Below are positions 1 through 64,000 of a stretch of DNA of 64,000 nucleotides, piece after piece. The notes under the pieces are model-generated. The model was not told the DNA's origin and searched no databases. It worked only from the letters and a program-made list of their open reading frames with translations. Every line of letters begins with the position of its first letter. Within the stretch, counting starts at the first letter, position 1. The stretch is from Hahella sp. CCB-MM4. Lineage in GTDB: Bacteria; Pseudomonadota; Gammaproteobacteria; Pseudomonadales; Oleiphilaceae. A program made the position numbers and the translations under genes. The DNA is taken from NCBI RefSeq assembly GCF_002260525.1, contig NZ_MRYI01000012.1, positions 117,395-181,394 on the forward strand, written 5' to 3'.

Positions 1-431
1 GTTTCTGTACCAAAATCTGATTAGATGCCCACTTTGGTGACCTGCGTGGACGCTATGTGGACATGTGCGTCTAATCTTCGAGCTTGTGATATTTTTATGT
101 TTTTTAAGTTGTTGAAAATAAAAGAAAAAAATTAACCGCATATTATGTGTGAATGTAAAGGGGCCGGATTAGCAATCCGAGTATTGCGATTCTGACTAGG
201 CCTCCACTTTCCAAACCTGCGTATTACTCCGATCGGAAAGCTACCTCTTTGTAATTTTACGATGTCAAATTTTCAGGCAAGGTATTCTGCAAGGGAACTC
301 ATGCTAATGAAGGGGGCAAGGAGAAAGTATACGAATACCTTGCTACGCTAGGGCACGATAAATTCTTCGATGCTATGGCGGTCGATGATTTAGATTAGTG
401 AGTTGATAAACACGCTAATTTTGGATGAATC

Positions 432-1262
432 CTACATCGAAGTGCAGTATGAAATAGTTGATGTCAGGATCATTTTTGCTTGATCGCGGCTATAGCTTTC
501 TGATTGTGCACTATGGTGCGGAGGATGAGTTAACATATATAAAGCATCTCTAAGTAATATCCAGCGTTCTTTAACGGTCATTGACTCCCTATCTGATTTG
601 TTAGACAGCTTTCCTCTAATAGTACCTAGCTGACTTTGATCTGCGGGAGGTAGTGGGTAGTGTTCAAACACTTTTCTGCACTCGCCTACACAGAGATCGT
701 ATTCACCTTGATGCAAATACCTTTCGGCATTTTCTATAAATTTGAACGAAGAACCGCCAGTGCCCGTAATATCTCTTGGTAGCCGAAACTCGTAGAGTAA
801 TGTATTGGCATACCCCATTTTATTGAGCGCAGATAACCAGTCAGACTGTTTTATCTTGTAAGTCCCATGATCAGTATATGGTTGAGACGTTGAGCCTTGG
901 CAAACCTCTCCACTCAACCAAAGGGTGAGATTAAAACCTTGCCCTAAGCGCATTTTTTCGATTGCTTCAACCTGGTTAGGTGTGAGGGAAAAGCGAAAAT
1001 AAATTGTCAGACTGCGATGATTCGGTATGGATATGGGCTGACCTCCGTCAGGCGGAGCAACCCCGATCATGCTTTGAGTGTTTTCCCCCCATTCGAGTCT
1101 CAGGTTAAGGTTTCTCAAGACTGTTTCCGAAAGGGGTTTGGCAACAGCAAATTCAAGCTGAGCGCATAGAGTGTAGCTACCAATGCCAGGGAGGCCGTAT
1201 GTCTTTACATCTGTGCACTCAGCGAGTGTGTATCCTTCGAGGGAACTGATTGTTATTGTCAC
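432..1262 (-). CDS. hypothetical protein, no assignable domain; sits in the tRNA-Phe-proximal segment
   Basis: 276-aa ORF with no recognisable motif; lies next to tRNA-Phe and tRNA fragments. Confidence 0.45.
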   Translation of the reverse strand: MTITISSLEGYTLAECTDVKTYGLPGIGSYTLCAQLEFAVAKPLSETVLRNLNLRLEWGENTQSMIGVAPPDGGQPISIPNHRSLTIYFRFSLTPNQVEAIEKMRLGQGFNLTLWLSGEVCQGSTSQPYTDHGTYKIKQSDWLSALNKMGYANTLLYEFRLPRDITGTGGSSFKFIENAERYLHQGEYDLCVGECRKVFEHYPLPPADQSQLGTIRGKLSNKSDRESMTVKERWILLRDALYMLTHPPHHSAQSESYSRDQAKMILTSTISYCTSM

Positions 1263-1434
1263 TCTTACAGACTCCTTTCCAAAAAATATTAGTTGTTGCT
1301 ATTAATAGCACAAAACGATCTGGTTTCCAGAGTGGGGGATGCCGCGCCAAAATATTGCGTTGACACTTCGGCCAGTCCTTTAAGTTTTTTGAAAAGTGGC
1401 AGTTCTATAACAGCTGTTTTTTTAAGGAGAAAGT

Positions 1435-1462
1435 TGGTGGGCACACCTGGACTCGAACCAGG
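1435..1462 (-). other. orphan tRNA 3'-end fragment: T-arm, acceptor 3' strand and CCA, with no matching 5' half
   Basis: reverse complement reads CCTGG-TTCGAGT-CCAGG-TGTGCCC-A-CCA; no complementary GGGCACA 5' strand within ~90 nt. Confidence 0.4.
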
Positions 1463-1650
1463 GAGTAACGGAATCACATCTCCTTTCTGTGAGAGATTTC
1501 TTACGTGCGATTGGTGATGTTTGGCTACTTTTAGGTGAGTGAAGTAAGGCAATGAATATTGCGTTGACACTTTGTTGACACATTTGAAGCAGGCATAAAA
1601 AAACAGGAACTTCGATTTCTCGTAAGTTCCTGTTTTTTAAGGAATTTAAG

Positions 1651-1726
1651 TGGTGCCCAGAGGCGGAATCGAACCACCGACACGGGGATTTTCAATCCCC
1701 TGCTCTACCGACTGAGCTATCTGGGC
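1651..1726 (-). tRNA. pheV-like: tRNA-Phe (anticodon GAA)
   Basis: reverse complement GCCCAGATAGCTCAGTCGGTAGAGCAGGGGATTGAAAATCCCCGTGTCGGTGGTTCGATTCCGCCTCTGGGCACCA; canonical cloverleaf; anticodon loop TTGAAAA. Confidence 0.93.
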
Positions 1727-1746
1727 ACTAATGTCATGTATTTAAA

Positions 1747-1885
1747 TGGTGCTTGACGATACACCAGCAAGCTTGCGCTTGCCCCTGCTCATTCCAGTCA
1801 GAAATCGTAGATTTCTGCCGTTCCGCAAACTCGAAGCAGTGCTTCGAAAAAATGTTTGCTACACCCAACTGAGCTTTCTGGGCAC
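1747..1885 (-). pseudogene. degenerate tRNA-Phe-like remnant: 5' part GCCCAGAAAGCTCAGTTGGGTAG..., an internal ~65-nt insertion, then AGCAGGGG...CACCA
   Basis: the reverse complement shares blocks with the intact tRNA-Phe 190 bp away but cannot fold as a tRNA. Confidence 0.3.
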
Positions 1886-1980
1886 ATACGTCACATATTT
1901 AATTGGTGTCTGACTGAACACCAGATGCCTTGACCGGCAACGGGTGCGTATTAAACCTACTTCCCGTTTTAGTGTCAAGC

Positions 1981-2256
1981 TTATTTTTCAGAAGGTGGAA
2001 TATATCCTTCTGCTTTGTCCACTGACTCATTGCTGAGGAACTTGTCCATCTGCTCTGTCAGGTAAGTTCGGGTGTCCGGATCCATCAGGTTCAGGCGTTT
2101 TTCGTTGATCAGCATCGTCTGGTGGTTGAGCCATTCTTGCCAGGCTTTCTTGGATACCGTGTCAAAAAGCTCTTTACCTTTGGCTCCCGGCATGGGGGGA
2201 AGGTCCAAACCTTCGAGTTCTTGCTGGTATTTTTTACAGAAAACGGTACGTGCCAT
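1981..2256 (-). CDS. yggX: Fe(II)-trafficking / oxidative-damage protection protein YggX
   Basis: [11 protein letters not shown]...[23 protein letters not shown] matches the YggX family; AGGTAA RBS before the internal ATG at 2256; conserved mutY-yggX pairing. Confidence 0.85.
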
Positions 2257-2390
2257 GAATTTTACCTGCTGTGTAATGAATGGGTTCTGCATGAGCTGGC
2301 CGGGTGAGGAGTATATCAGATAGGGAAAGAGCATCCAGATCATGCTGCCTGAAAGCTCTTTCCTGCAGATTCCTCACACCTACAGATTCT

Positions 2391-3482
2391 TCACAATAAC
2401 TGGTGTTGGGACAGATTGCCTGACGCAAGCCACTGGGAGATGGGGGCGGGCAGGGCGAGGTCGTTCTGTTCCAGATGCATCCAGGCCAAGCCTTCTTCAC
2501 GAATCGCAGGAAGCGTTCCGTCGATATTCATCAAAACCGGTTTCAGTATGACGTGGTAGTGAGAGAAGGTGTGCTTGAATGGTTCGGCCAGATCAAAGTG
2601 TTTGCTGATCGGGAAATGAGGCTTCCAGCTCTCCAGGGCGGTATCCAGGTCGCTATCCTTTTCGCTTTCGGGAAAACACCATAACCCGCCCCAGATTCCT
2701 GTGGCCGGGCGTCGCTCCATCAGAAAGCGACCATCCGCATCCTGTAGCACCAACAAATATCTCTCAACAGTGGGAGTTTGCTTCTTGGGTTTGCGGGTGG
2801 GTAGATCGCTGGTTTCGTTGTTCAGGTGAGCCTGGCAGCCTGACTGGAAGGGGCACTCCACGCAGCGAGGTTTGCTTCTGGTGCAAAGAGTCGCACCCAG
2901 ATCCATGATCGCCTGGGTGTAGTCCACCACTCGCTCTTCGGGTGTATAAGCTTCTGCGATCTGCCAGAGATTTTTTTCAATGGCAGGCAGACCCGGCCAG
3001 CCATGAATGCCTTCCACCCGGGTGAGTACTCGCTTGACGTTTCCGTCCAGAATGGGTTCTCTCAGATTGAAGGCTTGGGCCAAAATCGCTCCTGCGGTAG
3101 AGCGGCCAATTCCCGGGAGGGTCTGGAGTTGTTCGGTTTGTTTTGGAAACTCGCCTTCAAACTCCTGCATGACTTTGATGGCGGCCTTGTGAAGGTTTCG
3201 CGCCCGGGCGTAGTAACCAAGCCCGGCCCAGTAAACGAGAACATCATCAATCGGCGCAGCCGCCAGGTCGGCCACTTGGGGGAAGCGTTCCACAAACTTA
3301 TTGAAGTAACCTATGACCGTGGATACCTGGGTTTGTTGCAGCATGATCTCGGACAGCCAGACACGATAAGGTGATCTGGGATGCTGCCAGGGGAGATCGT
3401 GGCGGCCGTGCTGATCAAACCAAGACAGCAGTTTTTGGGAAAATTCTTCTGGAATGAATGTGGTAGATAAGACTTCAGTCAT
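2391..3482 (-). CDS. mutY: A/G-specific adenine DNA glycosylase MutY
   Basis: HhH-GPD glycosylase motifs, a C-terminal Cys cluster for the 4Fe-4S site and a NUDIX-like C-terminal domain; start taken at MTEVLST. Confidence 0.9.
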   Translation of the reverse strand: MTEVLSTTFIPEEFSQKLLSWFDQHGRHDLPWQHPRSPYRVWLSEIMLQQTQVSTVIGYFNKFVERFPQVADLAAAPIDDVLVYWAGLGYYARARNLHKAAIKVMQEFEGEFPKQTEQLQTLPGIGRSTAGAILAQAFNLREPILDGNVKRVLTRVEGIHGWPGLPAIEKNLWQIAEAYTPEERVVDYTQAIMDLGATLCTRSKPRCVECPFQSGCQAHLNNETSDLPTRKPKKQTPTVERYLLVLQDADGRFLMERRPATGIWGGLWCFPESEKDSDLDTALESWKPHFPISKHFDLAEPFKHTFSHYHVILKPVLMNIDGTLPAIREEGLAWMHLEQNDLALPAPISQWLASGNLSQHQLL

Positions 3483-3728
3483 GCTCTTTCTGGACTTCAC
3501 AGGGTGTGCGTAGCAAACTATCCGCACCGGCATTAAGGATGGTGCTTATCGGTAATGGATGTACCGGAAGTATTTCCATCCGACAGGGCTGTGCTACTCT
3601 GAAGAAAAATGAACCGTAGCGCAACCGGCCGGTGACACAACAGGCCCTATCAAAAGGCCTACTCTGACGAGCATCTGCGTCAGAATTGATCAATGCAGAA
3701 TAATAATTGAAGTTTGAAGGAGCAATCC

Positions 3729-4193
3729 GTGGCCGTCAGTATCACCATCGAAATCAGCCGTACATTTGACGTTGCGGCAGACTATGACACCGTCTTTGAT
3801 TTACTTGCCGACGTTCCCAAATCCGCCAGTTTTTTCCCGCGCGTAGACAAGCTGGAAGATCTGGGGGATGACATATACCGCTGGGAAATGAAGAAAATCG
3901 GCGTTGACAAACATGCCATCCAGACCATTTATGCCAGCCGCTATAGTTCAGATAAAGGCAAAGGCATCATTACCTGGACGCCGGTAAAAGGGGAAGGGAA
4001 CGGCGTTGTTCAGGGCTCCTGGGCAATCCAGAAAAAAGGGGATGGAACCGAATGTAAGTTCCAGACCAAAGGGGAACTGACGTTGCCTTTGCCGGGGCTG
4101 TTAAAGCTCGCCATCAGCCCGGTCGTGAAGCACGAGTTCAATTCCCTGGTGGACACATATGTCGATAATCTGAAAAAAGAATTCGGCAGCTGA
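3729..4193 (+). CDS. SRPBCC (START / polyketide cyclase-like) family protein
   Basis: ~155-aa protein of SRPBCC type; GTG start at 3729 with AAGGAG RBS 7 nt upstream. Confidence 0.55.
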   Translation: MAVSITIEISRTFDVAADYDTVFDLLADVPKSASFFPRVDKLEDLGDDIYRWEMKKIGVDKHAIQTIYASRYSSDKGKGIITWTPVKGEGNGVVQGSWAIQKKGDGTECKFQTKGELTLPLPGLLKLAISPVVKHEFNSLVDTYVDNLKKEFGS

Positions 4194-4373
4194 TCTACCC
4201 CATCCAGATAAAACCTCATTGTTGAATGCTGCCGGGCAACGGCCTGGCGGTGTTCAATAATGAGAATTCATGACCGTCATAGACGTTTTCATGCTGTCCA
4301 TACGTGCTTCCATGTAGGCTACAGGCGTCGAAACGGGTATAATGCGCCTTTTTTACTGTGCCCGGAGCGATGA

Positions 4374-4967
4374 ATGACTGAGCGCAAGGCGGAAGTAACC
4401 CGCAACACGCTGGAAACGCAAATCACCTGTTCTGTTAATTTGGATGGAACTGGTAAAGCCCGGTTTGAAACCGGTGTCCCTTTTCTGGACCACATGATGG
4501 ACCAGATCGCCCGCCATGGCTTGATTGACATGGATATCGTGGCCAAGGGCGATTTGCATATTGACGCTCACCACACAGTGGAAGACATCGGAATTACCTT
4601 GGGACAAGCCGTTGCCAAAGCGATTGGTGACAAGAAAGGCATCTGCCGTTACGGCCATGCTTATGTGCCTTTGGATGAGGCTTTGTCTCGTGTGGTTATC
4701 GACTTTTCCGGCCGTCCCGGCCTTGAAATGCATGTGGACTTCACCCGTGCCATGATCGGCAACTTCGATGTGGATCTCTTCTACGAGTTCTTTCAGGGGT
4801 TTGTAAACCACGCCCAGGTGAGTCTGCACATCGACAATCTGCGTGGTCGTAATTCGCATCACCAGATTGAAACCATCTTCAAGGCTTTTGGCCGCGCTCT
4901 GCGCATGGCTATTGAGCACGATCCAAGAATGAGCGGCATCATGCCCTCAACCAAGGGCACTCTTTAA
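4374..4967 (+). CDS. hisB: imidazoleglycerol-phosphate dehydratase
   Basis: 197 aa; motifs [11 protein letters not shown] and RNSHHQIET. Confidence 0.93.
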
Positions 4968-5082
4968 CCCAAAGGGATGCAAGAGAATCTTGGATACTAG
5001 AAGCGACCGGGTTTCCTGGAAGAAACAGGGAACCGGTTTTCTGGATCTTCGCTAATTTGCTGAATCAGGACTGCGACTCAAA

Positions 5083-5772
5083 ATGAGCACTTCTTCAAAC
5101 GCTTCGTCCAATACCATTGCTGTCATCGATTATGGGATGGGAAATCTTCATTCTGTCTCCAAGGCGCTGGAACATGTGGCGCCGGATGCGCGTGTCATTG
5201 TGACAGCGGATACTCGAATCATCTCAGAAGCGGATCGGGTTCTCCTTCCTGGAGTAGGGGCCATGCGGGATTGCATGGGTGAGATCCGTCGTCTCGGCTT
5301 TGATCAACTGGTGAAAGAGATTGCCGAATCCGGGCGTCCTTTGCTGGGAGTCTGCGTTGGTATGCAGGCGATGCTTGATCATAGCGAGGAAAATAATGGG
5401 GTGGATGGCCTGGGGCTATTCAAGGGCGAAGTACGTTTCTTCGGTACTGATCTGCATGAAGCGGATCCGCAGCAAAACAATGCTGGCGAGCGTCTGAAGG
5501 TGCCTCACATGGGCTGGAATGAGGTATTCCACAGTCATGAGCATCCCCTCTGGCACAACATTACCGATGGCGACCGTTTTTACTTCGTGCATTCTTATTA
5601 TGTGGATGCGGCCAACTTTGATTCTGTTGCCGGTACCTGTCACTACGGTGTGGACTTTGCAGCCGCTATTGCCAGGAATAACATTTTTGCTGCTCAGTTC
5701 CATCCGGAGAAGAGCCAGCATGCAGGCCTCCAGTTGTTGAAAAATTTTGCCGGCTGGGATGGCCGTCCCTAA
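5083..5772 (+). CDS. hisH: imidazole glycerol phosphate synthase, glutamine amidotransferase subunit
   Basis: [14 protein letters not shown], a GVCVGMQ catalytic Cys and the HPEKS motif. Confidence 0.92.
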
Positions 5773-5811
5773 CGAATTTGAATTTAAACCCGGGTTAAAG
5801 CCCCCCGGACA

Positions 5812-6570
5812 ATGACCAAACAGAGTGATTTTATGCTGATTATTCCCGCAATCGACCTGAAAGATGGAAAGTGTGTGCGCTTGAAGCAGGGCCGTATGGA
5901 TGACTCCACGGTGTTCTCTGATGATCCTGTAGCGATGGCATCAAAATGGGTAGAAGCCGGTTGTCGCAGACTTCACCTGGTTGATCTCAACGGCGCATTT
6001 GCCGGCGAGCCGGTGAACGGTGAAATCGTTGCAGCCATTGCGAAGAAGTACCCTGATCTGCCAATCCAGATCGGTGGCGGTATCCGGGATTTCGACACCA
6101 TTGAACATTATCTCAAGGCCGGTGTGCAGTATGTCATTATTGGCACCAAGGCGGTGAAAGAGCCTGAATTCGTCAAGCAGGCCTGTCAGCAGTTTCCTGG
6201 CCATATTATTGTCGGTATCGACGCCAAAGACGGTTGGGTGGCGACAGAAGGCTGGGCTGATATCAGCACCATCCAGGCGACAGATCTTGCACTCAAATTC
6301 AAGGACGCAGGCGTATCCTCCATCGTATACACCGATATTGCCCGTGACGGCATGATGCAAGGCGTGAACGTGGAAGCCACGGCGCTTCTGGCCAAGGTCT
6401 CCGGACTGCCGATTATTGCCTCTGGTGGCGTCACTGATATGAACGACATTAAGCGCCTTCGGGAAGTTTCAGATGCCGGTATCGTCGGTGCCATCACCGG
6501 CCGCGCGATCTATGAAGGGACTCTGGATGTTAAAGAGGCCCAGGATTATTGTGATTCACAGGCGTCCTAA
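5812..6570 (+). CDS. hisA: ProFAR isomerase HisA (probable true start at 5833, [10 protein letters not shown])
   Basis: [15 protein letters not shown]...GG motifs characteristic of HisA. Confidence 0.9.
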
Positions 6571-6599
6571 TCTTCGCAGCAGGCAGTGAGGTAAATTTT

Positions 6600-7373
6600 A
6601 TGTCTTTAGCCAAACGCATCATTCCCTGCCTCGACGTGGACAAAGGTCGCGTGGTGAAAGGGGTGCAATTTGTTGATATCCGTGACGCAGGCGATCCGGT
6701 GGAAGTGGCCAAGCGCTATGACGAGCAGGGCGCTGACGAAATCACGTTTCTGGATATCACGGCCAGTCATGAAGATCGTGGTACCACTGTTCATACCGTT
6801 GAGCGCATGGCCAGCCAGGTGTTCATTCCACTGACGGTGGGTGGCGGCATTCGTAAGCTTGAAGATATCCGCACAATGCTAAACGCGGGTGCGGACAAAG
6901 TGAGTATCAATACGGCTGCCGTATTTAACCCTGAGTTTGTAGGGGAGGCGGCCGCTAAATTTGGTAATCAGTGTATCGTTGTTGCCATTGATGCCAAGAA
7001 AGTTTCGGCAGAAGGAGAGCCGGACCGTTGGGAAATTTTTACTCATGGCGGACGCAAGCCCACAGGTTTGGAAGCAGTGGAATGGGCTCAAAGGATGGTG
7101 GGCTATGGAGCCGGTGAGATCCTTCTGACCAGTATGGATCGCGACGGTACCAAAAACGGTTTCGATTTAGCGCTCACCCGTGCCATCAGCGATGCGGTTT
7201 CGGTTCCTGTTATTGCCTCAGGTGGCGTTGGGAATCTTCAGCACTTGGTTGATGGTGTCAAACAAGGTGGTGCCGACGCGGTTCTCGCCGCCAGCATATT
7301 CCATTTTGGTGAATACAGCATTCCTGAAGCCAAGAAATTTATGGCGGAACAAGGAGTTGAGGTGCGCTTATAG
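6600..7373 (+). CDS. hisF: imidazole glycerol phosphate synthase, cyclase subunit
   Basis: [16 protein letters not shown]...ASGG motifs of HisF. Confidence 0.93.
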
Positions 7374-7383
7374 CGCGCCTTTT

Positions 7384-7525
7384 CTCTGCATATTTACCTG
7401 TCTATTTCTCTTTCTATCCATATTCCGTCACACCTCACTTAATCTCTCCACTCATTATCCAATTTCCTACTATTCACCATTCAAATTCCTACTATTCTTC
7501 ACCCAAAATCCTACTACTCTTAAAG
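7384..7525. repeat. degenerate tandem direct repeats (units ~18 bp, e.g. AATTTCCTACTATTC / AAATTCCTACTATTCTTC / AAATCCTACTACTCTT) just 3' of hisF
   Basis: read directly from the sequence. Confidence 0.7.
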
Positions 7526-7639
7526 TATTGCCGCTTAGACTTGAATAGGGGCTGGCAATAATCGTAGCCGTTGATGTAGATGGCTGGTGGAGCTAATAGA
7601 GCAAGTGGCAGGTGAATTGGTGATGCTGGTGACACTGTC

Positions 7640-8128
7640 ATGTTAAAAGTAACGCCGGGCGAAGACGAAGCCTGTGCTCGTATCGTGCTAACGCCGAATA
7701 ATTCGGCTGGGTGGCGAGGAAACCGGGTGTTTCTGATGTTGGCTGGGGGCGTTACCGCAATTGTCGCGACCATGTCATTGCTGGTGGGGGCTGCGTTGGT
7801 GGTCTTCTTTTGCGGTGCGGAGATAACGCTCCTGTTTATTGCCTTGCGCTATGTAAGCCGTCAGTGCGCATCGCAGGAAGTGGTGCAGCTGAGCCCCTAT
7901 GAAGTCCTGATTCAGCGAGGCGTCAAAGCACCGGAGCAGCAATGGTCCTTTCCCAGACTCCATACCCGAATACTGATAGAAACTGATGATTCAAAAAGCC
8001 AGCAGATAAGCGTTCAGTGTCAGGATGTTTCTGTTCCGATAGGTCGATTTTTAAATGAGCGGGAACGCCAGCAACTCATTTCCAACCTTAAAGGGTTGGT
8101 TTCTCATTATCGGCATCTTTATCTTTGA
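7640..8128 (+). CDS. DUF2244-like integral membrane protein
   Basis: two TM helices and 162 aa; resembles the COG5488/DUF2244 family. Confidence 0.5.
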   Translation: MLKVTPGEDEACARIVLTPNNSAGWRGNRVFLMLAGGVTAIVATMSLLVGAALVVFFCGAEITLLFIALRYVSRQCASQEVVQLSPYEVLIQRGVKAPEQQWSFPRLHTRILIETDDSKSQQISVQCQDVSVPIGRFLNERERQQLISNLKGLVSHYRHLYL

Positions 8129-8951
8129 TGTGATTGGTTGATACGGCTATCAGACGGGCGCCGGAGTCCTTGTCGTCGGAATCAAACATGGCCACGGCAT
8201 TATGGCGCATCGCCCAGAGACCCTTAACCGTAGCGATAGCAACACCTTCCTGGCCGAGGAGGGGGATCGCTCTTTCAAGGTACTCAATGGTTTCTTTATG
8301 AGGATGTCCAATAGCGATGGCAGAGCCTTTTTTCTTGGCAATGGAGAGCAGGCGTTTGAACTGAAAGTCGATGGCCTCTGTAGTGATCTCGTGATCCAGG
8401 AATACGTCCCGGCCCAGAGACGGAATGGCATTTTCGACGGCGACATCATAGGCCACTGACATGGCGGTCGTTCGACTGTCAACAAAATACAACGGATATG
8501 AACTAAGCTCCCGCATCAGCAGGCCCATGGCCTGGCGATTCTGCGTCAATGCGCTGCCCATGTGGTTGTTCATGCCGCTGACATAGGGGATTGAGCGCAA
8601 TGCGCGACGAAAGGTGATGACCATTTGCAGGCTTCCCATGTCACTGGTCAGACCTGACGCCCCCAACGGCAGGCTCTTGGTGTTTTCCATGGGGGCATGA
8701 AGCATGATTTCTTTGCCGCTGGCATGGGCGAGGCGTGCCTGATCTTCCGTATAGGGGCGAAAAGGTAAAAAGGCGAGAGTCAGAGGTGCAGGGATATTAA
8801 TCGCCCGTTGCCCCATTTCCCTATAGTTGCCCATGTCATCAATGATGATGGCAATCGTTGGAGGAGGGCGATCCTCTTCGATCGCTGCGGCTGAAGTGTG
8901 GGCCGCCACAAGGAGGAGGCCCATGCCGCCGAGGATGGATCGCCAGCTCAA
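8088..8951 (-). CDS. yibQ: divergent polysaccharide deacetylase family protein YibQ
   Basis: IAIIIDDMGN...LTLAFLPF...MLHAPME motifs of the YibQ family; signal peptide; envC-yibQ synteny. Confidence 0.85.
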   Translation of the reverse strand: MSWRSILGGMGLLLVAAHTSAAAIEEDRPPPTIAIIIDDMGNYREMGQRAINIPAPLTLAFLPFRPYTEDQARLAHASGKEIMLHAPMENTKSLPLGASGLTSDMGSLQMVITFRRALRSIPYVSGMNNHMGSALTQNRQAMGLLMRELSSYPLYFVDSRTTAMSVAYDVAVENAIPSLGRDVFLDHEITTEAIDFQFKRLLSIAKKKGSAIAIGHPHKETIEYLERAIPLLGQEGVAIATVKGLWAMRHNAVAMFDSDDKDSGARLIAVSTNHIKDKDADNEKPTL

Positions 8952-8957
8952 ACGTGC

Positions 8958-10355
8958 TTATCCCTTTGCAGTATTCTGAGGTTTGATAATGCTCAGCCCT
9001 TTGAGCAGGTTGAGTGCTTCCCGAAGTTGAAAGTCTTTGGCGATGATTTCTTTCGTCGCGGGATTTTCTGCGCCTTCAGACTTTGATTCATCGCTGTTAC
9101 CGTTAAGCAGGTGCCCGGAAAGGTCAGCTTCCTTAAACACGGGTTGTGATTCCATTTCGGTGATCGTTGCGCGTTGAACCTTGATGTCCGGAACGATACC
9201 CAGTGCCTGGATAGATCGGCCGCTTGGAGTGTAGTAGCGCGCGGTGGTCAGCTTCAGGCCATACTCTTCGTCCAGAGGAAGAACGGTCTGCACGCTACCT
9301 TTGCCGAAACTTTCGGTACCGAGAATAACGGCTCTGTGATGATCCTGCAGCGCACCGGCGACGATCTCTGACGCAGAAGCGGAGCCGCCGTTTACCAACA
9401 CAACCACCGGGGCGCCATCAATTTTGTCCCCGGGAGTGGCGGTAAAGCGTAGTTTGGAACTTTTGATGCGTCCGTCGGTGTACACAATCAGTCCATCGTC
9501 CAGCAGGGCATCAGATACTTCCACCGCTGCCTGGAGAACACCTCCGGGGTTGTTTCGGAGGTCGAGTATGACACCTTTGAGTCCGTCAGGACTATCCTCC
9601 TTCAGCTTATCCAACGCTTTAGCGAACTCAGAGCCGGTCTGAGCCTGGAATTGGGTGATTCGTACATAACCATAACCCGGCTCCAACGTCATATTCTTTA
9701 CACTGGTAACCCGGATGATGTCGCGCAGGACTTCTATGTCTGTGGGGCCGTCAGAGTTCCGCTTGACCACGGTCAGTTTGATCGGTGTTCCTGGCTTGCC
9801 GCGCATTTTGTTTACGGCTTCTTCCAGTGACATACCTTTGACTGACTGGTCATCGAGCTTGATGATCAAGTCTCCGGCTTCAATGCCGGCTTTTTGGGCT
9901 GGAGTATCGTCAATTGGCGCGATTACTTTAATGAATCCGTCTTCCATGCCGACTTCTATGCCCAAACCGCCGAATTCGCCAGTGGTGGATTCCTGCAGGT
10001 CATCAAAAGCGCTGGGTTCCAGATATGAGGAGTGGGGGTCCAGGCCCGAGAGCATTCCGCGGATCGCATTGTTCAGGAGGGTGGTGTCGTCCACGTCTTC
10101 CACGTAGGCTTTTTTAATACGATCGAAGACTTCTGCAAATTTACGTAGATCATCCAGTGGGAGTTGTGCTGACGGGGCCTGATCCGCTTGTTTCATGCCG
10201 TCAGTTTGACCGGTATCGGTTGTGTCCGCAGGTTCATCTGCCCACACTCCAAAAGGCAAAGCCAAGGCCAGTACAGCGCCTGCGATTGTAAGTCTTTTCA
10301 CTCTAGACACCACTCTATCGTTGTATTCCTGCTGCATCGCGTTTACGCGAAACAT
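8958..10355 (-). CDS. ctpA: S41 family carboxy-terminal processing protease (CtpA/Prc-like)
   Basis: PDZ domain plus S41 catalytic region (GGSASASEI..., ...K); N-terminal signal peptide. Confidence 0.85.
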   Translation of the reverse strand: MFRVNAMQQEYNDRVVSRVKRLTIAGAVLALALPFGVWADEPADTTDTGQTDGMKQADQAPSAQLPLDDLRKFAEVFDRIKKAYVEDVDDTTLLNNAIRGMLSGLDPHSSYLEPSAFDDLQESTTGEFGGLGIEVGMEDGFIKVIAPIDDTPAQKAGIEAGDLIIKLDDQSVKGMSLEEAVNKMRGKPGTPIKLTVVKRNSDGPTDIEVLRDIIRVTSVKNMTLEPGYGYVRITQFQAQTGSEFAKALDKLKEDSPDGLKGVILDLRNNPGGVLQAAVEVSDALLDDGLIVYTDGRIKSSKLRFTATPGDKIDGAPVVVLVNGGSASASEIVAGALQDHHRAVILGTESFGKGSVQTVLPLDEEYGLKLTTARYYTPSGRSIQALGIVPDIKVQRATITEMESQPVFKEADLSGHLLNGNSDESKSEGAENPATKEIIAKDFQLREALNLLKGLSIIKPQNTAKG

Positions 10356-11510
10356 TTATTTAAGCCACTTTGCGGGGTTGTCTGGTTTTCCTTTATGACG
10401 TATTTCAAAGTATAGCCCGCTTTCCTGTTGTCCACCGCTATTGCCGGCGCTGGCTATCAACTCCCCACTGTTGACCCAGTCCCCCGTATCTTTCAACAGA
10501 GCCTGGTTGAAGCCATAGAGGCTCATGTAGCCGTCACCGTGATCGATGATCATTAACAGGCCGAAGCCCCTTAGCCAGTCAGAAAACACGACTCGTCCAT
10601 GATGAACCGCTTTTACAGGGGTGTTAACCGGCACGGAAAAAAAGACCCCAGGCATTCTGAAGTTTTTACCGCCGGCAGAGCGACCGAAATTCCGTTGCAT
10701 TTTTCCAGACGTCGGCCAGGGTAATTTAGCACGGAGTTTGGCAAAAGGCACCGAATCCTGCGTTAACTCTAGGTTAGATATGGTTTTTTCGACTTCCTGG
10801 ACAAGGGTTTCCAACTGCTGTTGGTCCTTTTCCATGCGGACAAGTTCGTTTTTCTTATAATTCAAGCTTTTGGTGAGCTTGGCCAGTGTGACAGCGCGTT
10901 CTTTTCGCTGGCCTTCAAGGTTTTCCCTGGCGCGGGCCAGATTGTTGCGGAAGCTGATTAACTCCTGATTACGCTCAAGGATTCCGGCCCGGGTCTGTTT
11001 AAGTTGATCTATGGTGTCCCGATATTCTTCTATCTGGTCGCCGCGGGCTCTGTTCAGGTAACCGTAGTAGTTCATTAGTCGCTGTAGTTTGAGAGGATCT
11101 TCGGCATTGAGCAGCAGCTTGATACCCTGTTCCTGTCCCATGGCGTAAGCGGCCCTGATCTGTTTACCCAATAACGCTTGTTGCTGGTTGAGAGAGGCCA
11201 GATGTTCCTTTTCTTCGGATTCCAGCTCTCGTATCTGCGCCTCGGTGTCATGAATATCCGATTCAATGGCATTGATTTCACGTACTTTGGCCTGAATCTT
11301 TTCTTCGGTGGCCCTCAAGTCCTTTTCCAGCTGACTTTGTTCCCCACGTGCCCCGTCAATCCAGGTACGTAGTTTGGAAATATTCTGCTTCAGTGCATCC
11401 AGCTTTTGTTGCTGCAGCTCATGATCCTCCCACTGCTCTGAACCGGAAAGGACCGGTTGGCTAAAGCACAGGCATAGAAAAATAATGAGGTAGCGAAAAG
11501 GCGACTGCAT
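10356..11510 (-). CDS. envC: murein hydrolase activator EnvC (coiled coil + M23/LytM domain)
   Basis: long Q/E/L-rich coiled coil followed by a C-terminal M23 peptidase-like domain; sits next to gpmI as in E. coli gpmM-envC-yibQ. Confidence 0.85.
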   Translation of the reverse strand: MQSPFRYLIIFLCLCFSQPVLSGSEQWEDHELQQQKLDALKQNISKLRTWIDGARGEQSQLEKDLRATEEKIQAKVREINAIESDIHDTEAQIRELESEEKEHLASLNQQQALLGKQIRAAYAMGQEQGIKLLLNAEDPLKLQRLMNYYGYLNRARGDQIEEYRDTIDQLKQTRAGILERNQELISFRNNLARARENLEGQRKERAVTLAKLTKSLNYKKNELVRMEKDQQQLETLVQEVEKTISNLELTQDSVPFAKLRAKLPWPTSGKMQRNFGRSAGGKNFRMPGVFFSVPVNTPVKAVHHGRVVFSDWLRGFGLLMIIDHGDGYMSLYGFNQALLKDTGDWVNSGELIASAGNSGGQQESGLYFEIRHKGKPDNPAKWLK

Positions 11511-11676
11511 AAAGGCGTAATAACGTCAGTGTTTATCGTTAGTTTGGATCAAAAGATCGTCAGTATGGTTTACAAATTGTTGCCATGGATCTAGCGGCGA
11601 AACCGAGTTCTGTCCGTGTTAATCCGGTGGGAGTATAGAGGAGATTACAGGTGTTGGGCAAAAGGGTAATAGAGGA

Positions 11677-11706
11677 CCACTTTCCCTGAGGAGCCAGGGA
11701 AAGTGG
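11677..11706 (-). terminator. perfect 12-bp stem / 6-nt loop hairpin downstream of gpmI (CCACTTTCCCTG-aggagc-CAGGGAAAGTGG)
   Basis: read from the sequence; only a weak U-tract follows. Confidence 0.4.
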
Positions 11707-11719
11707 TTTGGAAAAACGA

Positions 11720-13264
11720 TCAGGAAGCCTGAATCAGGGATTCGCCGGTCATTTCTGCAGGTTTCTCAATGTTCATTAACGCCAGCAGGGAAGGCGAAAT
11801 GTCACAAAGTCTGCCGTCGGCTTTCAGGGAAATCTGTCGTGGACCGATATACACCAGTGGAACAGGGCCTGTCGTATGCTGAGTATGCGGGTGACCGTTC
11901 TCATCCAGCATTTGCTCTGCGTTGCCGTGGTCAGCCGTAATCAGGCACTGGCCGCCGACTTCATTCAGAGCGTCAGACACTCTTTGCAGGCATTGGTCGA
12001 GCGCTTCCGCTGCTTTGACCGCGGCATCATAGTTACCGGTGTGGCCGACCATATCGCCGTTCGCAAAGTTGCAGACAATCAGGTCGTAGCGTCCGGACTT
12101 GATGGCTTCTACCAGTTTATCGGTGACTTCAGGCGCACTCATCTCCGGCTTGAGGTCGTAGGTGGCGACATCAGGAGATGGGATCAATACGCGTTCTTCG
12201 CCTGCGTATTCTTCTTCCTGTCCACCGCTGAAGAAAAAGGTCACATGGGCATATTTTTCGGTTTCAGCGATACGAAGCTGGGTCTTTCCGAGCTTGGAGA
12301 GGTACTCTCCCATGCCGTTCACCAGGGTGGAGGGAGGGTAGGCGCAGGTGGTTTTGATGCTTGCCGCATATTCCGTCAGCATGACAAAGTCAGTTAACTT
12401 GGGAGTGGCGGTGCGTTCGAAACCACTGAAGTCGGTGTCCACGAAGGCGCGGGTGAGTTCTCTTGCCCGATCCGGACGAAAGTTCATGAAAATCACACTG
12501 TCGCCGTCTTTTATCGCCGCGTCTGCCTCGCCTTCAGCCTGAATGCGGGTGGCTTTGACAAACTCATCGTCCTCACCGCGTTCATAAGCTGCTTCCAGTG
12601 CCTGCGCGGCGCTTTGGGCAGTAAACTCGCTTTTCCCCAGAGTCAGCAGGTCATAGGCTTGTTGTACCCGATCCCAGCGGTTGTCGCGGTCCATGGCGAA
12701 GTAGCGTCCAACGATAGAGGCAACCCTTCCACAACCGAGTTCGGACATCAGGCTGGAAGCTTTCTCCAGTGAAGGGCCGGCGCTCCTGGGCGGAGTATCG
12801 CGACCGTCGAGAAATGCGTGGATGTAAACTTCTTTGGCTCCCCGGGCTTTGGCGATCCGGCAGATTTCAAAAATATGCTCTTCGTGGCTGTGTACGCCGC
12901 CCGGAGATAACAGCCCAAGAATGTGGACGGCTTTTCCTGCATCGGTGGCCTTGTCGATGGCGTTGGTCAGTGCCGGTAGCTCGGCGAAGGTGCCGTCGGC
13001 GATGTCTTTATTGATGCGGGTATAGTTCTGGTAAACGATGCGTCCTGCTCCAAGGTTCATGTGGCCTACCTCGGAATTACCCATCTGGCCGTCCGGCAGG
13101 CCTACAGCCATGCCTGAAGTTTGGATCAGAGTATGTGGCAGATCTTTCCAGATCTTGTCCCAGAACGGGGTGTTGGCGTGGGCAATGGCGTTGTTGTCTT
13201 GTTCTTCTCTGTAGCCCCAGCCATCCAGTATAAAGAGTGCAGTTGGTATGCGTTTGTCTGTCAT
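11720..13264 (-). CDS. gpmI: 2,3-bisphosphoglycerate-independent phosphoglycerate mutase
   Basis: 514 aa with iPGM metal-binding motifs (ILDGWG, DGRD, ADHGN). Confidence 0.95.
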
Positions 13265-13477
13265 GGTCGGTCTTACTCCTAGAATTCCCGAGTATTTTAC
13301 CCAGATTAAGACCTAATGTCCTGATTCGGGCAATTGTCTCTTTGTATGAGGCCAATAGGCGGGCTGGTTATTTCGATAGCAAACTGGGGAAAGTGAACCG
13401 AAATGGTGCAAAGCAGGCGCTTCTGAAACCTGTCTGTGATGTGTATAATGCCCGAGTTTTTTACGGTGGAAGAGGTT

Positions 13478-13894
13478 ATGGAGAAGTTTCTATTTTTTGC
13501 GATGGATCATTGGATCCTAAGCTCGCTATTCGTAGCGCTCTTGGTGGCGTTGCTGTTGACTGAGCGTAAGCGCGGCGGCAAAGCCGTGACTCCCCAACAG
13601 GCAGTTATGCTGTTGAACAAAGAGCAGGCCGTGGTGGTGGATGTCCGGGATAAGAAGGAAACTTCCGAAGGCGTTATCCGTGGCTCCATTCTCATTCCTT
13701 TCAGCTCACTGAAGGACAGAGCCTCGGAACTGGAGAAGCATAAGGAAAAGATCATTATTGTGGCGGACAAGATGGGACAGCACTCCAGTATGGCGGTGCG
13801 TACACTTTCCGGTGCAGGCTTTAGCAACGTGCAGCGTCTTTCCGGCGGTGTGGTTGAGTGGAAAAACGCCAATCTTCCCCTGGCGAAAAAATAG
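13478..13894 (+). CDS. yibN: rhodanese-like domain protein (YibN-like); membrane-anchored
   Basis: N-terminal TM helix plus a rhodanese fold; GGAAGAGG RBS before ATG 13478; yibN-grxC-secB synteny. Confidence 0.75.
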   Translation: MEKFLFFAMDHWILSSLFVALLVALLLTERKRGGKAVTPQQAVMLLNKEQAVVVDVRDKKETSEGVIRGSILIPFSSLKDRASELEKHKEKIIIVADKMGQHSSMAVRTLSGAGFSNVQRLSGGVVEWKNANLPLAKK

Positions 13895-13957
13895 TGTATT
13901 CGGCACTCTTCAGCGAGTGCCTCCTCTAAGGCCATTTTGGCCGGAATCGTAATAGAT

Positions 13958-14221
13958 ATGTCTCAGAATAAACCGGTAACCATTTACACTACACAGTTCT
14001 GTCCTTATTGTATTCGGGCCAAGCGATTGCTGGAGTCCAAGGAAGTTGGCTTTGATGAGATCAAGGTCGACTTTGATGCAGCGAAACGTGGTGAAATGAC
14101 GGAACGGAGTGGAAGACGCACCGTTCCCCAGATTTGGATAGGCGATCAGCATATCGGTGGCTGTGACGAATTGTACGCACTGGAGAGAGCCGGAAGTCTG
14201 GATGGTTTTCTGGCGGAATAG
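13958..14221 (+). CDS. grxC: glutaredoxin 3
   Basis: CPYC active site; TVPQIWIGDQHIGGCDELYALERAG is near-identical to the GrxC motif. Confidence 0.92.
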   Translation: MSQNKPVTIYTTQFCPYCIRAKRLLESKEVGFDEIKVDFDAAKRGEMTERSGRRTVPQIWIGDQHIGGCDELYALERAGSLDGFLAE

Positions 14222-14365
14222 TCGGGGGCCGAAGTTACATTGGGCGAAACATCTATTCGGTGTCTTGTTCATTAAATTTGCACATTGATCTGTTAGTACC
14301 TGTTCCCTGTAAGCTTTGTGCGAATTGCATTACTCGTTATAAATATTGAAACCTAAGGTAAGCTC

Positions 14366-14848
14366 ATGGCTGAAGAACAAAATCCACAACAACCCAAATT
14401 TGCATTGCAGCGTATTTACTTGAAAGACCTGTCATTCGAATCTCCGAATGCGCCTGCAACTTTCCAACAGGAATGGAAACCTCAGGTCAATATGGATCTG
14501 AATACAGAAAACAACCAGCTCAGTGAAAACCAGTGGGAAGTGACTTTGACACTGACAATCACTGCGAAGGTTGGCGATAAGTCTGCGTTCCTGGTGGAAA
14601 TTCAACAGGCAGGTGTTTTCCTGATTGAAGGTCTGAACCCGCAGCAACTGGCGCAGACGCTTGGCGCATTTTGTCCAAACCTTTTGTTCCCTTATGCTCG
14701 TGAAACTGTAGACACAATGGTTGTTAAAGGCAGTTTCCCTGCACTGATGCTGCAACCGGTCAACTTCGACGCTATTTACGCTGAAGCCGTCCGTCGCAAG
14801 CAACAAGCTGCAGCGAGCGAAGAAGCTGCTGAAGCACCTAAGCATTAA
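14366..14848 (+). CDS. secB: protein-export chaperone SecB
   Basis: FALQRIYLKDLSFESPNAP...LFPYARE motifs of SecB. Confidence 0.95.
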   Translation: MAEEQNPQQPKFALQRIYLKDLSFESPNAPATFQQEWKPQVNMDLNTENNQLSENQWEVTLTLTITAKVGDKSAFLVEIQQAGVFLIEGLNPQQLAQTLGAFCPNLLFPYARETVDTMVVKGSFPALMLQPVNFDAIYAEAVRRKQQAAASEEAAEAPKH

Positions 14849-14854
14849 TTTGCT

Positions 14855-14892
14855 GAGGGCGGTTCTGTCCAGGATCGCCCTTTCTATTTTTC
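14855..14892 (+). terminator. putative intrinsic terminator after secB (GAGGGCG...CGCCC stem followed by a TTTCTATTTTT tract)
   Basis: hairpin plus T-rich tract, read from the sequence. Confidence 0.4.
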
Positions 14893-14965
14893 CATTACCC
14901 TATTTTCCACTATCCAATTTTTCCGCGTTTCTATTCAGCGCGATTCTATTTCACTTCTATATATA
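14881..14965. repeat. degenerate short tandem repeats (TTCTATTT-type units) 3' of secB
   Basis: read from the sequence. Confidence 0.55.
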
Positions 14966-15111
14966 GCCCTTCGCCATAGACCCCCTGCCACTTCAGAACT
15001 CCTTTAACCTCTATATATCCGCCATCGGTTTTTCCACATTCATGTTTCGCTGCTAATCTGTCTAAAGCCCGGAGCTGATTCCGTGCTGAAGATTTTGAGG
15101 TTGGTGTCTGT

Positions 15112-15369
15112 ATGGAAAATTTAAGCCCGGTAACGATTGGGATTATTGTTGTGGCTGTGATTCTGGTACTTGTTGCGATCAAATCACGTGGCAAGGAAGG
15201 GGGAACAATTAATAGCATACCGGTTCCGCCGGCGGATCAGGCGACGGATGAAGACATCCGTAAACTGGCCGGGTCCGGTAAGAAAATTCAGGCTATTAAG
15301 TTGTATCGCGAGAAATATGGCGTGGGCCTGAAGGAAGCGAAGGAGGCTGTTGAGGCTCTAGTGGAATAA
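15112..15369 (+). CDS. small membrane-anchored protein with a ribosomal L7/L12 C-terminal-like domain
   Basis: N-terminal TM helix; KIQAIKLYREKYGVGLKEAKEAVEAL resembles the L7/L12 CTD [26 protein letters not shown]. Confidence 0.55.
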   Translation: MENLSPVTIGIIVVAVILVLVAIKSRGKEGGTINSIPVPPADQATDEDIRKLAGSGKKIQAIKLYREKYGVGLKEAKEAVEALVE

Positions 15370-15481
15370 ATGAGGCGATTGCAGATGAAGAGATTTTGAT
15401 GCCGGGATCCGCCGTAGACGACGGATTGGGTCTACGGCAGTACGATCAATCTCTGGAACAAGGGGCAAGTCTCTGGGGCTC

Positions 15482-16027
15482 TCAACCCTCAGGAAATAGG
15501 GTCTTTAACTCAAAGCTCAGGTTGTTCGTTGCATCGCTGAGCCATAGCTGACCATCCTGAATTGTGCATTGTAAATCCATTGTTCGTGCGGCCATGACCG
15601 CCATACTCGCCAGAGTTTCCTGATCTATGCTATAGATCCTCAGGTTGTCGAACCGAACCAGATCCTTCTGATTTTTCTGCCACCACACGGGGGTTGCCCT
15701 GTCACCGTAGGCGACAATCACAACCTGGTCTGCTCGTCCACAGGCCTTTCTGATCCGACTCTCTTCCGGCAGGCCGAGATCAATCCATAATTCAATCTCA
15801 TCACTCAGGGATTTTGTCCATAAGTCCGGTTCGTCCTGAGTAGACAGCCCTTTGGTGAATTGAAGTCTTTCATCAGCAAACAGCGCAAAAACGGCCAGCC
15901 GCAGCATCATGCGCTCGTCGGTTTCAGAAGGGTGGCGGGCAACGGTCAGCGGGAAATCGCCGTAAACGTTGCGGTCCATATCAGCAATATGCAGGGTGGC
16001 TTTAAAAATAGTGGACTTCAGGGCCAT
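15482..16027 (-). CDS. yaeQ: YaeQ family protein
   Basis: MALKSTIFKATLHIADMDRNVY... start matches the YaeQ N-terminus. Confidence 0.8.
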   Translation of the reverse strand: MALKSTIFKATLHIADMDRNVYGDFPLTVARHPSETDERMMLRLAVFALFADERLQFTKGLSTQDEPDLWTKSLSDEIELWIDLGLPEESRIRKACGRADQVVIVAYGDRATPVWWQKNQKDLVRFDNLRIYSIDQETLASMAVMAARTMDLQCTIQDGQLWLSDATNNLSFELKTLFPEG

Positions 16028-16186
16028 TGATTTGAGCACTCAGGGTTCGATTTGCATGAAATTTGTGGCGAGTCTGCCATAATATGCGCCGTTTATACCA
16101 GTCGCATGATTCAGATGATGAACTGACAGGTCTCTGGACATGACATCAATGAACTTTACTTATCGCAGGTGAGTCGAGACAGCAGC

Positions 16187-17128
16187 ATGAAAGACGTACT
16201 CAGAATATTCTCCGGTAATTCCAACCCTTCCCTGGCCAAAGAAATTTGTAGCAACCTGGGAATGGAGTTAAGTCCAATGGAAGTTTCCCGATTCTCCAAT
16301 GACAACCTGCATGTGCAGATTCAGGATAACGTACGGGAAAGGGATGTCTTCATCGTGCAGTCTTTCACTCAGCCGGTAAGTGACCATATCATGGAGCTGA
16401 TGATCGCGATCGATGCGCTGCGCAGTGCCTCTGCCCGTCGTATTACTGTCGTGATTCCGTACTACTCTTACGCTCGCTCAGACAAGAAAGACGCTCCCAG
16501 AATCTCTATTACCGGCCGTCTGATTGCAGATTTGCTGCAGACTGCCGGTGCTAACCGGGTGCTGACAATGGACCTGCATGCGGATCAGGTGCACGGTTTC
16601 TTTAATATTCCTGTGGACCATCTGACAGCTCTTCCTCCCATGGCGCAATATATTCAGGAGCACCACGATACTTCCAATATGGTCGCGGTGGCCACTGATG
16701 CCGGCGGAGCCAAAAGGGTGGGGAAATTCTCTTCTCGCCTGAATGTTCCCATGGCGATTATCGACAAACGTCGTGTCAGTGATACCCAGGTTAAGCAAGG
16801 TGTTGTGGTTGGTGATGTTAAAGGAAAAGACGCCATCATCTTCGAGGATGAAATCTCGACTGCCGGCACCCTGATTTCGACGGTTGAAACCCTGCTGGCC
16901 GCCGGAGTGAAAAGTGTCCACGCTGCCGCCACTCATGGGGTATTGTGCGGCCCGGCCATTGAGCGTATTCAGAATTCGGGTATTGAATCTGTCATCGTGA
17001 CCAATACCGTGGATATTCCTGAAGAAAAGCGCATCAGCAAAATTACCCCGCTGTCGGTTGCCCCTTTGTTTGCAGAGGCCATCAAGCGTATTCACACCGG
17101 TGAAAGCGTGGGTGCATTGTTTACCTGA
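16187..17128 (+). CDS. prs: ribose-phosphate pyrophosphokinase (PRPP synthetase)
   Basis: RIFSGNSNPSLAKEI...; a PRPP-binding loop (VVGDVKGKDAIIFEDEISTAGT). Confidence 0.92.
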   Translation: MKDVLRIFSGNSNPSLAKEICSNLGMELSPMEVSRFSNDNLHVQIQDNVRERDVFIVQSFTQPVSDHIMELMIAIDALRSASARRITVVIPYYSYARSDKKDAPRISITGRLIADLLQTAGANRVLTMDLHADQVHGFFNIPVDHLTALPPMAQYIQEHHDTSNMVAVATDAGGAKRVGKFSSRLNVPMAIIDKRRVSDTQVKQGVVVGDVKGKDAIIFEDEISTAGTLISTVETLLAAGVKSVHAAATHGVLCGPAIERIQNSGIESVIVTNTVDIPEEKRISKITPLSVAPLFAEAIKRIHTGESVGALFT

Positions 17129-17336
17129 GGCTGTAGAGTCTAGGTGCCTAAGGTAGTAGAACCTGTTACCTGAAGCGGCAGAACCTGATTCAGGTATTAC
17201 ATATCTGATTTGGTAGTGCTGAAACTGATACAGTGCAGCTTAATTGAACCAGCACGACGCTTTTACTCTATTCCAATAGGGCTCACCTGAATGTGGTGTG
17301 CCCTGCCGGATTTCCCAGAAGATGATGAGGGATTTT

Positions 17337-18461
17337 ATGACGAAGAAACTGGAAGACGGATCATTCCTGATCCTTTTGGTCGCCGTATCGATTGGATTTG
17401 GCATGATGATTATGCCTTTCTTTTCCGCCATTTTCTGGGCAGCGGTGCTGGTCATACTTTTTAGTCCGTTACACCGTTTTTTAACCAGTAAGCTCAACCA
17501 GGGGCCTAGTGTCAGTGCGCTGATTTCCCTGGTTGCCAGTCTGTTGATTGTTGTTATTCCCGTGTCATTGATCGTTGCCATGCTGGGAGTTGAGCTAGCA
17601 GATCTATACCAGGGAATTAAGTCCGGCGATATTCCTGTTCAGGTTTGGGTCGATAAATTGAAGTCGGCTATTCCTGTAGTGCAGGAGTTGGCTGAACGTT
17701 TTGATATTGATCTGGCGAACATCAATAAACAGCTTTCCTCTGCTGCTCTTGCCGCAAGTAAGGTTTTTGCCTCCCAGGCGGTCAGCGTCGGCCAGGAGTA
17801 TGTGAACTTCCTGATCAATTTTGTGTTGATGTTATACCTGACATTTTTCTTCCTGCGTGATGGGGACTCTCTGATCCAGCTGATGATTCGGGCGCTGCCT
17901 TTGGGGGATGATCGTGAGCGTCACCTGCTTGGGAAATTTGCCGAGGTTTCCAGGGCTGTGGTGAAAGGCAATCTGGTGGTTGCTACCGTTCAAGGGGCAC
18001 TTGGCGGAATCATCTTTGGCATCCTGGGGCTGCCCGGAGCTGTGCTTTGGGGGGTGGTCATGGTGATTCTGTCCTTGCTCCCGGCGGTAGGGTCAGCGCT
18101 TGTCTGGGGACCTGCAGCGGCCTTTCTGTTAATTAGCGGCCAATACGTTTCAGGTATCATTCTGGTGTTGTTCGGCATATTTGTTATTGGGCTGGTCGAT
18201 AATGTGTTGAGGCCGATACTGGTGGGCCGAGACACTAAAATGCCGGACTTTATGGTCTTGCTCTCCACGCTGGGCGGCATTGGACTATTCGGATTGAATG
18301 GATTTGTTATTGGTCCGATTCTGGCTGCATTATTCCTGGCGTTCTGGCAGATTTTTATGGACGAATTCAACCCGGCCTCTGATGAGGATGGAGCGGCGGA
18401 GCTGCTGATAACCGGCGACAAAAAGCCGACAGCAGCCGAGTCTGATGGGGCCGAATCGTAA
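17337..18461 (+). CDS. AI-2E family transporter (PerM/TqsA-like)
   Basis: ~8 TM helices in the AI-2E/UPF0118 pattern; GAGGGA RBS before ATG 17337. Confidence 0.75.
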   Translation: MTKKLEDGSFLILLVAVSIGFGMMIMPFFSAIFWAAVLVILFSPLHRFLTSKLNQGPSVSALISLVASLLIVVIPVSLIVAMLGVELADLYQGIKSGDIPVQVWVDKLKSAIPVVQELAERFDIDLANINKQLSSAALAASKVFASQAVSVGQEYVNFLINFVLMLYLTFFFLRDGDSLIQLMIRALPLGDDRERHLLGKFAEVSRAVVKGNLVVATVQGALGGIIFGILGLPGAVLWGVVMVILSLLPAVGSALVWGPAAAFLLISGQYVSGIILVLFGIFVIGLVDNVLRPILVGRDTKMPDFMVLLSTLGGIGLFGLNGFVIGPILAALFLAFWQIFMDEFNPASDEDGAAELLITGDKKPTAAESDGAES

Positions 18462-18630
18462 AACTGAGTAAAGTCTCGATATATAAATGTGATGCAGATT
18501 CCGACCGGGAGCTACACTTAATAATAAGCAGTGCAGGGATGGGAATATTTCTGCAGCGCCGCAGGATAACCTGATACCGGCGCTTTCATGGGGCTGGAAA
18601 GGGACCTCCGGCGGGAGGAATCTGAAAGCA

Positions 18631-20532
18631 TTGAATATGTGTTGTGGTACCCGTCAATCTAGACTGAGCCTTGCCTTCACGGTCGGTATGATGGGCTTGT
18701 GTACAGGCCTTTTTCCCTATACGGCATTCGCCGAAGAGCTATCTGTTAATCGTCAGGGGGCCAGTAACCAGGGGGTCAATAGCCAGGATGCCAATAGCCT
18801 GGACCAAAGTGGCCAAGATCAATTTAGCCTGGAGCAAGATAGCCAAGTCCAAAATAATAATAACCAAGGCGCAAATCGCCAAAGCCAGGACAACCTTGAG
18901 CCCTCTGCACAGGAAGGCAATGAGTGTGTGGAGGCCACGGCCAATCCTGCCAACCTGGATCTCGATAATCTGGAAAACGGCGTCGGTTCATTCCCGGAAG
19001 TCCCAGAAGGGGCTGTCATTCGCAACATTGAAATCTATCCTCAGGATATTTATCACGACTATGGTGAGGAAGAAAATCTTCGGTGGTATGAGCGCACAGT
19101 CAATGCTTTGCATCCGGTCACTTTCGAATCCGCCATAAAGTCTCAGCTGCTTTTTTCCCGCGGCGACACTTACGACAAAGATTTGATCGATGAATCGGAG
19201 CGTAGTCTTCGGCGCAGTTCTTATCTCTACAATGCTCAGATCGTAGCCTCCCGTGTATGTGGCAATGTTGTCGACCTTGCTGTAGTTACCCGTGATCTCT
19301 GGACGCTGTTGCCCACCGTTGGACTTTCCCGCTCAGGTGGACAAAACCGCACCATTTTGGGGTTGAGCGATCAGAACTTTTTCGGCACCGGTAAAAAAGT
19401 ATCCTTTAGCCGTGAAGAAGAGGAGGGCAAGGTGGAATACAGCGTTGACTACTTTGATCCCAATCTCTTTGGGAGTCGCTGGCAAGCAGGTTTCCAGCTT
19501 GCAGACAGTGATGATGGCGAGCGGCAGAGTGGTCAGGTCGGGTATCCGTTTTATCGCGCAGGGGCCCCCTGGTCATTTAAAGCTGCAGGCTTTCACGAGA
19601 TCAGGAACGACGAGCGATTCTTCCGGGATGAGAGCATTAATGAGTTTCAACACAACATCGAGCTGTACGATGTCAGTTATGGTCTGTCCACATTCTTTGA
19701 TGGCAGCCGGGAAGAGAGGCTGTATTTTGGGGCGGCGGTAGAAAACCACCAGTTTAGTGTGGTGCCTGAAACCACAGGAGAAATTCCTGCCGACCGTAAG
19801 CTGAGATATCCATGGGTTGGGTATGAGTGGCGAGATAATGAATATCTAAAGGCATTTAATATCAGCCAGATTCAACAGGTGGAAGATATTTCGCTGGGAT
19901 GGCGAAATGCTGTCAACCTGGGGTGGTCGGATCGATCGTTTGGAGCAACATCAGATCAATTGGTGGTGAAAGGTGAAAGTCGCTACCGGCATGGTGACAC
20001 TTTCCATTTAGGGACACTGGCATTGAAGGGTGAAGGCTACTGGGACTTTGATGACAAAACCAGTGAAAATGCAACGTTAACCCTGGCGGGTGATTTCACT
20101 CAGTTGAATGATGAGCGTGACCGAGCCTGGTTTACCTCACTCACTTTCAACTACGTTCATAACCTCACTCTGGATAACCAGTTGTTATTGGGGGGCAGTA
20201 GCGGATTAAGAGGTTACCCCTCTAATTATCAGACTGGTTCCCATAGTTTTCTGTTTTCCGCGGAACGGCGTTTCTTTTGGGATTGGTATCCGCTGAAGAC
20301 ATTTCATGTTGCGGGTGTGACCTTCTTTGATGCGGGGCGGGCCTGGTTTCCCGGCCGGGATAACGGGGTGAATGGAAAGGTCTTAAAGGATGTGGGGGTT
20401 GGTATTCGGGTGACATCCAGCAGGATCAGGGTAACCCGGGTGTTGCATATGGATCTGGCATTTCCTTTGGACCGGGATGACGATGATATAGATAAGATGC
20501 AATTAGTGTTAAGGGGGCAGCAGACATTCTAG
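18631..20532 (+). CDS. Omp85-superfamily outer-membrane beta-barrel protein (surface antigen D15-type) with an N-terminal Q/N/S-rich low-complexity region
   Basis: signal peptide; C-terminal Phe; LRGY, a VRG(F/Y)-like loop-6 motif; alternating beta-strand pattern in the C-terminal ~300 aa. Confidence 0.5.
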   Translation: MNMCCGTRQSRLSLAFTVGMMGLCTGLFPYTAFAEELSVNRQGASNQGVNSQDANSLDQSGQDQFSLEQDSQVQNNNNQGANRQSQDNLEPSAQEGNECVEATANPANLDLDNLENGVGSFPEVPEGAVIRNIEIYPQDIYHDYGEEENLRWYERTVNALHPVTFESAIKSQLLFSRGDTYDKDLIDESERSLRRSSYLYNAQIVASRVCGNVVDLAVVTRDLWTLLPTVGLSRSGGQNRTILGLSDQNFFGTGKKVSFSREEEEGKVEYSVDYFDPNLFGSRWQAGFQLADSDDGERQSGQVGYPFYRAGAPWSFKAAGFHEIRNDERFFRDESINEFQHNIELYDVSYGLSTFFDGSREERLYFGAAVENHQFSVVPETTGEIPADRKLRYPWVGYEWRDNEYLKAFNISQIQQVEDISLGWRNAVNLGWSDRSFGATSDQLVVKGESRYRHGDTFHLGTLALKGEGYWDFDDKTSENATLTLAGDFTQLNDERDRAWFTSLTFNYVHNLTLDNQLLLGGSSGLRGYPSNYQTGSHSFLFSAERRFFWDWYPLKTFHVAGVTFFDAGRAWFPGRDNGVNGKVLKDVGVGIRVTSSRIRVTRVLHMDLAFPLDRDDDDIDKMQLVLRGQQTF

Positions 20533-20670
20533 AAAACTTCTGAAAAACCACCTGTGTTGTCATTGCTGTGTCAAAGTTGGCTTTGGTGGCCCCGCCAACG
20601 TTTTTCAGAGGCTCTCTGGGAGCAGGTAAGTCGGATGGGGACGCGGTATCAGCGTCCCCTTATTCCCCCG

Positions 20671-21234
20671 TTATTCGCCGCTTGACGAAAACTTCAGATA
20701 ACCGTCTTTCCTTAGAGTCATATTGTTATTGCCGAAGTTTTTGGTTCCCGGGCAATTATAGACAATAACGGACAGCTTGAGTTGCCCGCCTTCCAGGTTG
20801 GCATATTCACCAGTTCCCTGTACCGGATTAATAGTTTCTATCGCTCTCATCGGTTCGCCTGTGCTGCAGAACATATCTCCACTGATAGGAACGATGGAGT
20901 CGTCCTGGGTATATACAGTTCCTGTACGTTCATCATTGACCAGCACATGTTGAGCCAGGAATGTGGATGTATCAACTTTACCGCGAACCAACCCATATAC
21001 CAGCATATATCGACGAATACGGACTCGCTCCTCATCGGGAAGTTTGGTCCAGTTTTCTCTCTCCAGGAAAACGGTGAATCTGCCCAGCTGTTCGGGTTGG
21101 GTGATGCCGATTTCCGTGGTGGTAATACTTCCGAGCATTGGCCGGTAAGTGCCGTCCAGCTCGCCGCTTAGATACCCTGCATTGGTGATGGTCGCAAATG
21201 CAGTCAGGCCGACTGCTAGAATTGTTTTTTTCAT
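20671..21234 (-). CDS. hypothetical secreted protein
   Basis: signal peptide MKKTILAVGLTAFATITNA; AAGGA RBS; no known domain. Confidence 0.5.
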   Translation of the reverse strand: MKKTILAVGLTAFATITNAGYLSGELDGTYRPMLGSITTTEIGITQPEQLGRFTVFLERENWTKLPDEERVRIRRYMLVYGLVRGKVDTSTFLAQHVLVNDERTGTVYTQDDSIVPISGDMFCSTGEPMRAIETINPVQGTGEYANLEGGQLKLSVIVYNCPGTKNFGNNNMTLRKDGYLKFSSSGE

Positions 21235-21546
21235 CTCGTTAAATCCTTGATTTTTAGTTCTTCCAAATTGATCAACTGACTTGTTGATAGTCACCTTAAG
21301 CTTAGGATGCTAATCCCATTCCGAACATCGGCTTTTTGGATGATCAAGAGGTTAGTGGCATGCCTGATTGAGTTGGGTCAAATGGGATAGGACTGGGTTT
21401 TGGGCAAGCGATTACTCAGTGCGGTCGGTTACTAAAAACAAACACAATAATACATTATGTTTTTGGTTGTTTTGTATCCAGGGGAGGTTCGTTGTCTATA
21501 CTGAAATGGGAGCGAGGGGGCGCGGTAAATCGAGAGGTACACTCCT

Positions 21547-23184
21547 GTGTTGGACTATTTCAGAAAAATAAGTATCACCAACCGATTCAATCTGATCTTC
21601 GGCCTTGTCATTGTCAGCATGCTGATCATGATCTGGATGGCGAGATTGAATACGGCTGATACGCTCATGGCTGGAAAACAGCATACCACCCGAAGTGTGA
21701 TAGACACTTCGATCAGTATTATTGAATACTTCTACGCCAAGTCCCAGGAAGGAGCCCTGTCAGAAGAGGATGCTAAAAAGCAGGCTCTGGAAGCAATCAA
21801 AGCGATTCGCTATGCAGGAGAGGAATATGTCTGGATCAATGATTATCAACATGTGGTGCTCATGCATCCGATCAAGCCGGCACTGGATGGCAAAAATCTT
21901 TATGATCTGAAAGACCCGAATGGCGTTCAGATATTTCGTGAATTTGTGAAAGTGGTGAAGAAAGACGGGGCAGGCTATGTCGCCTATGACTGGCCGAAGC
22001 CGGGACATGAGGATCCGGTTCCGAAAATCAGTTATGTCAAAGGGTTTGCGCCTTGGCAGTGGATTGCAGGAACGGGAGTATATGTTGACGACGTCAATGC
22101 CGAACTGAATGCCCAGACATTTGGGCTGATGAAAACCATGGGGTCAGTTTTATTGGTATTAGTGGCTGTCATGGTGGTTGTGTTGAGAAGTATTTCTATT
22201 CCTCTGAGGGACACACTGGAAAGAATGCGCGACATCGCTTCGGGTGAGGGGGATTTGACCAAGGAACTCAAAGCGGAGGGTAACGATGAGTTGGCCAGCC
22301 TGTCAGAGCAATTTAATACCTTCATCGAGAAAATCCGTGCCTTGGTGTTGAATGTCGGGGAGTCTATCGGGCAGCTATCGACAGCAGCTGAAACTCTGGG
22401 GAGTGCATCTGAGTCCAGTGCGGAAAGCGTCAAACTCCAACAGGGAGAAACTGATCAGGTCGCCAGTGCAATGAATGAAATGACGGCGTCTGCCGCTGAA
22501 ATTGCGCAAAGCGCAGAGAAGGCTTCCTCCAGTGCCGAAGAGGCGCGGCAGGAATCGGAGAGAGGCCGGCAGGTTGTGACTCGTACCCTTTCCATGGTGG
22601 AAGAGCTGGCAGATGCCATGAGTGCGACGACGGAGACTATTGCGAATCTCAAATCGGAAACACTGAATATCGGGTCTGTACTGACAGTGATCCAGGGAAT
22701 TGCAGAGCAAACCAATCTGTTGGCATTAAATGCTGCAATTGAGGCCGCCAGGGCTGGTGAGCAGGGACGTGGGTTTGCGGTTGTGGCGGATGAAGTCCGG
22801 GCGCTGGCGAGTAAAACCCAGCAGTCGACCGAAGAGATCAATGAGATGATTGCCAAGCTTCAGCAAAGGGCTTCTTCTGCTGTGGAAGCGATGGAGCAAA
22901 GCCAGAATAAAACCAAGTCTTCACTTGAACAGGCCGGAGAGGCGGATCAGATGCTCCAGAGGGTCGCCGAGGCTATTGGCATGATCAATGATATGAGCGC
23001 TCAAATTGCGACCGCCTCAGAAGAGCAAAGCCTGGTGGCGGATGAAATCAACAAAAATGTCTCCAACATCGTCCATTCTACTGAGGATACAGCGAGTTCT
23101 ACCAAGCGGGTTCTGGAATCCAGTCAGGATATTCGGCTGGTGGGGGAAACTCTTCAGCAGCAGGTTGGGCAATTCCGGGTTTGA
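21547..23184 (+). CDS. methyl-accepting chemotaxis protein with a single-Cache-type periplasmic sensor, HAMP and MA domains
   Basis: TM helix, Cache-like region, TM helix, HAMP, then the highly conserved MCP signalling domain ([30 protein letters not shown]). Confidence 0.92.
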
Positions 23185-23256
23185 GTGACAATTTCGGGCT
23201 TGAGTGACAATTCTGGGTTTGATTGACAGTCCCCGGGGATAAGTGACTCCCGGGGT
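23167..23256. repeat. degenerate ~19-bp tandem repeats (TGAGTGACAATTTCGGG-type) overlapping the MCP stop, ending in a CCCCGGGG...CCCGGGG hairpin
   Basis: read from the sequence. Confidence 0.65.
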
Positions 23257-23402
23257 AAAATTCATCTGGCGTAGCACTGACTTTCTGTATATCCTTCCGG
23301 CGGCTTTACTGGTGTGGTAAAGCCGTCATATTCTTATCTCATGATGGACACTCCGTGAGAGTGTTCATCGTCGCTTTGATCAGGCATCCCGGGAAATCTT
23401 TA

Positions 23403-23624
23403 ATGATGAAAAGCAAAAAATACGATTTCAGAATCGTCCAGGACGATATGAGCTGGACCGGAGAGATTTTACGTAAAGTCACCAGCAGCAAGACGGTTGT
23501 ATCCAAGCGTCGTGAGGGCTTTGCCACAGAGGCGGAAGCACAGAAATGGTGTGAAGATGAACTGAAAGTCTTTCTGCAAAAGCTGACTGAGCACAATAAA
23601 AGGCATGCCGACCGCAGAGGCTAG
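23403..23624 (+). CDS. DUF3622-like small protein
   Basis: MKSKKYDFRIVQDDMSWTGEILRKVTSSKTVVSKRREGF pattern. Confidence 0.5.
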   Translation: MMKSKKYDFRIVQDDMSWTGEILRKVTSSKTVVSKRREGFATEAEAQKWCEDELKVFLQKLTEHNKRHADRRG

Positions 23625-23656
23625 AACAACTGTTCCTCTTGGTCGGCAGGCTCGAA

Positions 23657-24262
23657 TTAGCCTTGGGTGAAGGGCTGGTCTCCAACAAATACCATAAATA
23701 GCCCCAGGAAGATTAATACCCAGAACAATGCACCAATAATCAGCCAGATGATATTGGCGACGGTGAACTGGCTATTACTCTGGCCTTCGGGATCGTTACA
23801 GGCAACGTTGATTACCTGCTGAGCTTTGCAGAGTAGCCAGGCGCTCACCGGAAGGAGCGCCAGGGATACGAGGTCCGTAATTGGTGAACCGACGTCATTA
23901 TAGGAAAGACGATCGCATATACTGCCCACTATTGCTGCCAGGACGAAACCGGTAGCCAACGTTTGAGGGCTCCATAGTGCCTTTGAGCGTTCTCCAAGTG
24001 TTTCGTCTACTTTTCGAAACAGGGTATGAGTAAAGAATATGTAAAAGATCGATCTTGGTACCGGCCAAATACTAAGATTATTGGTGCGCTTGTATTGGGC
24101 CCAGTTCTTGTAAAACCAGATAAATCCATACAGACCCACTGTCCCAATATACAAAAATAAGAATTTCCGTATAGAAACGATGTAGAACTGGCTATTTGAG
24201 GACTTCTTTTCCTCACTGGTCAGGAGGTCTGTTTTTGGGGCTTCGTAAACATTGGTTTCCAC
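23657..24262 (-). CDS. hypothetical integral membrane protein (4 predicted TM helices)
   Basis: hydrophobic segments; no known motif; 99 bp downstream of the zinc-ribbon gene on the same strand. Confidence 0.5.
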   Translation of the reverse strand: METNVYEAPKTDLLTSEEKKSSNSQFYIVSIRKFLFLYIGTVGLYGFIWFYKNWAQYKRTNNLSIWPVPRSIFYIFFTHTLFRKVDETLGERSKALWSPQTLATGFVLAAIVGSICDRLSYNDVGSPITDLVSLALLPVSAWLLCKAQQVINVACNDPEGQSNSQFTVANIIWLIIGALFWVLIFLGLFMVFVGDQPFTQG

Positions 24263-24361
24263 AATCTATTCCTTGCAAGTCCTCCGACACAGCTTTTGGC
24301 TGTAAGTCGGCGATGTTTCCATAACTTAACTTTCTGGCTGTTAGGCACCAGTTGTTAAATG

Positions 24362-24892
24362 CTAGCTATTTAGTAAAAGATACTGCCGTATCTCAACCTG
24401 TTTTTCGTGCTGTAACATCCAGCTTTTAAATTCCCGGACCTTTTCAAAATCCTCTTCACCGATACTCTCCTGGTAACGCTGGTTAACCCGGTTGATCTGT
24501 TGCTGTCTGCGCAACTCCCGTTGCCATTCCTCAGTGAAAATTTTGGGTAACTGACCCGCAAGTTCCAATTGCTTCAATAGTTTCCATTCGCCTTTGTCCA
24601 GCCATGCTTCATCACAATGGGTGCAAAGATCCAGTTTGTTCTGGGTGCTCAGGTCTATACGGAACTTGGTCATCAAACGTGAGCACTTCGGGCAGACCTT
24701 GGCGTGGTCGCTGTCTTCAGGGAGCACTTCCACTTCGACTTTTTCAACAGGTTCGTTCTGTTGCTGCACCCAATGGCGGTAATTCAGCAATGGCAGCAGA
24801 GCGCCTTCGCACTTCGGGCAACTGGCGGCCAGAAGATTCTCTTCCAATAAACGGGGTTCCAGGGTATAGCCTGGGCATTGTGGGCAGTGCAT
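24362..24892 (-). CDS. double zinc-ribbon protein (two CxxC...CxxC modules, zf-TFIIB-like) with a charged C-terminal helical tail
   Basis: CPQC...CPKC and CPKC...CTHC pairs; last gene of the minus-strand cluster. Confidence 0.6.
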   Translation of the reverse strand: MHCPQCPGYTLEPRLLEENLLAASCPKCEGALLPLLNYRHWVQQQNEPVEKVEVEVLPEDSDHAKVCPKCSRLMTKFRIDLSTQNKLDLCTHCDEAWLDKGEWKLLKQLELAGQLPKIFTEEWQRELRRQQQINRVNQRYQESIGEEDFEKVREFKSWMLQHEKQVEIRQYLLLNS

Positions 24893-24909
24893 TTTGATTA
24901 CTCCTGTTG

Positions 24910-25476
24910 CTATCTGATTCTGGCAGATTGTTTTCTAAATACGGTTGTCAGCCATGCGGCACCTATACCTGAAAGTGCTCCGAATAAATGGGCTTCAAAA
25001 GAAACCCGGGGATCATTGGGGAGAACCCCATAAATCATCCCTCCATAGAGAAACACAACGATCAGGGCGATAAATATATTCAATGCGCTACGGTCAAACC
25101 AGGCTAACGCGATACTCAGGCTCCAGAGGCCAAAAATCCAGCCGCTGGCACCAATGTGGATTGAGGGGCGGCCGAAAAACCATATCAGCAGGCCGCTGAA
25201 GGTAATGATAAAGAAGCTGCTCCAGATATAAAGCTTCAATGACCTGAGCAGGCAGAGCCAGCTGAAAATCGCAAAGCCCACCAGGTTGTTGAATAGATGA
25301 TCGAACCCACCATGCAGGAATGGTGCGGCATATATACCTGGAAGACTGCTCAGCACATGAGGCCTGATGCCGTATCGCAACAACTGGTAGTTCATCAGTA
25401 TGTTGGTCAAATGTACCACGATCATGAGAACGGCCAGCCACAGGATGATTTTGGTGCGATACCATAACTTATTCAT
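24910..25476 (-). CDS. rhomboid family intramembrane serine protease
   Basis: 6 TM helices; GASGWIFGL catalytic Ser motif and a downstream His (AHLFGALSG). Confidence 0.85.
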   Translation of the reverse strand: MNKLWYRTKIILWLAVLMIVVHLTNILMNYQLLRYGIRPHVLSSLPGIYAAPFLHGGFDHLFNNLVGFAIFSWLCLLRSLKLYIWSSFFIITFSGLLIWFFGRPSIHIGASGWIFGLWSLSIALAWFDRSALNIFIALIVVFLYGGMIYGVLPNDPRVSFEAHLFGALSGIGAAWLTTVFRKQSARIR

Positions 25477-25527
25477 CGGAGTCGCCGGCCTGTTCTTCTC
25501 TCTATTTCTTCTCTATCTGGCTTTACT

Positions 25528-28500
25528 TCAATCATGTTTCCTGGTGCGTTTGATTTCCTCTTCCAGATTCTTTAGCTGTCGTGAAATATCCTGCATTTTT
25601 TCCTGGGTTCGCAGATCGATATCAATCTTCTTATCCATGCTATGTACCAACGGATAGAGGCTGTTCTGCCAAGTATCGGCCAGGACCCGCAGGATGTTTT
25701 CCAAGCCGGGAATTGGAGGACTGTTTACTTCCACTTTAGGCTCTACCTTCAGCTTTGGTGTGCTCTTGCTGATGGTTTGCCCCAGGTTGTTAAGGGACTC
25801 AAGCAGTCCGCTCTGGAACTGTTGATTCGCCTGCCGGCTTTCCTGCTCACGTTGCTGTTGGAACTCAGCTGTAGCGGCCCGGTTTTCGGCCACGCTGTGA
25901 TTCAGATGCTGGATACCTTCGACGAGATCGGTCAGCTGGGCAACCACGCGGCCACCTACGTCTGCGTCACTGCCACCCATGGCTTTGTTGCGCAGGAAGT
26001 CCTTCTTGATTTGCTCCCACCGCTGCTGTTCTTCGGACGTCATGTTGCCCCGAAGTGCCGCCAGTTTGAGCAGGTTTTCTTCCGCTCCAGTGGTCAGTAG
26101 CTGGGCCTCACCAAGATAATGGTCGGAGATGAGCTGCATCAATTCATCGTCGTTCATCACCGACGAGACTTTCTCCGCCATCTTGTTCATGTTCCGGTAG
26201 CTGCCCTGCAGCTTGAAGGAAGGCTCGTTTCGATATCGGTCGTCCTGTGCGGCGGAGGCAATATACTGCTGGTTGATCTTGAGAATGACATCCTGGATCA
26301 CAAACAGTTTTTGTAATACGGACTTCATTTCATTCAACTCTGCACCACTGTATTGATGCTTGAGATCTGTCGCGGCAACCGGTTCACCTTTCGCCATGGC
26401 GATGATTTTGTATACATCGTCCATTTCCCTGGTTGCCAGAGGTGCCAATACAGAATTGGAGGTAAGGCTATTCTCGATATAACTCAGGCTGAACTGCTCG
26501 TCCATGCCGCCGAGTATATCGCCCAGGTTGTAGATATCTGCCCGGTTGGCCAGCATGTCGGGGACCTTGAAGGCTTCACCGGACTCCGTATACGGGTTAC
26601 CAGCCATGACCACACAGAACTTGCGTCCGCGCATATCGTAGGTTTTGGTCTTGCCTTTCCAGACCCCCTCTATGCGACGGGTGCCGTCACACAATGAGAT
26701 GAATTTCTGCAGGAATTCCGGGTGCGTATGCTGGATGTCATCCAGGTACAGCATGACATTGTTCCCCATTTCCAGTGCCAGATTGAGCTTTTGCAGCTCC
26801 TGGCGTGCCGTGGCGTTGGGGGCTTGGGCCGGATCCAGGGATAAAACGTCATGGCCGAGGGATGGACAGTTAATCTTCATGAAGATCAACCCAAGCCGGT
26901 TAGCCACATATTCCATCAGGGTGGTTTTACCGTAACCTGGAGGAGAGATCATCATGAGGAGGCCCATCAGGTCGGTTCGTTTGGACTCTCCAACGGTTCC
27001 CATCTGTTTAGCCAGGTTGTCACCGATAATCGGCAGATAAGATTCATTAATCAGGCGGTTGCGGACAAACGAACTCAGCGGACGAGGTTTGAACTCCTCC
27101 AATCGTAGGGCTGAACGTTCCTCTTCAATGATCGTCTGACGAAGGCGCAGATAGTTGTGGTAGCTGGGAACAACTTCCTGCTGATGTCGCTGAAGACGTA
27201 ACATGAATCCGTCCAGGGAGAAACGCAGTGCTTGCTGCTCCATTCCCGGATGATCGCCGAGCAGGCCGCTGACTTCCAGCTCCAGGTCTGTCTGGCTGAG
27301 GCGTCTCTCGATTCTTTGGCCTGCATTCATGAGCGCGACAGCTTCAGGAATATAGTGTTCCAAATGCCCAAGGTTCTTTTTTCCCACCATCGCTGACAGC
27401 CAGGCTTCGCCCAGTTTCCAGCGTTCTGCCACCTGGCCGTGCAGCTGCTCCTGTGCGGTCTGGTAGGTACGCCAGCTTTCTTCATCCAGTGAGCGTTTGA
27501 ACTCCTCTGCAAGATCCTGTGCGTATTTGCTGCTGATAAACTCCAGCCGTTCACGTCCCATTTCTGCCACAAGATAAGAGGCAGCCTGTTGTTGCTCCAG
27601 GTCTGAGAAGGGCAGGGGATAGCATTCCAGGAAACGTTGCAGATGTTCCAGGACTTCCTGTTCAAGGTGCTTGATAGCCCGAGTATCGGCAAAGGTGTTC
27701 TTAAGCAGCTGAGCAGACTGTGCTCTTTGCTGCCAGGTCGCCGCTTTTCCAGTGAGTTCTTCAATATTGCTGCGGCCGGGCAGGGCGGATTGAGTGCCCA
27801 GGGGCTTGATCAGGTTTGCCCAATAAATCTGGGCCAGGCCACGGGATTTTGGATTGAAGATCAATAGATCCGCACTGTCCATGGCCGGCAGTAATTGTTT
27901 CAGAATGAGGGCTGCATCATGATCATGAACACCCTTTTGATAACCCTCTTTGTAACGGGGAGCCGAAAAGGTTCGGATCAGCTTCAGGAGCTCCTCATCA
28001 TCAAGCAATGCCTGATTCAGGGTGTCCATATTAAAGTCATGTTGACCGGAATCTGCTGCCTCTATCAGTTGCATGGCAAGGTATTCCGAACGGTATACTT
28101 CACTGGTTTCGGACTCGAGAGTCATATCCCAGTATGGTTTCAGTGCTAAAAGCTCCGGCCGTTCAATCGATTCGAAGAAGTTGGTCCCGGTAAGGTGAAT
28201 GCTGAGTTTGTCTTCCCGGGGCAAAATGGTCAGGTCAAGTTCCTGGGTGTTCACACTGAATTTGTGTCTTGGCCCCAGCTTGATGACATTGCCACCCGCC
28301 TCGTAAATGTCGGATTTGTCCCGTAGCGAACGGGTGGACTGTTCACGGACAGACTTCAGACGGGATTCAACATCGTCTGCTTTAACATTACTGTCGAGCT
28401 CCCGTAGTTTTTCCACGGATTCACGAACTTTCTGAACCAGGGCATCCGAAGCAAAGAAGGTATTGAGTTCGTCTGCTTCGTTAAACTTCATTGCCCGGCG

Positions 28501-30873
28501 TTCAATGCTCGCCAGTATCCGGTTGGCGCCGTCAAGAATGGTCTGCGCCTTGCGCTGACGCTCATCCAGCAGCTGTTGCTTATGGGTCTCGAAAGTCTCA
28601 TAGACCTCCTCCCGTTTCTCCATGATATCGGTTAGAAACTGGTCGAAGTCACTGAACTGGCTTTCCAGCTCTTCCAGCTGGATTAACAGACGGGAGAGTT
28701 GCTCGTCACAACGCTCTGGCGTCGAGGCCATACTTAGAGCATTGGTAATGCTCTGGGAGAACAGCTTGAACTGCGCTCCAAACTGTGCGGTTGCCTCTTC
28801 AGAACCAAGGTTCTTACCTTTGTTGGACGCCTTGGCTTTGCTCTGGTTAAGCCGGGAGTAAATGTCAGATATGGAGTCAACAATCTGGGTGCGGACATTG
28901 GCGTCTGCTACCTTGAGAGTGGCCATCAACTCCGACAGCAGATCAAGACCCGAAGCCATGTTGTTGAATGTGTCGATCAGTGGGGACAACGTTGCCATGG
29001 AGGTTGCCGCTTCAACCTCACCATTGAGCTGGTCAATGCGTTCCAGGTAAGGATTAAAAGCATCTTCACCCTGGAGGAATTCCACGGTACGTTCACTCAG
29101 GTTCTCCTGGGCTTTCACCAATTGACCGTCGAGCTCGCTAATGCGGGTCGTGTCTATGTAACGGAGTTCCTTGATCGTGGTCAGATGGCCGCGTTGATGA
29201 CGAATCTTGTCCAGTGCGGCAACATACTCTTCTGCCGACTCCCAGTTTTCCGGGCGAATGGCAGTAAGTATCGACTTCTGTTCTTCCTCCGCTTTGGCCA
29301 TGGTTTTGGCCGATTGCTGGCGGATGGACTGAACCTTTTCAAACTCATCGATGACCAGCTCTGCGGTTGCAGAGATTTCCTTCAGCAAAGTGGCAATACT
29401 TGCCACTTCCTCTTCTTCTATCCAGAAGTGATGATCGAAGAATTTATTGGCATTGACACTGAGTTCTTCGTAAAGCCTGGCTGATACGGATTGGTTTTTG
29501 ATGATCCGGACCAGGCTGAACAGATCGGAAACCCCTCTGACCAGTTCGGAGTTGCCAATACGCCCGTAGAACGTCTTGGATGGCGGGATCTTGCTGGCAA
29601 ACTCTTCACTGACAAAAGGCGTTTGCCAGATTTGCATGGGATGAACCCGGGTCGGTTCTTCCTCCGCCGTGAAGATGACCAATGTGCCGTCGTCTGCCAA
29701 CGCATAACCGTGACCATAGATAGGGTTCTGAATCGCCTTCTCGATCAGGTTGTAGGCTAACAGGCAAACAACACCTTCTTCAGGCTGATAGAAAGAATAG
29801 AGAACATCCTCGCCATTGGGGGAGCGCATTTGCCGCTTAAATTTCAGACCCTTTACATCGCCGTCAAAGGTTTTGAATTCACCGGTCTGGAGATAGTAAC
29901 CACCGGGGAAAATGATGCCGTGGTCCTCTGGCAGCTGTACGCAGGATTGACCGATGGCATCGATACGTAGCACGTCCTGGGTCAGGGTGTTGAATATCAG
30001 ATAGCGCCACTGTTCTTCGCGGTAAGGGCGGATTTTCAGAAGTATCAGATCGCCCAGATGAGCGTAAAAAATACTGGCATCGTCGATGGATTGAGTATCA
30101 TCTTCTACGTCTTCGCGGTAGATACCAAGACCGTCATCGGTGTTGTTCTCCACCTTGATGGTCAGGTCCCCGTTAATGGTTTCCACAAAGACTTTGTCGA
30201 GAATATTGATGTGGGGATGCCGGCCATGCACGGTGTCTTCACGCACAGTGGCGGTCCACTCGAAATCGAAAGCGGGAGGTAGTTGAATGTCCCGCTCACC
30301 CCGATTATCGATATATTTGACCTGTTTTCCGTCCGGTGAGATTGACCAGCGGAATACGCGGATATCTTCCAGTCTTTCACCGATCTGGAAGCCGGCCAGA
30401 AGCTTTCCATCCTTGACGGTTAGCTCTACCAGCCGGGTATGTTTGTAATAGCGATAGAGTTCGTCGAAGTCGTTAACAAAACTTCGCTCAGACAGGAAGG
30501 AGTTGTCCAATACAACTTCTTCCATGGCTTGTTCTGCGCCTTCTCCCTGAAGGCGAAACAATGCGAAAACGTCCTCAACCTTGGTTTCCTTTTTAAGGCC
30601 CAGGTAGACATTGAAGCCGAATACAAGAAGCTCACCAACCTGCACCATATCCCTGGGGATACAGTTGTTTTCCGTGCGGACTCTCACCCGGGTAGTCACG
30701 CTCATTTCTGAGGTGCCAAACTCTTCAAGGCGTGCGTTGTTTAGGGTTTTTGCCTGGTCCTCAAGCTGTTTTCCCTGGTCGATCAAACGTTTTCGGATGA
30801 CTTCATAAGCACCACCTTCAGCTACCGCCGATTCGGTCAGGTCGGTGTCTTTGGTTTGATCCTGCTGTGCCAT
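25528..30873 (-). CDS. giant (~1780 aa) soluble protein with an embedded MoxR/AAA_5-type AAA+ ATPase module near residues 1300-1480; unknown N-terminal domain and a long alpha-helical middle region
   Basis: Walker A SPPGYGKTT (nt ~26920-26943), Walker B VMLYLDDIQ, sensor-1 VVMAGNP, then the GEAFKVPDMLANRADI signature of the NP..G..LP..L.DRF type; no TM helix; start taken at the AGGA-preceded ATG at 30873, with an alternative GTG at 30918. Confidence 0.7.
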   Translation of the reverse strand: MAQQDQTKDTDLTESAVAEGGAYEVIRKRLIDQGKQLEDQAKTLNNARLEEFGTSEMSVTTRVRVRTENNCIPRDMVQVGELLVFGFNVYLGLKKETKVEDVFALFRLQGEGAEQAMEEVVLDNSFLSERSFVNDFDELYRYYKHTRLVELTVKDGKLLAGFQIGERLEDIRVFRWSISPDGKQVKYIDNRGERDIQLPPAFDFEWTATVREDTVHGRHPHINILDKVFVETINGDLTIKVENNTDDGLGIYREDVEDDTQSIDDASIFYAHLGDLILLKIRPYREEQWRYLIFNTLTQDVLRIDAIGQSCVQLPEDHGIIFPGGYYLQTGEFKTFDGDVKGLKFKRQMRSPNGEDVLYSFYQPEEGVVCLLAYNLIEKAIQNPIYGHGYALADDGTLVIFTAEEEPTRVHPMQIWQTPFVSEEFASKIPPSKTFYGRIGNSELVRGVSDLFSLVRIIKNQSVSARLYEELSVNANKFFDHHFWIEEEEVASIATLLKEISATAELVIDEFEKVQSIRQQSAKTMAKAEEEQKSILTAIRPENWESAEEYVAALDKIRHQRGHLTTIKELRYIDTTRISELDGQLVKAQENLSERTVEFLQGEDAFNPYLERIDQLNGEVEAATSMATLSPLIDTFNNMASGLDLLSELMATLKVADANVRTQIVDSISDIYSRLNQSKAKASNKGKNLGSEEATAQFGAQFKLFSQSITNALSMASTPERCDEQLSRLLIQLEELESQFSDFDQFLTDIMEKREEVYETFETHKQQLLDERQRKAQTILDGANRILASIERRAMKFNEADELNTFFASDALVQKVRESVEKLRELDSNVKADDVESRLKSVREQSTRSLRDKSDIYEAGGNVIKLGPRHKFSVNTQELDLTILPREDKLSIHLTGTNFFESIERPELLALKPYWDMTLESETSEVYRSEYLAMQLIEAADSGQHDFNMDTLNQALLDDEELLKLIRTFSAPRYKEGYQKGVHDHDAALILKQLLPAMDSADLLIFNPKSRGLAQIYWANLIKPLGTQSALPGRSNIEELTGKAATWQQRAQSAQLLKNTFADTRAIKHLEQEVLEHLQRFLECYPLPFSDLEQQQAASYLVAEMGRERLEFISSKYAQDLAEEFKRSLDEESWRTYQTAQEQLHGQVAERWKLGEAWLSAMVGKKNLGHLEHYIPEAVALMNAGQRIERRLSQTDLELEVSGLLGDHPGMEQQALRFSLDGFMLRLQRHQQEVVPSYHNYLRLRQTIIEEERSALRLEEFKPRPLSSFVRNRLINESYLPIIGDNLAKQMGTVGESKRTDLMGLLMMISPPGYGKTTLMEYVANRLGLIFMKINCPSLGHDVLSLDPAQAPNATARQELQKLNLALEMGNNVMLYLDDIQHTHPEFLQKFISLCDGTRRIEGVWKGKTKTYDMRGRKFCVVMAGNPYTESGEAFKVPDMLANRADIYNLGDILGGMDEQFSLSYIENSLTSNSVLAPLATREMDDVYKIIAMAKGEPVAATDLKHQYSGAELNEMKSVLQKLFVIQDVILKINQQYIASAAQDDRYRNEPSFKLQGSYRNMNKMAEKVSSVMNDDELMQLISDHYLGEAQLLTTGAEENLLKLAALRGNMTSEEQQRWEQIKKDFLRNKAMGGSDADVGGRVVAQLTDLVEGIQHLNHSVAENRAATAEFQQQREQESRQANQQFQSGLLESLNNLGQTISKSTPKLKVEPKVEVNSPPIPGLENILRVLADTWQNSLYPLVHSMDKKIDIDLRTQEKMQDISRQLKNLEEEIKRTRKHD

Positions 30874-30981
30874 ATTGTTTTCCTGTAACCTGTCTTTACT
30901 CGAAAGCTTTTTACGCACCCGCTCACAACTGTTGTCAGCGAATCATCTTTACCCATTGCGATGGTTAAAGGTGGGATTAGG

Positions 30982-31004
30982 GGAGGCGAGCTGTACCCGC
31001 CTCC
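30982..31004 (-). other. intra-operon GC hairpin (GGAGGCG-N9-CGCCTCC) between the flotillin and giant ATPase genes
   Basis: read from the sequence; no U-tract. Confidence 0.35.
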
Positions 31005-31019
31005 GTATGCAACGATCTG

Positions 31020-32981
31020 TTAGTTCAGTGTTGCATCATCAGGTTTGGTGATATCGGCGGTTTTGGCTTGCAGGAATTTGTCCAGCAGCGCACTTACCGT
31101 ACCACTCTTGGATGCCAATCCATCAACGGCTTTACCGAGTGACAGAGACTTGGCAAATGTATCGAAGAAGTGCTCTTCTCCGCCCACGATGTCGATATGG
31201 GCTTTCTCAAGGGCTTTGCCGAGTACGTCAGCATTTTCGCGCGCGATTTCCTTACCTGCTTCAATAGAGGCCAGGGCTTCTTTGAAGGCAGTTTCCAGAG
31301 TCATACGGAATTCCTCGTGGTCGCGTGCCTTGTCGCTCATGCTGCCCATCGCCTGGAATTTGTCCACCAGACCGTCGGCTTCGGCTTTGAACTTCTCGCG
31401 GATAACATCGGCTTCGGCCATACCCACATCTTTCTGGGCTTTGGCTTCTGCGGTACCTTTGGCACTGATGACTTCTGCATCCACCAGACCGGTATCGCGC
31501 TGTGCTTTGGCACTGGCTTCGCCTTTAGCGGCGATGACTTTGGCTTCTGCAAGACCTTCTTTCTCCATGGCGTCAGCTTTGGCTTCCTGAACTTTCGCTT
31601 CTGCAAGGCCGTGTGCAGCTTCTTCGGCCTGAATACCTTCAGCCAGCTTCTTCTTACCATCAGCTTCTTTCGCAGCCGCTTCCAGTTCGGCTTGTGCCAT
31701 GGTGGTGATTTCAAGCGCCTTGAATTTCGCAGCCTGTTCTTGGGCTTCAGCGGCTTTCACCTGCTTGACTTTATCCTCTTCAGCCTGTGCTTCGGCAGAC
31801 AGTACCTGTACTTGCTTCAGGCGGTCAGCTTCAGATACTTCGCGTACTTCCTTGATGCGTTCTTCTTCGATCGCCACGGTTTTATCCACTGCAACACGTT
31901 CGCGGATAACGTTGGCAATCTCTTTCTTCTCAACTTCGACAGCTTTTTCAGCCTCGATCTTCTGAATATCAACCTCACGCTCACGCGAAACGATTTCCAG
32001 CTCGCGGGCACGAATGACTTTTTCTTCTTCAATCGCTACAGCACGAAGTCTGTTTTGCGCTGCCACTTCAACTTCACGTTGTTGGTTCTCACGCTGAACC
32101 GCCAGGTCCTGCTCAACGGTGATGGTGGTCGCTTCGGCCTTCTTGCGTTCTTCTTCCTGAACCTTCTTGGTTTCCGCTTCTTCCCGTGCGCGGATTGTCG
32201 CGATTTCACGCTCCTGGCGCGCTTCGGCATCAGCCTGCTGGCGATCCAACTCAAGCATGGCTTCAACGGTTTCCACGTTTTTCTTCTTGATCGCCAGCTC
32301 TTCGTCCCGCTCAAGAATATTGGTGCGAACGTTTTGTGCGGCCGTCAATTCTGTGATTTTCTTGATACCTTCGGAGTCCAGAATGTTGCTGGCATCGAGG
32401 GAAGCTTTTGGAGTTTGCTCCAGGTAATCAATTGCGACGTCTTCCAGTACATATCCGCTTAGATCGTCGCCAATGACTTCAATAATTTTCTCACGGAACT
32501 GAATGCGGTTTTCGAAAAGCTGCACGAAATCGATTTGCTTGCCGACCGTTTTCAAGGCCTCGGAGAACTTGGCAGCAAACAGATCGTGGACTGCTTCGCG
32601 ATCGGAAGCACGTGTAGCTCCTACTGTTTTGGCAACCCGTAGTACATCTGTCGCTGTTTCGTTAACTCGAAGATAGAAAGCAACGGTAATATCTGCACGC
32701 ATATTGTCTTTACAGATCAGCCCTTCCTTGCCGCGACGGTCCACTTCCAAGGTGATTAATGATATTTTCATTAATTCCTTTTTGTAGATAATCGGATAAA
32801 CCAAAGCACCCGTGAAATGTACTTTCGGTGTGGAACTCATGTCATTGACAATAAGAGCTGTGCCTTGCTCCACCTTGTAATAGAAGGCTTTAAACAGGCC
32901 AGCCAGGCCCATGATGACGACAAATACGATGCCAATGCCAAGTAATATTGGCACTATTACCGATAAGTCTGCTATGCCCAT
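31020..32981 (-). CDS. yqiK-like: flotillin family protein (SPFH/band-7 domain, YqiK-like) with a long Ala/Glu/Lys-rich repetitive coiled-coil C-terminal region
   Basis: N-terminal TM helix, SPFH domain, EA-rich flotillin repeats; adjacent NfeD-like gene as in E. coli yqiJK. Confidence 0.85.
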   Translation of the reverse strand: MGIADLSVIVPILLGIGIVFVVIMGLAGLFKAFYYKVEQGTALIVNDMSSTPKVHFTGALVYPIIYKKELMKISLITLEVDRRGKEGLICKDNMRADITVAFYLRVNETATDVLRVAKTVGATRASDREAVHDLFAAKFSEALKTVGKQIDFVQLFENRIQFREKIIEVIGDDLSGYVLEDVAIDYLEQTPKASLDASNILDSEGIKKITELTAAQNVRTNILERDEELAIKKKNVETVEAMLELDRQQADAEARQEREIATIRAREEAETKKVQEEERKKAEATTITVEQDLAVQRENQQREVEVAAQNRLRAVAIEEEKVIRARELEIVSREREVDIQKIEAEKAVEVEKKEIANVIRERVAVDKTVAIEEERIKEVREVSEADRLKQVQVLSAEAQAEEDKVKQVKAAEAQEQAAKFKALEITTMAQAELEAAAKEADGKKKLAEGIQAEEAAHGLAEAKVQEAKADAMEKEGLAEAKVIAAKGEASAKAQRDTGLVDAEVISAKGTAEAKAQKDVGMAEADVIREKFKAEADGLVDKFQAMGSMSDKARDHEEFRMTLETAFKEALASIEAGKEIARENADVLGKALEKAHIDIVGGEEHFFDTFAKSLSLGKAVDGLASKSGTVSALLDKFLQAKTADITKPDDATLN

Positions 32982-33058
32982 GATAAATACTCCTTTTTAA
33001 AAGACGGATGTCTTATTTTTTAGTTAATCGTTGATGGTTTGTTTGTAGTAGGCTCTTA

Positions 33059-33745
33059 TCAACCTTTGAACTCTTCTTCTGATATAACTCTGTAGACGTG
33101 TTGTTCCGATAGGTATTCCAGCAGGACCACCCGGTCACCTTTCTTGAATATGTCTTTGCCGGTTGAGCGAACTTTGAATATCAGGCCTGCACCTCCATCA
33201 TCAAGGGTGGCTTCACCGAAGTTATTATCTACCCGGGAGGTTCTTACTATTGCTGTTTGACCTAACACCTGCTTTAACGTGTCCTGATTTGCCCGGCGAA
33301 AGAGTGGGCGCAATGGGCGAATCACCACTCCTGTTATATAAGCGGAAATGTACAGTGCTCCGAATAGTACCGGGATTCCGGCTAAATAATGTAGTAGCCC
33401 ATCAGGTATCAGGCCAAATAAAAAATGAACGACAAAATAGCTGATGAACCAGCCGAATAGCGATAAAAAGGAAACGATAATAGTGACAGGCACACCAAAG
33501 AGACCGAACTTCAGCATAAGGCCAGCCAGTACATCGGGTCCTGTGAACTGAGTGTCATTCACTCCTAAGTCGCCATCAGGGTCGGGTATATCAAAATCAA
33601 GTATATCGAGATCTATCAAGCCCAGGATGGCAACAAGCCAAAAAAGTACGCATAGAGTAAGGAAAAAGGTAAAGATTACCGTCGGAAAAGAACTGATGTT
33701 CTGATAAAACGGATCCATTTTGTCGCTGAGTAAGATGGCAAACAC
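33059..33745 (-). CDS. yqiJ-like: NfeD-like / YqiJ family inner-membrane protein (TM helices plus a C-terminal OB-fold)
   Basis: multiple TM helices, then the C-terminal beta-rich tail GQTAIVRT...KGDRVVLLEY typical of NfeD; immediately upstream of the flotillin gene. Confidence 0.7.
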   Translation of the reverse strand: MFAILLSDKMDPFYQNISSFPTVIFTFFLTLCVLFWLVAILGLIDLDILDFDIPDPDGDLGVNDTQFTGPDVLAGLMLKFGLFGVPVTIIVSFLSLFGWFISYFVVHFLFGLIPDGLLHYLAGIPVLFGALYISAYITGVVIRPLRPLFRRANQDTLKQVLGQTAIVRTSRVDNNFGEATLDDGGAGLIFKVRSTGKDIFKKGDRVVLLEYLSEQHVYRVISEEEFKG

Positions 33746-33859
33746 TTAATATCTCCTCTACGAAGTGTGTCGTCCCATTCCTTTGGTGGTGGTCCAGGTT
33801 GCCAAATTCGAGTACTGCTCAAACTCCCCGTAATCCGGGGAGTTAACTACTCTCAGGAA

Positions 33860-34099
33860 TTACAAGCCAATCTCATTTTTGATTTCATTGAGCTTTTCAA
33901 GCATTGCTGCATCGATTTCGTGTGGTTTGACTTTCGAAATGATGTTGCGCAATACACGAATTTCATTCTGATCCACAACGCCATCCCGTTTGGCAATATC
34001 AAAGATAGCTCCTAATTCGGAGGCATCCAGTTTTCCGTCATTGGAAAAACAGTTGATCGACCGGAAGGTCATTTCCAGATAGTCGCGGCTTTCCGCCAT
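33860..34099 (-). CDS. small (79 aa) TerB-like / tellurite-resistance-type domain protein
   Basis: DGKLDASELGAIFDIAKRDGVVDQNEIRVL resembles the TerB-family helical motif; low certainty. Confidence 0.35.
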   Translation of the reverse strand: MAESRDYLEMTFRSINCFSNDGKLDASELGAIFDIAKRDGVVDQNEIRVLRNIISKVKPHEIDAAMLEKLNEIKNEIGL

Positions 34100-34162
34100 A
34101 AAGTATCTCCTATTTGTATAATTGGCCTGCCGGGTTATGTTGTTGGCCTGGCAGGCCGGGTG

Positions 34163-34855
34163 TTACTTACTCGATTTCTGCTTCAGGCGAGCCAGAACAT
34201 CATTGGCGCTGTGGGGGTTGCTCACAATGCCTGCTTTCTCCAGTTTGGTTTTCAGGTCGTCCTCAGTTGTCTCTTTGGATAGCTCTTCTGCGGCCGACAT
34301 TTTTGCAGCTGTATGCGTTTGTTTCTCTTTAATGCGCTCCAGTGAATCCATGGCTGTTCTCAGCTTGGAGTTAGAGCCGGCATATCGAGCAGCGACGGCC
34401 TTTTGCGCCCGCTGGACACTTTCAGTCGCTTTCACCGTATCCACCTGTTGCTTCAGGCGCTTGATATTGCCCTCTGCCTGCTGAATTGAGGCACGTAGTT
34501 TGTCTGCGTTTTCTTTGAAGCCTGCTGCGCTGTCTTCTTCCGTTTGTAGCTGGTTTTCAAAGGTCGCAATTTTTTCTGCGATTTCCAGGGCCAGGGTTTC
34601 ATCTTCCTTGTTCAGAGCTTGGACGGCATAACCTTCATACTCCCCGATCTGCTCCTTGAGCTTGCTGCATTTTTCCTCTGCCACTTTCTGCTGAGCAATT
34701 ATGGCTACCAGGCTTTCCTTTGATTGCTTCAGCTCTTCTGAGGCGTCGCGCACTTCCTGGTCGAGAATGCGTAGTGCCTGACTATCTACTATTGCTTCAC
34801 CAGCTTCATTAACTCCGCCACGTAGAGCGGTCATCATCTTGGCCCAAACGTTCAT
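34163..34855 (-). CDS. PspA/IM30 family protein (YjfJ-like; ESCRT-III superfamily)
   Basis: the N-terminus MNVWAKMMTALRGGVNEAGEAIVDSQALRILDQEVRDA follows the PspA pattern; ~225-aa all-helical coiled-coil protein. Confidence 0.75.
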   Translation of the reverse strand: MNVWAKMMTALRGGVNEAGEAIVDSQALRILDQEVRDASEELKQSKESLVAIIAQQKVAEEKCSKLKEQIGEYEGYAVQALNKEDETLALEIAEKIATFENQLQTEEDSAAGFKENADKLRASIQQAEGNIKRLKQQVDTVKATESVQRAQKAVAARYAGSNSKLRTAMDSLERIKEKQTHTAAKMSAAEELSKETTEDDLKTKLEKAGIVSNPHSANDVLARLKQKSSK

Positions 34856-34858
34856 TGC

Positions 34859-35518
34859 TTAAACCTCCTCGGTAACGGCTACAGACAGGTATTCGCTATA
34901 TGCCTCTGCTGCCTGGATAACATTGGATGCTAGAACTTCAATCTCAAACACAATGTTCGACAAAATTGATGTGGAGCTCAGTGCACCAAACATGTGGTAG
35001 TAGTCTTCGTCATCTTCCACCTTGTCCAGGCTGATGGTGGAAAGGGGAAAGTATTTATGTGTTCTGAGCACGGCTTCGTTGAAGCCTGCAACGTCGACAA
35101 CTTCCGACAACGGCCAGAGAACGGATTCCGCAATGATCTGTTCGCCGGCAACAGTTACAAATATCGGCAGCTCGCCATACTCTCTCATCAGTATCAGGAG
35201 GGAAGGCTCCGCTCCTTCAATCAGCTCAATCGTGGCTCTTTCGGATTTAAACAGTTCTTCTTCGGAAAGCGCCTTGAATAGGCTTTGTGTAGTCCACAAT
35301 GTGACGTTTTCCATAATCACTTCTCCTTCGCTTAGCAGCTTGATCTGGTTGGAAAAATCACCGGACTGGCGTAACAGCCTTTCGATTGTTGCCAGTTTTT
35401 TTGAGTTTTCCGGAAGTATCCAGATCTCTTTTTTAATCAGCCCTTGTTCGCGCATGCGACGGCGATATTCGCGCTGATAGTGTGCGGATGTTTTCTTGTT
35501 CATGAGGTGACTATGCAT
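34859..35518 (-). CDS. DUF2170 (YjfI)-like protein with a ~65-aa Arg/Lys-rich N-terminal extension
   Basis: the C-terminal ~150 aa (PIFVTVAGEQIIAESVLWP...FGALSS...EIEVL) fits DUF2170, partner of YjfJ/PspA-like proteins; N-terminus MNKKTSAHYQREYRRRMREQG is basic. Confidence 0.45.
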   Translation of the reverse strand: MHSHLMNKKTSAHYQREYRRRMREQGLIKKEIWILPENSKKLATIERLLRQSGDFSNQIKLLSEGEVIMENVTLWTTQSLFKALSEEELFKSERATIELIEGAEPSLLILMREYGELPIFVTVAGEQIIAESVLWPLSEVVDVAGFNEAVLRTHKYFPLSTISLDKVEDDEDYYHMFGALSSTSILSNIVFEIEVLASNVIQAAEAYSEYLSVAVTEEV

Positions 35519-35541
35519 CAGATTTGTGAGGGTGTCAATAA

Positions 35542-35576
35542 ATTACATGTAACATTGGATTCGTGTTACATGTAAT
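35542..35576. promoter_or_regulatory. perfect 13-bp inverted repeat ATTACATGTAACA-N9-TGTTACATGTAAT 24-58 bp upstream of the cluster's first start codon; candidate operator
   Basis: read from the sequence; each half contains the self-palindrome TTACATGTAA. Confidence 0.5.
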
Positions 35577-35844
35577 GCTTCCTTTTGACTTAAACTCCAG
35601 ACATTCTTGCTCTGGTGCTGGTATCCAGAGTAGGCCAATCAGATGGAGCCGGGAGAGAAAGCAGAGTGTGAACAAGCTAATGATTTTTATCGGTAAGCGG
35701 TATCGACCATTCGTTTAGGCCAACAGTGGCAGATAGGTGTTTCGAAACAATGAAACTGGTCGGTATCGGGGGTGGAATATGGTAGAAAAGCTCAGAGCGT
35801 GGTGGTCACTCTGAGCTTCGTTAAAGCGATAGTCAGGTCAAAAG

Positions 35845-36219
35845 TCAGCAATTCGACCATTCCGGGGTGTAGATGCAGCCATCGCCGGTCCCACCAACAC
35901 CCCAGCGGCTGTAGCTATCATAATGGTTCCAGTTACCTTGGTTGTCGTAGGAGCCGCCGCCTCTGGTTGTTTGATAAGAGGTGCTTCTGTCTCCAATGCA
36001 TCCGCTGGTGCCTGTGGACTGGTTGTACCAGCAGCCGGTGTTTTCATCTACCAGATATTGGCCTGGGGCTATGGCTGTGCCGATTTTTTGTTGAAGTGCG
36101 TAAGCCTCGGTCATGGTCAGTTGGCGACCATTAATGGCGACGTTTGAGTATCGCTCGGCAAAAGCAAGAGAGCTGAATGTTAGAAGTGTGCATACCAGTG
36201 TGATCAAGGGGGTTTTCAT
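35845..36219 (-). CDS. small secreted Cys-containing protein (hypothetical)
   Basis: signal peptide MKTPLITLVCTLLTFSSLAFA; four Cys residues; no known domain. Confidence 0.5.
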   Translation of the reverse strand: MKTPLITLVCTLLTFSSLAFAERYSNVAINGRQLTMTEAYALQQKIGTAIAPGQYLVDENTGCWYNQSTGTSGCIGDRSTSYQTTRGGGSYDNQGNWNHYDSYSRWGVGGTGDGCIYTPEWSNC

Positions 36220-36565
36220 CAAGTGCTCCTCCCTTTTCTAGTCCTCTGAGTTTAGGTCGCATTCTAGTCCTGAGTCGAATGTGCCACGTAAACCAGGGTA
36301 TATGGTCCAGTTCGGTGGAGAACCATACGAGGTCTGTTAATGAAAGCGATCTTCGGTGTCTGGCTCCTTCAAATAAATAACTATCGCTAAATTGATCGTT
36401 ATATACGGGGGCTATCCATGGTGTGAGTAGATAAACTTAAAGATTGAGGATTGGAGGCTATACTGGTTTTTATCGTGTTGCTTTGTCTTGAGTTGTGGTT
36501 CGAGCGGACTGCACCAAAGACCCAGGTGTAAAACTGAAAGTCATGACGAGAAGGTTGATGTCTTG

Positions 36566-36608
36566 CAGGGTGAGGGGGCTAGGGTGAGAGTGCTAGGGTG
36601 AGAGTACG
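36566..36608. repeat. 3 x 14-bp tandem repeat (AGGGTGAGAGTRCN) overlapping the start of the SBP gene
   Basis: read from the sequence. Confidence 0.6.
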
Positions 36609-37374
36609 AAAGCGTTTTCTGGTCTTGATGATCGCCTTGGTTGTGTCGATGGGCTGTCATAGTCGGGATCTATTGATTGCTGGGCCTCCGTGGCCGCCAT
36701 TTTTAATTCCGGATCATCCTCGGAAAGGGGTGGCCACTGAAATTGTTGTGACCTGTCTGGAGCGTGCGGGATACTCTGCCAAAGTGGTTATCAAGCCGTG
36801 GCCAAGGGTGTTGGCTGAGGCCCGCCGGGGAGATATCGATGCGCTGGTCGGGCTTTGGTATAACCCTGAGCGTGCTGAGCAGTTCTATTACACCAATCCG
36901 TATTATGTTAATGAGATTTACCTGTTTCGATTGCGTGATCATCCTATTCATTATTCAAGCTTGGAAGACCTAGTCGGAATCAGTATCGGGGTAAGACAAA
37001 ATGCCTGGTATGGCGGAGAGTTCGACAAAGCTGATTTTCTGCAGAAAGTGGAATTGAATGAGTTGGTGAGTATATTGAGAATGGTTTCGATCGGTCGTCT
37101 GGATGCGGGGGTCGGGGACCGTCTGATTATTCAGGGGCTTATTGAATCGGAGCCCCAGTTAGGTGATCGCCTGGCATTCAGTGAGCCGGCTGTGTCTTTA
37201 TTGCCGCTACATATGGGGATGAGTCGCAAGCATCCTGATCATCGTGAAATAGTGAGTAGGTTCAATCAGGCATTAAAAGAACTATTGGATGACGGGACGC
37301 TGAGCAATATCTATAAAGACTGGAATATTGTTCAGTCGCCTGAGTTAGCCTCTCAATTTGCCAATAAAAAATAA
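36598..37374 (+). CDS. periplasmic substrate-binding protein, family 3 (amino-acid-type SBP)
   Basis: signal peptide; SBP_bac_3-like pattern (GYSAKVVIKPWPRVL..., DALVG...). Confidence 0.7.
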   Translation: MRVRKRFLVLMIALVVSMGCHSRDLLIAGPPWPPFLIPDHPRKGVATEIVVTCLERAGYSAKVVIKPWPRVLAEARRGDIDALVGLWYNPERAEQFYYTNPYYVNEIYLFRLRDHPIHYSSLEDLVGISIGVRQNAWYGGEFDKADFLQKVELNELVSILRMVSIGRLDAGVGDRLIIQGLIESEPQLGDRLAFSEPAVSLLPLHMGMSRKHPDHREIVSRFNQALKELLDDGTLSNIYKDWNIVQSPELASQFANKK

Positions 37375-37457
37375 GTTGTAAGCAAACATCAGTTTGTCGG
37401 TATGTGTTCAGTGACTGGGGTGTAAATCGGATTCCTTTTGATTCACGTGTCTTTTTG

Positions 37458-38342
37458 TCAAGCGCCCAGCAATGGCATCACTTCTCCGCTCATCTGCTCT
37501 GACTCCGCAATAAACTGCACAAAACCGGAAACGGCCTCGGGTGTATGCTGGCGGTTGTAGAAGAGTCGCATTTGAACGGCTGACAGTTCAGGTAAAAGCT
37601 CTGCCGATTTTAGTTGTCTTAACCCTTCGGGCACGATGCTTTCGCCAAGCGCAGTGACCCCTAGGCCTGCCAGGACGCCTGCTCTGATCCCGCTGTAACT
37701 TGCGCAAGTGTAAGCGATGCGCCAGGGAATTTCGGCACGATTGAGCGCCTGGATGATGCGGTGGCGATAAACGCAGCCCTCAGGAGCGACAATCAGTGGG
37801 AGCGGGTTGCGGGTGTGGCAGGTGTGATTTTGACTGGTAACCCAGACCAGATTCTCCGACCAGCCATCTGTGGCGGCGATAGGCTCAAAGCTGGTGCTTA
37901 AGGCAAATACCAGATCCAATGCTCGCTGGCGGAAACTCTCCATCAGATTGACGCTGAGGTCGCAGGTGACTTTTAGGGCGACATTCGGGTGAGTCTGTGC
38001 AAATTTCCCAAGTATTTCCGGCAGGAAGGAGCTGGCGTATTCATTGGGGATGCCCAGTCGCAGGCAGCCCTCCAGTTTGGGGCCTGACAGTTTGGCCATG
38101 ACCTCTTTGTTGAGTGACATGATGTCTCTGGCGTATTGCAGCAGCATAGTCCCTTGTGTTGTAAGCTCAAGGTTCTTATTGCTCCGGTTGAATAACGCTG
38201 TGCCGACGATTTCTTCAAGGCGCTTGATCTGCAGGCTTACGGCGGGCTGGGAACGGCCTACGATATCGCCCGCCTGGGTGAATCCACCTTGTTCGGCAAC
38301 CGCAATAAAAGTGTGCAGTAGTTCTGTGGGTATGTAGTTCAT
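37458..38342 (-). CDS. LysR family transcriptional regulator (GcvA-like by position)
   Basis: N-terminal HTH FIAVAEQGGFTQAGDIVGRSQPAVSLQIKRLEE; divergent from gcvH. Confidence 0.85.
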   Translation of the reverse strand: MNYIPTELLHTFIAVAEQGGFTQAGDIVGRSQPAVSLQIKRLEEIVGTALFNRSNKNLELTTQGTMLLQYARDIMSLNKEVMAKLSGPKLEGCLRLGIPNEYASSFLPEILGKFAQTHPNVALKVTCDLSVNLMESFRQRALDLVFALSTSFEPIAATDGWSENLVWVTSQNHTCHTRNPLPLIVAPEGCVYRHRIIQALNRAEIPWRIAYTCASYSGIRAGVLAGLGVTALGESIVPEGLRQLKSAELLPELSAVQMRLFYNRQHTPEAVSGFVQFIAESEQMSGEVMPLLGA

Positions 38343-38543
38343 AGCGGCCTATTAAGATTTTAAATCACTATATTTTAACTATTAATTTAACAAATCCAAA
38401 GTGCAAGAGTATCTTGCGTTGCTAAGTTTGAGTAATAGTTTTTAAAAATGACGGTCAACTGCTGGCTCGGTATATACGTTTAAAAGTGCCGTAACCGACC
38501 ACTCTGGCCGTTGAAGTCTTTCCATCATATTGGGAGTTTTTCT

Positions 38544-38918
38544 ATGAGTCGCACCTACTACACCAAAGATCATGAGTGGCTAACCCTGGAAAGCGATAAC
38601 GTTGGCGTTGTCGGAATCACAAATTATGCACAGGAGCAGTTGGGTGATCTGGTTTTCGTCGAGTTACCTGAAATTGATCGTGAAGTAGGTGCCGGAGAAG
38701 AAGTGGGTGTGGTTGAGTCCGTCAAGACCGCGGCTGATGTGAAATCACCAGTAAGCGGTAAGGTGGTTGCCCAGAATGAGGCTTTGGCAGATGCACCTGA
38801 GTCTGTTAATGAATCCCCTATGAATGAAGGCTGGATGTTCAAGGTTGAACTGTCAGATGTATCAGAGCTGGAAGGATTGCTGAGCGAAGAGCAATATCAG
38901 GAACTGATTGGAGGCTGA
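38544..38918 (+). CDS. gcvH: glycine cleavage system H protein
   Basis: YTKDHEWL...ESVKTAADV contains the lipoyl-lysine motif; GGGAG RBS. Confidence 0.93.
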
Positions 38919-38923
38919 TAGCG

Positions 38924-41794
38924 ATGAGCAAGATCCCTTCATATGCGGAGCTGGCGCAGAATGATGCGTTCGTGGCCAGGCATATCGGTCCGAATGCAGC
39001 TGAAGTTCAGTCCATGCTGGAAGTCCTGGGCGTTGACAGTGTTGATACCCTGATCGACAAAACAGTACCCGCGACGATTCGCAACCCTGATCCCTTGAAT
39101 CTGGCTCCGGCAGTGACAGAAGAAAAGGTTCTGGAAGAACTGAAAGGTTACGCCGACCGCAATAAAGTCTATAAGAGCTTTATCGGGGCGGGCTACTACC
39201 GCACTATTACGCCAGCTGTTATCCAGCGCAACATTCTGGAAAATCCTGCCTGGTATACCGCTTATACTCCTTATCAGCCTGAAATTTCCCAAGGTCGTCT
39301 GGAAGCTCTGTTAAATTTCCAGACGATGGTCGCTGACCTGACCGGCATGGAAATCGCGAATGCGTCTTTGCTGGATGAAGCAACCGCTGCTGCTGAAGCG
39401 ATGGCACTTTGCCGCCGCATGAACAGCAAGAATAAGAGTATGAGTTTCTTCGTTGCCGAAGACTGTCACCCTCAAACCATTGAGGTGGTCAAAGGCCGTG
39501 CAGCTCCCCTCGATATCAATGTTATTGTAGCCAGTGCAGATGAAGCTGCTCAGCATGACTGTTTTGCGGTGTTGCTGCAGTATCCGGGAACCTTCGGTGA
39601 TGTTCGTGACTACAAAGATTTGATCAAGCAATGTCACGATAAGAATACCCAAGTCGTTATGGCGGCAGATATCCTGGCGCTGACCCTGCTGACTTCACCG
39701 GGTGAACTCGGCGCTGATGTGGCAGTCGGATCAAGCCAGCGTTTTGGTGTTCCCCTGTTCTTTGGTGGTCCACATGCGGCTTATATGGCAACCAAGGATC
39801 AGTTCCGTCGCTCTCTGCCTGGCCGTCTGGTCGGTGTGTCCATCGACAGTAACGGCGATTCTGCATACCGTCTCGCGCTGCAAACCCGTGAGCAGCACAT
39901 CCGTCGTCAGAATGCGACGTCTAACATCTGTACCGCTCAGGCTTTGCTGGCGGTTATTGCTTCCATGTACGCCTGTTATCACGGTCCTGAAGGTCTTAAG
40001 CGCATTGCCCAGCGAGTTCATCGTCTGGCGTGCAGCCTTAAGGAAGGTCTTCAGGCTGCCGGATTTGGCGGTATGCCGGAGTTCTTCTTCGATACTCTGA
40101 CCGTATCTACCGGTGATAAGACCGATGCTATTTATTCTGCAGCGCTTGCGGCAGAGATGAATCTGCGTCGTGTTGACAATGACCGTCTGGGTATTTCGTT
40201 GGATGAAACAACCACGGCTGAAGATATTGTCACGTTGTTGAAAGTATTCGGCCAGGATCAGGCATCTCTGGATGGTTTGAATCTGGACGGGGCTGCCAGC
40301 TGCATTCCGGCATCCTTGGAGCGGACTTCATCTTATTTGGAGCATCCTGTGTTCAGTCAGCATCACTCAGAGACTGCGATGCTGCGTTATCTGCGTAAGC
40401 TGGCGGACAAGGATCTGGCATTGGATCGCACCATGATCCCGCTGGGGTCCTGCACCATGAAACTGAACGCCACCACCGAAATGATGCCGGTGAGCTGGCC
40501 AGAGTTCTGTGACATTCACCCCTTCGTTCCGCTGGATCAGTCCGAAGGCTATCGCGATATGATCGCAAGCCTGGAAAATATGCTGTGCGAAGCAACCGGA
40601 TATGCTGCTTGTTCTTTGCAGCCGAACGCCGGTTCCCAGGGGGAATACGCTGGCCTGCTGGCCATCCGTGCCTATCATGTCAGCCGTGGCGAAGGACAGC
40701 GTAATGTCTGTCTGATCCCGAGCTCTGCTCATGGAACCAATCCTGCTTCCGCCCAGATGGTTGGAATGAAGGTCGTGGTGGTTGCCTGTGACAACAAGGG
40801 TAACGTTGATCTGAATGATCTGCGTGAAAAAGCCGAGAAGCACAGCGAAGATCTCGCCGCCATTATGGTGACCTATCCGTCCACTCATGGTGTGTTTGAA
40901 GAAGGGATTCGTGAAGTTTGCGATATCATCCATCATCATGGTGGCCAGGTATACATCGACGGCGCCAACCTAAATGCGATGGTCGGTCTGTGCCAGCCCG
41001 GCAAGTTCGGCGGTGATGTTTCTCACTTGAACCTGCACAAAACCTTCTGTATCCCGCATGGCGGCGGTGGTCCCGGTGTTGGACCGGTTGCTGTTGCTGA
41101 GCACCTGGCGCCATTCCTGCCCGGACATCCATTGCTGGAGTCCCAGAGCAAGGAGCGTATCAGTGCGGTTTCCGCTGCGCCTTACGGCAGTGCCGGTATT
41201 CTTCCTATTTCCTGGACCTATATGCGCATGATGGGCCCTCAGGGTCTGAAGGATGCATCGCGTATTGCGATTCTTAATGCCAACTACATCAGCAAGCGTC
41301 TTTCTGAGCATTATCCGATTCTGTATACCGGAACCCACGGTTATGTTGCTCATGAATGTATCGTGGATATGCGTGGATTCAAGGATACTGTAGGAGTGAC
41401 CGTTGACGATTTCGCCAAGCGTCTGATCGACTTCGGCTTCCATGCCCCCACCATGTCTTTCCCGGTTCCGGGAACTTTGATGATCGAGCCGACAGAAAGT
41501 GAGTCTCTTGAGGAACTGGATCGCTTCTGTGACGCCATGATTGCCATTCGTGAAGAAATTCGCGCAGTGGAGCGAGGCGAGTACAGCGTTGAAAACAGTC
41601 CTCTGCGGATGGCACCACACACGACCCGTGATCTGGTAGGCGAGTGGAACCGCCCATACAGCCGTGAACAGGGTGTGTTTCCGGTAGCGGCATTGCCTGC
41701 CGACAAATACTGGTGTCCTGTTGGCCGTATCGACAACGTCTATGGTGACCGGAACCTGATTTGTTCCTGTCCTTCGATGAGTGACTACGAGTAG
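38924..41794 (+). CDS. gcvP: glycine dehydrogenase (decarboxylating), P protein
   Basis: 956 aa; GcvP N- and C-terminal PLP-dependent halves. Confidence 0.95.
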
Positions 41795-41844
41795 CCGACG
41801 GCTCTCAATCAGTCTTTAGTTAAAAATAATACCGGAGACTCCGG

Positions 41845-41877
41845 TGCTCCCTTGCTGATTATCCGGCAGGGAGCACT
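41845..41877 (+). other. perfect 9-bp stem / 15-nt loop (GTGCTCCCT...AGGGAGCAC) between gcvP and glyA; no U-tract
   Basis: read from the sequence. Confidence 0.4.
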
Positions 41878-41942
41878 GTGCCTGAAAACAGGCTGTTCAG
41901 CAGGCGTATGGAGCTTCCATAGAACCCGAGAGGTGCTACACC

Positions 41943-43208
41943 ATGTTCAATGAAGATATGAAAATTGCCGATTTCGATCCTCAGCTTGCTGCTGCGATTC
42001 AATCCGAGCGTCGCCGCCAGGAAGAGCACATCGAACTTATTGCATCGGAAAACTACGTCAGCCCTCGCGTGATGGAAGCCCAGGGAAGTGAACTCACCAA
42101 TAAGTACGCGGAAGGTTACCCCAGCAAGCGTTATTACGGTGGGTGTGAGTTTGTGGATATCGCAGAACAGCTGGCCATTGATCGGGCCAAGGAGCTGTTC
42201 GGTGCCGATTATGCCAACGTTCAGCCGCATTCAGGCTCCCAGGCCAATGCGGGCGTTTATATGGCATTGATCAAACCTGGCGATACTATTCTGGGCATGA
42301 GCCTGGACCATGGTGGTCATCTTACCCACGGAGCCAAACCCAACTTTTCCGGTAAGATCTATAACGCTATTCAGTACGGCTTGAAGCCGGAAACCGGTGA
42401 GATCGACTACGAGCAGGTCGAAGCACTGGCTCTGGAACATAAACCCAAGCTGATTATCGCAGGCTTTTCCGCATACTCCCGCGTCGTTGACTGGCAGCGT
42501 TTCCGCGAAATTGCAGACATGGTTGGTGCCTATCTCGTTGTTGATATGGCACACATTGCCGGCCTCGTGGCCGCCGGACTGTATCCAAGCCCGGTCCAGA
42601 TTGCTGATGTCACCACCACAACCACCCATAAAACCCTGCGTGGACCACGTGGTGGACTGATTCTGGCCAAGTCCAATCCTGAGATTGAAAAGAAACTGCA
42701 GTCACTGATCTTCCCTGGTATCCAGGGTGGACCATTGATGCATGTTATCGCGGCAAAGGCGGTGGCCTTCAAAGAAGCTCTGGAGCCTGAATTCAAGGAT
42801 TACCAGAAGCAGGTGATTGCCAATGCCAAGGCGATGGCGACGACCATGATCACTCGTGGCTACAAGATTGTCAGTGGCGGAACCGATGATCATTTGTTCC
42901 TGGTCGATCTGATCGACAAAGGGATTACCGGTAAAGATGCGGATGCTGCACTTGAAAAAGCTCACATCACCGTGAATAAAAACACCGTGCCGAATGATCC
43001 ACAGTCTCCTTTTGTGACATCCGGATTGAGAATCGGAACTCCCTGTATCACCACGCGTGGTTTTAAAGAAGCAGAAGCCACAGAGCTGGCCAACTGGATC
43101 TGCGATGTTCTGGAAGACATCAGCGATGAGTCCGTGATTGCGACCGTCCGGGAAAAAGTGGCGGATATCTGCCGTCGTTTTCCTGTGTATGGCCGCAAAG
43201 TGTCCTGA
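41943..43208 (+). CDS. glyA: serine hydroxymethyltransferase
   Basis: [10 protein letters not shown]; PLP-lysine motif [14 protein letters not shown]. Confidence 0.96.
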
Positions 43209-43295
43209 AACGTTTAACGGTTATCCGATAAATCCAATGAGTGTGAGTGTTAAAATAATGACAATACTTCATTCCAAGCCTGCTAAAGGGAGAGG

Positions 43296-44681
43296 ATGAT
43301 CATGGCCGTTAGCGTATTTGATCTGTTCAAAGTCGGTATCGGACCATCCAGTTCGCATACTGTGGGGCCGATGAAAGCTGTTTTTCTGTTTCTTCAGGGG
43401 TTGAAGAACGAAGGAAAGCTTGATGAGGTTGTCACCCTGAAAGCCGAACTATTCGGCTCTCTGGCGGCTACCGGTAAGGGGCATGGCTCCGATAAAGCCG
43501 TGATGCTGGGGATTGAGGGAGATACTCCTGAGGATGTCGATACTTCCTCGGTCGAGGCCCGCATAGAGGAAATCAGAAGCAGTAAAAAGATCACTCTCCT
43601 GGGGGAGCGTGAGATTGACTTTATCGAGTCTGAACACCTGATCATGAATAAGCGGGCGAGCCTGCCATATCACCCAAATGGGATGCGCTTTACTGCGTTT
43701 GGCCAGGAGGGGATCGCTTTACGTACCCGTTTGTACTATTCGGTAGGAGGCGGTTTCGTTCTTGATGAACAGGCGGTGGGTGAGAACAAGATTGTTGCTG
43801 ACCGGACGCCTTTGCCCTACGAATTCACCAATGCGGTCCAGCTGCTCAAACACTGCCATGACAATGGCATGAGCATCAGCCAGGTGATGATGGAAAATGA
43901 GAAAGTCTGGCGCAGTGAAGAAGAAGTCCGTGCAGGCCTGTTGAATATCTGGAATGTCATGCAGGAATGCGTGGAGCGAGGCTGTAAAACGGAAGGTATT
44001 CTGCCGGGCGGATTGAAGGTGAAGCGCCGTGCTGCCGAGTTATACCGGAAGCTGGTCCAGCGACCCGAGGCAGCGATGCGTGATCCTTTGAATGTCATGG
44101 ATTGGGTGAACCTCTATGCCCTGGCTGTGAACGAAGAGAATGCGGCTGGAGGGCGGGTAGTTACCGCCCCTACTAATGGTGCCGCCGGTATTATTCCGGC
44201 AGTAATGCATTATTACGACCGCTTTGTATCCAGTGCCTCCGAAGATGGCATTGTGCGATTTTTGCTGACGGCAGGAGCGATCGGCGTCCTCTATAAGGAA
44301 GGTGCTTCCATTTCCGGTGCGGAAGTGGGTTGTCAGGGAGAAGTTGGCGTGGCCTGCTCCATGGCTGCCGGCGCATTGGCGGAAGTTACCGGGGGTACTC
44401 CAGATCAGGTTGAAAATGCCGCTGAAATCGGTATGGAACACAATCTGGGGTTAACCTGCGATCCGATTGGTGGCCTGGTTCAGATTCCCTGTATCGAACG
44501 TAATGCGATGGGGGCCATCAAAGCGGTCAACGCATCCCGTATGGCGCTGCGTGGGGACGGGCACCACTTCGTATCTCTCGATAAGGTCATCAAGACCATG
44601 AAGGCCACCGGGGCAGATATGAAGACGAAGTACAAAGAAACTGCCAGAGGTGGTCTGGCGGTTAACGTTATTGAATGTTAA
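43296..44681 (+). CDS. sdaA: L-serine ammonia-lyase (4Fe-4S L-serine dehydratase)
   Basis: [20 protein letters not shown]-terminus; 461 aa. Confidence 0.92.
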
Positions 44682-44697
44682 GCCGAAGGAGCTGACG

Positions 44698-45819
44698 ATG
44701 GCTGAATCCAGCACTGCACTAAAAACACCACTGTATGACCTGCATGTGGAACTGGGCGCTAAGATGGTTGAGTTTGCCGGGTACATGATGCCGGTGTCTT
44801 ATCCTGCAGGCATTATCAAAGAACATACCCATACCCGGGAAAAAGCCGGTTTGTTTGATGTTTCACACATGGGGCAGGTGAGGTTGATCGGTCCTGACGC
44901 GGCAGCGGCGCTTGAAACGCTGGTGCCCGGTGATATTCTCGGGCTGGCTGAAGGTGAGCAGCGCTACACTCTGTTTACCAACGATCAGGGTGGAATCCTC
45001 GATGACCTGATGGTGACCAATGATGGCAGCTCGCTGTTCCTGGTCGTGAATGCCGCCTGTAAGGAGCAGGATATTGCTCACCTGAAACAGCATTTGAGTG
45101 ACCGTTGTGAAATGCAGATCCTGGAAGATCGGGCGTTGTTGGCTTTACAAGGACCGACAGCAGCGAAGGTTATGGAATCCTTTGCACCGGAATTGAACAA
45201 GCTGACTTTCATGAAGGGGGCTTTCGCGACCCTGAATGGTGCAGAATGCTTTGTGACCCGTTCAGGATACACCGGTGAAGACGGGTTTGAGATTTCCGTT
45301 CCTGCTGACCAGTGTGAAGCTTTGGCGAAAGCGTTACTGGCCCATGAAGATGTGGAGCCTATTGGTCTTGGGGCTCGTGATTCTTTACGCCTGGAAGCTG
45401 GTCTGTGTCTCTATGGACATGATCTGAATACGGACACCAATTTGGTAGAAGCCAATCTGAAATGGGTATTGTCCAAACCTCGTCGTAGTGGCGAAGCCCG
45501 GGAAGGTGGTTTCCCAGGAGCTGAAGCGACACTGAAAGAGTTTGCTGATGGCAGCAGCCGTAAGCGTGTGGGCATTCAGCCCGAAGGCCGTGCTCCGGTC
45601 CGCGAAGGTGCTGAAGTCCTGACGCTTGAAGGCGAAAAAATTGGTGAAATCACCAGTGGTGGTTTCGGTCCGACGGTTGGTAAGCCTGTTGCAATGGGAT
45701 ATGTGGCGACTGAGCATGCGGCTGTTGGTACCAAATTGAAAGTACTGTTGCGTGGTCGGGAAATTGCGGCAGAAGTTGTGCCCGCGATTTTCGTTGAACA
45801 TCGCTACTTTCGGGGTTAA
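44698..45819 (+). CDS. gcvT: glycine cleavage system aminomethyltransferase T
   Basis: TPLYDLHVELGAKMVEFAGYMMPVSY...; AAGGAG RBS before ATG 44698. Confidence 0.93.
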   Translation: MAESSTALKTPLYDLHVELGAKMVEFAGYMMPVSYPAGIIKEHTHTREKAGLFDVSHMGQVRLIGPDAAAALETLVPGDILGLAEGEQRYTLFTNDQGGILDDLMVTNDGSSLFLVVNAACKEQDIAHLKQHLSDRCEMQILEDRALLALQGPTAAKVMESFAPELNKLTFMKGAFATLNGAECFVTRSGYTGEDGFEISVPADQCEALAKALLAHEDVEPIGLGARDSLRLEAGLCLYGHDLNTDTNLVEANLKWVLSKPRRSGEAREGGFPGAEATLKEFADGSSRKRVGIQPEGRAPVREGAEVLTLEGEKIGEITSGGFGPTVGKPVAMGYVATEHAAVGTKLKVLLRGREIAAEVVPAIFVEHRYFRG

Positions 45820-45821
45820 TC

Positions 45822-45896
45822 ATTTCTGCCGCGGCTGATTAATCCTCCTGTGATTAGTTATTTCTCCCGTGGTTAGTTATTTTCCCTGTGATTAAA
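45822..45896. repeat. degenerate ~20-bp tandem repeats (GATTAGTTATTTCTCCCGTG-type) 3' of gcvT
   Basis: read from the sequence. Confidence 0.65.
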
Positions 45897-45916
45897 AGTT
45901 CCTGAAAAGTGTGAGG

Positions 45917-45948
45917 CAGGACGGAAGAATGTTCCGTCCTGTTTTTTC
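45917..45948 (+). terminator. intrinsic terminator: CAGGACGGAA-gaatg-TTCCGTCCTG followed by TTTTTT
   Basis: 10-bp perfect stem plus a U-tract. Confidence 0.8.
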
Positions 45949-46060
45949 GGTGTCTTGCTTCATTAAATCTCGCTTATATGGCGGTCTTCCGCTTGTTCTT
46001 CCTTCTCAAGCCTGTCAGTATGTCTCGCAGTTACATATCAGTTGTTGATGGATTGTCTGG

Positions 46061-47029
46061 ATGGAGACTATAAAAATCCGACTACTTGCAATTTTCTGCC
46101 TATTTTTCGCTTCTGTTGTCCATGCGGAAGCTCCTGACTCCCCGGCTCAAAAACTATCTTCCAGCCAGATCACTATGACGGCCAGGCCAGATCCTGCCAA
46201 TATTCAGCTTGCATCGGTAAAGGCGGCTGTATTTGATCTGGAGAAACGCAAGACGCTCTACAGTAAAAACGCGGATTGGGTTGTGCCGATTGCGTCAATC
46301 ACCAAAGTGATGACATCCATGGTCGTTCTGGATTCCGGCGAGTCCCTGAAAGAAATTATCACGATTTCCGAACCTGACCGTGAAACGCATAAGAATGCTT
46401 ATTCCCGAATTCGGGTGGGTTCTGAAATCAGTCGCGGAGACCTCATGCTGCTGGCACTGATGTCATCAGAAAACCTTGCCGCGAATGTCCTGGCCCAGGC
46501 GCATCCTGGCGGGATAGAAGCCTTTGTTACTGCGATGAATGCGAAAGCCAAGAAACTTGGTATGAGCAACTCTCATTTCACTGATCCCAGCGGATTATCA
46601 GTCACCAATGTATCGACGGCAGCTGATCTGGTTAAAATGATCCAGGCAGCGCTGACCTATGATAAAATTCGCGAATTCACTACCACGACCAGGTATGATG
46701 CCCGATTCAGGAACCCCAGATACACGCTGGCATACGGCAATACTAACCTGCTGGTTCGTCGGGACAGCTGGGATGTGAAATTCAGCAAGACCGGCTATAT
46801 CACTGAGGCTGGGCGTTGTCTGATCATGGTGAGTAATATTGCCGGCAATGATGTTGCCATGGTATTCCTGGATTCATTTGGCAAGCGCAGCCCTATCGGG
46901 GATGCCGGTCGAGTGAAGCGTTGGCTTACTACCGGGCAGAGTGGTTCTGTGGCAAAGGCGGCGCGCCAGTATGAACGTGAAAGGATCGCTGAATACGAGC
47001 AGAAAACGGCACTAGCCAGCGACTCCTGA
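46061..47029 (+). CDS. pbpG: D-alanyl-D-alanine endopeptidase / carboxypeptidase (PBP7, S11 peptidase)
   Basis: signal peptide; SITK active-site motif, SSEN and KTG triads. Confidence 0.85.
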   Translation: METIKIRLLAIFCLFFASVVHAEAPDSPAQKLSSSQITMTARPDPANIQLASVKAAVFDLEKRKTLYSKNADWVVPIASITKVMTSMVVLDSGESLKEIITISEPDRETHKNAYSRIRVGSEISRGDLMLLALMSSENLAANVLAQAHPGGIEAFVTAMNAKAKKLGMSNSHFTDPSGLSVTNVSTAADLVKMIQAALTYDKIREFTTTTRYDARFRNPRYTLAYGNTNLLVRRDSWDVKFSKTGYITEAGRCLIMVSNIAGNDVAMVFLDSFGKRSPIGDAGRVKRWLTTGQSGSVAKAARQYERERIAEYEQKTALASDS

Positions 47030-47045
47030 ACAGGGTGACGGCGGA

Positions 47046-47083
47046 AGGGACTATCCGAAACAATCCCTGGCTCTTCTTTTTTC
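47046..47083 (+). terminator. weak hairpin plus a T-tract after pbpG
   Basis: AGGGA...TCCCT stem followed by CTTCTTTTTTCC. Confidence 0.3.
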
Positions 47084-47102
47084 CTTTGAGGTACATCGAT
47101 TA

Positions 47103-47450
47103 ATGAAACTCTATATGCTGGTTGACACCATGGACTGGGATGATGTGGATGAATCTATGACAGCTGCCATTACGGAATGGGCAGGTAAGCAGGGAGAGGA
47201 AGTAGAGTTGGTAAACCTGACGGATGATGACACCGGCGAGCGTCATCTGGGAATTAACATCCATGCCAGTAAAGCCGCTCAATTAAGAGAACCTTTGAAC
47301 TTTCTTTATGGACTGGCCAAAAGCCACAAGCTGGAATTTGTCGTCGGAATATATGATCCGGATAGCCGGGCCATGGAGGATATCTGCTATTTTGGTCATG
47401 AAGAAGGCAAACCCGATGCGTTCGAGGTTGCAAACTATTTGTTCATGTGA
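47103..47450 (+). CDS. hypothetical acidic protein
   Basis: 115-aa ORF with no domain assigned. Confidence 0.45.
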   Translation: MKLYMLVDTMDWDDVDESMTAAITEWAGKQGEEVELVNLTDDDTGERHLGINIHASKAAQLREPLNFLYGLAKSHKLEFVVGIYDPDSRAMEDICYFGHEEGKPDAFEVANYLFM

Positions 47451-47503
47451 TGGTTCCTATCTATTTATGTGGTAGTTCTGTCTATTCATGTGACGTTTCT
47501 GTC
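47436..47503. repeat. degenerate ~21-bp tandem repeats (GGTTCCTATCTATTTATGTG-type) overlapping the stop of the 47103..47450 ORF
   Basis: read from the sequence. Confidence 0.6.
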
Positions 47504-47540
47504 GGGCGCGCCGGCCCCGGTAAGTCTGCATAGCGCGTTT

Positions 47541-47978
47541 TCATCTGGCTATGGCGTAAGAGCCTTCGAATAGCATGGCTTGGTTGTCATCCGCAGTCAC
47601 GGTGGTATTCAAATGAAAACGTGCGAGCCCTTTGCGCGAAAACAAGCGTAACGCCCTGTCGATTTGTTCCTCTGAGTTAAAAACACAAGTAGCCTCGATA
47701 TCGCCGTTTACCGGGCGCATAAATCGGGTATGGCTCTCATGAATCATGATGTCCGCCTGTATGTGGCGTTCTTTTGTCATTAAGAACAGAAGCCCCCACC
47801 CAGCCAGCACTGCCGTCGAATAAAGACTTCCTCCAAATGCGGTACCTTTATCATTGCGATTGGGAACCAGTGGCGACCGTAGTGTCAGCGACATGCCGTC
47901 ATATTTCAGGACTTGCAGATTCATGGCCCGGGTAATGGGGATATCGCTGTAAAAGGTATTTTGCAGAAGCTCTATCAT
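47541..47978 (-). CDS. hotdog-fold thioesterase family protein (YiiD C-terminal-like)
   Basis: 145 aa; pattern consistent with the DUF4442/YiiD_C thioesterase fold. Confidence 0.5.
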   Translation of the reverse strand: MIELLQNTFYSDIPITRAMNLQVLKYDGMSLTLRSPLVPNRNDKGTAFGGSLYSTAVLAGWGLLFLMTKERHIQADIMIHESHTRFMRPVNGDIEATCVFNSEEQIDRALRLFSRKGLARFHLNTTVTADDNQAMLFEGSYAIAR

Positions 47979-48066
47979 AGGTACGGCTCATTACAGATCC
48001 AAACGTAGGCAGACCATAAAGGGTTTCCGTGTAACATGAAATAGGAAGAAAGAACGAGTCAGGAGG

Positions 48067-48480
48067 TTAATCTTCTATCTTTCGCCGCATTGATTTGATC
48101 TGGCCACGTTTGGTTTTACTGTCCATGCGCCTGTTCTGAGAAGCGCGAGTCGGTTTGGTGGCTTTACGTTTTTTTTGGACTCTGGTGGCGTCCTGAATCA
48201 ATCCGATCAGGCGTTGTTCGGCAGCCTGGCGGTTCAGCTCCTGGCTCTTATGCTCCTGGGATTTGATGACGATGACGCCGTCTTGGGTGATACGGTGATC
48301 GCTGTATGCCAGAAGCTTTTCTTTGTAAAACTCCGGTAGCGAGGAGGCCTTGATGTCAAATCTCAGGTGAATGGCGCTGGACACCTTGTTGACGTTTTGC
48401 CCCCCGGAACCCTGGGCCCGGATGGCGGTGAACTCAAGCTCGCTGTCGGGAATTGAGACGGAATTTGAAATAATCAACAT
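48067..48480 (-). CDS. arfB: alternative ribosome-rescue factor ArfB (peptidyl-tRNA hydrolase)
   Basis: GGQ motif in [25 protein letters not shown]; basic C-terminal tail; start taken at MLIISNS. Confidence 0.88.
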
Positions 48481-48653
48481 TTTATAGGTTTTGCTATCTT
48501 CGGCTAGTTCATTCATTCTCATTATGTCATGAATTGACGCAATGGCTTGACTAATTTTCTGTATATAAATACAGTGTTTGGGCTCGCAACCAATTGAACA
48601 TCACTTTCAATCAAACCAATGTTGAACAGATTTCATTATGAGGAAAACTAAGT

Positions 48654-48932
48654 ATGGGCGTTGGAGTACTTTACTATTCAGAGCGCGATGCGTTAGAGGA
48701 TGTCATGGCTGATCCCGAAAACCTCCTGTTTGCATCCAAGAAAGACGCTGATGAGCGTGACAAAATGCTCGAATATTCCGAGGCCGTGCTGATGTTTTTG
48801 CAGCGGGAAGTTCCGGATCTTACAGACGATATGGCAGAACAGGTTGCCATGAAGATTGCAGAAAACCGTCACTTGTTTGCCAGGGCAGCCAAAACTCCAG
48901 ATGTATTGTACGGCGAGTCTGACGACGAATAG
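48654..48932 (+). CDS. yebG: YebG family (DNA damage-inducible) protein
   Basis: VLYYSERD...LLFASKKDADERDKMLE parallels E. coli YebG (VKYVVIREGEEKMSFTSKKEAEAYDKML). Confidence 0.7.
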   Translation: MGVGVLYYSERDALEDVMADPENLLFASKKDADERDKMLEYSEAVLMFLQREVPDLTDDMAEQVAMKIAENRHLFARAAKTPDVLYGESDDE

Positions 48933-49017
48933 TCTCGGTGGAAAATCAGCCGGCAGGTGTTTGTTCTGGTCCCTATCTCGGTCCTGGTCACAAAAACATT
49001 GAGGGAACGACACTCAA

Positions 49018-49608
49018 TTGTCTCATTCTATAGATAGCCAAATCTCACCTATTGCCGGTTTAGGTGAGCCTGAGGCGTTTCTGCGGGTTTATATCGCTAA
49101 TCGGCCGCCACTGTCTCCCTATGATCAGTTGGACCATCTCCGTGTATTGGAATCAGGTGAAATCGCGGATATCGTCGCGAAAACCGGCAATCATTGGCGA
49201 AAGATCTTTAACTTGTATGCCAAGCTGGCATTTTTCCTGGATTCTCTCGCAGCCAAAAGCAAAGTCGGTCAGCTTCCTGATAACGGACAGATCGGTTCTG
49301 GACAAAACCGCCGTTCGCAAGACAGTACTTGGCAGAACTATCGGGATCATACGCTGCTGCAAAGGGGGAGTGGGCAGGCACTGCTTTTTTCCGCCCCGGT
49401 CCTATCGACGCATGCTGTCCACATCATTATGGGCAAACAGCATGCGCAATCGCTCTCAGTGATGACATGGTTTGATGACTGGGAAATCATCAACCCGGAT
49501 TTCAGTGTCAGTCGCCAGGGACGCATGGTGCTCTGTCCCTATTTTGATTATCGCCAGTTAAGCAACCAGAAACTCGATCTCCTGGTTCAATTGGTGACCT
49601 CTCTTTAA
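49018..49608 (+). CDS. hypothetical protein
   Basis: 196-aa ORF with no assignable domain. Confidence 0.4.
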   Translation: MSHSIDSQISPIAGLGEPEAFLRVYIANRPPLSPYDQLDHLRVLESGEIADIVAKTGNHWRKIFNLYAKLAFFLDSLAAKSKVGQLPDNGQIGSGQNRRSQDSTWQNYRDHTLLQRGSGQALLFSAPVLSTHAVHIIMGKQHAQSLSVMTWFDDWEIINPDFSVSRQGRMVLCPYFDYRQLSNQKLDLLVQLVTSL

Positions 49609-49639
49609 CCTGACTGAAGTCTGCCCGATTATTGCCGAA

Positions 49640-51685
49640 TTACTCCTCGTGTTTGAACTGACTTACCAGCTTCTGCTGAAGGGGAGGAGGAACAATATCG
49701 TAATGGCTGAACTCCATGGTAAATAGACCTTCCCCTCCCGTCATCGATTTCAATTTGGATTGGTAATCCTCAAGTTCTCCCATTGGCACCAGGGCCGTCA
49801 CAGCGACGCGGTTGCGGGGCAGGGAAGTGCTGCCGTTGATCATGCCTCTGGATGAAGAAAGGTGTCCGGTGATGTCCCCCAGGCTGCTGGCTGGAGCAGT
49901 AATTCTAAGGTGAACTACGGGCTCAAGGACTACAGGGTGGGCGGATCTTACCGCTTCCAGGAAGGCTTTTTTTCCTGCGGTTAAGAACGCAATTTCTTTT
50001 GAATCCACTGAGTGATGCTTGCCATCATATACCGTGACCCTGATGTCCTGCAGGGGATAGCCGGCAATCGCCCCGGAATCCAACACCTGCCGAATTCCTT
50101 TTTCAACACCTGGAATAAACTGAGAAGGAATAGCGCCACCGACAACTTTGTTCTCGAATTCGAATCCTTTGCCTCTATCCAACGGTGCAATCCGCAGGAA
50201 GACTTCGCCAAACTGACCGGCACCGCCGGTTTGCTTCTTGTGGCGATGATGCCCGTCCGCCGGTTTGGTGATGGTTTCTCTATAGGCGATGGACGGCGGA
50301 TGGGTTTTCACTTCTACATTAAACTGCTCCTTCATTCTCTCAAGGACCACTTTCAGGTGCATATCCCCCATTCCATACATCACGGTTTCATTGAGAGAAG
50401 CACGGTGTTCAATTTGAAGGCTGGGATCCTCAGCGGACAGTTTTTGCAGCGCCTCAGAAAGTTTCTGTTCATCGCCGCGACGGGTCGGCTCTATGGCAAT
50501 ACCGTAAAGGGGAGGCGGGAACTCGACGGATTTGAGGTGATAGTGATCCTCTTCATTGGAATCATGAAGAACCGCATCAAATTCTATGTCTTCTACCTTT
50601 GATACTGCGCAGATGTCGCCAGGTATGCCGAGACTGACTTCCCAGGTCTTCTTGCCCTGTAGTTTTAAAAGATGGGAAACCTTGAACGGTTTTCGTGAAT
50701 GCCCGATATACAGTTGGGTATTCGGTGAAATAGTCCCTTGGTGAATTCTAAAAATTCCCAACCGACCCACATAGGGATCGACGGTTACTTTGAAAACATG
50801 TGCAACCGCGTGTTTTTCAGGGTCAGCCTCGACGATGGCCTTCACGGCATCTTGCCCCTCGCCTTTCAGGAACAACGGCGGATTGCTTTCCAGCGGGGTG
50901 GGCATCAGACGGGCAAACACCTGCAGAAGTTCATCGATACCTGCGCCGGTCTGGGCGGAGACAAAGCACACCGGAATCAGGTGTCCTTCCCGCAATGCTT
51001 CTTCAAAGGGCTCATGTAGCTGTTCTGGAGTCAGTGCCTGTCCCTGTTCAAGATAGATCTCCATCAATTCTTCATCGACTTCCACGACCTGGTCCACCAT
51101 CGCATCGTGAGCTTCTTTGACGGATGAAAAGTCAGTGGCAAGAGATTCGTCAGGAGAAAAGAAACAATCCACCACACGGTTGCCGTTATCCGTGGGGAGG
51201 TTAATCGGCAGGCATTCAGAACCGAAGGTTTCCTGGATATTGTCCAACAGCTCCGTAAAATTCAGGTCATTGGTATCGATCTTATTGACGATAATCATGC
51301 GACAGAGGTTGCGTTGTCTGGCAGCGGTCATGACCCGTTCGGTGACCATTTCCACTCCGGCCTGAGCATTGATGACGATGGCTGCGGAGTCGGCCGCGGG
51401 CAGGACGCATAGCGCTCTTCCAATAAAATCCGGATACCCCGGAGTGTCCAGAAAATTAATATGCGCGCTTTCAAAATCGAGGCTGCATACGGAGCTGTAT
51501 AGAGAATGTCCCAGTTCTTTTTCCTGGGGATCGAAGTCAGTCAGTGTGGTGCCTTTATCCACACTGCCCGCGGAGGGAATCTCGCCCGATCGCGCCAGCA
51601 GAGCTTCAAGAAGGGTAGTCTTTCCTGAGCCGACATGGCCGAGAAGTGCAATGTTGCGTATGTTGTCGGTATGGTATTGTGCCAT
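49640..51685 (-). CDS. fusA2: elongation factor G paralog (EF-G2-like translational GTPase)
   Basis: G-domain motifs GHVGSGKTT, DTPGYPDF, NKID; 681 aa with EF-G domains II-V. Confidence 0.85.
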   Translation of the reverse strand: MAQYHTDNIRNIALLGHVGSGKTTLLEALLARSGEIPSAGSVDKGTTLTDFDPQEKELGHSLYSSVCSLDFESAHINFLDTPGYPDFIGRALCVLPAADSAAIVINAQAGVEMVTERVMTAARQRNLCRMIIVNKIDTNDLNFTELLDNIQETFGSECLPINLPTDNGNRVVDCFFSPDESLATDFSSVKEAHDAMVDQVVEVDEELMEIYLEQGQALTPEQLHEPFEEALREGHLIPVCFVSAQTGAGIDELLQVFARLMPTPLESNPPLFLKGEGQDAVKAIVEADPEKHAVAHVFKVTVDPYVGRLGIFRIHQGTISPNTQLYIGHSRKPFKVSHLLKLQGKKTWEVSLGIPGDICAVSKVEDIEFDAVLHDSNEEDHYHLKSVEFPPPLYGIAIEPTRRGDEQKLSEALQKLSAEDPSLQIEHRASLNETVMYGMGDMHLKVVLERMKEQFNVEVKTHPPSIAYRETITKPADGHHRHKKQTGGAGQFGEVFLRIAPLDRGKGFEFENKVVGGAIPSQFIPGVEKGIRQVLDSGAIAGYPLQDIRVTVYDGKHHSVDSKEIAFLTAGKKAFLEAVRSAHPVVLEPVVHLRITAPASSLGDITGHLSSSRGMINGSTSLPRNRVAVTALVPMGELEDYQSKLKSMTGGEGLFTMEFSHYDIVPPPLQQKLVSQFKHEE

Positions 51686-51923
51686 TACGCTGCCCCTTGT
51701 TTATTGTCAGGTGTGAGGTCGCAAAGACCCATTGGAGCTTCGGCCAGTCGCCGGACTACTCGCAACTTCTGACTATCTCAACTACAGCGTACTGGCATTT
51801 TTAGCTGGATAACTCGTGCTTATATAGTCATTAAAGCAAAAAAGTGCAGTAAGGTGAAAATCGCCAGTGAGTTTTTCGATACTGAAAAGTCTGATAAATT
51901 CTGCCGCCGGTGACTGAAGTTAG

Positions 51924-52709
51924 ATGTTGTACAGGCGAATAATGAAAAAAATCATTGGCATAATCTTTTTACTATTTATTACTTTGACCTCGGTAGCTTT
52001 GTTTGCCGGCGCTCTTGTCCTCTGGTTGCTCACCCGCTGGTTTGATCATCGTCTGGTCTATCTGCATCGCTATACCTGCTTCTGGGCATATTTGTATGTC
52101 TGGTCAATGCCGGCCTGGCAGGTGAGTTTTATCGACAGGCATAAAATTAATCCCCGACGCACTTATGTGGTGGTCTCCAATCACCAATCCCTGCTGGATA
52201 TATTGGTCGTTTTCGGGCTGTTCTTTCATTTTAAGTGGGTATCTAAAGCAGAAATTTTCCAGGTGCCGTTGATCGGCTGGAATATGGTCCTCAACCGCTA
52301 TGTCAAATTGAAGCGGGGAGATGCCGAGAGTATCGGACAGATGATGAGTGCTGCGGAGACCCATTTGAAAGGGCAGAGTTCTGTTTATCTGTTCCCTGAA
52401 GGCACTCGGTCATTTGACGGTCGATTGAAGAGCTTCAAGCCCGGAGCGTTTATCCTGGCGAAGAAGCTTGGCCTGCCAATATTGCCGATAGTGATCGAAG
52501 GAACCACTCACGCCCTGCCCAAACACAGTCTTGAGTTTCACGGGCGTCACCCCATCTGCGTAAAGGTGATGGATACAATTGAACCGGAATCCTTTGCCCA
52601 GATGAGTGATACTGAACTGGCTGAATATACCCGTCGGAAATTTGCCGAGGAACTGGCCCGGTTACGTCATACATCGGTGGATCAGGTCGTCGCCCCATGT
52701 AATGGGTAA
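51924..52709 (+). CDS. lysophospholipid acyltransferase (PlsC family)
   Basis: HQSLLD (HX4D) and FPEGTRS motifs; N-terminal TM helix. Confidence 0.85.
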   Translation: MLYRRIMKKIIGIIFLLFITLTSVALFAGALVLWLLTRWFDHRLVYLHRYTCFWAYLYVWSMPAWQVSFIDRHKINPRRTYVVVSNHQSLLDILVVFGLFFHFKWVSKAEIFQVPLIGWNMVLNRYVKLKRGDAESIGQMMSAAETHLKGQSSVYLFPEGTRSFDGRLKSFKPGAFILAKKLGLPILPIVIEGTTHALPKHSLEFHGRHPICVKVMDTIEPESFAQMSDTELAEYTRRKFAEELARLRHTSVDQVVAPCNG

Positions 52710-52787
52710 AAGCCAGTCATTCGGGATCAGTCATCGCTTTATCCAGAATCAGTCGTCGCTTTACCCTGAATCAGTCATCGCTGAGTG
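52681..52787. repeat. degenerate ~22-bp tandem repeats (GAATCAGTCATCGCTTTACCC-type); the first copy lies inside the plsC 3' coding end
   Basis: read from the sequence. Confidence 0.65.
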
Positions 52788-53058
52788 CTACCCGGTCATA
52801 GATTCCCGTGACATTGGAAAAGTGCAGGACCACCGTATGGGCGTAACGCTTTTCTGAATCATGCAGGTGATATTTAAAGCGACTCTGTTTACCGGTTTGA
52901 AGAAACGTATCATAGTCCTTCACCAGCTCCCGGACATCGCTGGTCAGTTCAGTGCTCCAGGTTGCTTTAAACGGCCCCAGGACAGCTCCCCCGTCCAGGC
53001 AAATAGTCACTTCGTGGTTGGTTAGTGCTTTGTGTCCAGTCATAGGCATTTCCCTCAA
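52771..53058 (-). CDS. hypothetical small protein
   Basis: 95-aa ORF with no domain assigned. Confidence 0.4.
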   Translation of the reverse strand: MREMPMTGHKALTNHEVTICLDGGAVLGPFKATWSTELTSDVRELVKDYDTFLQTGKQSRFKYHLHDSEKRYAHTVVLHFSNVTGIYDRVALSDD

Positions 53059-53380
53059 GACGATAAAGGTCTTCCTTATTAGTTTAGTGAAACTTTAATT
53101 GGTCGGCTGCATATTCCCAGGTTTTGGAAACAAATATTCTTTCTTTAATGTTGCCATTTTGAAACCTGTAACTCTCTGATTTATTTCCGTATTTGCCTGA
53201 GGGGGATAGGTATGTTGCGAGTTTGCGACATTTCTCGGGTGAACGGTATAGATAGATATTCATAACCTTATGAAAATAAAGAGAAAATGTTAGTTGGCAT
53301 CAATGTTGATATGGTCAGCCTGAAATTCGCAGATGGCTTGAGATGGTATCTGTGACAGAAATTTAGAATAGAAGAAGGTA

Positions 53381-53857
53381 ATGACTATGCAAAAGGCGAT
53401 GAAAAACACCAGTGCCATGATTTTGGCCGGTTCTTTAATGGTAGGCGGTCTGCTAGCCTGTACCGACGAATCTCCAGTCCAGGAAGGAAACCCTCAAGCC
53501 GAGGCAGAGCAACAACCTTCTATGACTGAGGAAACTCAATCCTATACTGACACCGGTTCGACGATGAGTCAGGAAGCCATTTCTGCCGAACCTACCGATA
53601 TGGAGCGCCCTGTAATGGATGATTCCATGTCACCTTCAGAGCGTGCATTTACTGCCCTGGACGCAAACAGTGACTCCATGCTGGACGAAAATGAAGTCAC
53701 CGTTAATGCCACCATTCATCAGGATTTTGAAGCCATTGATCTGGACCAGAATGGCCTGGTTTCTCTCAATGAATTCATGGTCTATGCCGGTGACGCAACT
53801 GCCGCTGGTGCAGAAACTCCTGATCCTGCGGCAGACGCAGCGGTTCCAACTGAGTAA
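53381..53857 (+). CDS. secreted/lipoprotein-type acidic protein with two EF-hand-like calcium-binding loops
   Basis: signal peptide with Cys (LLAC); DANSDSMLDENEV and DLDQNGLVSLNEF loops. Confidence 0.6.
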   Translation: MTMQKAMKNTSAMILAGSLMVGGLLACTDESPVQEGNPQAEAEQQPSMTEETQSYTDTGSTMSQEAISAEPTDMERPVMDDSMSPSERAFTALDANSDSMLDENEVTVNATIHQDFEAIDLDQNGLVSLNEFMVYAGDATAAGAETPDPAADAAVPTE

Positions 53858-53870
53858 TTGACGGCTTAAA

Positions 53871-53922
53871 GGTCAGGTATTCAGGGATCTAGCCGGAAAT
53901 CTAGAGTACGAAATACCTGACC
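53871..53922. terminator. 11-bp perfect stem (GGTCAGGTATT...AATACCTGACC) with a 30-nt loop between the convergent genes; possible bidirectional terminator
   Basis: read from the sequence; U-tracts are poor. Confidence 0.35.
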
Positions 53923-53943
53923 AACGCTTCCTCACGGCCGGGT

Positions 53944-56900
53944 TTATGCGGCCTTTGTCTTTTTGAGCTCCTGGTCCAAATCCTTAATCGCTTGCTCGAA
54001 AGCTGTATACCACGTTGTGACGGATTCCTGCTCCTCGTTGGTTGCAAAGGTTTCAATCTGCAGGCAGATATATTGCACCCGGTTACCGCCAATGGTTCCT
54101 GTCAGGCCCTTTAACGAATGAGCAAGACGCCTGATCTCTTCGAAATCCATAGAGCCGTAGGCCTCCTGCAGCTTTGCAACTCGTTGGGGTGCTTCCTGCA
54201 GGAATAGGCCAATCATTTTGTTTAACACTGCTTCCTTATTGTCCATTCGGTGAAGGGCTCCCTTACTGTCCCAAACCGGCAGAGTACTCAACGATGGGTC
54301 GCCTTCATCAGACTCTTGAGTGGACTTTGCTGCTTCCTCCTCCAAGGGAAACGGGGAGGATGTATGCTGGTTTTCAATACCTGGAACCGGCGGCAGCCAG
54401 TTGATCAGCTTGGATTTTAATTCGGCCGGATCAATAGGCTTGGTGATGTAGTCATTCATTCCCGCCGCAAGACAACTGTCCCGGTCACCTGACATAGCAC
54501 CAGCCGTCAGTGCCAGAATGGGAATGTTTTTTAAATGGGAACCAGCCTGCCCCACTCTTATTTTTTTGGTGGCAGTGAAGCCATCCATTTTTGGCATTTG
54601 GCAGTCCATGAGAATTAACGAAGGAAGGTTATGCTCATTGCAATCTTTAAGGCGTTCCATGAGCTCCTGACCATTGCAGGCCAGGGTGATGTCAAAGCCG
54701 TATTCTTCCAAAAGGTCTTTGACGACTTCCCGATTGATCATGACGTCATCGGCAATCATCAGCCTGACACCCTTATATTCGTAGAGCTTGCTTTCCAGGT
54801 GTGAATTCCGCACTTTCTGGCTATTGAAAGGAATTGCCTCCTGATATTGGGCTGGGTAGAACTCCTGAATCATTTGTATCAGATCATAGGGAGATACAGG
54901 CTTCATCAGGATGTAAAGACTATCTGAAGTGGCGGGAAGGTCCACTTCATGAACTTGATCACTCATAACGGTGAGCTTTAGCTCTATTCCAATTTCCTGT
55001 AGCCGGGTAAGCGGATTTTGATGGCTGGAGCCTTGACTGACGAACTTGTTGTCAATCAGCACAATATCCGGTTTCTGATCACCGTCCTTCAGCTCATTCA
55101 AAGCATGTTCAAAAGAGTCTGTATGCCAGGTATGTGCCCGCCATAAGCCAAACTGTTGTTGAAGCGAAGAGGCCAATGTCTGGTTGTCTTCGATGATCCA
55201 GATATACTTATCCTCAAGTGAAATAGCCTCCTCCCATGCGGCCTCGTTTTGTTGCCCTCTGCCCAACTGAATCTCTACTTTAAACACCGATCCGGTTGAG
55301 GGTGTGCTGTCAACTGAGGCGCTTCCGTTCATCAGGTGGCATAAGTGTCGAGTAATGGAGAGACCCAGTCCTGTGCCGCCAAATTCTCTCGTGGTGCTGT
55401 TGTCTGCCTGGGTAAAGGCATGAAAAAGTTTGCGCTGTTTTTCCGGTTTGATGCCAATGCCGGTATCTCTGACGACGATACTGACAGACACCTCCGAATC
55501 ACCGAGTTGTCTGGTCGATACCGTGACTTCAATTTCACCTTTGGACGTAAACTTGATGGCATTCCCCAATAGATTCATGAGGATTTGTTTTAGCCGATGA
55601 GGGTCACCAATGACAAAAGGTTGCTGAACCCCACTGAAGTCGGTAATCAGTTCCAGCCCCTTTTCCTGAGCCTTGAGCGCGACAGATGAGATTAGGGTGC
55701 AAGTCGTATCAATCAGGTTGAATTCGATGTACTCAAGATCAAGTTTTCCAGCTTCGATCTTGGAGAGGTCCAGTATGTCATTAATCAGGGCCGACAACGT
55801 TTCACAGCTGGCCTCAGCCATGGCCAGATATTTTTCCTGCTGCTCTGAAAGCGTTCCCCGTTTCAAGAGGTTGAGCATGCCGAATATGCCGTTCATGGGA
55901 GTGCGAATTTCGTGGCTCATGTTGGCGACGAAATCGCTCTTTAACTTGCTGGCTGTTAATGCCTGATTGCGGGCTTCCTCCAGTTCTGAGGTGCGTTCTT
56001 TTACCTGTGATTCAAGAGATGTGTTCAGTTCTAAAATCCGATCTTCAAAGTCTTTACGCTCTGAAATGTCCCTTACCACAATAGCGGCCCCTAGTATTTC
56101 CTGATTTGGGCTTTTAATCGGGGAAATGGTTAAAGCGACAACAAATTCAGACTGTTGATCACTGGTCAAAATTTTAGTCTCCACAGGAGGAAGACTCTCG
56201 CCCGCCAGAACGCGTTGAATATGATTGAGGTTGAACATTTCAGGATTCTTTACCCTGATAAAGTCAAAGACTCCTCTACCAATGACATCCTGCTCAGATA
56301 AGTTGAGCATGTTGGTGGCAGACCGGTTCCAACTGGTGACGGTGCCTTTTTCATCCACCCCGATAATGGCATCGCTCGAACCATTGATCATCGCCTCATA
56401 CTGTGTCTGTGTTTTACTCAACTCAAGACGGCTGTTCATAAATCGCTGGTAAAAGAAAAGAATGATGGATACGACAATCAGAATTATTGAGACAAGCGCA
56501 ATGGATGACAGCCGGCGTTGTATTAATGCACTGCCGATAACCTCATTGGACACCATGGAAATCAGAGTGAGGTGCCGATCTTCATCCGGGCGTGATAGCC
56601 AGATTTTCCGTTTGAGGTAAAACACGGAGATGTTGTCAGAGGATTTGGCTGTCAGGAGTTTGCCATCCTCGGGAGACTGTTCCTGCTTCTGGGTAAATAC
56701 ATCCTTCCATTTTTGATCTGATCCCAGGTCAAAGCCAAAGTCTTTATCCGGATCCAGGTGCAGCATGAAATGGTCGTGATCGTTCAACAAGATCAGTTGG
56801 ATATGATTGCCAATATTGTTTTTGAGTTCTTTAAACAGGGGGCGGGCATCAATGTTGATCACGACCATGCCGAACATTTTATCGGGTCCGGAAAATACAG

Positions 56901-57507
56901 GCACTGTGACACGAAAGGCCGGCACTGGGGGAAATTGAATTTTTCCATACTCCCGGTTGAGTGTAATGTCTGAAACGTAGATCTCACCGGGCTTAAGCTG
57001 AAGGGTATCCTGAAAGTAAGGTTCGTTTTGTTTTTCCTGGAGATAGATGCCTTCAACAAGATTGATGTTGCCGAGGTCTCTCTGGGCTCTCACCAGCTCT
57101 TTGCCGTTGTCGTCAACTCCGATATAGCGCACCTGAAAGATATTGGGATTATTCTCCAGTAAAGCAACGAAGATAATTTGTAACCGCTTGATCCAGATGT
57201 CATATGGCGTTTGATCGTTCGGATCTATACCTCCGTTAGCCTGTGCCCTGACAATGCCTTGAATCGGCGGAGTGGAGTATATGAATCTGGTCTGTCTTTT
57301 GGCCCGTTCGATGGCAGAGGACAACTGGTTCGCAGTTGTGGATGTCTGGACGGAGATCAGGTCATTGAATTCTTCCAGGGTTTGTCGTCGGGCGTTCTGC
57401 TCAGACAGAACAACCAGAATAATTCCGACAATAATCAGGAAGGAGAAAGAGATCAGAAGAAAGCGTCGAGAGCCGGTATCCTTGAGTTGACGATTTTGGC
57501 TAACCAT
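53944..57507 (-). CDS. hybrid sensor histidine kinase: periplasmic sensor, PAS, HisKA, HATPase, two REC domains and a C-terminal Hpt
   Basis: H-box MSHEIRTPMNG; G-box DTGIGI...GGTGLGL; two D-containing REC domains; Hpt with AHSLKG. Confidence 0.9.
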   Translation of the reverse strand: MVSQNRQLKDTGSRRFLLISFSFLIIVGIILVVLSEQNARRQTLEEFNDLISVQTSTTANQLSSAIERAKRQTRFIYSTPPIQGIVRAQANGGIDPNDQTPYDIWIKRLQIIFVALLENNPNIFQVRYIGVDDNGKELVRAQRDLGNINLVEGIYLQEKQNEPYFQDTLQLKPGEIYVSDITLNREYGKIQFPPVPAFRVTVPVFSGPDKMFGMVVINIDARPLFKELKNNIGNHIQLILLNDHDHFMLHLDPDKDFGFDLGSDQKWKDVFTQKQEQSPEDGKLLTAKSSDNISVFYLKRKIWLSRPDEDRHLTLISMVSNEVIGSALIQRRLSSIALVSIILIVVSIILFFYQRFMNSRLELSKTQTQYEAMINGSSDAIIGVDEKGTVTSWNRSATNMLNLSEQDVIGRGVFDFIRVKNPEMFNLNHIQRVLAGESLPPVETKILTSDQQSEFVVALTISPIKSPNQEILGAAIVVRDISERKDFEDRILELNTSLESQVKERTSELEEARNQALTASKLKSDFVANMSHEIRTPMNGIFGMLNLLKRGTLSEQQEKYLAMAEASCETLSALINDILDLSKIEAGKLDLEYIEFNLIDTTCTLISSVALKAQEKGLELITDFSGVQQPFVIGDPHRLKQILMNLLGNAIKFTSKGEIEVTVSTRQLGDSEVSVSIVVRDTGIGIKPEKQRKLFHAFTQADNSTTREFGGTGLGLSITRHLCHLMNGSASVDSTPSTGSVFKVEIQLGRGQQNEAAWEEAISLEDKYIWIIEDNQTLASSLQQQFGLWRAHTWHTDSFEHALNELKDGDQKPDIVLIDNKFVSQGSSHQNPLTRLQEIGIELKLTVMSDQVHEVDLPATSDSLYILMKPVSPYDLIQMIQEFYPAQYQEAIPFNSQKVRNSHLESKLYEYKGVRLMIADDVMINREVVKDLLEEYGFDITLACNGQELMERLKDCNEHNLPSLILMDCQMPKMDGFTATKKIRVGQAGSHLKNIPILALTAGAMSGDRDSCLAAGMNDYITKPIDPAELKSKLINWLPPVPGIENQHTSSPFPLEEEAAKSTQESDEGDPSLSTLPVWDSKGALHRMDNKEAVLNKMIGLFLQEAPQRVAKLQEAYGSMDFEEIRRLAHSLKGLTGTIGGNRVQYICLQIETFATNEEQESVTTWYTAFEQAIKDLDQELKKTKAA

Positions 57508-57690
57508 ATCGTTTCCCTACCTGAGCTACCTACTGAGGTAGCAGGTTTCCGTTCAAAGAGTGATCAAATAGGCTGGTAACAAAGAGCATAGCAGCAAATA
57601 GTCTATTTGCTATGTGGGGCCTTCGAATTTGCCGCAAGTGCAATATTCGACGCACGAAAGTTGATTGAGGTTTCCACTGTCCGGAACGGA

Positions 57691-58644
57691 TCAAGCGGCC
57701 ATTCTAAAACAGTTTCTTCCGCCTTCTTTCGCTTGATAAAGTTTCTGGTCTGCAATGGCGAGCAGCTCATCTACCTGGAGTGTTGTGGAGTCTGTAATTG
57801 CCACTCCAATACTGATGGTGATGTGTCCAAAAGACGAAAGTCCGTGTGGCAAAGACAGATTTCTGATTTCTGCAAGAATATTGCCTGCGAGGTGCGTGGC
57901 TCCTTTGGGGTCTGTGTCCGGTAGTACACAGGCGAACTCTTCCCCTCCATAGCGTGCCACAATATCCAAAGGCCGCATCAAAGAACCTTTCAATGTTTGC
58001 GCAATCGTTCTCAGGCAGTCATCCCCTGCAAGGTGACCATAGTGGTCATTGAATTTCTTGAACCAATCCACGTCTATCAGCATCAGCGAAAGTGGGGTTT
58101 GGTTACGTCGAGACTGACTTAACTGCCTGGATAGGTAATCATCAAAATAGCGTCTGTTATATACACTGGTCAGGCCATCCAGGTAAGCCATCTCCCGTAG
58201 TGCGTCTCCCTGGAGTTTTAGTGTCAGCAGTGCCTTGGCTTTATGGATGAGGGTGGGAGCGTTGATGGGTTTGGCAAGGATGTCCATGCCACCCGACTGC
58301 CAACATTTGTTTTCTTCCTCCGGGCTTGAGATTGCGGTGACGAAAATGACGGGTATATGGTGAGTATCAGGATGTTGCTTTAGTTTCTGACAGGCATCGT
58401 AACCACTCATGTCCTCCATCATGACATCCATCAGGACCAAATCGGGGGGATTCGTCAGGCAAATATCGAGTGCAGTCTTTCCCCCACTGGCTTCCACTAC
58501 ACGAAAGTGGCCTTCCAGGGTAAGTCTGAGCAGGGTCCGGTTAAACTCTTCATCGTCCACAATCAGAACAGTAGTCTGGCTGAATGGCCGGAGGGGATGA
58601 TGAAAAATACCGCCGCTGGCGTCTGTCGATTTTTCGAGAGTCAT
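57691..58644 (-). CDS. response regulator with a diguanylate cyclase (GGDEF) output domain
   Basis: REC (LIVDDEEF...DLVLMD) followed by a GGDEF domain with the GGEEF active site. Confidence 0.9.
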   Translation of the reverse strand: MTLEKSTDASGGIFHHPLRPFSQTTVLIVDDEEFNRTLLRLTLEGHFRVVEASGGKTALDICLTNPPDLVLMDVMMEDMSGYDACQKLKQHPDTHHIPVIFVTAISSPEEENKCWQSGGMDILAKPINAPTLIHKAKALLTLKLQGDALREMAYLDGLTSVYNRRYFDDYLSRQLSQSRRNQTPLSLMLIDVDWFKKFNDHYGHLAGDDCLRTIAQTLKGSLMRPLDIVARYGGEEFACVLPDTDPKGATHLAGNILAEIRNLSLPHGLSSFGHITISIGVAITDSTTLQVDELLAIADQKLYQAKEGGRNCFRMAA

Positions 58645-58680
58645 CCATGGTCCTTTTGGAAGTCGGTCCTAATTAGCCAC

Positions 58681-58800
58681 AGTATTCCGGTTAAACAAAG
58701 AGTATTCCGATTAAACAAAGAATACACCGGTTAAGCAAAGAGTATAACGGTTAACCAGAGAGTATGATTGTTAATCATAGAGTATAGCTGATAACCATAG
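58681..58800. repeat. six perfectly phased 20-bp direct repeats (consensus AGTATnCCGGTTAAACAAAG) in the divergent intergenic region between the two c-di-GMP genes
   Basis: units at 58681, 58701, 58721, 58741, 58761 and 58781, each with a GTTAA-type core. Confidence 0.8.
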
Positions 58801-58937
58801 TACAACTGGAATGTAAGGCAACTCTGCTTATCGTGAATGCGGCAATTTGTCCTTGAAATCTAGGGGATCTCAACAATACTCAATCCATCGGGAGTCGGAT
58901 TTCGTAGTCTGTTTACAGAATAATATGGAAATTCATC

Positions 58938-61403
58938 ATGCTGTTCAGTAATCGCATTGAAAGTACCCCTCGCATTCTGCTTGTTGACGATGAACCTTCA
59001 AATTTGATGCTGTTGGAGGAAGCGCTCAGTGAACTAGGCTCCATATACTGTGCCCGTAATGGTAGTGAAGCCATTACCATGGCCAAGGAGCTGTCTCCGG
59101 ATATCGTCTTATTGGACATCGACATGCCTGACATGAGCGGATTTGAGGTATGTCAGCAATTAAAGAACGATTCCCGCACCGTTAATATTTCCATTATCTT
59201 TGTCACCTCTTATCAGGGCGATGAGGTTGAAGCGGCTTCTCTCGAAAATGGGGGAGTCGATTTCATCACCAAGCCGGTCAACTTCAATACGTGCCGCCTG
59301 CGAGTCAAAAACCAGTTATTGATACAACAGCATGCCAAGTCACTGAATCAGGCCAAGGAAGAATTGCAGCGGCTGGTGACTCAGGTCCCTGTGCAAATTA
59401 CCTACTGGGGAGCCGATTGGAAGAATCAGTTCAGCAATGATTACAAGGGATCCTGGTTTGGTGTCCCGTCTGCGAAAATGGCCGGAAAGCATATTGCTGA
59501 GGCATTCCCCGAGTCCCTCAGCGAAGTGATTCTCAGCTTTATGCAAAAATCTGATGCCGAGTCAGAACAGTTTCAAGGTTCATACGTCAGAGAAGGGCAA
59601 TCCACAAAGTTTGTTCAAATCAGTGTGTCTAAAAGTATTCAAGACGATGAGGTGATCGGCTATCTGCTGACAATGGTGGATATCACTTCCATCAAGTTGA
59701 CAAAAGCAGCTCTCTACAATGAAAAGGAGCGTCTCAGAATTACGCTTAATTCTATTGGGGACGCCGTGATTGCGACTGACACACAGGGAATTATCACATT
59801 TATCAATCCGATTGCTGAGAGGATGACCGGCTGGCATTCAAGAGATGCGATTGGCAGGCCGGTGGAAGATGTCATGAATCTGATGGATGCGAATACACAT
59901 CAGATCAGCCTGAATCCGATACGGCTGGCTCTTGATGAAGAACGTATCGTTGGAATGGCCATGAATTGTCAGTTGCTCAGCCAGGCGGGGGATTCATATC
60001 GGGTGGAAGATTCTGCGGCGCCGATCCGCGATAGCGACGGCAGTATCACTGGAGCCATCATCGTTTTCCACGATGTCAGTGAAGCGATTGCCATGTCCGT
60101 CAAGATGAGTCATCTGGCGAACCACGATCAACTGACGGACTTACCCAATCGTATCCTGCTGCATGATCGTCTTGAATACGCCTGCAAGTTGGCAAAATAC
60201 ACCAACAAGAAAGTCGCGACTTTTCTCATTGATATTGACCATTTTAAATATATCAACGACACACTCGGCCACTCTATCGGCGATCAGCTGATTAAGCAGG
60301 TTGCCGGCAGAATCAGCAGAATGATTCACGCGAATTGCACGCTGGCGCGGGTGGGGGGCGATGAGTTTCTGTTGTTGGTGCCCAATTTTGAACACCTGGA
60401 AGACGTGCAGACTGTGGCCAGCAATGTGACGGGGGCAATGCACAAGCCGTTCACTTTGGGAGGCCATGAATACAATGTCTCGGTCAGTGTCGGTGTGAGC
60501 GTTTTCCCTGATGATGCGACAGATCAGGAAACCATCATGCGTCACGCTGACGTCGCCATGTATCGCGCCAAGCAGGAAGGGCGCAATCGATACTGCTTTT
60601 TCTCTGATGAGTTGGAACAACAACTCATGGAACGCCATCATCTGGAAATCCAGTTGCGCGAAATTATCGCTAAGAACCGAATAGAGGTCTTTTTCCAATC
60701 GAAGGTAAGACTGTCTGATGGTGCGGTGGTCGGTGTCGAGGCTCTGGCGCGAATGCCGGCGGAAGGTGGAGGATATATTTCCCCTTTGGAATTTATTCCT
60801 CTGGCAGAAGAAACCAAGCTGATTGTTCCTTTGGGGCAACAGATTCTCTTAAAGGCATGCCGTTATGCTGTGCGCTGGAAAGAGATCGGTAAAGAAATAC
60901 CGGTATCTGTGAATGTGGCTTCCGCACAGTTTGCTGAAAGCAACTTTGTTGAAACGGTCGAGAACGCGCTGAAGGAATCGACACTCGCCCCTCATCTTCT
61001 GGAGCTGGAAGTCACCGAAACTGCGTTGATGGATGATACCGAGAAAGCGCAGAGCACTCTGGCAATTCTCAGTGATCGAGGTATAAAAGTGGCGCTGGAT
61101 GACTTTGGAACCGGGTATTCCAGTTTGTCTTACCTGAAGAAATTCAGAATGGATGTTCTGAAGATCGATCAGTCTTTTGTGCGGGACATGCTAACGGATA
61201 ATAACGACTACGATATCGTGAAGACCATTGTCTCTCTGGCCAGTTCGATGGACCTGGAACTGGTTGCCGAAGGCGTTGAGACAGAAGGTCATGTGAAAGC
61301 GCTGATGGCTCTGGGGTGCCCTGTTGGCCAGGGCTACCTGTTCAGCAAACCAATACCGGCGGATGAATTTGAGAAGTATCTTCTGGATACTCCCAATTCC
61401 TAG
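58938..61403 (+). CDS. REC-PAS-GGDEF-EAL protein (c-di-GMP turnover response regulator)
   Basis: REC (LLVDDEPSN...DIVLLD), PAS, GGDEF with a degenerate GGDEF (RVGGDEFLL), EAL (EALAR...DDFGTGYSS). Confidence 0.9.
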   Translation: MLFSNRIESTPRILLVDDEPSNLMLLEEALSELGSIYCARNGSEAITMAKELSPDIVLLDIDMPDMSGFEVCQQLKNDSRTVNISIIFVTSYQGDEVEAASLENGGVDFITKPVNFNTCRLRVKNQLLIQQHAKSLNQAKEELQRLVTQVPVQITYWGADWKNQFSNDYKGSWFGVPSAKMAGKHIAEAFPESLSEVILSFMQKSDAESEQFQGSYVREGQSTKFVQISVSKSIQDDEVIGYLLTMVDITSIKLTKAALYNEKERLRITLNSIGDAVIATDTQGIITFINPIAERMTGWHSRDAIGRPVEDVMNLMDANTHQISLNPIRLALDEERIVGMAMNCQLLSQAGDSYRVEDSAAPIRDSDGSITGAIIVFHDVSEAIAMSVKMSHLANHDQLTDLPNRILLHDRLEYACKLAKYTNKKVATFLIDIDHFKYINDTLGHSIGDQLIKQVAGRISRMIHANCTLARVGGDEFLLLVPNFEHLEDVQTVASNVTGAMHKPFTLGGHEYNVSVSVGVSVFPDDATDQETIMRHADVAMYRAKQEGRNRYCFFSDELEQQLMERHHLEIQLREIIAKNRIEVFFQSKVRLSDGAVVGVEALARMPAEGGGYISPLEFIPLAEETKLIVPLGQQILLKACRYAVRWKEIGKEIPVSVNVASAQFAESNFVETVENALKESTLAPHLLELEVTETALMDDTEKAQSTLAILSDRGIKVALDDFGTGYSSLSYLKKFRMDVLKIDQSFVRDMLTDNNDYDIVKTIVSLASSMDLELVAEGVETEGHVKALMALGCPVGQGYLFSKPIPADEFEKYLLDTPNS

Positions 61404-62074
61404 TGCGAGCCCGCCCTGACCGCTGAAAAACTCTGTATTAAGCGATTCAACTCCCTCATGTCGTCAAACGTTGCCGCGGCACCTGCAGCGATCTGGTGTT
61501 CAGCAATCATATCTGCGCTGTAGGCGAAGACGGTCATTCCGGCGGCGGTCGCTGCTTTGATGCCGGCGGGGGAATCCTCAACCACCGCACACATTGACGC
61601 AGGAACTCCCAGCAGCTCAGCTGTATAAAGGTAAATATCCGGCGCGGGTTTAGGACGTTCAACATCCTCCACACAAACATAATGGTGAAAGTATTGATTG
61701 AGCCCGGTCTGTTCCAGCTTGTACATCAACTCCCTGCGCATTGCGTTAGTGGCGGTTGCTTTCGGCAGGGTGAGGGCGTCCAGGGCTTCCTGGATATAGG
61801 GAATCATCGGCATTCCCTGTGATACCTCTTCCAAAAAACCTTGCCGCAGGTTGTCGTGGAATCCGTCAGGAAGCGGAGCGCCCAAAAGTTTGCTGGCAGT
61901 AACTAGGTTGGCGGCAGTTGTATGACCGGTAAAGTGAAAATGCAGTTCCTGGTCGTCCAGGTGCAGGTCCAACCCGGCCAGCATGCGTTTCCATACCCGG
62001 TTGGCCAGGCGTTCGGTATCAACGAGAACACCATCGCAGTCAAAAATGACAGCTTCAAAAGGATATTGCGACAT
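61400..62074 (-). CDS. HAD family hydrolase (HAD-IA phosphatase)
   Basis: DxD motif FDCDGVLVDTE; C-terminal hhhhDS/GxxD motifs. Confidence 0.8.
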   Translation of the reverse strand: MSQYPFEAVIFDCDGVLVDTERLANRVWKRMLAGLDLHLDDQELHFHFTGHTTAANLVTASKLLGAPLPDGFHDNLRQGFLEEVSQGMPMIPYIQEALDALTLPKATATNAMRRELMYKLEQTGLNQYFHHYVCVEDVERPKPAPDIYLYTAELLGVPASMCAVVEDSPAGIKAATAAGMTVFAYSADMIAEHQIAAGAAATFDDMRELNRLIQSFSAVRAGSH

Positions 62075-62236
62075 GGTGAAACCTTCTCTGGTGAATAGCT
62101 TTCTTTGGTAAACAACTTTCTTTGCTAAACAACTTATCTGGGATAAATTGAAAAGCAGAGGGCCTGATATAGGCTCCGATAAGCAGGCTATTGTACACGG
62201 ACTTGCGTGGGAGTGATGGGGTGTTCGCCTAAAGAG

Positions 62237-62935
62237 TTAGAGGGCATTAACACTGTGGAATCTTCCATACTGAAGAAAATTCAGAACTTCGTTGATAACT
62301 TTTGGATGGTTCATTATCAGGGGGTGGGTTACCGGAAGCGTCATATGCTCCTTCATGCCAGACAATTTTGTGCTGGCCACGGTGACCTTGCCGTCGTTTT
62401 CGCCCGGTAAAAGCGTGGAAAGTAAAAAATTTATGCTCCTGTTTCCTGCGATGATGGCTGTTTCATAAGACACTCCCGGCAAACAGTTCGGAATGCTTTC
62501 TGCTTGGGTTCCAAGCTGCTGGCCGGCCGGGCCATTGATGTATTTAAACGCAGGCATCCATCCGAGCTTATCCACCACCTGACTTCCCTGATTGGGTGGT
62601 GCGAGCATGACAACTCTTCCTACATTCTGCAGTGGGTGATGGTGCAGATACTGCCTGACAAGGATGCCTCCCATAGAGTGGGTGACAAAGTGAATGCGTG
62701 AGCAGTCCCGGCACTGGGAAACCGCGTGACCAACATAGGTTTCGGCAAGTTCCGGAATGGGAAAATGCCTTGATGGGTAACCCTGATTAAGGACAATGTA
62801 GCCGCTTTGGCTCAGTGCATTTTCAAGCTTTCTCATCGAACGCGGTGTTCTGGCAAGACCGTGTAATAGAATCACGGCTTCTCTTAGTGGCAGGCTATGG
62901 GGGATACGGTTCTTGTCGATCACAGGTTTTCCCAT
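62237..62935 (-). CDS. alpha/beta-fold hydrolase (esterase/lipase-like)
   Basis: HGL oxyanion region; GHSMGG nucleophile elbow. Confidence 0.75.
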   Translation of the reverse strand: MGKPVIDKNRIPHSLPLREAVILLHGLARTPRSMRKLENALSQSGYIVLNQGYPSRHFPIPELAETYVGHAVSQCRDCSRIHFVTHSMGGILVRQYLHHHPLQNVGRVVMLAPPNQGSQVVDKLGWMPAFKYINGPAGQQLGTQAESIPNCLPGVSYETAIIAGNRSINFLLSTLLPGENDGKVTVASTKLSGMKEHMTLPVTHPLIMNHPKVINEVLNFLQYGRFHSVNAL

Positions 62936-62971
62936 TTTGTAGAATTGTTAAGACGAAGTCTCTTGCAATCA

Positions 62972-63000
62972 GGGGGCTGAGGAGCCCCCGTATTTTCTTT
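62972..63000. terminator. GC-rich hairpin GGGGGCT-gagg-AGCCCCC followed by GTATTTTCTTTATT on the + strand; lies between two minus-strand genes
   Basis: read from the sequence. Confidence 0.4.
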
Positions 63001-63005
63001 ATTGA

Positions 63006-63848
63006 TTAGCGATCCCCAAAGACGGTCGTCCAGTAGTGGGGGTAGTCAGCTTGCGATGTGCTGATTTTCTCAGCACCGATTTCGGTATAGCCGGATCTCA
63101 TAATGTTGGAACAGTGTCCCGGGCTTTTGAGCCATCCTTCCATCACCTGCTGCACGGACGAATATCCGGCGGCGATATTTTCTCCTACCAGGCGATAGTT
63201 GTAGCCCTGTGCTCGAACACGGTCGCTCACCTGGGAACCATCTGAACCGGTATGACTGAAGAAGTTGTTATCCACCATATCCTGGGTATGCTTGGTCGCA
63301 GCGGCTCCCAATTTACAATTCCAAGTTAAGGCCGGAGCGGCTTCGTAATAGGTTCCGCCACAGCTTCGCCCCTGGCTACGGGCGTTATTATGTGCAGTAA
63401 GCAACTCCTTCTGGACATCGGATAGGGTGCAGTCACCGGGTGGATCTCCGCCATCATCGTCGTCTGTCACATAAGTTGCTTTAAGCTGCATGCCCCCGTA
63501 GTCGTCATAGCCGCGTAGCATGATGTGGTATTTCCCTGCCTTGGGAGGCTTGAAGGTACAGGTTTCCTGGTTGCCCCATTCATAAGGGCGACAATCAAAT
63601 ACGCTGGTATTGGGAGTACGGTTGTAGGCCACATAGAGATCCGCGTCTCCAGAGCCACCTGAAATCTGCACTACCAGACTGATAGATTTATCCGGAACCT
63701 CAATGTAGTAAAACGTTTCGCTTCCTCTGGAGCCGGAAAGATCCTCAAGTGGAACGCCGTTTTCTAATGGAGTATCAGCCTGTGCCTGAAAAGACATGCT
63801 GAGTGAGAGAGTGGTGATGGTCATAAACAGCCATGGATAGTGGTTCAT
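63006..63848 (-). CDS. secreted CAP/SCP/PR1-like domain protein with an N-terminal pre-peptidase C-terminal (PPC) domain
   Basis: signal peptide; PPC-like region (GDADLYV...); CAP motifs HNNARS..., GHCSNIM, HYWTTVFG. Confidence 0.7.
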   Translation of the reverse strand: MNHYPWLFMTITTLSLSMSFQAQADTPLENGVPLEDLSGSRGSETFYYIEVPDKSISLVVQISGGSGDADLYVAYNRTPNTSVFDCRPYEWGNQETCTFKPPKAGKYHIMLRGYDDYGGMQLKATYVTDDDDGGDPPGDCTLSDVQKELLTAHNNARSQGRSCGGTYYEAAPALTWNCKLGAAATKHTQDMVDNNFFSHTGSDGSQVSDRVRAQGYNYRLVGENIAAGYSSVQQVMEGWLKSPGHCSNIMRSGYTEIGAEKISTSQADYPHYWTTVFGDR

Positions 63849-63940
63849 ATGCTAAATCCTTTTTTGCTCGTGACACTCATGTTGGTGGTTTGTAACCACT
63901 CACCATCATTGTAATTCAAATAATAAAAGGATTCGAAAAT

Positions 63941-64000
63941 GACAAAAGTTATCTATTGGAATGGAAAAAGCTATCTATTGGAATGACAAAAGCTATCTAC
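63941..64000. repeat. at least 3 x 22-bp direct repeats (GACAAAAGYTATCTATTGGAAT) upstream of the CAP gene, truncated by the window end
   Basis: read from the sequence. Confidence 0.7.

Follow-up and report, generated by a model that had tools for sequence, protein, structure and literature searches.

Why does one bacterial genome segment carry so many short tandem repeats in its spacers, each with a unit of its own, and do they do anything? The segment, here called the window, is a 64-kb stretch of Hahella sp. CCB-MM4 DNA, in which we called tandem arrays with TRF at a score of at least 50 and merged overlapping calls. This yielded 13 arrays, compared with 0 to 2 (mean about 0.13) in each of 30 dinucleotide-preserving shuffles of the window. 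Although only 12% of the window is non-coding, 11 of the 13 arrays lie there, at a density of 1.45/kb over 7.6 kb. In the two arrays that fall in coding DNA the periods (15 and 21) are divisible by 3, and the coding density (0.035/kb) represents no enrichment relative to the coding DNA of other genomes (0.06/kb). All nine intergenic arrays claimed in the preliminary description were recovered by TRF, and its wider coordinates take in additional outer copies, more degenerate but recognizable by eye; two non-coding arrays, at 2362-2395 (17 bp × 2.0) and 62080-62135 (17 bp × 3.3), had been overlooked. We regard the probability that chance matches or assembly artefacts explain the arrays as negligible, and we found no point supporting either. 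Chance does not produce such numbers in the shuffles, the copies differ from one another in a way that collapse or expansion errors would not yield, and arrays of the same kind occur in independent assemblies of related organisms.

TRF and register views showed that the copies are contiguous and head-to-tail, with no intervening unique sequence. There are at most six per array, and they are degenerate (76–92% matches), with neighboring copies more alike than non-neighboring ones (0.79 versus 0.71 in the array designated A8 below, and 0.55 versus 0.36 in A1). Periods in the window cluster at 14–23 bp with a mode of 19–22 bp (14–22 bp for the non-coding arrays, five of the 11 having periods of 20–22 bp), and no longer duplications (30–100 bp) were present in the window, though these fall within the detection range of TRF. 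Of note, such clustering without 30–100 bp units is not obviously predicted by purely unbiased slippage and counts against the explanation that we favor, local tandem duplication.

Several arrays contain copies of the end of an adjacent gene. A3 (23167..23256, plus strand; TRF 23170-23228, 19 bp × 3.1) lies at the 3′ end of an MCP gene (21547-23184), and its first copy is that gene's last four codons and stop codon. A6 (47435..47503, plus strand; 22 bp × 2.9 by TRF), in the convergent spacer after a 115-aa ORF (47103-47450), likewise has as its first copy the last five codons and stop codon of the ORF. For these two genes it is clear that, as the preliminary description had it, arrays start in the last codons of the upstream gene. 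The same claim is weaker for gcvT: A5 (45822..45896, plus strand; TRF 45845-45894, 19 bp × 2.6) lies between the gcvT stop codon and a terminator hairpin at about 45917-45950, and its degenerate copies extend to the stop codon, but the match there is one degenerate copy with 14 of 19 bases in a hand alignment. For plsC the claim is ambiguous. A7 (52726..52787, no strand assigned; TRF 52726-52782, 22 bp × 2.6) fills a 61-bp spacer between a plsC-like gene (stop at 52709) and a convergent 95-aa minus-strand gene (52771-53058), and the clearer seed is the 3′ end of the latter, whose last four codons and stop form the last copy. This minus-strand gene had escaped the earlier reading. Finally, in A0 (2362..2395, no strand assigned; TRF, register view, and Pfam), within the 47-bp spacer between an Fe(2+)-trafficking gene and mutY (both on the minus strand), the last copy takes in the mutY stop codon. 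Stop-codon regions are copied, then, at mutY, the MCP gene, the 115-aa ORF, and the small minus-strand gene, and RBS/start regions are copied at two other genes.

Those two genes, together with A8, show that the association with 3′ ends is not exclusive. A4 (36566..36608, plus strand; TRF 36567-36605, 14 bp × 2.8) overlaps the RBS and putative GTG start of a solute-binding-protein gene (36598-37374), and A10 (62080..62135, minus strand; 17 bp × 3.3) abuts the RBS and start of a HAD hydrolase gene (61400-62074, minus strand), where the SD-containing unit is duplicated upstream. A8 (58681..58800, no strand assigned; 20 bp × 5.5–6; TRF 58681-58797, 20 bp × 5.5) occupies the divergent promoter region between an RR-GGDEF gene and an RR-PAS-GGDEF-EAL gene. 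The remaining arrays are A1 (7384..7525, plus strand; 22-bp units), downstream of the terminator-like hairpin of hisF, with three clear copies (TRF 7459-7516, 22 bp × 2.6) and more degenerate ones upstream; A2 (14881..14965, plus strand; 15-bp units; TRF 14884-14924, 15 bp × 2.6), downstream of secB and beginning at the T-tract of the secB intrinsic terminator (hairpin 14855-14882); and A9 (63938..64000, no strand assigned; TRF 63938-63999, 22 bp × 2.8 or more), which is cut by the end of the window and lies about 90 bp upstream of a CAP/PPC gene (63006-63848, minus strand). Tested on the window arrays (n = 10), enrichment at 3′ over 5′ ends is suggestive and not significant: five of six arrays in co-directional spacers are closer to the 3′ end of the gene upstream (p about 0.11). 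By spacer type, array density is 3.2/kb in convergent and 0.87/kb in divergent spacers.

The preliminary description had also asserted that the arrays share no sequence similarity, and the few shared 9-mers bear this out. Nine 9-mers, several of them overlapping, are common to different arrays, about equal to chance by a rough estimate rather than a permutation test; the dissimilarity of the arrays therefore holds. An Rfam 15 scan of the window matched no array to any family at gathering score, the sole match being a tRNA at 1654-1726. Since units are unrelated between arrays, they belong neither to a REP/ERIC-type family nor to CRISPR nor to any Rfam family, as had been proposed for the first two. 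REP/BIME, ERIC, and MITE sequences are, like the arrays, short repeats of spacer DNA that frequently sit close to terminators and the 3′ ends of genes, but each is a dispersed family whose members at many loci have a consensus in common, usually a palindromic one, whereas the Hahella arrays are direct repeats and no consensus is common to the 11 of them in the 64-kb window. CRISPR likewise has repeated units of about 20–35 bp in non-coding DNA, but the arrays consist of at most six contiguous, degenerate copies rather than constant repeats with unique spacers. Cyanobacterial STRR sequences are lineage-specific intergenic heptamer repeats with a proposed regulatory role. The TAACTGA repeats of marine Beggiatoaceae are heptamer direct repeats found in intergenic regions genome-wide and are also proposed to be regulatory (PMC4679880). 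Both are, like the present arrays, tandem repeats concentrated in the intergenic regions of one lineage; they differ in that a single constant heptamer, or a small set of them, recurs at hundreds of loci, whereas every array here has a different 14–22 bp unit, which rules this type out. The sole heptamer array that we saw is in H. ganghwensis, (AGTTCCC) × 13.4 after secB (locus L081, 10542-10635).

A related possibility is that small mobile elements (MITE-like or small dispersed repeats) inserted in the spacers and left the arrays as footprints or internal repeats. The arrays do appear as insertions relative to the closest relative, and some bacterial minisatellites are reported to reside inside MITEs (PMC4596501). 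However, sequence sharing among arrays stays at roughly the chance level, a reading of the flanks by eye revealed no terminal inverted repeats, and the units copy adjacent host gene ends, so the arrays arose in situ. We therefore consider insertion of mobile elements very improbable.

We then compared the orthologous spacers of sister species and lineages, scoring the presence or absence of arrays between species. None of the arrays checked is conserved in the sister genomes. BLAST alignments with the closest relative (84–86% DNA identity) are interrupted precisely at A2, A4, and A5, where the window has 115, 66, and 76 bp of extra sequence, respectively. For A2, the alignment gap falls exactly at the array, and the secB spacer of the relative (L090) is short and lacks it. 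A4 is not alignable at this point to L089 or L091, and at the A5 site L089 has 25 bp against 101 bp in the window, with both flanks about 84% identical. A1, A7, A8, A9, and A10 are absent from H. ganghwensis despite conserved flanks. In L081 and L083 the orthologous spacers of A1 have conserved flanks and a different interior; in H. ganghwensis the spacer of A7 is unrelated and without an array, the A8 site retains only the distal unit(s), A9 is missing from L092, and the A10 unit is single-copy in L092. The seeds of A8, A10, and A6 are each single-copy in the sister species, and several units are copies of the ends of adjacent genes. Moreover, unrelated arrays arose independently in the same spacers in other Hahella lineages. 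The spacer downstream of secB holds different arrays in the window, L081, L083, and L113; that downstream of hisF differs between the window and L083; and the end of the 115-aa ORF has the period-22 array in the window, an independent 18 bp × 4.0 array in L093, and none in L091. Such recurrence could reflect selection, for example on spacer length or composition, and not permissiveness alone, which counts against local duplication as the full account.

The absence of the checked arrays from sister species argues against the conserved regulatory, terminator, or binding-site roles raised in the preliminary description. The arrays might still be selected cis-regulatory protein-binding sites of the operator or iteron type, each for a different regulator, with a spacing of about 20–22 bp placing sites on the same helix face. 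The case in point is A8, located between two divergent c-di-GMP response-regulator genes. Its six units, each of 20 bp, carry a short palindromic core (GGTTAACC in copy 4, TGATTnnnAATCA in copy 5), as dimeric DNA-binding sites typically do, a feature that also counts against our explanation by local duplication. At the corresponding position H. ganghwensis has an inverted repeat, GTTAAGC-N3-GCTTAAAC. Periods of 20–22 bp occur in several arrays, as noted above. Among the 11 arrays, though, only A8 has dyad-symmetric cores. No promoter is expected at the sites of most arrays, which follow stop codons or terminators or occupy convergent spacers; units spaced 14, 15, or 17 bp apart are out of helical phase; and several units are mere copies of coding 3′ ends. 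Furthermore, the neighboring promoter and 5′-UTR blocks are conserved in relatives where the arrays are absent (L089, L090, L091, L092, L081), and orthologous sites in these same loci show no conserved binding-site arrays. Taken together, we judge this reading unlikely.

We hold a similarly low opinion of a role in the transcript, in which the arrays would be unstructured, C-rich, and G-poor 3′-UTR tracts (rut sites or backup termination), or other 3′-UTR or 5′-UTR elements, and duplication would only renew low-complexity tracts. A1 (142 nt, 3% G, 33% C) has a predicted minimum free energy of 0 kcal/mol, that is, a predicted unstructured RNA, A2 has 6% G, and both lie on the sense strand directly after terminator-like hairpins. 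In L081 and L083, the hisF and secB downstream spacers are likewise pyrimidine-rich and G-poor, though unrelated in sequence. This retention of the extremely G-poor, C/T-rich make-up of A1 and A2 without sequence conservation is a further observation that counts against the explanation by local duplication. Nevertheless, the other arrays lack the composition of rut regions, which are unstructured stretches of roughly 80 nt or more with much C and little G: A3 and A4 are rich in G, A8 and A9 in A, and on the antisense strand A0 is poor in G. The secB spacer of the closest relative is short and free of arrays, and the transcript-level reading suits no more than two or three of the 11 arrays.

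We conclude that the arrays are probably locus-specific, minisatellite-type products of near-neutral local tandem duplication, with stepwise accretion and decay in non-coding spacers. Among the origins suggested previously, replication slippage or local duplication fits best. Slipped-strand mispairing, or template switching at short homologies, in the course of replication or repair would duplicate a short segment (14–22 bp), often from the edge of a spacer and including a stop-codon region or RBS; further copies would accrete stepwise and later decay through point mutation, which would explain the degeneracy of the arrays. Duplications straddling a stop codon leave the protein unchanged and so would survive, while those elsewhere in coding DNA would be purged. 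The arrays are head-to-tail, have a locus-specific unit within the range of about 10–100 bp, and originated in situ, as in minisatellites and tandem duplications. They share with bacterial minisatellites/VNTRs and close direct repeats (PMC4060949; PMC2884548) head-to-tail units of at least 10 bp, a separate unit per locus, intergenic concentration, attribution to slipped-strand mispairing, and presence or absence between close relatives. Close direct repeats are often in excess in the intergenic DNA of mesophiles (PMC4060949), and the accepted origin of small variable segments is slippage of replication between short repeats (PMC2884548). Three differences stand out: the density in Hahella is unusually high, the copies are old and degenerate whereas those of typing VNTRs are near-identical, and in many arrays a gene's stop or start region is recognizable as the seed. 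Thus, the arrays are a fresh instance of an already known class, intergenic minisatellite-type repeats. They look like fast-turnover by-products of slippage in unconstrained spacers, and we found no evidence for a new functional element in the window and the comparisons.

How far does this distinguish the lineage? The non-coding array density of the window, measured over 64 kb of this genome, is 16-fold that of 70 diverse proteobacterial loci (0.09/kb) and about 3-fold that of 25 related marine gammaproteobacterial loci (0.51/kb). Within Hahella, non-coding densities are 1.45, 0.87, about 0.3, and 0.26 per kb. Thus, the lineage-specific signature proposed earlier stands insofar as density is raised in the lineage, but it is graded across Hahella-like lineages and not unique. 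From these data we infer slippage, near-neutrality, and a change in rate or tolerance at the level of the lineage; in the Hahella ganghwensis/CCB-MM4 clade the formation and loss of duplications may stand in an altered balance, so that arrays would build up and entire spacers would be replaced from one sister species to the next. A stronger version, which we put forward tentatively and think rather less probable than not, is a clade-specific mutational regime in which 14–23 bp tandem duplications are made unusually fast or removed unusually slowly. It would have hot spots just downstream of stop codons and terminators, spacers would be continually rebuilt from gene-end copies and replaced between sister species, and a minority of arrays could be co-opted: A8 might become an amplified operator, for example, and the tracts depleted in G that follow hisF and secB might serve as Rho-loading zones. 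Such a regime might stem from changes in lagging-strand flap processing or in polymerase slippage, or from replication forks that stall at terminator hairpins. Flap-processing defects (yeast rad27 and E. coli Pol I 5′-nuclease mutants) reportedly give tandem duplications of about 5–100 bp bounded by microhomology; the arrays are similarly short tandem duplications, but nothing in the window or the comparisons ties them to a repair defect.

If the density holds genome-wide, the clade would be a convenient natural system for studying the creation and replacement of spacers by short tandem duplication and would help to show how gene 3′ and 5′ ends enter non-coding DNA by copying. Copying of gene ends could occasionally remodel C-termini, 5′ UTRs, or promoter spacing, and typing of Hahella strains could draw on the arrays as candidate VNTR markers. 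Annotation of such regions calls for caution because start codons and small ORFs get called inside arrays, as at 36598.

SecB as encoded in the window shows 100% identity to the protein of Hahella sp. CCB-MM4. This part of the chromosome has a typical housekeeping content, including hisF, secB, yaeQ, an MCP gene, a gcvHP-glyA-sdaA-gcvT cluster, and genes for a PBP7-like endopeptidase, a plsC-like acyltransferase, and c-di-GMP response regulators; its GC content is about 50% and its GC skew is positive throughout. Using Tandem Repeats Finder (TRF), we recovered all nine of the intergenic arrays proposed in the preliminary description, whose account of them was accurate, and found two more non-coding arrays, at 2362-2395 (A0) and 62080-62135 (A10). 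Further degenerate copies became visible inside the wider intervals of that description when the arrays were set in register. Thirteen merged arrays scored at least 50 in the window; 30 dinucleotide-preserving shuffles gave 0 to 2 arrays each (mean ~0.13). We reject chance matches, assembly artefact, and mobile-element footprints as explanations. Eleven of the 13 lie within the 7.6 kb (12%) of the window that a crude ORF mask defines as non-coding. The two coding arrays are both in-frame, with periods of 15 bp (2.9 copies at 18754-18796, in an Omp85-like gene) and 21 bp (2.2 copies at 30748-30794, in a 1796-aa ORF at 25528-30918 on the minus strand). Different arrays have nine 9-mers in common, several of them overlapping, a number about equal to the chance level by a rough estimate rather than a permutation test; the claim that the arrays are dissimilar therefore stands. 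A hidden motif common to the arrays (e.g. CTATCTATT, TTCCTACTAT) was rejected, the shared k-mers being few and, by the same estimate, near chance.

The arrays have periods of 14-22 bp, 2-6 copies, and 76-92% matches between copies (TRF), and several take in the end of a gene. A0 has the stop codon of mutY at its end. In A3 (23167-23256), the first unit consists of the last four codons and stop of the MCP gene; in A6 (47435-47503), it consists of the last five codons and stop of a 115-aa ORF (47103-47450). An earlier claim that arrays start in the last codons of the upstream gene holds for these two; at gcvT, A5 (45822-45896) has only a degenerate copy across the stop codon (14/19 bases by hand alignment), and in A7 (52726-52787), which occupies the entire 61-bp spacer up to plsC, the last unit is instead the last four codons and stop of a convergent 95-aa gene (52771-53058, minus strand). 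Translation-initiation regions underlie two arrays: A4 (36566-36608) overlaps a solute-binding-protein gene at its RBS and putative GTG start, and in A10 the segment of a HAD hydrolase gene that contains the SD is duplicated. A8 (58681-58800) is located in a divergent promoter region, and A1 (7384-7525) and A2 (14881-14965) start directly after terminator-like hairpins. Convergent spacers hold 3.2 arrays per kb, co-directional ones 1.35, and divergent ones 0.87; of the 6 arrays in co-directional spacers, 5 lie closer to the 3' end of the upstream gene. This 3' trend agrees with the preliminary description but, at this sample size, falls short of significance (p about 0.11).

Some local features adjoin these arrays. 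GC-rich palindromes flank the distal ends of A3 (CCCCGGG...CCCGGGG at 23231-23255) and A6 (GGCGCGCC/CCGGCCCCGG at 47505-47520); such hairpins could be slippage-promoting pause sites or simply local terminators. It is uncertain where the solute-binding-protein gene starts (36543-36640): the GTG of the longest ORF, at 36598, falls inside A4, a frame from an ATG further upstream runs into a TGA that A4 itself creates, and the ortholog in the closest relative starts differently (266 aa vs 258 aa).

Per kilobase of non-coding DNA, array density is 1.45 in the CCB-MM4 window, 0.87 in a more distant Hahella-like genome (GCA_050289565), about 0.3 in H. ganghwensis, 0.26 in the H. chejuensis group, and 0 in the 1.2 kb of non-coding sequence covered from the closest relative (GCA_050289125). 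We used two backgrounds. The first, 70 loci of diverse, mostly high-GC proteobacteria from a GcvT search of genome contigs (homologs of at most 66% among the matches listed), gave 0.09 arrays per kb; the second, 25 secB loci of marine gammaproteobacterial metagenomes from a SecB search of metagenome proteins, in which the best match was 74% and no close relative was found, gave 0.51. Coding array density is ordinary (0.035/kb in the window vs 0.06/kb in the first background). Under a Poisson model, at least 11 arrays have a probability of 1.6e-10 given the first background and ~0.003 given the second (3.9 expected; our own calculation). From the densities and both Poisson comparisons, we therefore conclude that the excess is real, yet is the top of a graded trait common to relatives. 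The gradient across lineages suggests a shifted rate of array formation or removal. In a metagenomic relative (L113, SecB 74%), 16 kb of sequence includes four arrays, a pair of which directly follows the secB terminator. A non-coding stretch of another clade member, a JGI metagenome contig (L134, SecB 89%), holds 4.0 exact copies of a 14-bp unit at 4987-5042 (TTCGAGTCGCCCGG, 100% matches), which illustrates how a very young array looks. A metagenome DNA search with the conserved 24-mer adjoining A8 returned 0 matches, and a literature search on intergenic repeats of Hahella found nothing relevant.

The comparisons with relatives covered A1, A2, and A4-A10. H. ganghwensis contig AQXX01000119 (L081, L091, and L092) is syntenic over most of the window's length, and two further Hahella-like genomes (L083/L093, and L089/L090 from the closest relative) span parts of it. 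BLAST alignments with the closest relative (84-86% nucleotide identity) break exactly at A2 (189 bp in the window vs 74 bp), A4 (199 bp vs 133 bp), and A5 (101 bp vs 25 bp), and the terminator and promoter blocks flanking these three arrays align. A1, A7, A8, A9 (63938-64000), and A10 are absent in H. ganghwensis, where conservation extends to the flanks of the spacer or the neighboring gene ends and the interior is replaced; of A8, only the distal unit is retained, as an inverted repeat (GTTAAGC-N3-GCTTAAAC), and the seeds of A10 and A6 are single-copy. Unrelated arrays occupy the spacers downstream of hisF (19 bp x 3.1 in L083) and secB (23 bp x 2.1 in L083; two arrays in L113), and the end of the 115-aa ORF in L093 carries an 18 bp x 4.0 array with seed codons as in A6 and a different period. 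Their absence in relatives, where unrelated arrays can fill the corresponding spacers, shows that the arrays are not conserved elements. They have originated many times over, each time independently, at spots that are permissive or prone to slippage, and turn over rapidly between sister species. In H. ganghwensis, the spacer of A2 after secB holds a near-perfect, young microsatellite of a heptamer (L081 10542-10635; AGTTCCC repeated 13.4 times, 98% matches), similar in form to cyanobacterial STRR or Beggiatoa TAACTGA repeats. The plsC-like protein has 261 aa in the window vs 252 aa in H. ganghwensis (52680-52709 vs L091 16960-16986); the extra C-terminal codons adjoin A7, and spacer remodelling may have altered the C-terminus.

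Neighboring copies resemble each other more closely than copies further apart do in A8 (0.79 vs 0.71) and A1 (0.55 vs 0.36), and copy similarity falls along the array with distance from the youngest end, a pattern expected if copies are added stepwise and then decay by point mutation. Within arrays, copies diverge by 8-24%, which is comparable in magnitude to the difference from the closest relative and agrees with the arrays having arisen at about the time of that split or later. The arrays are best explained by local tandem duplication, via slipped-strand mispairing or short-homology template switching, a process accepted as the source of minisatellites and of small variable segments (PMC2884548). 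Duplications would be tolerated in non-coding DNA and purged from coding DNA, and one that spans a stop codon would leave the protein unaffected, which would account for the frequent start of arrays in a gene's last codons. A simple neutral model does not fully explain the confinement of periods to about 14-23 bp, with no longer duplications seen in the window, or the recurrence of arrays in the same spacers across lineages.

The preliminary description had offered regulatory alternatives beside a mutational signature, and these gained little support. A reading as rut-like or unstructured 3'-UTR tracts fits A1 and A2: A1, after hisF, has 3% G, 33% C, and 39% T over 142 nt, a composition that looks rut-like, and a predicted RNA MFE of 0 kcal/mol over that length; A2 has 6% G; and the orthologous spacers in L081 and L083 are likewise pyrimidine-rich and G-poor. 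The remaining arrays, however, differ widely in composition. The spacers downstream of hisF in those genomes (L081 2857-2942; L083 2974-3090) are unrelated to A1 in sequence, and only the ends of the A1 tract are conserved with H. ganghwensis (CGCGCC... and ...TACTACTCTTAAAG). An array of protein-binding sites is a viable reading for A8 alone, on account of its palindromic cores and divergent promoter position, and the absence of conservation counts against it. Structured sRNA was rejected, since most arrays fold no better than shuffles; A5 and A8 fold better, explained by short palindromes inside the units, as does A2, explained by a short GC hairpin, CGCG(N7)CGCG, in the region. An Rfam search of the window gave no match at the arrays and a single tRNA (1654-1726, minus strand). 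Phased A-tract curvature was set aside, since the 14-, 15-, and 17-bp periods fall out of step with the helical turn. The evidence favors the mutational signature. We conclude that the feature is real and stands up statistically: the window is densely set with degenerate minisatellites in its intergenic DNA, each specific to its locus and seeded in situ, in many cases by the end of a gene. They exemplify a type of element already known rather than a new one.

Elsewhere in the window, positions 1-2000 are AT-richer (43% GC vs about 50%) and hold the tRNA gene together with small low-scoring repeats at 92-110 and 1563-1586. Downstream of secB lies a conserved 85-aa ORF (15112-15369, plus strand) with an N-terminal hydrophobic segment and a weak Ribosomal_L12-like match at its C-terminus; it is present in L081, L083, and L090 and absent in the H. 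chejuensis group. Upstream of the RR-PAS-GGDEF-EAL gene, CCB-MM4 and H. ganghwensis (L092 9809-9900, reverse complement) have in common a strongly conserved block at 58855-58937 (...ATACTCAATC..CGGGAGTCGGATTTCGTAGTCTGTT.ACAG...), which may be a 5'-UTR or operator element; the remaining spacer is replaced.

What the first reader, a model, noticed from the sequence alone, without database searches (positions are those of the whole stretch)
24362..35576. Eight-gene minus-strand cluster combining PspA/IM30, flotillin, NfeD, a giant MoxR-type AAA+ protein, rhomboid and a zinc-ribbon protein: candidate undescribed membrane-remodelling or stress module
Eight co-oriented, tightly spaced genes run from 35518 down to 24362, with gaps of 3, 63, 114, 77, ~100, 51 and 17 bp. 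In order they are: a DUF2170/YjfI-like protein with a basic N-terminal extension, a PspA/IM30 (YjfJ-like, ESCRT-III superfamily) protein, a 79-aa TerB-like protein, a YqiJ/NfeD-like membrane protein, a YqiK-type flotillin, a ~1780-aa soluble protein carrying one MoxR/AAA_5-like ATPase module, a rhomboid protease and a double zinc-ribbon protein. In E. coli, yjfIJ (DUF2170 + PspA-like) and yqiJK (NfeD + flotillin) are two separate operons. Here they are fused and extended with a giant AAA+ protein and an intramembrane protease. PspA/Vipp1 are established bacterial ESCRT-III homologues, and eukaryotic ESCRT-III polymers are disassembled by the AAA+ ATPase Vps4. A dedicated giant AAA+ partner for a PspA/flotillin scaffold would be a new arrangement. 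The idea that it remodels or recycles PspA or flotillin polymers, possibly as a membrane-repair or phage/envelope-stress response, is my inference.
Basis: partly seen in the sequence, partly recalled or inferred. Interest (0 to 1): 0.88.

Follow-up and report, generated by a model that had tools for sequence, protein, structure and literature searches.

The report
Hahella variant of bac membrane-stress operon
The eight-gene cluster is real and strongly conserved, but it is the Hahella version of an already described PspA–flotillin–giant-ATPase ("bac") operon; the new points are three extra conserved parts (rhomboid protease, zinc-ribbon protein, TerB-like protein) and an apparently overlooked self-repression switch on its first gene.

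Summary
Observation confirmed: eight co-oriented minus-strand genes lie at 35518–24362 with the stated gaps and mostly the stated identities. The window matches Hahella sp. CCB-MM4.

The claim "undescribed" does not hold. The core is DUF2170/BacA, YjfJ-type PspA, YqiJ/short NfeD, YqiK-type flotillin and a giant β-propeller/coiled-coil/AAA+ protein. This is the P. aeruginosa bacABCDEF operon (Macé 2008; Wallart 2024) and an operon class described by Ravi et al. (2024).

In 80 related genome loci:
- The invariant core is YqiJ–flotillin–giant (63/64).
- The BacA–PspA dyad is frequent but separable (55–57/64).
- Rhomboid (41/65), PLD (32/65), Zn-ribbon (21/65) and the 79-aa TerB-like gene (22/65) are mobile but retained accessories.

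I did not find the following in the papers I searched:
- Gene 1 carries a near-invariant N-terminal MazE-like (PF11455-type) extension.
- Its presence tracks a palindromic operator, T[TC]ACATGT[AG]A ×2–3. All 104 copies in 1.7 Mb lie upstream of gene 1.
- The operator is interleaved with a σ70-type promoter that appears to give a leaderless transcript.
- Standalone PF11455 antitoxins in metagenomes sit behind the same operator.

The Vps4-like idea for the giant ATPase is not specifically supported. Verdict: a known kind with a new variant, and moderate interest.

The parts
35543..35575 (-). Two copies of the 10-bp palindromic operator TTACATGTAA (35566-35575 and 35543-35552), centres 23 bp apart, immediately upstream of the -35 hexamer
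   Evidence: These are the only two matches in the 64-kb window. Across the 80 genome loci (1.70 Mb) all 104 matches lie within 120 nt upstream of gene A, in 50/51 loci; about 5 are expected from base composition.
35510..35538 (-). Sigma-70-type promoter: -35 TTGACA (35538-35533), 17-nt spacer, -10 CATAGT (35515-35510), then 6 nt to ATG 35503. No Shine-Dalgarno, so the transcript is predicted to be leaderless.
   Evidence: 10/12 consensus match. The same geometry is found in 41/52 loci, with a -10-to-ATG distance of 6-7 nt in 37 of them. An SD-like tetramer occurs in 1/52 for gene A against 47/57 for the PspA gene.
34859..35503 (-). Gene 1, BacA orthologue (214 aa from ATG 35503; the ORF extends to 35518). 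It has an N-terminal ~45-aa basic MazE-like (PF11455-type) putative DNA-binding module and a C-terminal DUF2170/CesT-like domain.
   Evidence: NF050185 BacA 315.8 bits. PDB 8q8o E 3e-43 over residues 73-212 only. YjfI E 2e-22. The extension is near-invariant. MazE-like is sub-threshold in 17/30 orthologues. hhalign to operator-linked PF11455 proteins gives P 2.5e-4.
34163..34855 (-). Gene 2, YjfJ-type PspA/IM30 (BacB orthologue), 230 aa
   Evidence: PF04012 E 1e-47. EcYjfJ 35% identity, E 8e-40; EcPspA E 0.19.
34122..34159 (-). GC-rich inverted repeat in the PspA/gene-3 intergenic region. No T-run follows on the coding strand, so it may be an mRNA-processing or stabilising hairpin.
   Evidence: not followed up
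33860..34099 (-). Gene 3, 79-aa soluble TerB-like/EF-hand-like protein. It is a mobile accessory gene of the module.
   Evidence: TerB in 11/13 orthologues (best E 5.8e-5) and EF-hand_7 in 10/13. Present in 22/65 loci at varying positions.
33059..33745 (-). Gene 4, YqiJ/short-NfeD-like membrane protein (BacC orthologue), about 3 TM segments plus a C-terminal beta-rich domain
   Evidence: Profile vs EcYqiJ E 1.6e-10, hhalign 87%. TM segments. Present in 63/64 loci.
31020..32981 (-). Gene 5, YqiK-type flotillin (BacD/PaFlo3 orthologue), with an N-terminal TM segment, an SPFH region and a long E/A/K-rich coiled coil
   Evidence: Profile vs EcYqiK E 3e-54, hhalign 99.9%. One N-terminal TM. Present in 63/64 loci.
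25528..30873 (-). Gene 6, giant soluble protein (BacE orthologue; 1781 aa from ATG 30873, ORF to 30918). Order of domains: N-terminal helix, beta-propeller (DUF3686), long helical bundles including DUF7902, one AAA+ module (Walker A 1326-1333, Walker B D-D 1393-1394), C-terminal coiled coil.
24910..25476 (-). Gene 7, minimal rhomboid intramembrane serine protease, predicted active
   Evidence: PF01694 E 4e-16. H60, N64, G109, S111, G112, H163 and G166 are invariant in 44/44. Present in 41/65 loci, and retained at different positions.
24362..24892 (-). Gene 8, soluble protein with two TFIIB-type zinc ribbons and a helical C-terminal region
   Evidence: PF13453 33.5 bits, two stretches. The first-ribbon cysteines and the WLDxGEW motif are conserved. 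Present in 21/65 loci.

Best explanation
The locus is the Hahella sp. CCB-MM4 orthologue, in an extended variant, of the bac / 'CesT-PspA-band7-YqiJ-AAA+' envelope-stress operon. I read it as three layers.

(1) A self-contained regulatory switch. Gene 1 (BacA) is a fusion of a MazE-like (PF11455-type) DNA-binding module and a CesT-like partner-binding domain. It binds the TTACATGTAA operators that flank or overlap a sigma-70 promoter and represses the whole operon, which starts with a leaderless bacA message. Its CesT-like domain binds the YjfJ-type PspA (gene 2). Recruitment of PspA to a damaged membrane would therefore change BacA's hold on the operator. This is a partner switch analogous to PspA-PspF, and the direction of the effect is inferred.

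(2) A membrane scaffold with its dedicated ATPase. YqiJ/short-NfeD and YqiK-type flotillin form an SPFH assembly on the cytoplasmic face of the inner membrane. The giant beta-propeller/coiled-coil/AAA+ protein is the obligate partner of that scaffold. It probably docks through the propeller and coiled coils and uses slow ATP turnover (Walker B D-D, no aromatic pore loop) to assemble, remodel or gate the scaffold and what it encloses, rather than threading substrates.

(3) Interchangeable membrane-active effectors and adaptors. These are an active rhomboid protease here, a PLD/HKD hydrolase in P. aeruginosa, and often both. A double zinc-ribbon protein and a TerB-like small protein are also part of this layer.

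Shown computationally: gene identities, orthology to bac, the synteny statistics, the operator/extension co-occurrence and the promoter geometry. Inferred: DNA binding by BacA, the partner switch, and what the ATPase acts on.
For: Orthology to bac:
- NCBIfam BacA equivalog above cutoff.
- PDB 8q8o E 3e-43.
- Collinear APJFG loci in Pseudomonas, including P. paraeruginosa.
- The published RT-PCR operon, and 6-13-fold accumulation of BacB-F in a bacA mutant (PMC10948618).
- The operon class described in PMC11237479.

Switch:
- All 104 operator copies lie upstream of gene A, with about 5 expected by chance.
- Extension and operator both present in 50 loci and both absent in 6, with one variant operator (Fisher p 2e-7).
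- E. coli yjfI has neither.
- Operators flank the -35 hexamer or lie within the spacer.
- Leaderless geometry and absence of an SD sequence.
- Four bona fide PF11455 antitoxins (E 1e-23 to 4e-30) sit 12-18 nt behind the same GTTACATGTAAC x2 operator in metagenomes, and they align in register with the extension (hhalign P 2.5e-4; shuffled controls score at most 17.0 against 24.2).
- An independent AlphaFold2 prediction of a BacA-BacB complex, p 0.98 (PMC13092808).

Scaffold and ATPase:
- J and F are each present in 63/64 loci. JFG occurs without AP in at least 6 loci, and AP is inverted in 4.
- Beta-propeller, helical bundles and an AAA+ fold.
- Walker A, sensor-1 N and R1459 invariant, and Walker B D-D invariant, in 81/81.
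- No TM segment in the giant protein.

Effectors:
- Rhomboid catalytic residues invariant in 44/44.
- Only 4/56 fully flanked loci lack all of rhomboid, PLD and Zn-ribbon. The rhomboid is kept despite changing position.
Against: - No experiment here or in the literature shows BacA binding DNA. The Pfam MazE-like match is sub-threshold in every orthologue (best E 0.016), and the PDB profile search found no DNA-binding homologue.
- The published work proposes sigma-54 dependence and a chaperone-type mode of regulation.
- The bacA mutant was a transposon insertion, so read-through could contribute to the increase in downstream proteins.
- The operator pair is not unique to bac loci. Only 6 of 80 sampled metagenome hits are bac-type.
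- The 80 genome loci are the closest relatives (at least 53% identity) and share ancestry, so counts and p-values overstate independence.
- Both AlphaFold models are of moderate quality (pLDDT 62.7 and 71.3), and the AAA+ clade is unresolved.
- Nothing tested here shows what the ATPase, the rhomboid or the PLD acts on.
- The P. aeruginosa flotillin mutant has only a mild phenotype (about 20% less biofilm; PMC13086221).
Confidence: 0.6

Rival explanations
1. One reading: the giant AAA+ protein is a Vps4-like disassemblase that recycles PspA (ESCRT-III-type) polymers, and flotillin/NfeD serve only as a platform.
For: PspA and DUF2170 accompany the giant gene in 55-57/64 loci. PspA is an ESCRT-III homologue, and Ravi et al. 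draw the Vps4 analogy for PspA-AAA+ pairs in general. PspA homologues encoded elsewhere in the genome could serve the JFG-only loci, as Ravi et al. suggest.
Against: JFG occurs without an adjacent PspA in at least 6 fully flanked loci, and the AP dyad is inverted or divergent in 4. No MIT or Vps4_C domain was found. The pore-loop-1 region has no aromatic residue, and the Walker B catalytic Glu is replaced by an invariant Asp. The fold search does not favour the classical AAA clade of Vps4.
Confidence: 0.2
2. The published regulatory model is right: the operon is transcribed from a sigma-54 promoter, and BacA regulates only by chaperone-like protein-protein contacts. On this view the palindromes bind some other factor.
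For: Mace 2008 and Wallart 2024 report a putative RpoN site upstream of bacA. BacA has a T3SS-chaperone fold. The same palindrome pair occurs next to many unrelated genes in metagenomes.
Against: No sigma-54-like GG-N10-GC site was found around the P. paraeruginosa gene or upstream of gene A in any of the 52 sequences scanned. The crystallised BacA chain (146 aa) aligns to residues 73-212 of the window protein and so lacks the N-terminal extension. A site 'upstream' of the short ORF may therefore lie inside the real coding sequence. A sigma-70 -35/-10 pair with fixed spacing to the ATG is conserved across genera. Extension and operator co-occur strictly.
Confidence: 0.12
3. The module is an anti-phage or anti-antagonism defence system in which membrane damage triggers the ATPase and the protease or lipase effectors.
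For: It combines enzymatic 'effector' genes (rhomboid, PLD) that vary between genomes, a large ATPase with sensor-like repeats, and a TerB-like protein. PspA was first found as a phage-shock protein.
Against: No PADLOC model matches any of the eight proteins beyond coiled-coil noise. The module lies among housekeeping genes and keeps collinear order across many genera, which is unlike a typical defence island. The reported P. aeruginosa phenotypes concern biofilm, swarming, rhamnolipid, osmotic induction and virulence.
Confidence: 0.08
4. Database annotation taken at face value: the giant protein is a 'DNA repair ATPase', and its position next to membrane genes is incidental.
For: Pfam describes DUF3686 as 'ATPase involved in DNA repair', and NCBI and UniRef names follow this.
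Against: DUF3686 folds as a beta-propeller. No nuclease, helicase or DNA-binding domain was found. The gene is adjacent to flotillin and YqiJ in 63/64 loci and is co-transcribed and co-regulated with them in P. aeruginosa. No paper in the library mentions DUF3686.
Confidence: 0.02

Closest known systems
P. aeruginosa bacABCDEF operon (PA3732-PA3727 / PA14_16140-16200; Mace 2008, Wallart 2024)
   Same: Orthologous BacA (NCBIfam equivalog, PDB 8q8o), YjfJ-type PspA (BacB), YqiJ/short NfeD (BacC), flotillin (BacD/PaFlo3) and giant ATPase (BacE), in the same order. The same operator and promoter lie upstream of gene A in P. paraeruginosa.
   Different: Hahella has no PLD (bacF). Instead it has a rhomboid and a double Zn-ribbon gene after the ATPase, and a 79-aa TerB-like gene between PspA and YqiJ. 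Many other Pseudomonas species carry APJFtGRD, so the P. aeruginosa form is itself a reduced variant.
[quoted passage not shown]
   Same: Exactly this core and the same domain reading of the giant protein. They also note abbreviated flotillin-YqiJ(-AAA+) operons without PspA, which matches my JFG-only loci.
   Different: Rhomboid and TerB do not occur in the main text or in the one supplement file held, and the zinc ribbons mentioned there belong to other proteins (YdjG, YdjL, PspC). The paper does not describe the N-terminal DNA-binding extension of the DUF2170 protein, or the operator.
E. coli yjfIJ and yqiJK
   Same: YjfI (E 2e-22), YjfJ (E 8e-40), YqiJ (profile E 1.6e-10) and YqiK (profile E 3e-54) are the homologues of genes 1, 2, 4 and 5.
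   Different: They are at two separate loci in E. coli. yjfIJ sits in a polyamine-type context (yjfKLMC). There is no giant ATPase, rhomboid or Zn-ribbon gene alongside. YjfI lacks the N-terminal extension, and the locus lacks the operator.
B. subtilis pspA-ydjGHI (samGHI)
   Same: A PspA is encoded with an SPFH/flotillin-family protein and a protein carrying two zinc ribbons. The SPFH protein links PspA to the membrane (PMC8581546 abstract; PMC11237479; PMC9239133).
   Different: No AAA+ ATPase, DUF2170 protein or rhomboid. The zinc ribbons are part of the membrane protein YdjG rather than a soluble protein.
SPFH scaffolds coupled to AAA+ and intramembrane proteases: HflK/C-FtsH, and the mitochondrial SLP2-PARL-YME1L hub (from my own knowledge; HflK/C-FtsH is cited within PMC13086221)
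   Same: An SPFH assembly is genetically or physically coupled to an AAA+ machine. In the mitochondrial hub a rhomboid protease is also present.
   Different: Here the AAA+ protein is soluble, has no protease domain, and carries a beta-propeller and very long coiled coils. Physical association is untested. This is an analogy, not homology of the ATPase.
ESCRT-III/Vps4 and E. coli PspA-PspF
   Same: A PspA/ESCRT-III-family polymer is encoded with an AAA+ protein. PspA-dependent negative feedback on its own operon is a plausible shared logic.
   Different: No MIT domain, no aromatic pore loop and no Walker B Glu. The regulator here is not an AAA+ enhancer-binding protein but a small MazE-like/CesT-like fusion acting at a sigma-70 promoter.
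PF11455 MazE-like antitoxins
   Same: They share the R-x-x-LR-x-x-GL-(basic/hydrophobic)-x-x-W-(V/I)-P-(D/E) core and the same GTTACATGTAAC x2 operator directly upstream of the gene.
   Different: They are standalone ~70-aa proteins with SD-led translation. The BacA module is divergent (sub-threshold to the Pfam model) and is fused to a CesT-like domain.

Membership tests
BacA (NCBIfam NF050185, equivalog) | Whole-protein score at or above the curated cutoff (300 bits) over the full 206-position model, including the N-terminal region | tested here: met
   315.8 bits, residues 6-213 aligned to model positions 1-204
DUF2170/YjfI, CesT-like fold | PF09938 above the gathering score, plus similarity to the solved BacA structure | tested here: met
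   178 bits against a cutoff of 27; 8q8o E 3e-43; EcYjfI E 2e-22
PspA/IM30, YjfJ subfamily | PF04012 over the full length, and closer to YjfJ than to canonical PspA | tested here: met
   162.9 bits against a cutoff of 33.9; EcYjfJ E 8e-40 against EcPspA E 0.19
Flotillin (YqiK type, SPFH superfamily) | N-terminal membrane anchor, SPFH/band-7 domain and flotillin coiled coil, homologous to YqiK | tested here: met
   Orthologue profile vs EcYqiK E 3e-54, hhalign 99.9% over about 400 columns; one N-terminal TM. The Pfam Band_7 model itself is not hit by the single sequence.
YqiJ / short NfeD | Multi-TM N-terminal part (YqiJ_N) and a C-terminal NfeD-type beta domain, encoded next to an SPFH gene | tested here: met
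   Profile vs EcYqiJ E 1.6e-10, hhalign 87%; about 3 TM segments; adjacent to flotillin in 63/64 loci. The single-sequence Pfam YqiJ_N hit is only E 0.13. PA14_16160 is called short NfeD in PMC13086221.
MoxR-type AAA+ (AAA_5 / clade 7) | Best match to MoxR/AAA_5 models, helix-2 and pre-sensor-1 inserts, and usually a VWA partner | tested here: inconclusive
   PF00004 (E 5e-7), AAA_22 and AAA_5 (E 1e-5) all hit weakly. Foldseek hits mix MCM and NorQ/CbbQ with ClpA, RuvB and Lon at low TM-scores on a model of pLDDT 62.7. No VWA protein was found in the module.
Vps4-like ESCRT-III disassemblase | N-terminal MIT domain, classical AAA clade with an aromatic pore loop 1, Walker B D-E, and a Vps4 C-terminal domain | tested here: not met
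   No MIT or Vps4_C hit. The pore-loop region INCPSLGHDVLSLDP has no aromatic residue, and Walker B is D-D in 81/81.
Rhomboid intramembrane serine protease (PF01694) | Model above the gathering score; TM2 H-x3-N, TM4 GxSG serine and TM6 histidine present | tested here: met
   59.9 bits against a cutoff of 22.6; H60, N64, G109, S111, G112 and H163 invariant in 44/44
Rhombosortase (TIGR03902) | Score at or above the curated cutoff of 84 bits | tested here: not met
   33.3 bits
TerB domain (PF05099) | Score at or above the gathering threshold (24.4 bits) | tested here: inconclusive
   The window protein scores 16.5 bits (E 0.011). 11/13 orthologues hit TerB (best E 5.8e-5), and 10/13 also hit EF-hand_7. 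The PDB profile search gives only weak EF-hand matches.
TFIIB-type zinc ribbon (PF13453) | CxxC...CxxC ribbon above the gathering score | tested here: met
   33.5 bits against a cutoff of 22, two stretches; the first-ribbon cysteines and the WLDxGEW motif are conserved
MazE-like antitoxin DNA-binding domain (PF11455), for the N-terminal extension of gene 1 | Score at or above the gathering threshold (22 bits); autoregulatory binding to a palindrome upstream of its own gene | tested here: inconclusive
   Sub-threshold in all orthologues (17/30 hit; best E 0.016, 15.6 bits). In-register hhalign to four true PF11455 proteins gives P 2.5e-4, above the shuffled controls. These four lie behind the same operator. 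DNA binding cannot be tested with these tools.
Sigma-54-dependent psp-type promoter | A TGGCAC-N5-TTGCW (-24/-12) element upstream of the first gene, and an enhancer-binding protein | tested here: not met
   No such element within 300 nt upstream of gene A in 52 sequences, nor at L064 5500-6000. No PspF-like gene is in the module. The published figure with the proposed site could not be inspected.
Known anti-phage defence systems (PADLOC 2.0) | Any component matching a defence-system model | tested here: not met
   Only coiled-coil noise for the PspA protein

The most novel reading that the evidence does not exclude
BacA-type proteins are a previously unrecognised class of one-polypeptide 'chaperone-repressors'. 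An antitoxin-derived (PF11455-like) DNA-binding module reads TTACATGTAA operators at a leaderless sigma-70 promoter. A fused CesT-like domain reports the availability of free PspA-like protein. On this reading the published sigma-54/chaperone model for the P. aeruginosa bac operon, built on a truncated ORF, would need revision. In addition, the invariant YqiJ-flotillin-giant-ATPase triad, with its interchangeable rhomboid or PLD, would be a bacterial SPFH 'hub' in which a new kind of soluble beta-propeller/coiled-coil AAA+ protein gates or remodels a flotillin cage for intramembrane proteolysis or lipid hydrolysis.
Probability: 0.3. Interest if true: 0.7.

Novelty: new variant of a known kind. 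Interest (0 to 1): 0.45.

Why it matters
The bac/PspA-flotillin-AAA+ operon is widespread; the giant protein alone has more than 6,700 homologues. In P. aeruginosa it is linked to biofilm, swarming, rhamnolipid production and virulence, yet no component has a known mechanism.

Three results make it more tractable:
1. There is a concrete, testable regulatory mechanism. It comprises an operator sequence, a candidate repressor domain that is missing from the crystallised construct and from the PAO1-style short annotation, a sigma-70 leaderless promoter, and a predicted PspA partner.
2. The giant ATPase belongs first of all to the flotillin/YqiJ pair, not to PspA. This redirects interaction experiments.
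3. An active rhomboid, a PLD, a zinc-ribbon protein and a TerB-like protein are recurrent members. This points to proteolysis or lipid hydrolysis inside a flotillin domain as the output.

It does not overturn anything major, and the module itself is not new.

Tried and rejected
- Single-sequence Pfam, NCBIfam and PDB searches failed for the flotillin and YqiJ proteins. Orthologue profiles compared with the E. coli proteins settled both.
- I recalled that the eLife 2022 'Arc' paper covered this locus. It does not: PA3729 is only a background protein in an immunoprecipitation table.
- Searches for a sigma-54 element found nothing.
- PADLOC screening was negative.
- The AAA+ clade could not be assigned from the AlphaFold2 model (pLDDT 62.7). 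The Foldseek hits are generic AAA+.
- A profile of the BacA extension against PDB sequences found no DNA-binding homologue.
- I expected the operator pair to be specific to bac loci in metagenomes. It is not: 6/80 are bac-type and 4/80 are MazE-like, and the rest are unassigned. This weakened the 'unique operator' idea but produced the PF11455 link.
- No intrinsic terminator was found after gene 8 or between genes on the coding strand.
- 'DUF3686' and the operator sequence gave no relevant literature. No paper in the library links a rhomboid to this operon.
- I did not use the representative-protein search or the remaining homologue searches. The closest 80 loci together with Ravi et al. already answered the synteny question.

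Full report
OBSERVATION. The eight minus-strand ORFs are present exactly as described, with intergenic gaps of 3, 63, 114, 77, 101, 51 and 17 bp. The giant protein is 100% identical to a Hahella sp. CCB-MM4 protein annotated as a 1781-aa 'DNA repair protein' starting at ATG 30873. The nearest genome locus is H. ganghwensis at 90% identity.

GENE IDENTITIES.
- Gene 1 is a DUF2170 protein. It passes the NCBIfam equivalog for the Pseudomonas biofilm regulator BacA (315.8 bits, cutoff 300) and matches the solved BacA structure 8q8o (E 3e-43).
- Gene 2 is a PspA/IM30 protein of the YjfJ type. It is 35% identical to E. coli YjfJ (E 8e-40), against E 0.19 to E. coli PspA.
- Pfam and PDB sequence searches did not recognise genes 4 and 5. 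Profiles built from their orthologues match E. coli YqiJ (E 1.6e-10) and YqiK flotillin (E 3e-54; hhalign 99.9%).
- Gene 6 has DUF3686, DUF7902 and one AAA module, and has no hydrophobic segment.
- Gene 7 is a rhomboid whose catalytic H/N/GxSG/H residues are invariant in 44 of 44 orthologues.
- Gene 8 has two TFIIB-type zinc ribbons.
- Gene 3 (79 aa) is sub-threshold for TerB and EF-hand models in the window. TerB is hit in 11 of 13 orthologues, best E 5.8e-5.

IS IT A UNIT? I fetched 80 genome loci encoding relatives of the giant protein (53-90% identity; mostly Gammaproteobacteria, including many Pseudomonas) and located homologues of all eight proteins and of the flanking ORFs.
- Among the 64 loci with at least 6 kb of upstream flank, flotillin and YqiJ are each present in 63, PspA in 57 and DUF2170 in 55.
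- Among the 65 loci with at least 2.5 kb downstream, a rhomboid is present in 41 (directly after the giant gene in 35), a PLD/HKD gene in 32, the Zn-ribbon gene in 21 and the 79-aa gene in 22.
- Only 4 of 56 fully flanked loci lack all three of rhomboid, PLD and Zn-ribbon.
- The accessory genes change position but are retained. The rhomboid lies after the ATPase, divergently upstream, or between PspA and YqiJ. The 79-aa gene lies between PspA and YqiJ in Hahella, and between flotillin and the ATPase in Pseudomonas.
- The window's flanking genes (chemoreceptor, solute-binding protein, LysR, glycine dehydrogenase) are not conserved next to the module.

WHAT IS ALREADY KNOWN. The core is not new.
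- Macé et al. 2008 named PA3732-PA3729 the biofilm-associated cluster, showed that PA3731 is PspA-like and osmotically induced, and found that its loss impairs biofilm, swarming, rhamnolipid production and virulence.
- Wallart et al. 2024 showed by RT-PCR a six-gene operon, bacABCDEF. They found 6-13-fold accumulation of BacB-F in a bacA transposon mutant and solved a T3SS-chaperone-like BacA structure.
- Ravi et al. [quoted passage not shown] They note abbreviated flotillin-YqiJ(-AAA+) operons without PspA, and they invoke the Snf7/Vps4 analogy for PspA-AAA+ pairs.
- A 2026 study names PA14_16180 PaFlo3 and PA14_16160 a short NfeD, and finds only a mild biofilm defect for the flotillin mutant.
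- In P. paraeruginosa the gene after the ATPase (bacF) is indeed a PLD.
- 'Rhomboid' and 'TerB' do not occur in the Ravi main text or in its one held supplement file. No paper in the library links a rhomboid to this operon.

THE GIANT PROTEIN.
- AlphaFold2 models of residues 16-720 (pLDDT 71.3) and 1197-1796 (pLDDT 62.7) show an N-terminal helix, a ~360-residue beta-propeller, long helical bundles, an AAA+ core and a C-terminal coiled coil. The propeller's Foldseek hits are DCAF1 WD40, prolyl-oligopeptidase and TolB propellers.
- The AAA+ hits mix MCM and NorQ/CbbQ (MoxR-type) with ClpA, RuvB and Lon at low TM-scores. 'MoxR-type' therefore stays unproven.
- Across 81 sequences, Walker A (GYGKTT), the sensor-1 Asn and Arg1459 are invariant. 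Walker B is always D-D with no catalytic Glu, and the pore-loop-1 region has no aromatic residue.
- Together with the synteny, this argues that the ATPase is primarily the partner of the flotillin/YqiJ scaffold and is more a remodelling or switch ATPase than a Vps4-like threading motor. The relevant synteny is that JFG is invariant, that AP is absent in at least 6 fully flanked loci, and that AP is inverted in 4. This last step is inference.
- The database name 'DNA repair ATPase' has no support in domain content or context.

A REGULATORY SWITCH I DID NOT FIND DESCRIBED. Directly upstream of gene 1 lie two copies of the perfect palindrome TTACATGTAA (35575-35566 and 35552-35543). They abut a good sigma-70 promoter, TTGACA-17-CATAGT, which ends 6 nt before ATG 35503.

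The operator:
- In the 80 genome loci (1.70 Mb), T[TC]ACATGT[AG]A occurs 104 times. Every occurrence is within 120 nt upstream of gene A, in 50 of 51 loci and at about 22-bp spacing. About 5 are expected from composition.

The promoter:
- The geometry is conserved across genera: an operator, the -35 hexamer, a 17-nt spacer that usually contains an operator, the -10 hexamer, then 6-7 nt to the ATG.
- An SD-like tetramer precedes gene A in 1 of 52 loci, against 47 of 57 for the PspA gene. This implies a leaderless bacA message.
- I found no sigma-54-like element.

The extension:
- Gene A carries a near-invariant N-terminal module, SSAHYQRE[FY]RxRLREQGLVKKEVWIxPE.
- The module gives sub-threshold MazE-like (PF11455) hits in 17 of 30 orthologues.
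- Presence of this extension and of the operator coincide. Both are present in 50 loci and both absent in 6, with one locus carrying a variant palindrome (Fisher p 2e-7, not corrected for phylogeny).
- E. coli YjfI has neither.

An independent test in metagenomes:
- I scanned metagenomes for the operator pair alone. Of 80 loci, 6 are bac-type.
- Four carry a standalone ~70-aa protein 12-18 nt after a GTTACATGTAAC x2 pair. All four are bona fide PF11455 antitoxins (E 2e-23 to 4e-30).
- These four align in register with the BacA extension (hhalign P 2.5e-4, score 24.2; 20 column-shuffled controls scored at most 17.0).
- The same DNA-binding family thus sits behind the same operator in two unrelated contexts. 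The remaining hits are unassigned, so the palindrome is not unique to this system.

Relation to the published BacA work:
- The deposited BacA chain (146 aa) aligns only to residues 73-212 of the window protein. PA3732 was treated as a 16-kDa protein.
- In P. paraeruginosa the long ORF is 206 aa, and the short form would start at Met60.
- The BacA paper does not mention DNA binding or a palindrome.
- A 2026 study independently predicts a BacA-BacB complex with AlphaFold2, p 0.98.

MOST LIKELY MECHANISM. BacA is an autorepressor whose CesT-like domain senses the PspA-like BacB. This is a partner switch by analogy with PspA-PspF and with T3SS chaperone-regulators. When derepressed, the operon produces three things. 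The first is the PspA-like protein. The second is a YqiJ/flotillin scaffold with its dedicated giant ATPase. The third is a set of membrane-active effectors and adaptors: rhomboid, Zn-ribbon and TerB-like proteins here, and a PLD in P. aeruginosa. An SPFH scaffold coupled to an AAA+ machine and a rhomboid recalls HflK/C-FtsH and the mitochondrial SLP2-PARL-YME1L hub (my own knowledge), but only as an analogy.

Shown computationally: orthology, synteny, operator/extension coupling and promoter geometry. Inferred: DNA binding, the direction of the switch, and the substrates of the ATPase, rhomboid and PLD.

CAVEATS.
- The 80 loci are close relatives and are not independent.
- The published sigma-54 figure could not be inspected.
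- The bacA mutant was a transposon insertion, so polar read-through is possible.
- Both structure models are of moderate quality.
- No known defence-system model matches, but a defence role is not excluded.

VERDICT. The locus is a new variant (APtJFGRZ) of a known operon kind. The analysis yields a specific, testable regulatory model and a clearer view of which parts are core and which are accessory.

Noticed in passing
window 35510-35575; L001-L072 upstream of gene A: A conserved TTACATGTAA operator array is interleaved with a sigma-70 promoter, and bacA appears to start leaderless (no SD; -10 hexamer 6-7 nt from the ATG). The most likely start of gene 1 is ATG 35503, not 35518.
   Followed up: yes
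L082 1487-1517, L083 1028-1058, L108 1578-1612, L134 1805-1838: Standalone PF11455 MazE-like antitoxin genes in metagenomes sit 12-18 nt behind the same GTTACATGTAAC x2 operator pair. This suggests TTACATGTAA is a recognition sequence of that DNA-binding family. I did not examine their downstream (toxin?) genes.
   Followed up: partly
L084-L161 (about 66 loci): Most metagenome contigs carrying the TTACATGTAA-N10-15-TTACATGTAA pair (mean GC 41%) have neither a bacA-type nor a MazE-like gene beside it. Small recurrent groups include an aldo-keto-reductase-like ORF and a glycosyltransferase-like ORF. What binds these sites is unknown.
   Followed up: no
window 26734-26739 (codons 1393-1394 of the ORF from 30918): Walker B of the giant ATPase is D-D instead of D-E in all 81 sequences examined. 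No aromatic residue occupies the pore-loop-1 region. This hints at slow hydrolysis or switch-like behaviour.
   Followed up: partly
L064 5755-6375 (P. paraeruginosa): The long bacA ORF is 206 aa. The 146-aa protein used in the literature corresponds to a start at Met60 and lacks the conserved basic extension. A sigma-54 site placed 'upstream' of the short ORF may lie inside the coding sequence.
   Followed up: partly
window 34122-34159: A long GC-rich inverted repeat (16 pairs as scanned) lies between the PspA gene and the 79-aa gene. No T-run follows on the coding strand. It may set the PspA:downstream stoichiometry through mRNA processing or stability.
   Followed up: no
window 23657-24262 (minus strand): A 201-aa ORF lies 99 bp downstream of gene 8. 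It has no Pfam hit and no counterpart in the two most closely related Hahella loci. It is either strain-specific or not a gene.
   Followed up: no
L060 around 5305 (Pseudomonas sp. OHS18); L057: The translated N-terminal extension of bacA contains an in-frame stop or frameshift in L060, and there is a stop just upstream in L057. This may be a natural loss of the putative DNA-binding module, or a sequencing or ORF-calling artefact.
   Followed up: no
L027 upstream of gene A: This is the one locus with the extension but no canonical operator. It carries the variant palindromes TTACAGGTAA and TTACCTGTAA at the same place, which may reflect co-variation between the operator and its binding protein.
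   Followed up: no
window 25528-30918 and database names: The family (more than 6,700 members) is named 'DNA repair ATPase/protein' in NCBI and UniRef, following the Pfam DUF3686 description. Domain content and context give no support for that name.
   Followed up: partly

What the first reader, a model, noticed from the sequence alone, without database searches (positions are those of the whole stretch)
25528..30918. Giant soluble protein with a single embedded MoxR/AAA_5-type ATPase module
The ORF track gives a 1796-aa ORF from a GTG at 30918; the better start is the ATG at 30873, preceded by an AGGA RBS. There are no TM helices. The N-terminal ~450 aa is a beta-rich domain of unknown type, and residues ~500-1300 are an extended E/L/K/Q-rich helical region. 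Residues ~1300-1480 carry Walker A (SPPGYGKTT), Walker B (VMLYLDDIQ), sensor-1 (VVMAGNP) and the GEAFKVPDMLANRADI signature typical of MoxR/AAA_5 ATPases (NPxxxxGxxxLPxALxDRF). The C-terminal ~300 aa is again helical and Q/E-rich. A single AAA+ module inside such a large protein implies a hexamer with massive appendages, reminiscent of dynein/midasin-type mechanoenzymes rather than a standard chaperone. No VWA partner is encoded nearby, which is unusual for MoxR-type ATPases.
Basis: seen in the sequence. Interest (0 to 1): 0.8.

Follow-up and report, generated by a model that had tools for sequence, protein, structure and literature searches.

The report
Giant flotillin-linked AAA+ ATPase (BacE family)
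This is a real 1781-residue cytoplasmic ATPase, labelled "DNA repair ATPase" in databases with no support found here, that is almost always encoded directly after a flotillin-type membrane-scaffold gene and often a phage-shock (PspA) gene, so it most likely powers remodelling of those membrane-stress assemblies; the family is already catalogued but has never been characterised biochemically.

Summary
ORF 25528-30873 (-) encodes a 1781-aa soluble protein, identical to a Hahella sp. CCB-MM4 protein annotated "DNA repair ATPase". It has an N-terminal beta-propeller (Pfam DUF3686), a long helical region (DUF7902), one AAA+ module with all catalytic motifs invariant across phyla, and a C-terminal coiled coil.

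The module is AAA+, and its nearest structural neighbours are the MoxR-type proteins NorQ and CbbQ. These nearly tie with RuvB, ClpB and Skd3. MoxR membership is not established, and it is not dynein-like (one module per chain).

The gene is the fifth of a P. aeruginosa bacABCDEF-like operon: BacA(DUF2170)-PspA-[79 aa]-NfeD-like-flotillin-giant-rhomboid-Zn-ribbon. The NfeD-flotillin-giant triad holds in 69/70 gammaproteobacterial loci and 56/58 distant loci. It also occurs in Deinococcus and on plasmid pQBR103. PspA is optional.

Ravi et al. 2024 described this association, and the P. aeruginosa orthologue is BacE. So this is a new member of a known, uncharacterised kind.

Most likely it is an ATP-driven remodeller of flotillin/NfeD (and PspA) assemblies; that step is inferred.

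In passing, I found a conserved TYACATGTRA double operator on a probably leaderless promoter, present only in loci that contain BacA.

The parts
25528..30873 (-). Giant ATPase gene (1781 aa plus stop); orthologue of P. aeruginosa BacE (PA14_16190/PA3728)
   Evidence: ORF and start. 100% identical to the 1781-aa Hahella sp. CCB-MM4 protein. The P. aeruginosa RT-PCR primers map to the 5' and 3' ends of the homologous gene in Pseudomonas-group loci.
29425..30765 (-). DUF3686 region (residues 37-483): N-terminal helix followed by a beta-propeller of about 7 blades (strands 58-417)
   Evidence: Pfam DUF3686 E 1e-204. The AF2 model shows about 28 strands. Foldseek hits are beta-propellers: Sec12, prolyl oligopeptidase, LGI1 EPTP.
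28312..29571 (-). Long helical-bundle / coiled-coil region (residues 435-854), including DUF7902 (604-687; nt 28813-29064)
   Evidence: AF2 secondary structure; Pfam DUF7902 E 2e-26.
27313..28263 (-). Small beta domain (871-903) plus an all-helical domain (928-1187) of unknown type
   Evidence: AF2 model, pLDDT mostly 85-94 for residues 930-1190.
26074..27090 (-). AAA+ module with lid (residues 1262-1600)
26920..26946 (-). Walker A SPPGYGKTT (1310-1318)
   Evidence: S-P-P-G-Y-G-K is invariant in 71 diverse homologues.
26731..26757 (-). Walker B VMLYLDDIQ (1373-1381), a DD rather than DE variant
   Evidence: D1378, D1379, Q1381 and H1382 are invariant.
26593..26613 (-). Sensor-1 strand VVMAGNP (1421-1427)
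   Evidence: G1425, N1426 and P1427 are invariant.
26533..26580 (-). GEAFKVPDMLANRADI (1432-1447), with candidate arginine finger R1444
   Evidence: G1432, F1435, P1438, M1440, L1441 and R1444 are invariant. The assignment rests on motif position only, because the model has low confidence here.
26194..26208 (-). QGSYR (1556-1560), candidate sensor-2 arginine R1560 in the lid
   Evidence: Q1556, G1557, S1558, Y1559 and R1560 are invariant across 71 homologues; the assignment rests on position and analogy.
25531..26073 (-). C-terminal helical / coiled-coil hairpin (1601-1781)
   Evidence: AF2: long helices at 1639-1703 and 1724-1780.
31020..32981 (-). Flotillin-type SPFH protein (653 aa; N-terminal TM segment, SPFH-like domain, long E/A/K-rich coiled coil); BacD/PaFlo3 homologue
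   Evidence: Sequence. 4 of 25 homologues hit Pfam Band_7, best E 2e-12. The best solved-structure profile hit is QmcA, E 0.002. RefSeq calls the pQBR103 homologue 'SPFH domain-containing protein'. It lies directly upstream of the giant gene in 69/70 and 56/58 loci.
33059..33745 (-). NfeD/YqiJ/YuaF-like membrane protein (probable start ATG 33718); BacC homologue
   Evidence: Sequence. Weak Pfam YqiJ_N hit. The best solved-structure profile hit is B. subtilis YuaF 2k14, E 0.002, in the C-terminal beta domain. Conserved upstream of the flotillin gene.
33860..34099 (-). Small 79-aa gene with an AGGAG RBS; weak EF-hand/TerB-like matches; an accessory member of the cluster
   Evidence: Homologues occur in 26 loci at different positions within the cluster.
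34163..34855 (-). PspA/IM30 (ESCRT-III superfamily) protein; BacB homologue
   Evidence: Pfam PspA_IM30 E 1e-47.
34859..35503 (-). BacA homologue: a 65-aa basic N-terminal extension plus a DUF2170 (CesT/Tir-like) domain
   Evidence: NCBIfam BacA equivalog, 315.8 bits against a cut-off of 300. Residues 68-207 match the BacA crystal structure 8q8o, E 3e-43.
35510..35576 (-). Operon control region: two TTACATGTAA palindromes, then TTGACA-17-CATAGT, with the ATG 6 nt after the -10
   Evidence: conserved in BacA-containing loci only.
24910..25476 (-). Rhomboid intramembrane serine protease (GASG serine and AHLFG histidine present), 51 nt downstream of the giant gene
   Evidence: Pfam Rhomboid E 4e-16; sequence; present in 39 of 80 gammaproteobacterial loci.
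24362..24892 (-). Double zinc-ribbon protein (176 aa)
   Evidence: Pfam Zn_ribbon_TFIIB; sequence; present in 33 of 80 loci.

Best explanation
The gene encodes the ATPase subunit of a conserved membrane-stress module, not a DNA-repair enzyme.

Shown here:
- It is a cytoplasmic 1781-aa protein built from a beta-propeller, long helical spacers, one catalytically intact AAA+ module and a C-terminal coiled coil.
- It is almost always encoded immediately downstream of an NfeD-like membrane protein and a flotillin-type SPFH protein. In many lineages a PspA (ESCRT-III family) gene and its CesT-like partner BacA precede them.
- The Hahella locus is an orthologue of the P. aeruginosa bacABCDEF operon, with the giant corresponding to BacE.

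From the literature: in P. aeruginosa the operon is co-transcribed, is derepressed in a bacA mutant and is induced by phage infection.

Inferred:
- The protein assembles through its AAA+ module into a ring, probably a hexamer.
- It docks by its propeller and coiled-coil appendages onto the cytoplasmic flotillin/NfeD cage, and where present onto PspA polymers.
- It uses ATP hydrolysis to assemble, remodel or take apart these membrane-bound assemblies. This would be functionally analogous to Vps4 acting on ESCRT-III, or to the AAA+ protease FtsH working with HflK/C.
- Flotillin/NfeD is the primary client, because that linkage is near-universal while PspA is optional.
For: Architecture: Pfam DUF3686 + DUF7902 + AAA/AAA_5; AF2 models; propeller hits; AAA+ hits.

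Catalytic competence under selection: Walker A, Walker B, sensor 1, R1444 and QGSYR are invariant in 71 homologues that are 32-54% identical to the Hahella protein over their full length, and in representatives from Bacteroidota and Actinomycetota.

Gene linkage:
- The flotillin homologue is upstream in 69 of 70 gammaproteobacterial loci with enough flank, and the NfeD-like gene in 67 of 68; BacA and PspA occur in 59.
- In distant metagenomic loci (37-52% identical to a Niabella member) the flotillin gene is present in 56 of 58, NfeD in 54 of 58 and PspA in 21 of 58.
- The same triad is found in Deinococcus and on pQBR103.

Partner identities: BacA equivalog and PspA; YuaF-like; Band_7 and QmcA.

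Literature:
- Ravi et al. [quoted passage not shown]
- bacA-F are co-transcribed, and BacE is 8.9-fold up in the bacA mutant (PMC10948618).
- Primer mapping identifies BacE as the giant.
- PA3728-PA3732 are induced by phage infection (PMC12041424).
- Bacteria appear to lack a Vps4-like ATPase (PMC7619361).
Against: There is no direct evidence of physical contact, ATPase activity or oligomeric state for any member of the family. The AF2 models are only moderate (pLDDT 69.5 and 77.9, pTM 0.36 and 0.42), and confidence is low exactly around the P-loop and the arginine-finger segment. The AAA+ clade is ambiguous. Deleting the P. aeruginosa flotillin paFlo3 gave only about 20% less biofilm and no strong phenotype (PMC13086221). 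One gammaproteobacterial locus (L061) and two metagenomic loci (L145, L159) lack the flotillin gene upstream. Gene linkage does not say whether the ATPase acts on flotillin, on PspA, on a membrane-protein client, or only regulates.
Confidence: 0.6

Rival explanations
1. It is a DNA-repair ATPase, as the database names say.
For: The Pfam DUF3686 description and the NCBI/UniRef product names read 'DNA repair ATPase/protein'. The P-loop segment resembles that of RuvB.
Against: No nuclease, helicase or DNA-binding domain was detected. The RuvB similarity is limited to about 35 residues around the P-loop. None of the 160 loci analysed shows a conserved DNA-repair neighbour, whereas membrane proteins are always adjacent. 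I found no paper mentioning DUF3686.
Confidence: 0.03
2. It is a bona fide MoxR-family chaperone that matures or inserts cofactors into a partner, as NorQ/NorD, CbbQ/CbbO and RavA/ViaA do, here with a non-VWA partner.
For: The AAA_5 match is above threshold. The segment from sensor 1 to the arginine finger has the same spacing as the MoxR signature. NorQ and CbbQ are the best AAA+ structural hits, with the highest identity (14-19%).
Against: No VWA/MIDAS partner is encoded anywhere in the cluster. AAA_3 scores 13 bits against a cut-off of 27. The structural scores nearly tie with HCLR-clade proteins. The model shows no helix-2 insert. The protein is about 6 times larger than MoxR proteins.
Confidence: 0.1
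3. It is part of an anti-phage defence or abortive-infection system built around a giant ATPase.
For: PA3728-PA3732 are up-regulated in all phage-infected P. aeruginosa samples (PMC12041424). Copies exist on megaplasmids such as pQBR103.
Against: None of the five proteins scanned (BacA, PspA, NfeD-like, flotillin and the giant) gave a meaningful PADLOC match; only PspA matched, and only in coiled-coil regions. There were no phage-borne copies. The window flanks are housekeeping genes with the same composition. Induction by phage is what a general phage-shock or envelope-stress module would show anyway.
Confidence: 0.07
4. It is mainly a structural, coat- or scaffold-like protein (a propeller followed by helical repeats, as in membrane-coat proteins) whose AAA+ module acts as a nucleotide switch for self-assembly rather than as an unfoldase or disassemblase.
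For: The architecture is a beta-propeller followed by about 750 helical residues. Weak Foldseek hits go to IFT-A, a nuclear-pore subunit and the clathrin terminal domain with linker. The Walker B motif is DD rather than DE.
Against: Those hits have TM-scores of 0.13 or less and are driven by the propeller alone. The complete set of hydrolysis motifs is invariant. From my own knowledge, not tested here, DD Walker B motifs are compatible with hydrolysis in other AAA+ proteins such as DnaA.
Confidence: 0.15

Closest known systems
P. aeruginosa BacE (PA14_16190 / PA3728) of the bacABCDEF 'biofilm-associated cluster'
   Same: The gene order is the same: BacA(DUF2170)-PspA-NfeD-like-flotillin-giant, followed by a downstream gene. 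The BacA equivalog score is above its cut-off. The published junction primers map to the ends of the giant gene in Pseudomonas-group loci.
   Different: The Hahella locus carries an extra 79-aa gene between PspA and NfeD, and a Zn-ribbon gene after the rhomboid. I did not have the P. aeruginosa sequence itself. BacE has no assigned function in the literature.
[quoted passage not shown] 2024, PMC11237479)
   Same: The domain architecture and the operon partners are the same, including the abbreviated flotillin-YqiJ-ATPase version found without PspA.
   Different: None in kind. The present work adds counts of linkage, the invariant catalytic residues, structural neighbours of the AAA+ module and the operator.
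MoxR-family AAA+ ATPases (NorQ, CbbQ, RavA)
   Same: They are the best structural matches to the AAA+ module. The AAA_5 profile match is above threshold, and the spacing from sensor 1 to the arginine finger is similar.
   Different: There is no VWA partner. The protomer is about 1781 aa against about 250-500 aa. AAA_3 is below threshold. The P-loop 'PPGYGKTT' is of the RuvB/classical type, and no helix-2 insert is seen in the model.
Vps4 with ESCRT-III (archaea and eukaryotes)
   Same: In both cases an AAA+ ATPase is genetically coupled to an ESCRT-III-superfamily protein (PspA). Archaeal ESCRT loci also include SPFH proteins (PMC10936438).
HflK/C-FtsH and related pairings of an SPFH scaffold with an AAA+ machine
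   Same: An SPFH cage-forming protein is paired with an AAA+ machine, and here a rhomboid protease is often encoded next door. From my own knowledge, this recalls the mitochondrial SLP2-PARL-YME1L hub.
   Different: The giant has no protease domain and no TM segment. No complex has been shown.

Membership tests
AAA+ superfamily | Walker A GxxGxGK[ST] and Walker B hhhhD[DE] | tested here: met
   SPPGYGKTT at 1310-1318 and VMLYLDD at 1373-1379, invariant in 71 diverse homologues. Walker B is a DD variant.
AAA+ superfamily | Alpha-beta-alpha nucleotide-binding fold followed by a helical lid | tested here: met
AAA+ superfamily | Sensor 1, arginine finger and sensor 2 | tested here: inconclusive
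   The candidates N1426, R1444 and R1560 are invariant and sit at the expected motif positions. The model is low-confidence around R1444, so the spatial roles are not verified.
MoxR / AAA_5 (helix-2-insert clade) | Profile match to AAA_5 or AAA_3 | tested here: inconclusive
   AAA_5 scores 28.5 bits (cut-off 22) over profile positions 2-125 of 139. AAA_3 (MoxR proper) scores 13.3 bits (cut-off 27). PF00004 and AAA_22 score similarly to AAA_5.
MoxR / AAA_5 (helix-2-insert clade) | Pre-sensor-1 beta-hairpin and helix-2 insert | tested here: inconclusive
   A hairpin is predicted at 1400-1413, between the Walker B helix and the sensor-1 strand. No beta-hairpin is predicted in the helix-2 region (1336-1353). 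The model quality is moderate.
MoxR / AAA_5 (helix-2-insert clade) | Cognate VWA/MIDAS partner protein encoded nearby | tested here: not met
   No VWA domain was found in the giant or in any neighbour in the window, nor in the annotated pQBR103 and Deinococcus loci.
Pfam DUF3686-DUF7902-AAA 'DNA repair ATPase' family | DUF3686 and DUF7902 profile matches in a protein of about 1600-1900 aa with the AAA module near residue 1300 | tested here: met
   DUF3686 E 1e-204 and DUF7902 E 2e-26. The same architecture is seen in the listed best hits among more than 6,600 homologue clusters, and in long variants.
bacABCDEF / CesT-PspA-flotillin-AAA+ operon | Co-directional gene order BacA(DUF2170), PspA, NfeD/YqiJ-like, SPFH/flotillin, giant ATPase | tested here: met
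   In the window the gaps are 3, 63, 141, 77 and 146 nt, all on the minus strand. The order is conserved in 59 gammaproteobacterial loci.
bacABCDEF / CesT-PspA-flotillin-AAA+ operon | Co-transcription and co-regulation of the genes | not testable with these tools
   This is shown only for P. aeruginosa, by RT-PCR and proteomics (PMC10948618).
Vps4 / classical AAA clade | MIT domain, classical-clade fold without a pre-sensor-1 hairpin | tested here: not met
Dynein / midasin | Six concatenated AAA+ modules in one polypeptide | tested here: not met
   There is only one P-loop and one AAA profile match in 1781 residues.

The most novel reading that the evidence does not exclude
The giant ATPase may be the missing bacterial counterpart of Vps4. 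In this reading it is a ring-forming machine of non-classical AAA+ origin that uses its propeller and coiled-coil arms to grip flotillin/NfeD cages and PspA (ESCRT-III) polymers on the inner membrane. ATP hydrolysis would then disassemble or recycle them after membrane damage. That would be a convergent solution to ATP-driven turnover of membrane-remodelling polymers in bacteria.
Probability: 0.3. Interest if true: 0.8.

Novelty: new member of a known kind. Interest (0 to 1): 0.5.

Why it matters
Bacteria have ESCRT-III homologues (PspA, Vipp1) and flotillin cages, but no recognised ATPase that turns them over. Recent reviews state that a Vps4-like enzyme appears absent from bacteria (PMC7619361). 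This family is widespread: more than 6,600 clusters at 90% identity, at least 553 species in the genome collection, and at least four phyla. It is locked to a specific flotillin/NfeD pair and is often joined to PspA. It is therefore the most obvious candidate for that role, and it carries a 'DNA repair' label that nothing found here supports. The Hahella copy itself is an ordinary member. Its value is as an entry point for biochemistry, and as a reason to correct the annotation.

Tried and rejected
1. Sequence searches of the whole protein, and of a 71-sequence family profile, against all PDB chains matched only the P-loop of RuvB, NVL, Rix7 and p97 (E 0.002 or worse). They did not resolve the AAA+ clade.

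2. A profile of the AAA module searched against all ORFs of the 160 fetched loci and the window found no other AAA+ family (best E 0.2). This shows only that the module is very distinct.

4. Foldseek of the 1200-residue N-terminal model gave high-probability but very low-TM hits to dynein heavy chains, IFT-A and a nuclear-pore subunit. I treat these as propeller and long-helix artefacts, not homology.

5. Pfam and PDB single-sequence searches failed to label the flotillin and NfeD-like proteins. Only family-level tests gave support.

6. Long family variants (1858-2036 aa) were scanned for informative fused domains; none was found.

7. The canonical sigma-54 pattern TGGCAC-N5-TTGC is absent from the window.

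8. The PADLOC defence models gave only coiled-coil noise.

Full report
**Observation.** The ORF 25528..30918 on the minus strand is real. The ATG at 30873, preceded by AGGA, gives a 1781-aa product. That product is 100% identical over its full length to a protein of Hahella sp. CCB-MM4 annotated 'DNA repair protein/ATPase'. More than 6,600 clusters of homologues were found, and the best 120 listed are 1750-1830 aa long with 99-100% coverage. The giant size is therefore native and not a fusion artefact. No segment is hydrophobic enough to be a TM helix.

**Anatomy.** Pfam finds DUF3686 (37-483, E 1e-204), DUF7902 (604-687) and weak AAA, AAA_22 and AAA_5 matches at 1304-1429. Two AlphaFold2 models were built from a 74-sequence alignment.
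- The N-terminal 1200 residues (mean pLDDT 77.9) show a helix at 22-52. About 28 strands follow at 58-417, and Foldseek matches these to seven-bladed propellers (Sec12, prolyl oligopeptidase, LGI1 EPTP). Next come helical bundles at 435-854, a small beta domain at 871-903 and a confident all-helical domain at 928-1187.
- The C-terminal 632 residues (mean pLDDT 69.5) show an alpha/beta P-loop core. A beta-hairpin lies between the Walker B helix and the sensor-1 strand. A helical lid and two very long terminal helices follow.

In an alignment of 71 representatives that are only 32-54% identical to the query, the following are invariant: S-PPGYGK, DD-QH, GNP, G-F-P-ML-R (R1444) and QGSYR (R1560). 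They are also invariant in members from Niabella (Bacteroidota) and Virgisporangium (Actinomycetota). The ATPase site is thus under strong purifying selection. Their roles are assigned from motif position only.

- Against: Skd3/CLPB, RuvB, ClpB NBD2 and ClpX score almost the same. AAA_3 is far below threshold. A family profile matches PDB sequences only around the P-loop, with RuvB first. No helix-2 insert appears in the model. No VWA partner exists anywhere in the cluster.

I conclude that it is a genuine AAA+ module of the pre-sensor-1-hairpin group, MoxR-like at best and not demonstrably a MoxR. It is also a very distinct lineage. A full-library HMMER search with the module found only 766 representative clusters at E<=0.001. 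The best 150 are all this giant family or fragments of it.

**Context, which is the key to function.** All the neighbours on the same strand belong together. In order they are:
- a BacA homologue (DUF2170; NCBIfam BacA equivalog, 315.8 bits against 300);
- PspA/IM30;
- a 79-aa ORF;
- a 3-4-TM protein with a C-terminal beta domain;
- a 653-aa protein with an N-terminal TM segment, an SPFH-like domain and a long Glu/Ala/Lys-rich coiled coil;
- the giant;
- a rhomboid protease with intact GASG and H motifs;
- a double zinc-ribbon protein.

The two proteins that Pfam left blank were identified at family level. For the 653-aa protein, 4 of 25 homologues hit Band_7 (E 2e-12), the family profile's best solved-structure hit is the SPFH protein QmcA, and RefSeq calls the pQBR103 homologue 'SPFH domain-containing protein'. 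For the 228-aa protein, the family profile's best solved-structure hit is the NfeD-type YuaF domain 2k14.

**How conserved is the linkage?**
- In 80 species-representative genomes, all Gammaproteobacteria, the flotillin gene precedes the giant in 69 of the 70 loci with enough flank. The NfeD-like gene is present in 67 of 68, BacA with PspA in 59, the rhomboid in 39 and the Zn-ribbon in 33.
- In 80 metagenomic loci chosen around a Bacteroidota member (37-52% identity to it), 58 have at least 3 kb upstream. Of these, the flotillin homologue is upstream in 56 (usually within 300 nt, E 1e-175 to 1e-235). NfeD is present in 54, PspA in only 21 and BacA in 3.
- A Deinococcus replicon carries the bare triad. 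The Pseudomonas megaplasmid pQBR103 joins the triad to the yjfKLMC-type genes.
- No phage carries the gene.
- The window flanks are housekeeping genes of the same composition.

The invariant core is therefore NfeD-like + flotillin + giant ATPase, with PspA/BacA, rhomboid, Zn-ribbon and the 79-aa protein as lineage-specific additions.

**What is already known.**
- Ravi et al. 2024 describe exactly this system. [quoted passage not shown] They also note abbreviated versions lacking PspA, and they suggest ATP-dependent membrane remodelling (PMC11237479).
- In P. aeruginosa the orthologous cluster is bacABCDEF. The six genes are co-transcribed. BacB to BacF rise 6- to 13-fold in a bacA mutant (PMC10948618).
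- The published junction primers map to the flotillin 3' end and to the 5' and 3' ends of the giant gene in my Pseudomonas-group loci. PA14_16190 = BacE is therefore the giant.
- PA3728-PA3732 are induced in all phage-infected samples (PMC12041424).
- PA14_16180 and PA14_16160 have been classed as an SPFH protein (PaFlo3) and a short NfeD. Deletion of paFlo3 has only mild phenotypes (PMC13086221).
- An AlphaFold screen predicts a BacA-BacB interaction (PMC13092808).
- I found no paper on DUF3686 and none reporting biochemistry or structure of the ATPase.

**Mechanism.**
- Shown: a soluble protein with an intact AAA+ site and large protein-interaction appendages, genetically locked to a flotillin/NfeD pair and frequently to PspA. 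In one species it is co-expressed with them under envelope or phage stress.
- Inferred: it forms a ring, docks on the cytoplasmic face of the flotillin/NfeD assembly, and uses ATP to assemble, remodel or dismantle that assembly and, where present, PspA polymers. This would be functionally comparable to Vps4 with ESCRT-III or to the AAA+ protease FtsH with HflK/C.
- I rank flotillin/NfeD above PspA as the primary client because of the 56/58 against 21/58 linkage.
- I give about 0.6 to the general statement and about 0.3 to the specific disassemblase model.
- The rivals are DNA repair, a true MoxR chaperone, phage defence and a coat-like scaffold with a nucleotide switch. They are listed with their evidence in the rival explanations. 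None is favoured by the context.

**Side finding on regulation.** Upstream of the bacA-like gene lie two copies of the palindrome TTACATGTAA, where 0.01 copies are expected by chance. They abut a TTGACA-17-CATAGT promoter-like site. The ATG that matches position 1 of the BacA model lies only 6 nt after the -10, with no Shine-Dalgarno sequence.
- A TYACATGTRA pair, usually with the -35 element between the two copies and always with the ATG close after the -10-like element, is found in 54 of 62 loci that contain BacA. These include Pseudomonas-group species. It is found in none of the 98 loci without BacA, in 2.84 Mb of sequence in all.
- BacA has a conserved basic N-terminal extension of about 65 residues that is absent from the crystallised fragment 8q8o. 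The extension weakly resembles MazE-like antitoxin DNA-binding domains (E 0.016, sub-threshold).
- This suggests a repressor-controlled, probably leaderless sigma-70 promoter, with BacA itself as the candidate repressor. That fits the derepression seen in the bacA mutant. It differs from the sigma-54 promoter proposed for P. aeruginosa, which I did not examine directly.

**Verdict.** The Hahella gene is an ordinary member of a large family that is already catalogued and has been described by comparative genomics, but that is functionally uncharacterised and carries an unsupported 'DNA repair' label. The novelty class is 'new member of a known kind'. Interest is moderate (0.5). The family, rather than this copy, is a strong candidate for the unknown ATP-driven turnover machinery of bacterial flotillin and PspA assemblies.

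Noticed in passing
window 35510-35576 (minus strand), and upstream of the bacA-like gene in loci L001-L080, L153, L158: There is a conserved double (sometimes triple) palindromic operator TYACATGTRA, spaced 14-25 nt start to start (44-51 nt in three loci). It overlaps a sigma-70-like promoter. The BacA start codon lies 6-9 nt after the -10 with no Shine-Dalgarno sequence, so the mRNA is probably leaderless. The motif pair occurs in 54 of 62 loci with BacA and in 0 of 98 without it. The literature proposed a sigma-54 promoter for the P. aeruginosa operon.
   Followed up: yes
window 35309-35503 (BacA residues 1-65): BacA carries a conserved basic N-terminal extension (MNKKTSAHYQREYRRRMREQGLIKKEIWILPENSKKLATIERLLRQ) that is absent from the crystallised DUF2170 fragment 8q8o. 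It has a weak, sub-threshold match to MazE-like antitoxins. It is a candidate DNA-binding domain that would make BacA the autorepressor acting at the palindromes.
   Followed up: partly
window 33860-34099 (minus strand): This is a 79-aa gene, too short for the ORF lists I first used (80-aa minimum); I did not check whether the public record annotates it. It has a strong AGGAG RBS and lies between PspA and the NfeD-like gene. It gives weak EF-hand and TerB-like matches. Homologues occur in 26 related loci at three different positions: between PspA and NfeD, between flotillin and the giant, or downstream of the giant. It is therefore a mobile accessory member of the module.
   Followed up: partly
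window 34122-34159 and 33822-33842: Two stable hairpins sit inside the operon. One has a 16-bp stem and lies immediately after the PspA stop; the other is a GC-rich stem after the 79-aa gene. They may be attenuators or mRNA-stability elements that would let PspA be expressed at a higher level than the downstream genes.
   Followed up: no
window 24910-25476 and 24362-24892: A rhomboid protease with intact catalytic Ser and His motifs, and a double zinc-ribbon protein, follow the giant gene with gaps of 51 and 17 nt. They recur in 39 and 33 of 80 gammaproteobacterial loci, but hardly at all in the distant loci. An SPFH scaffold, an AAA+ machine and a rhomboid together recall the mitochondrial SLP2-PARL-YME1L hub; that comparison is from my own knowledge and was not tested.
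   Followed up: partly
L161 (pQBR103, NC_009444.1 85907-104129): On the P. fluorescens SBW25 megaplasmid the NfeD-SPFH-giant triad is fused to a yjfKLMC-type set (DUF2491, DUF350, DUF1190, glutathionylspermidine-synthase-like) and is preceded by a rhomboid gene. This joins the two PspA-associated operon classes that Ravi et al. describe separately.
   Followed up: no
L061 (Methyloprofundus MAG), L145, L159: These are rare loci in which the giant gene has no flotillin or NfeD gene within the available upstream flank. They could show whether the ATPase can work without them, or whether the partner genes have moved elsewhere.
   Followed up: no
window 30874-31019: The 146-nt spacer between the flotillin stop and the giant's start contains the hairpin GGAGGCG-N9-CGCCTCC, with no T-tract after it. 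Its function is unknown.
   Followed up: no
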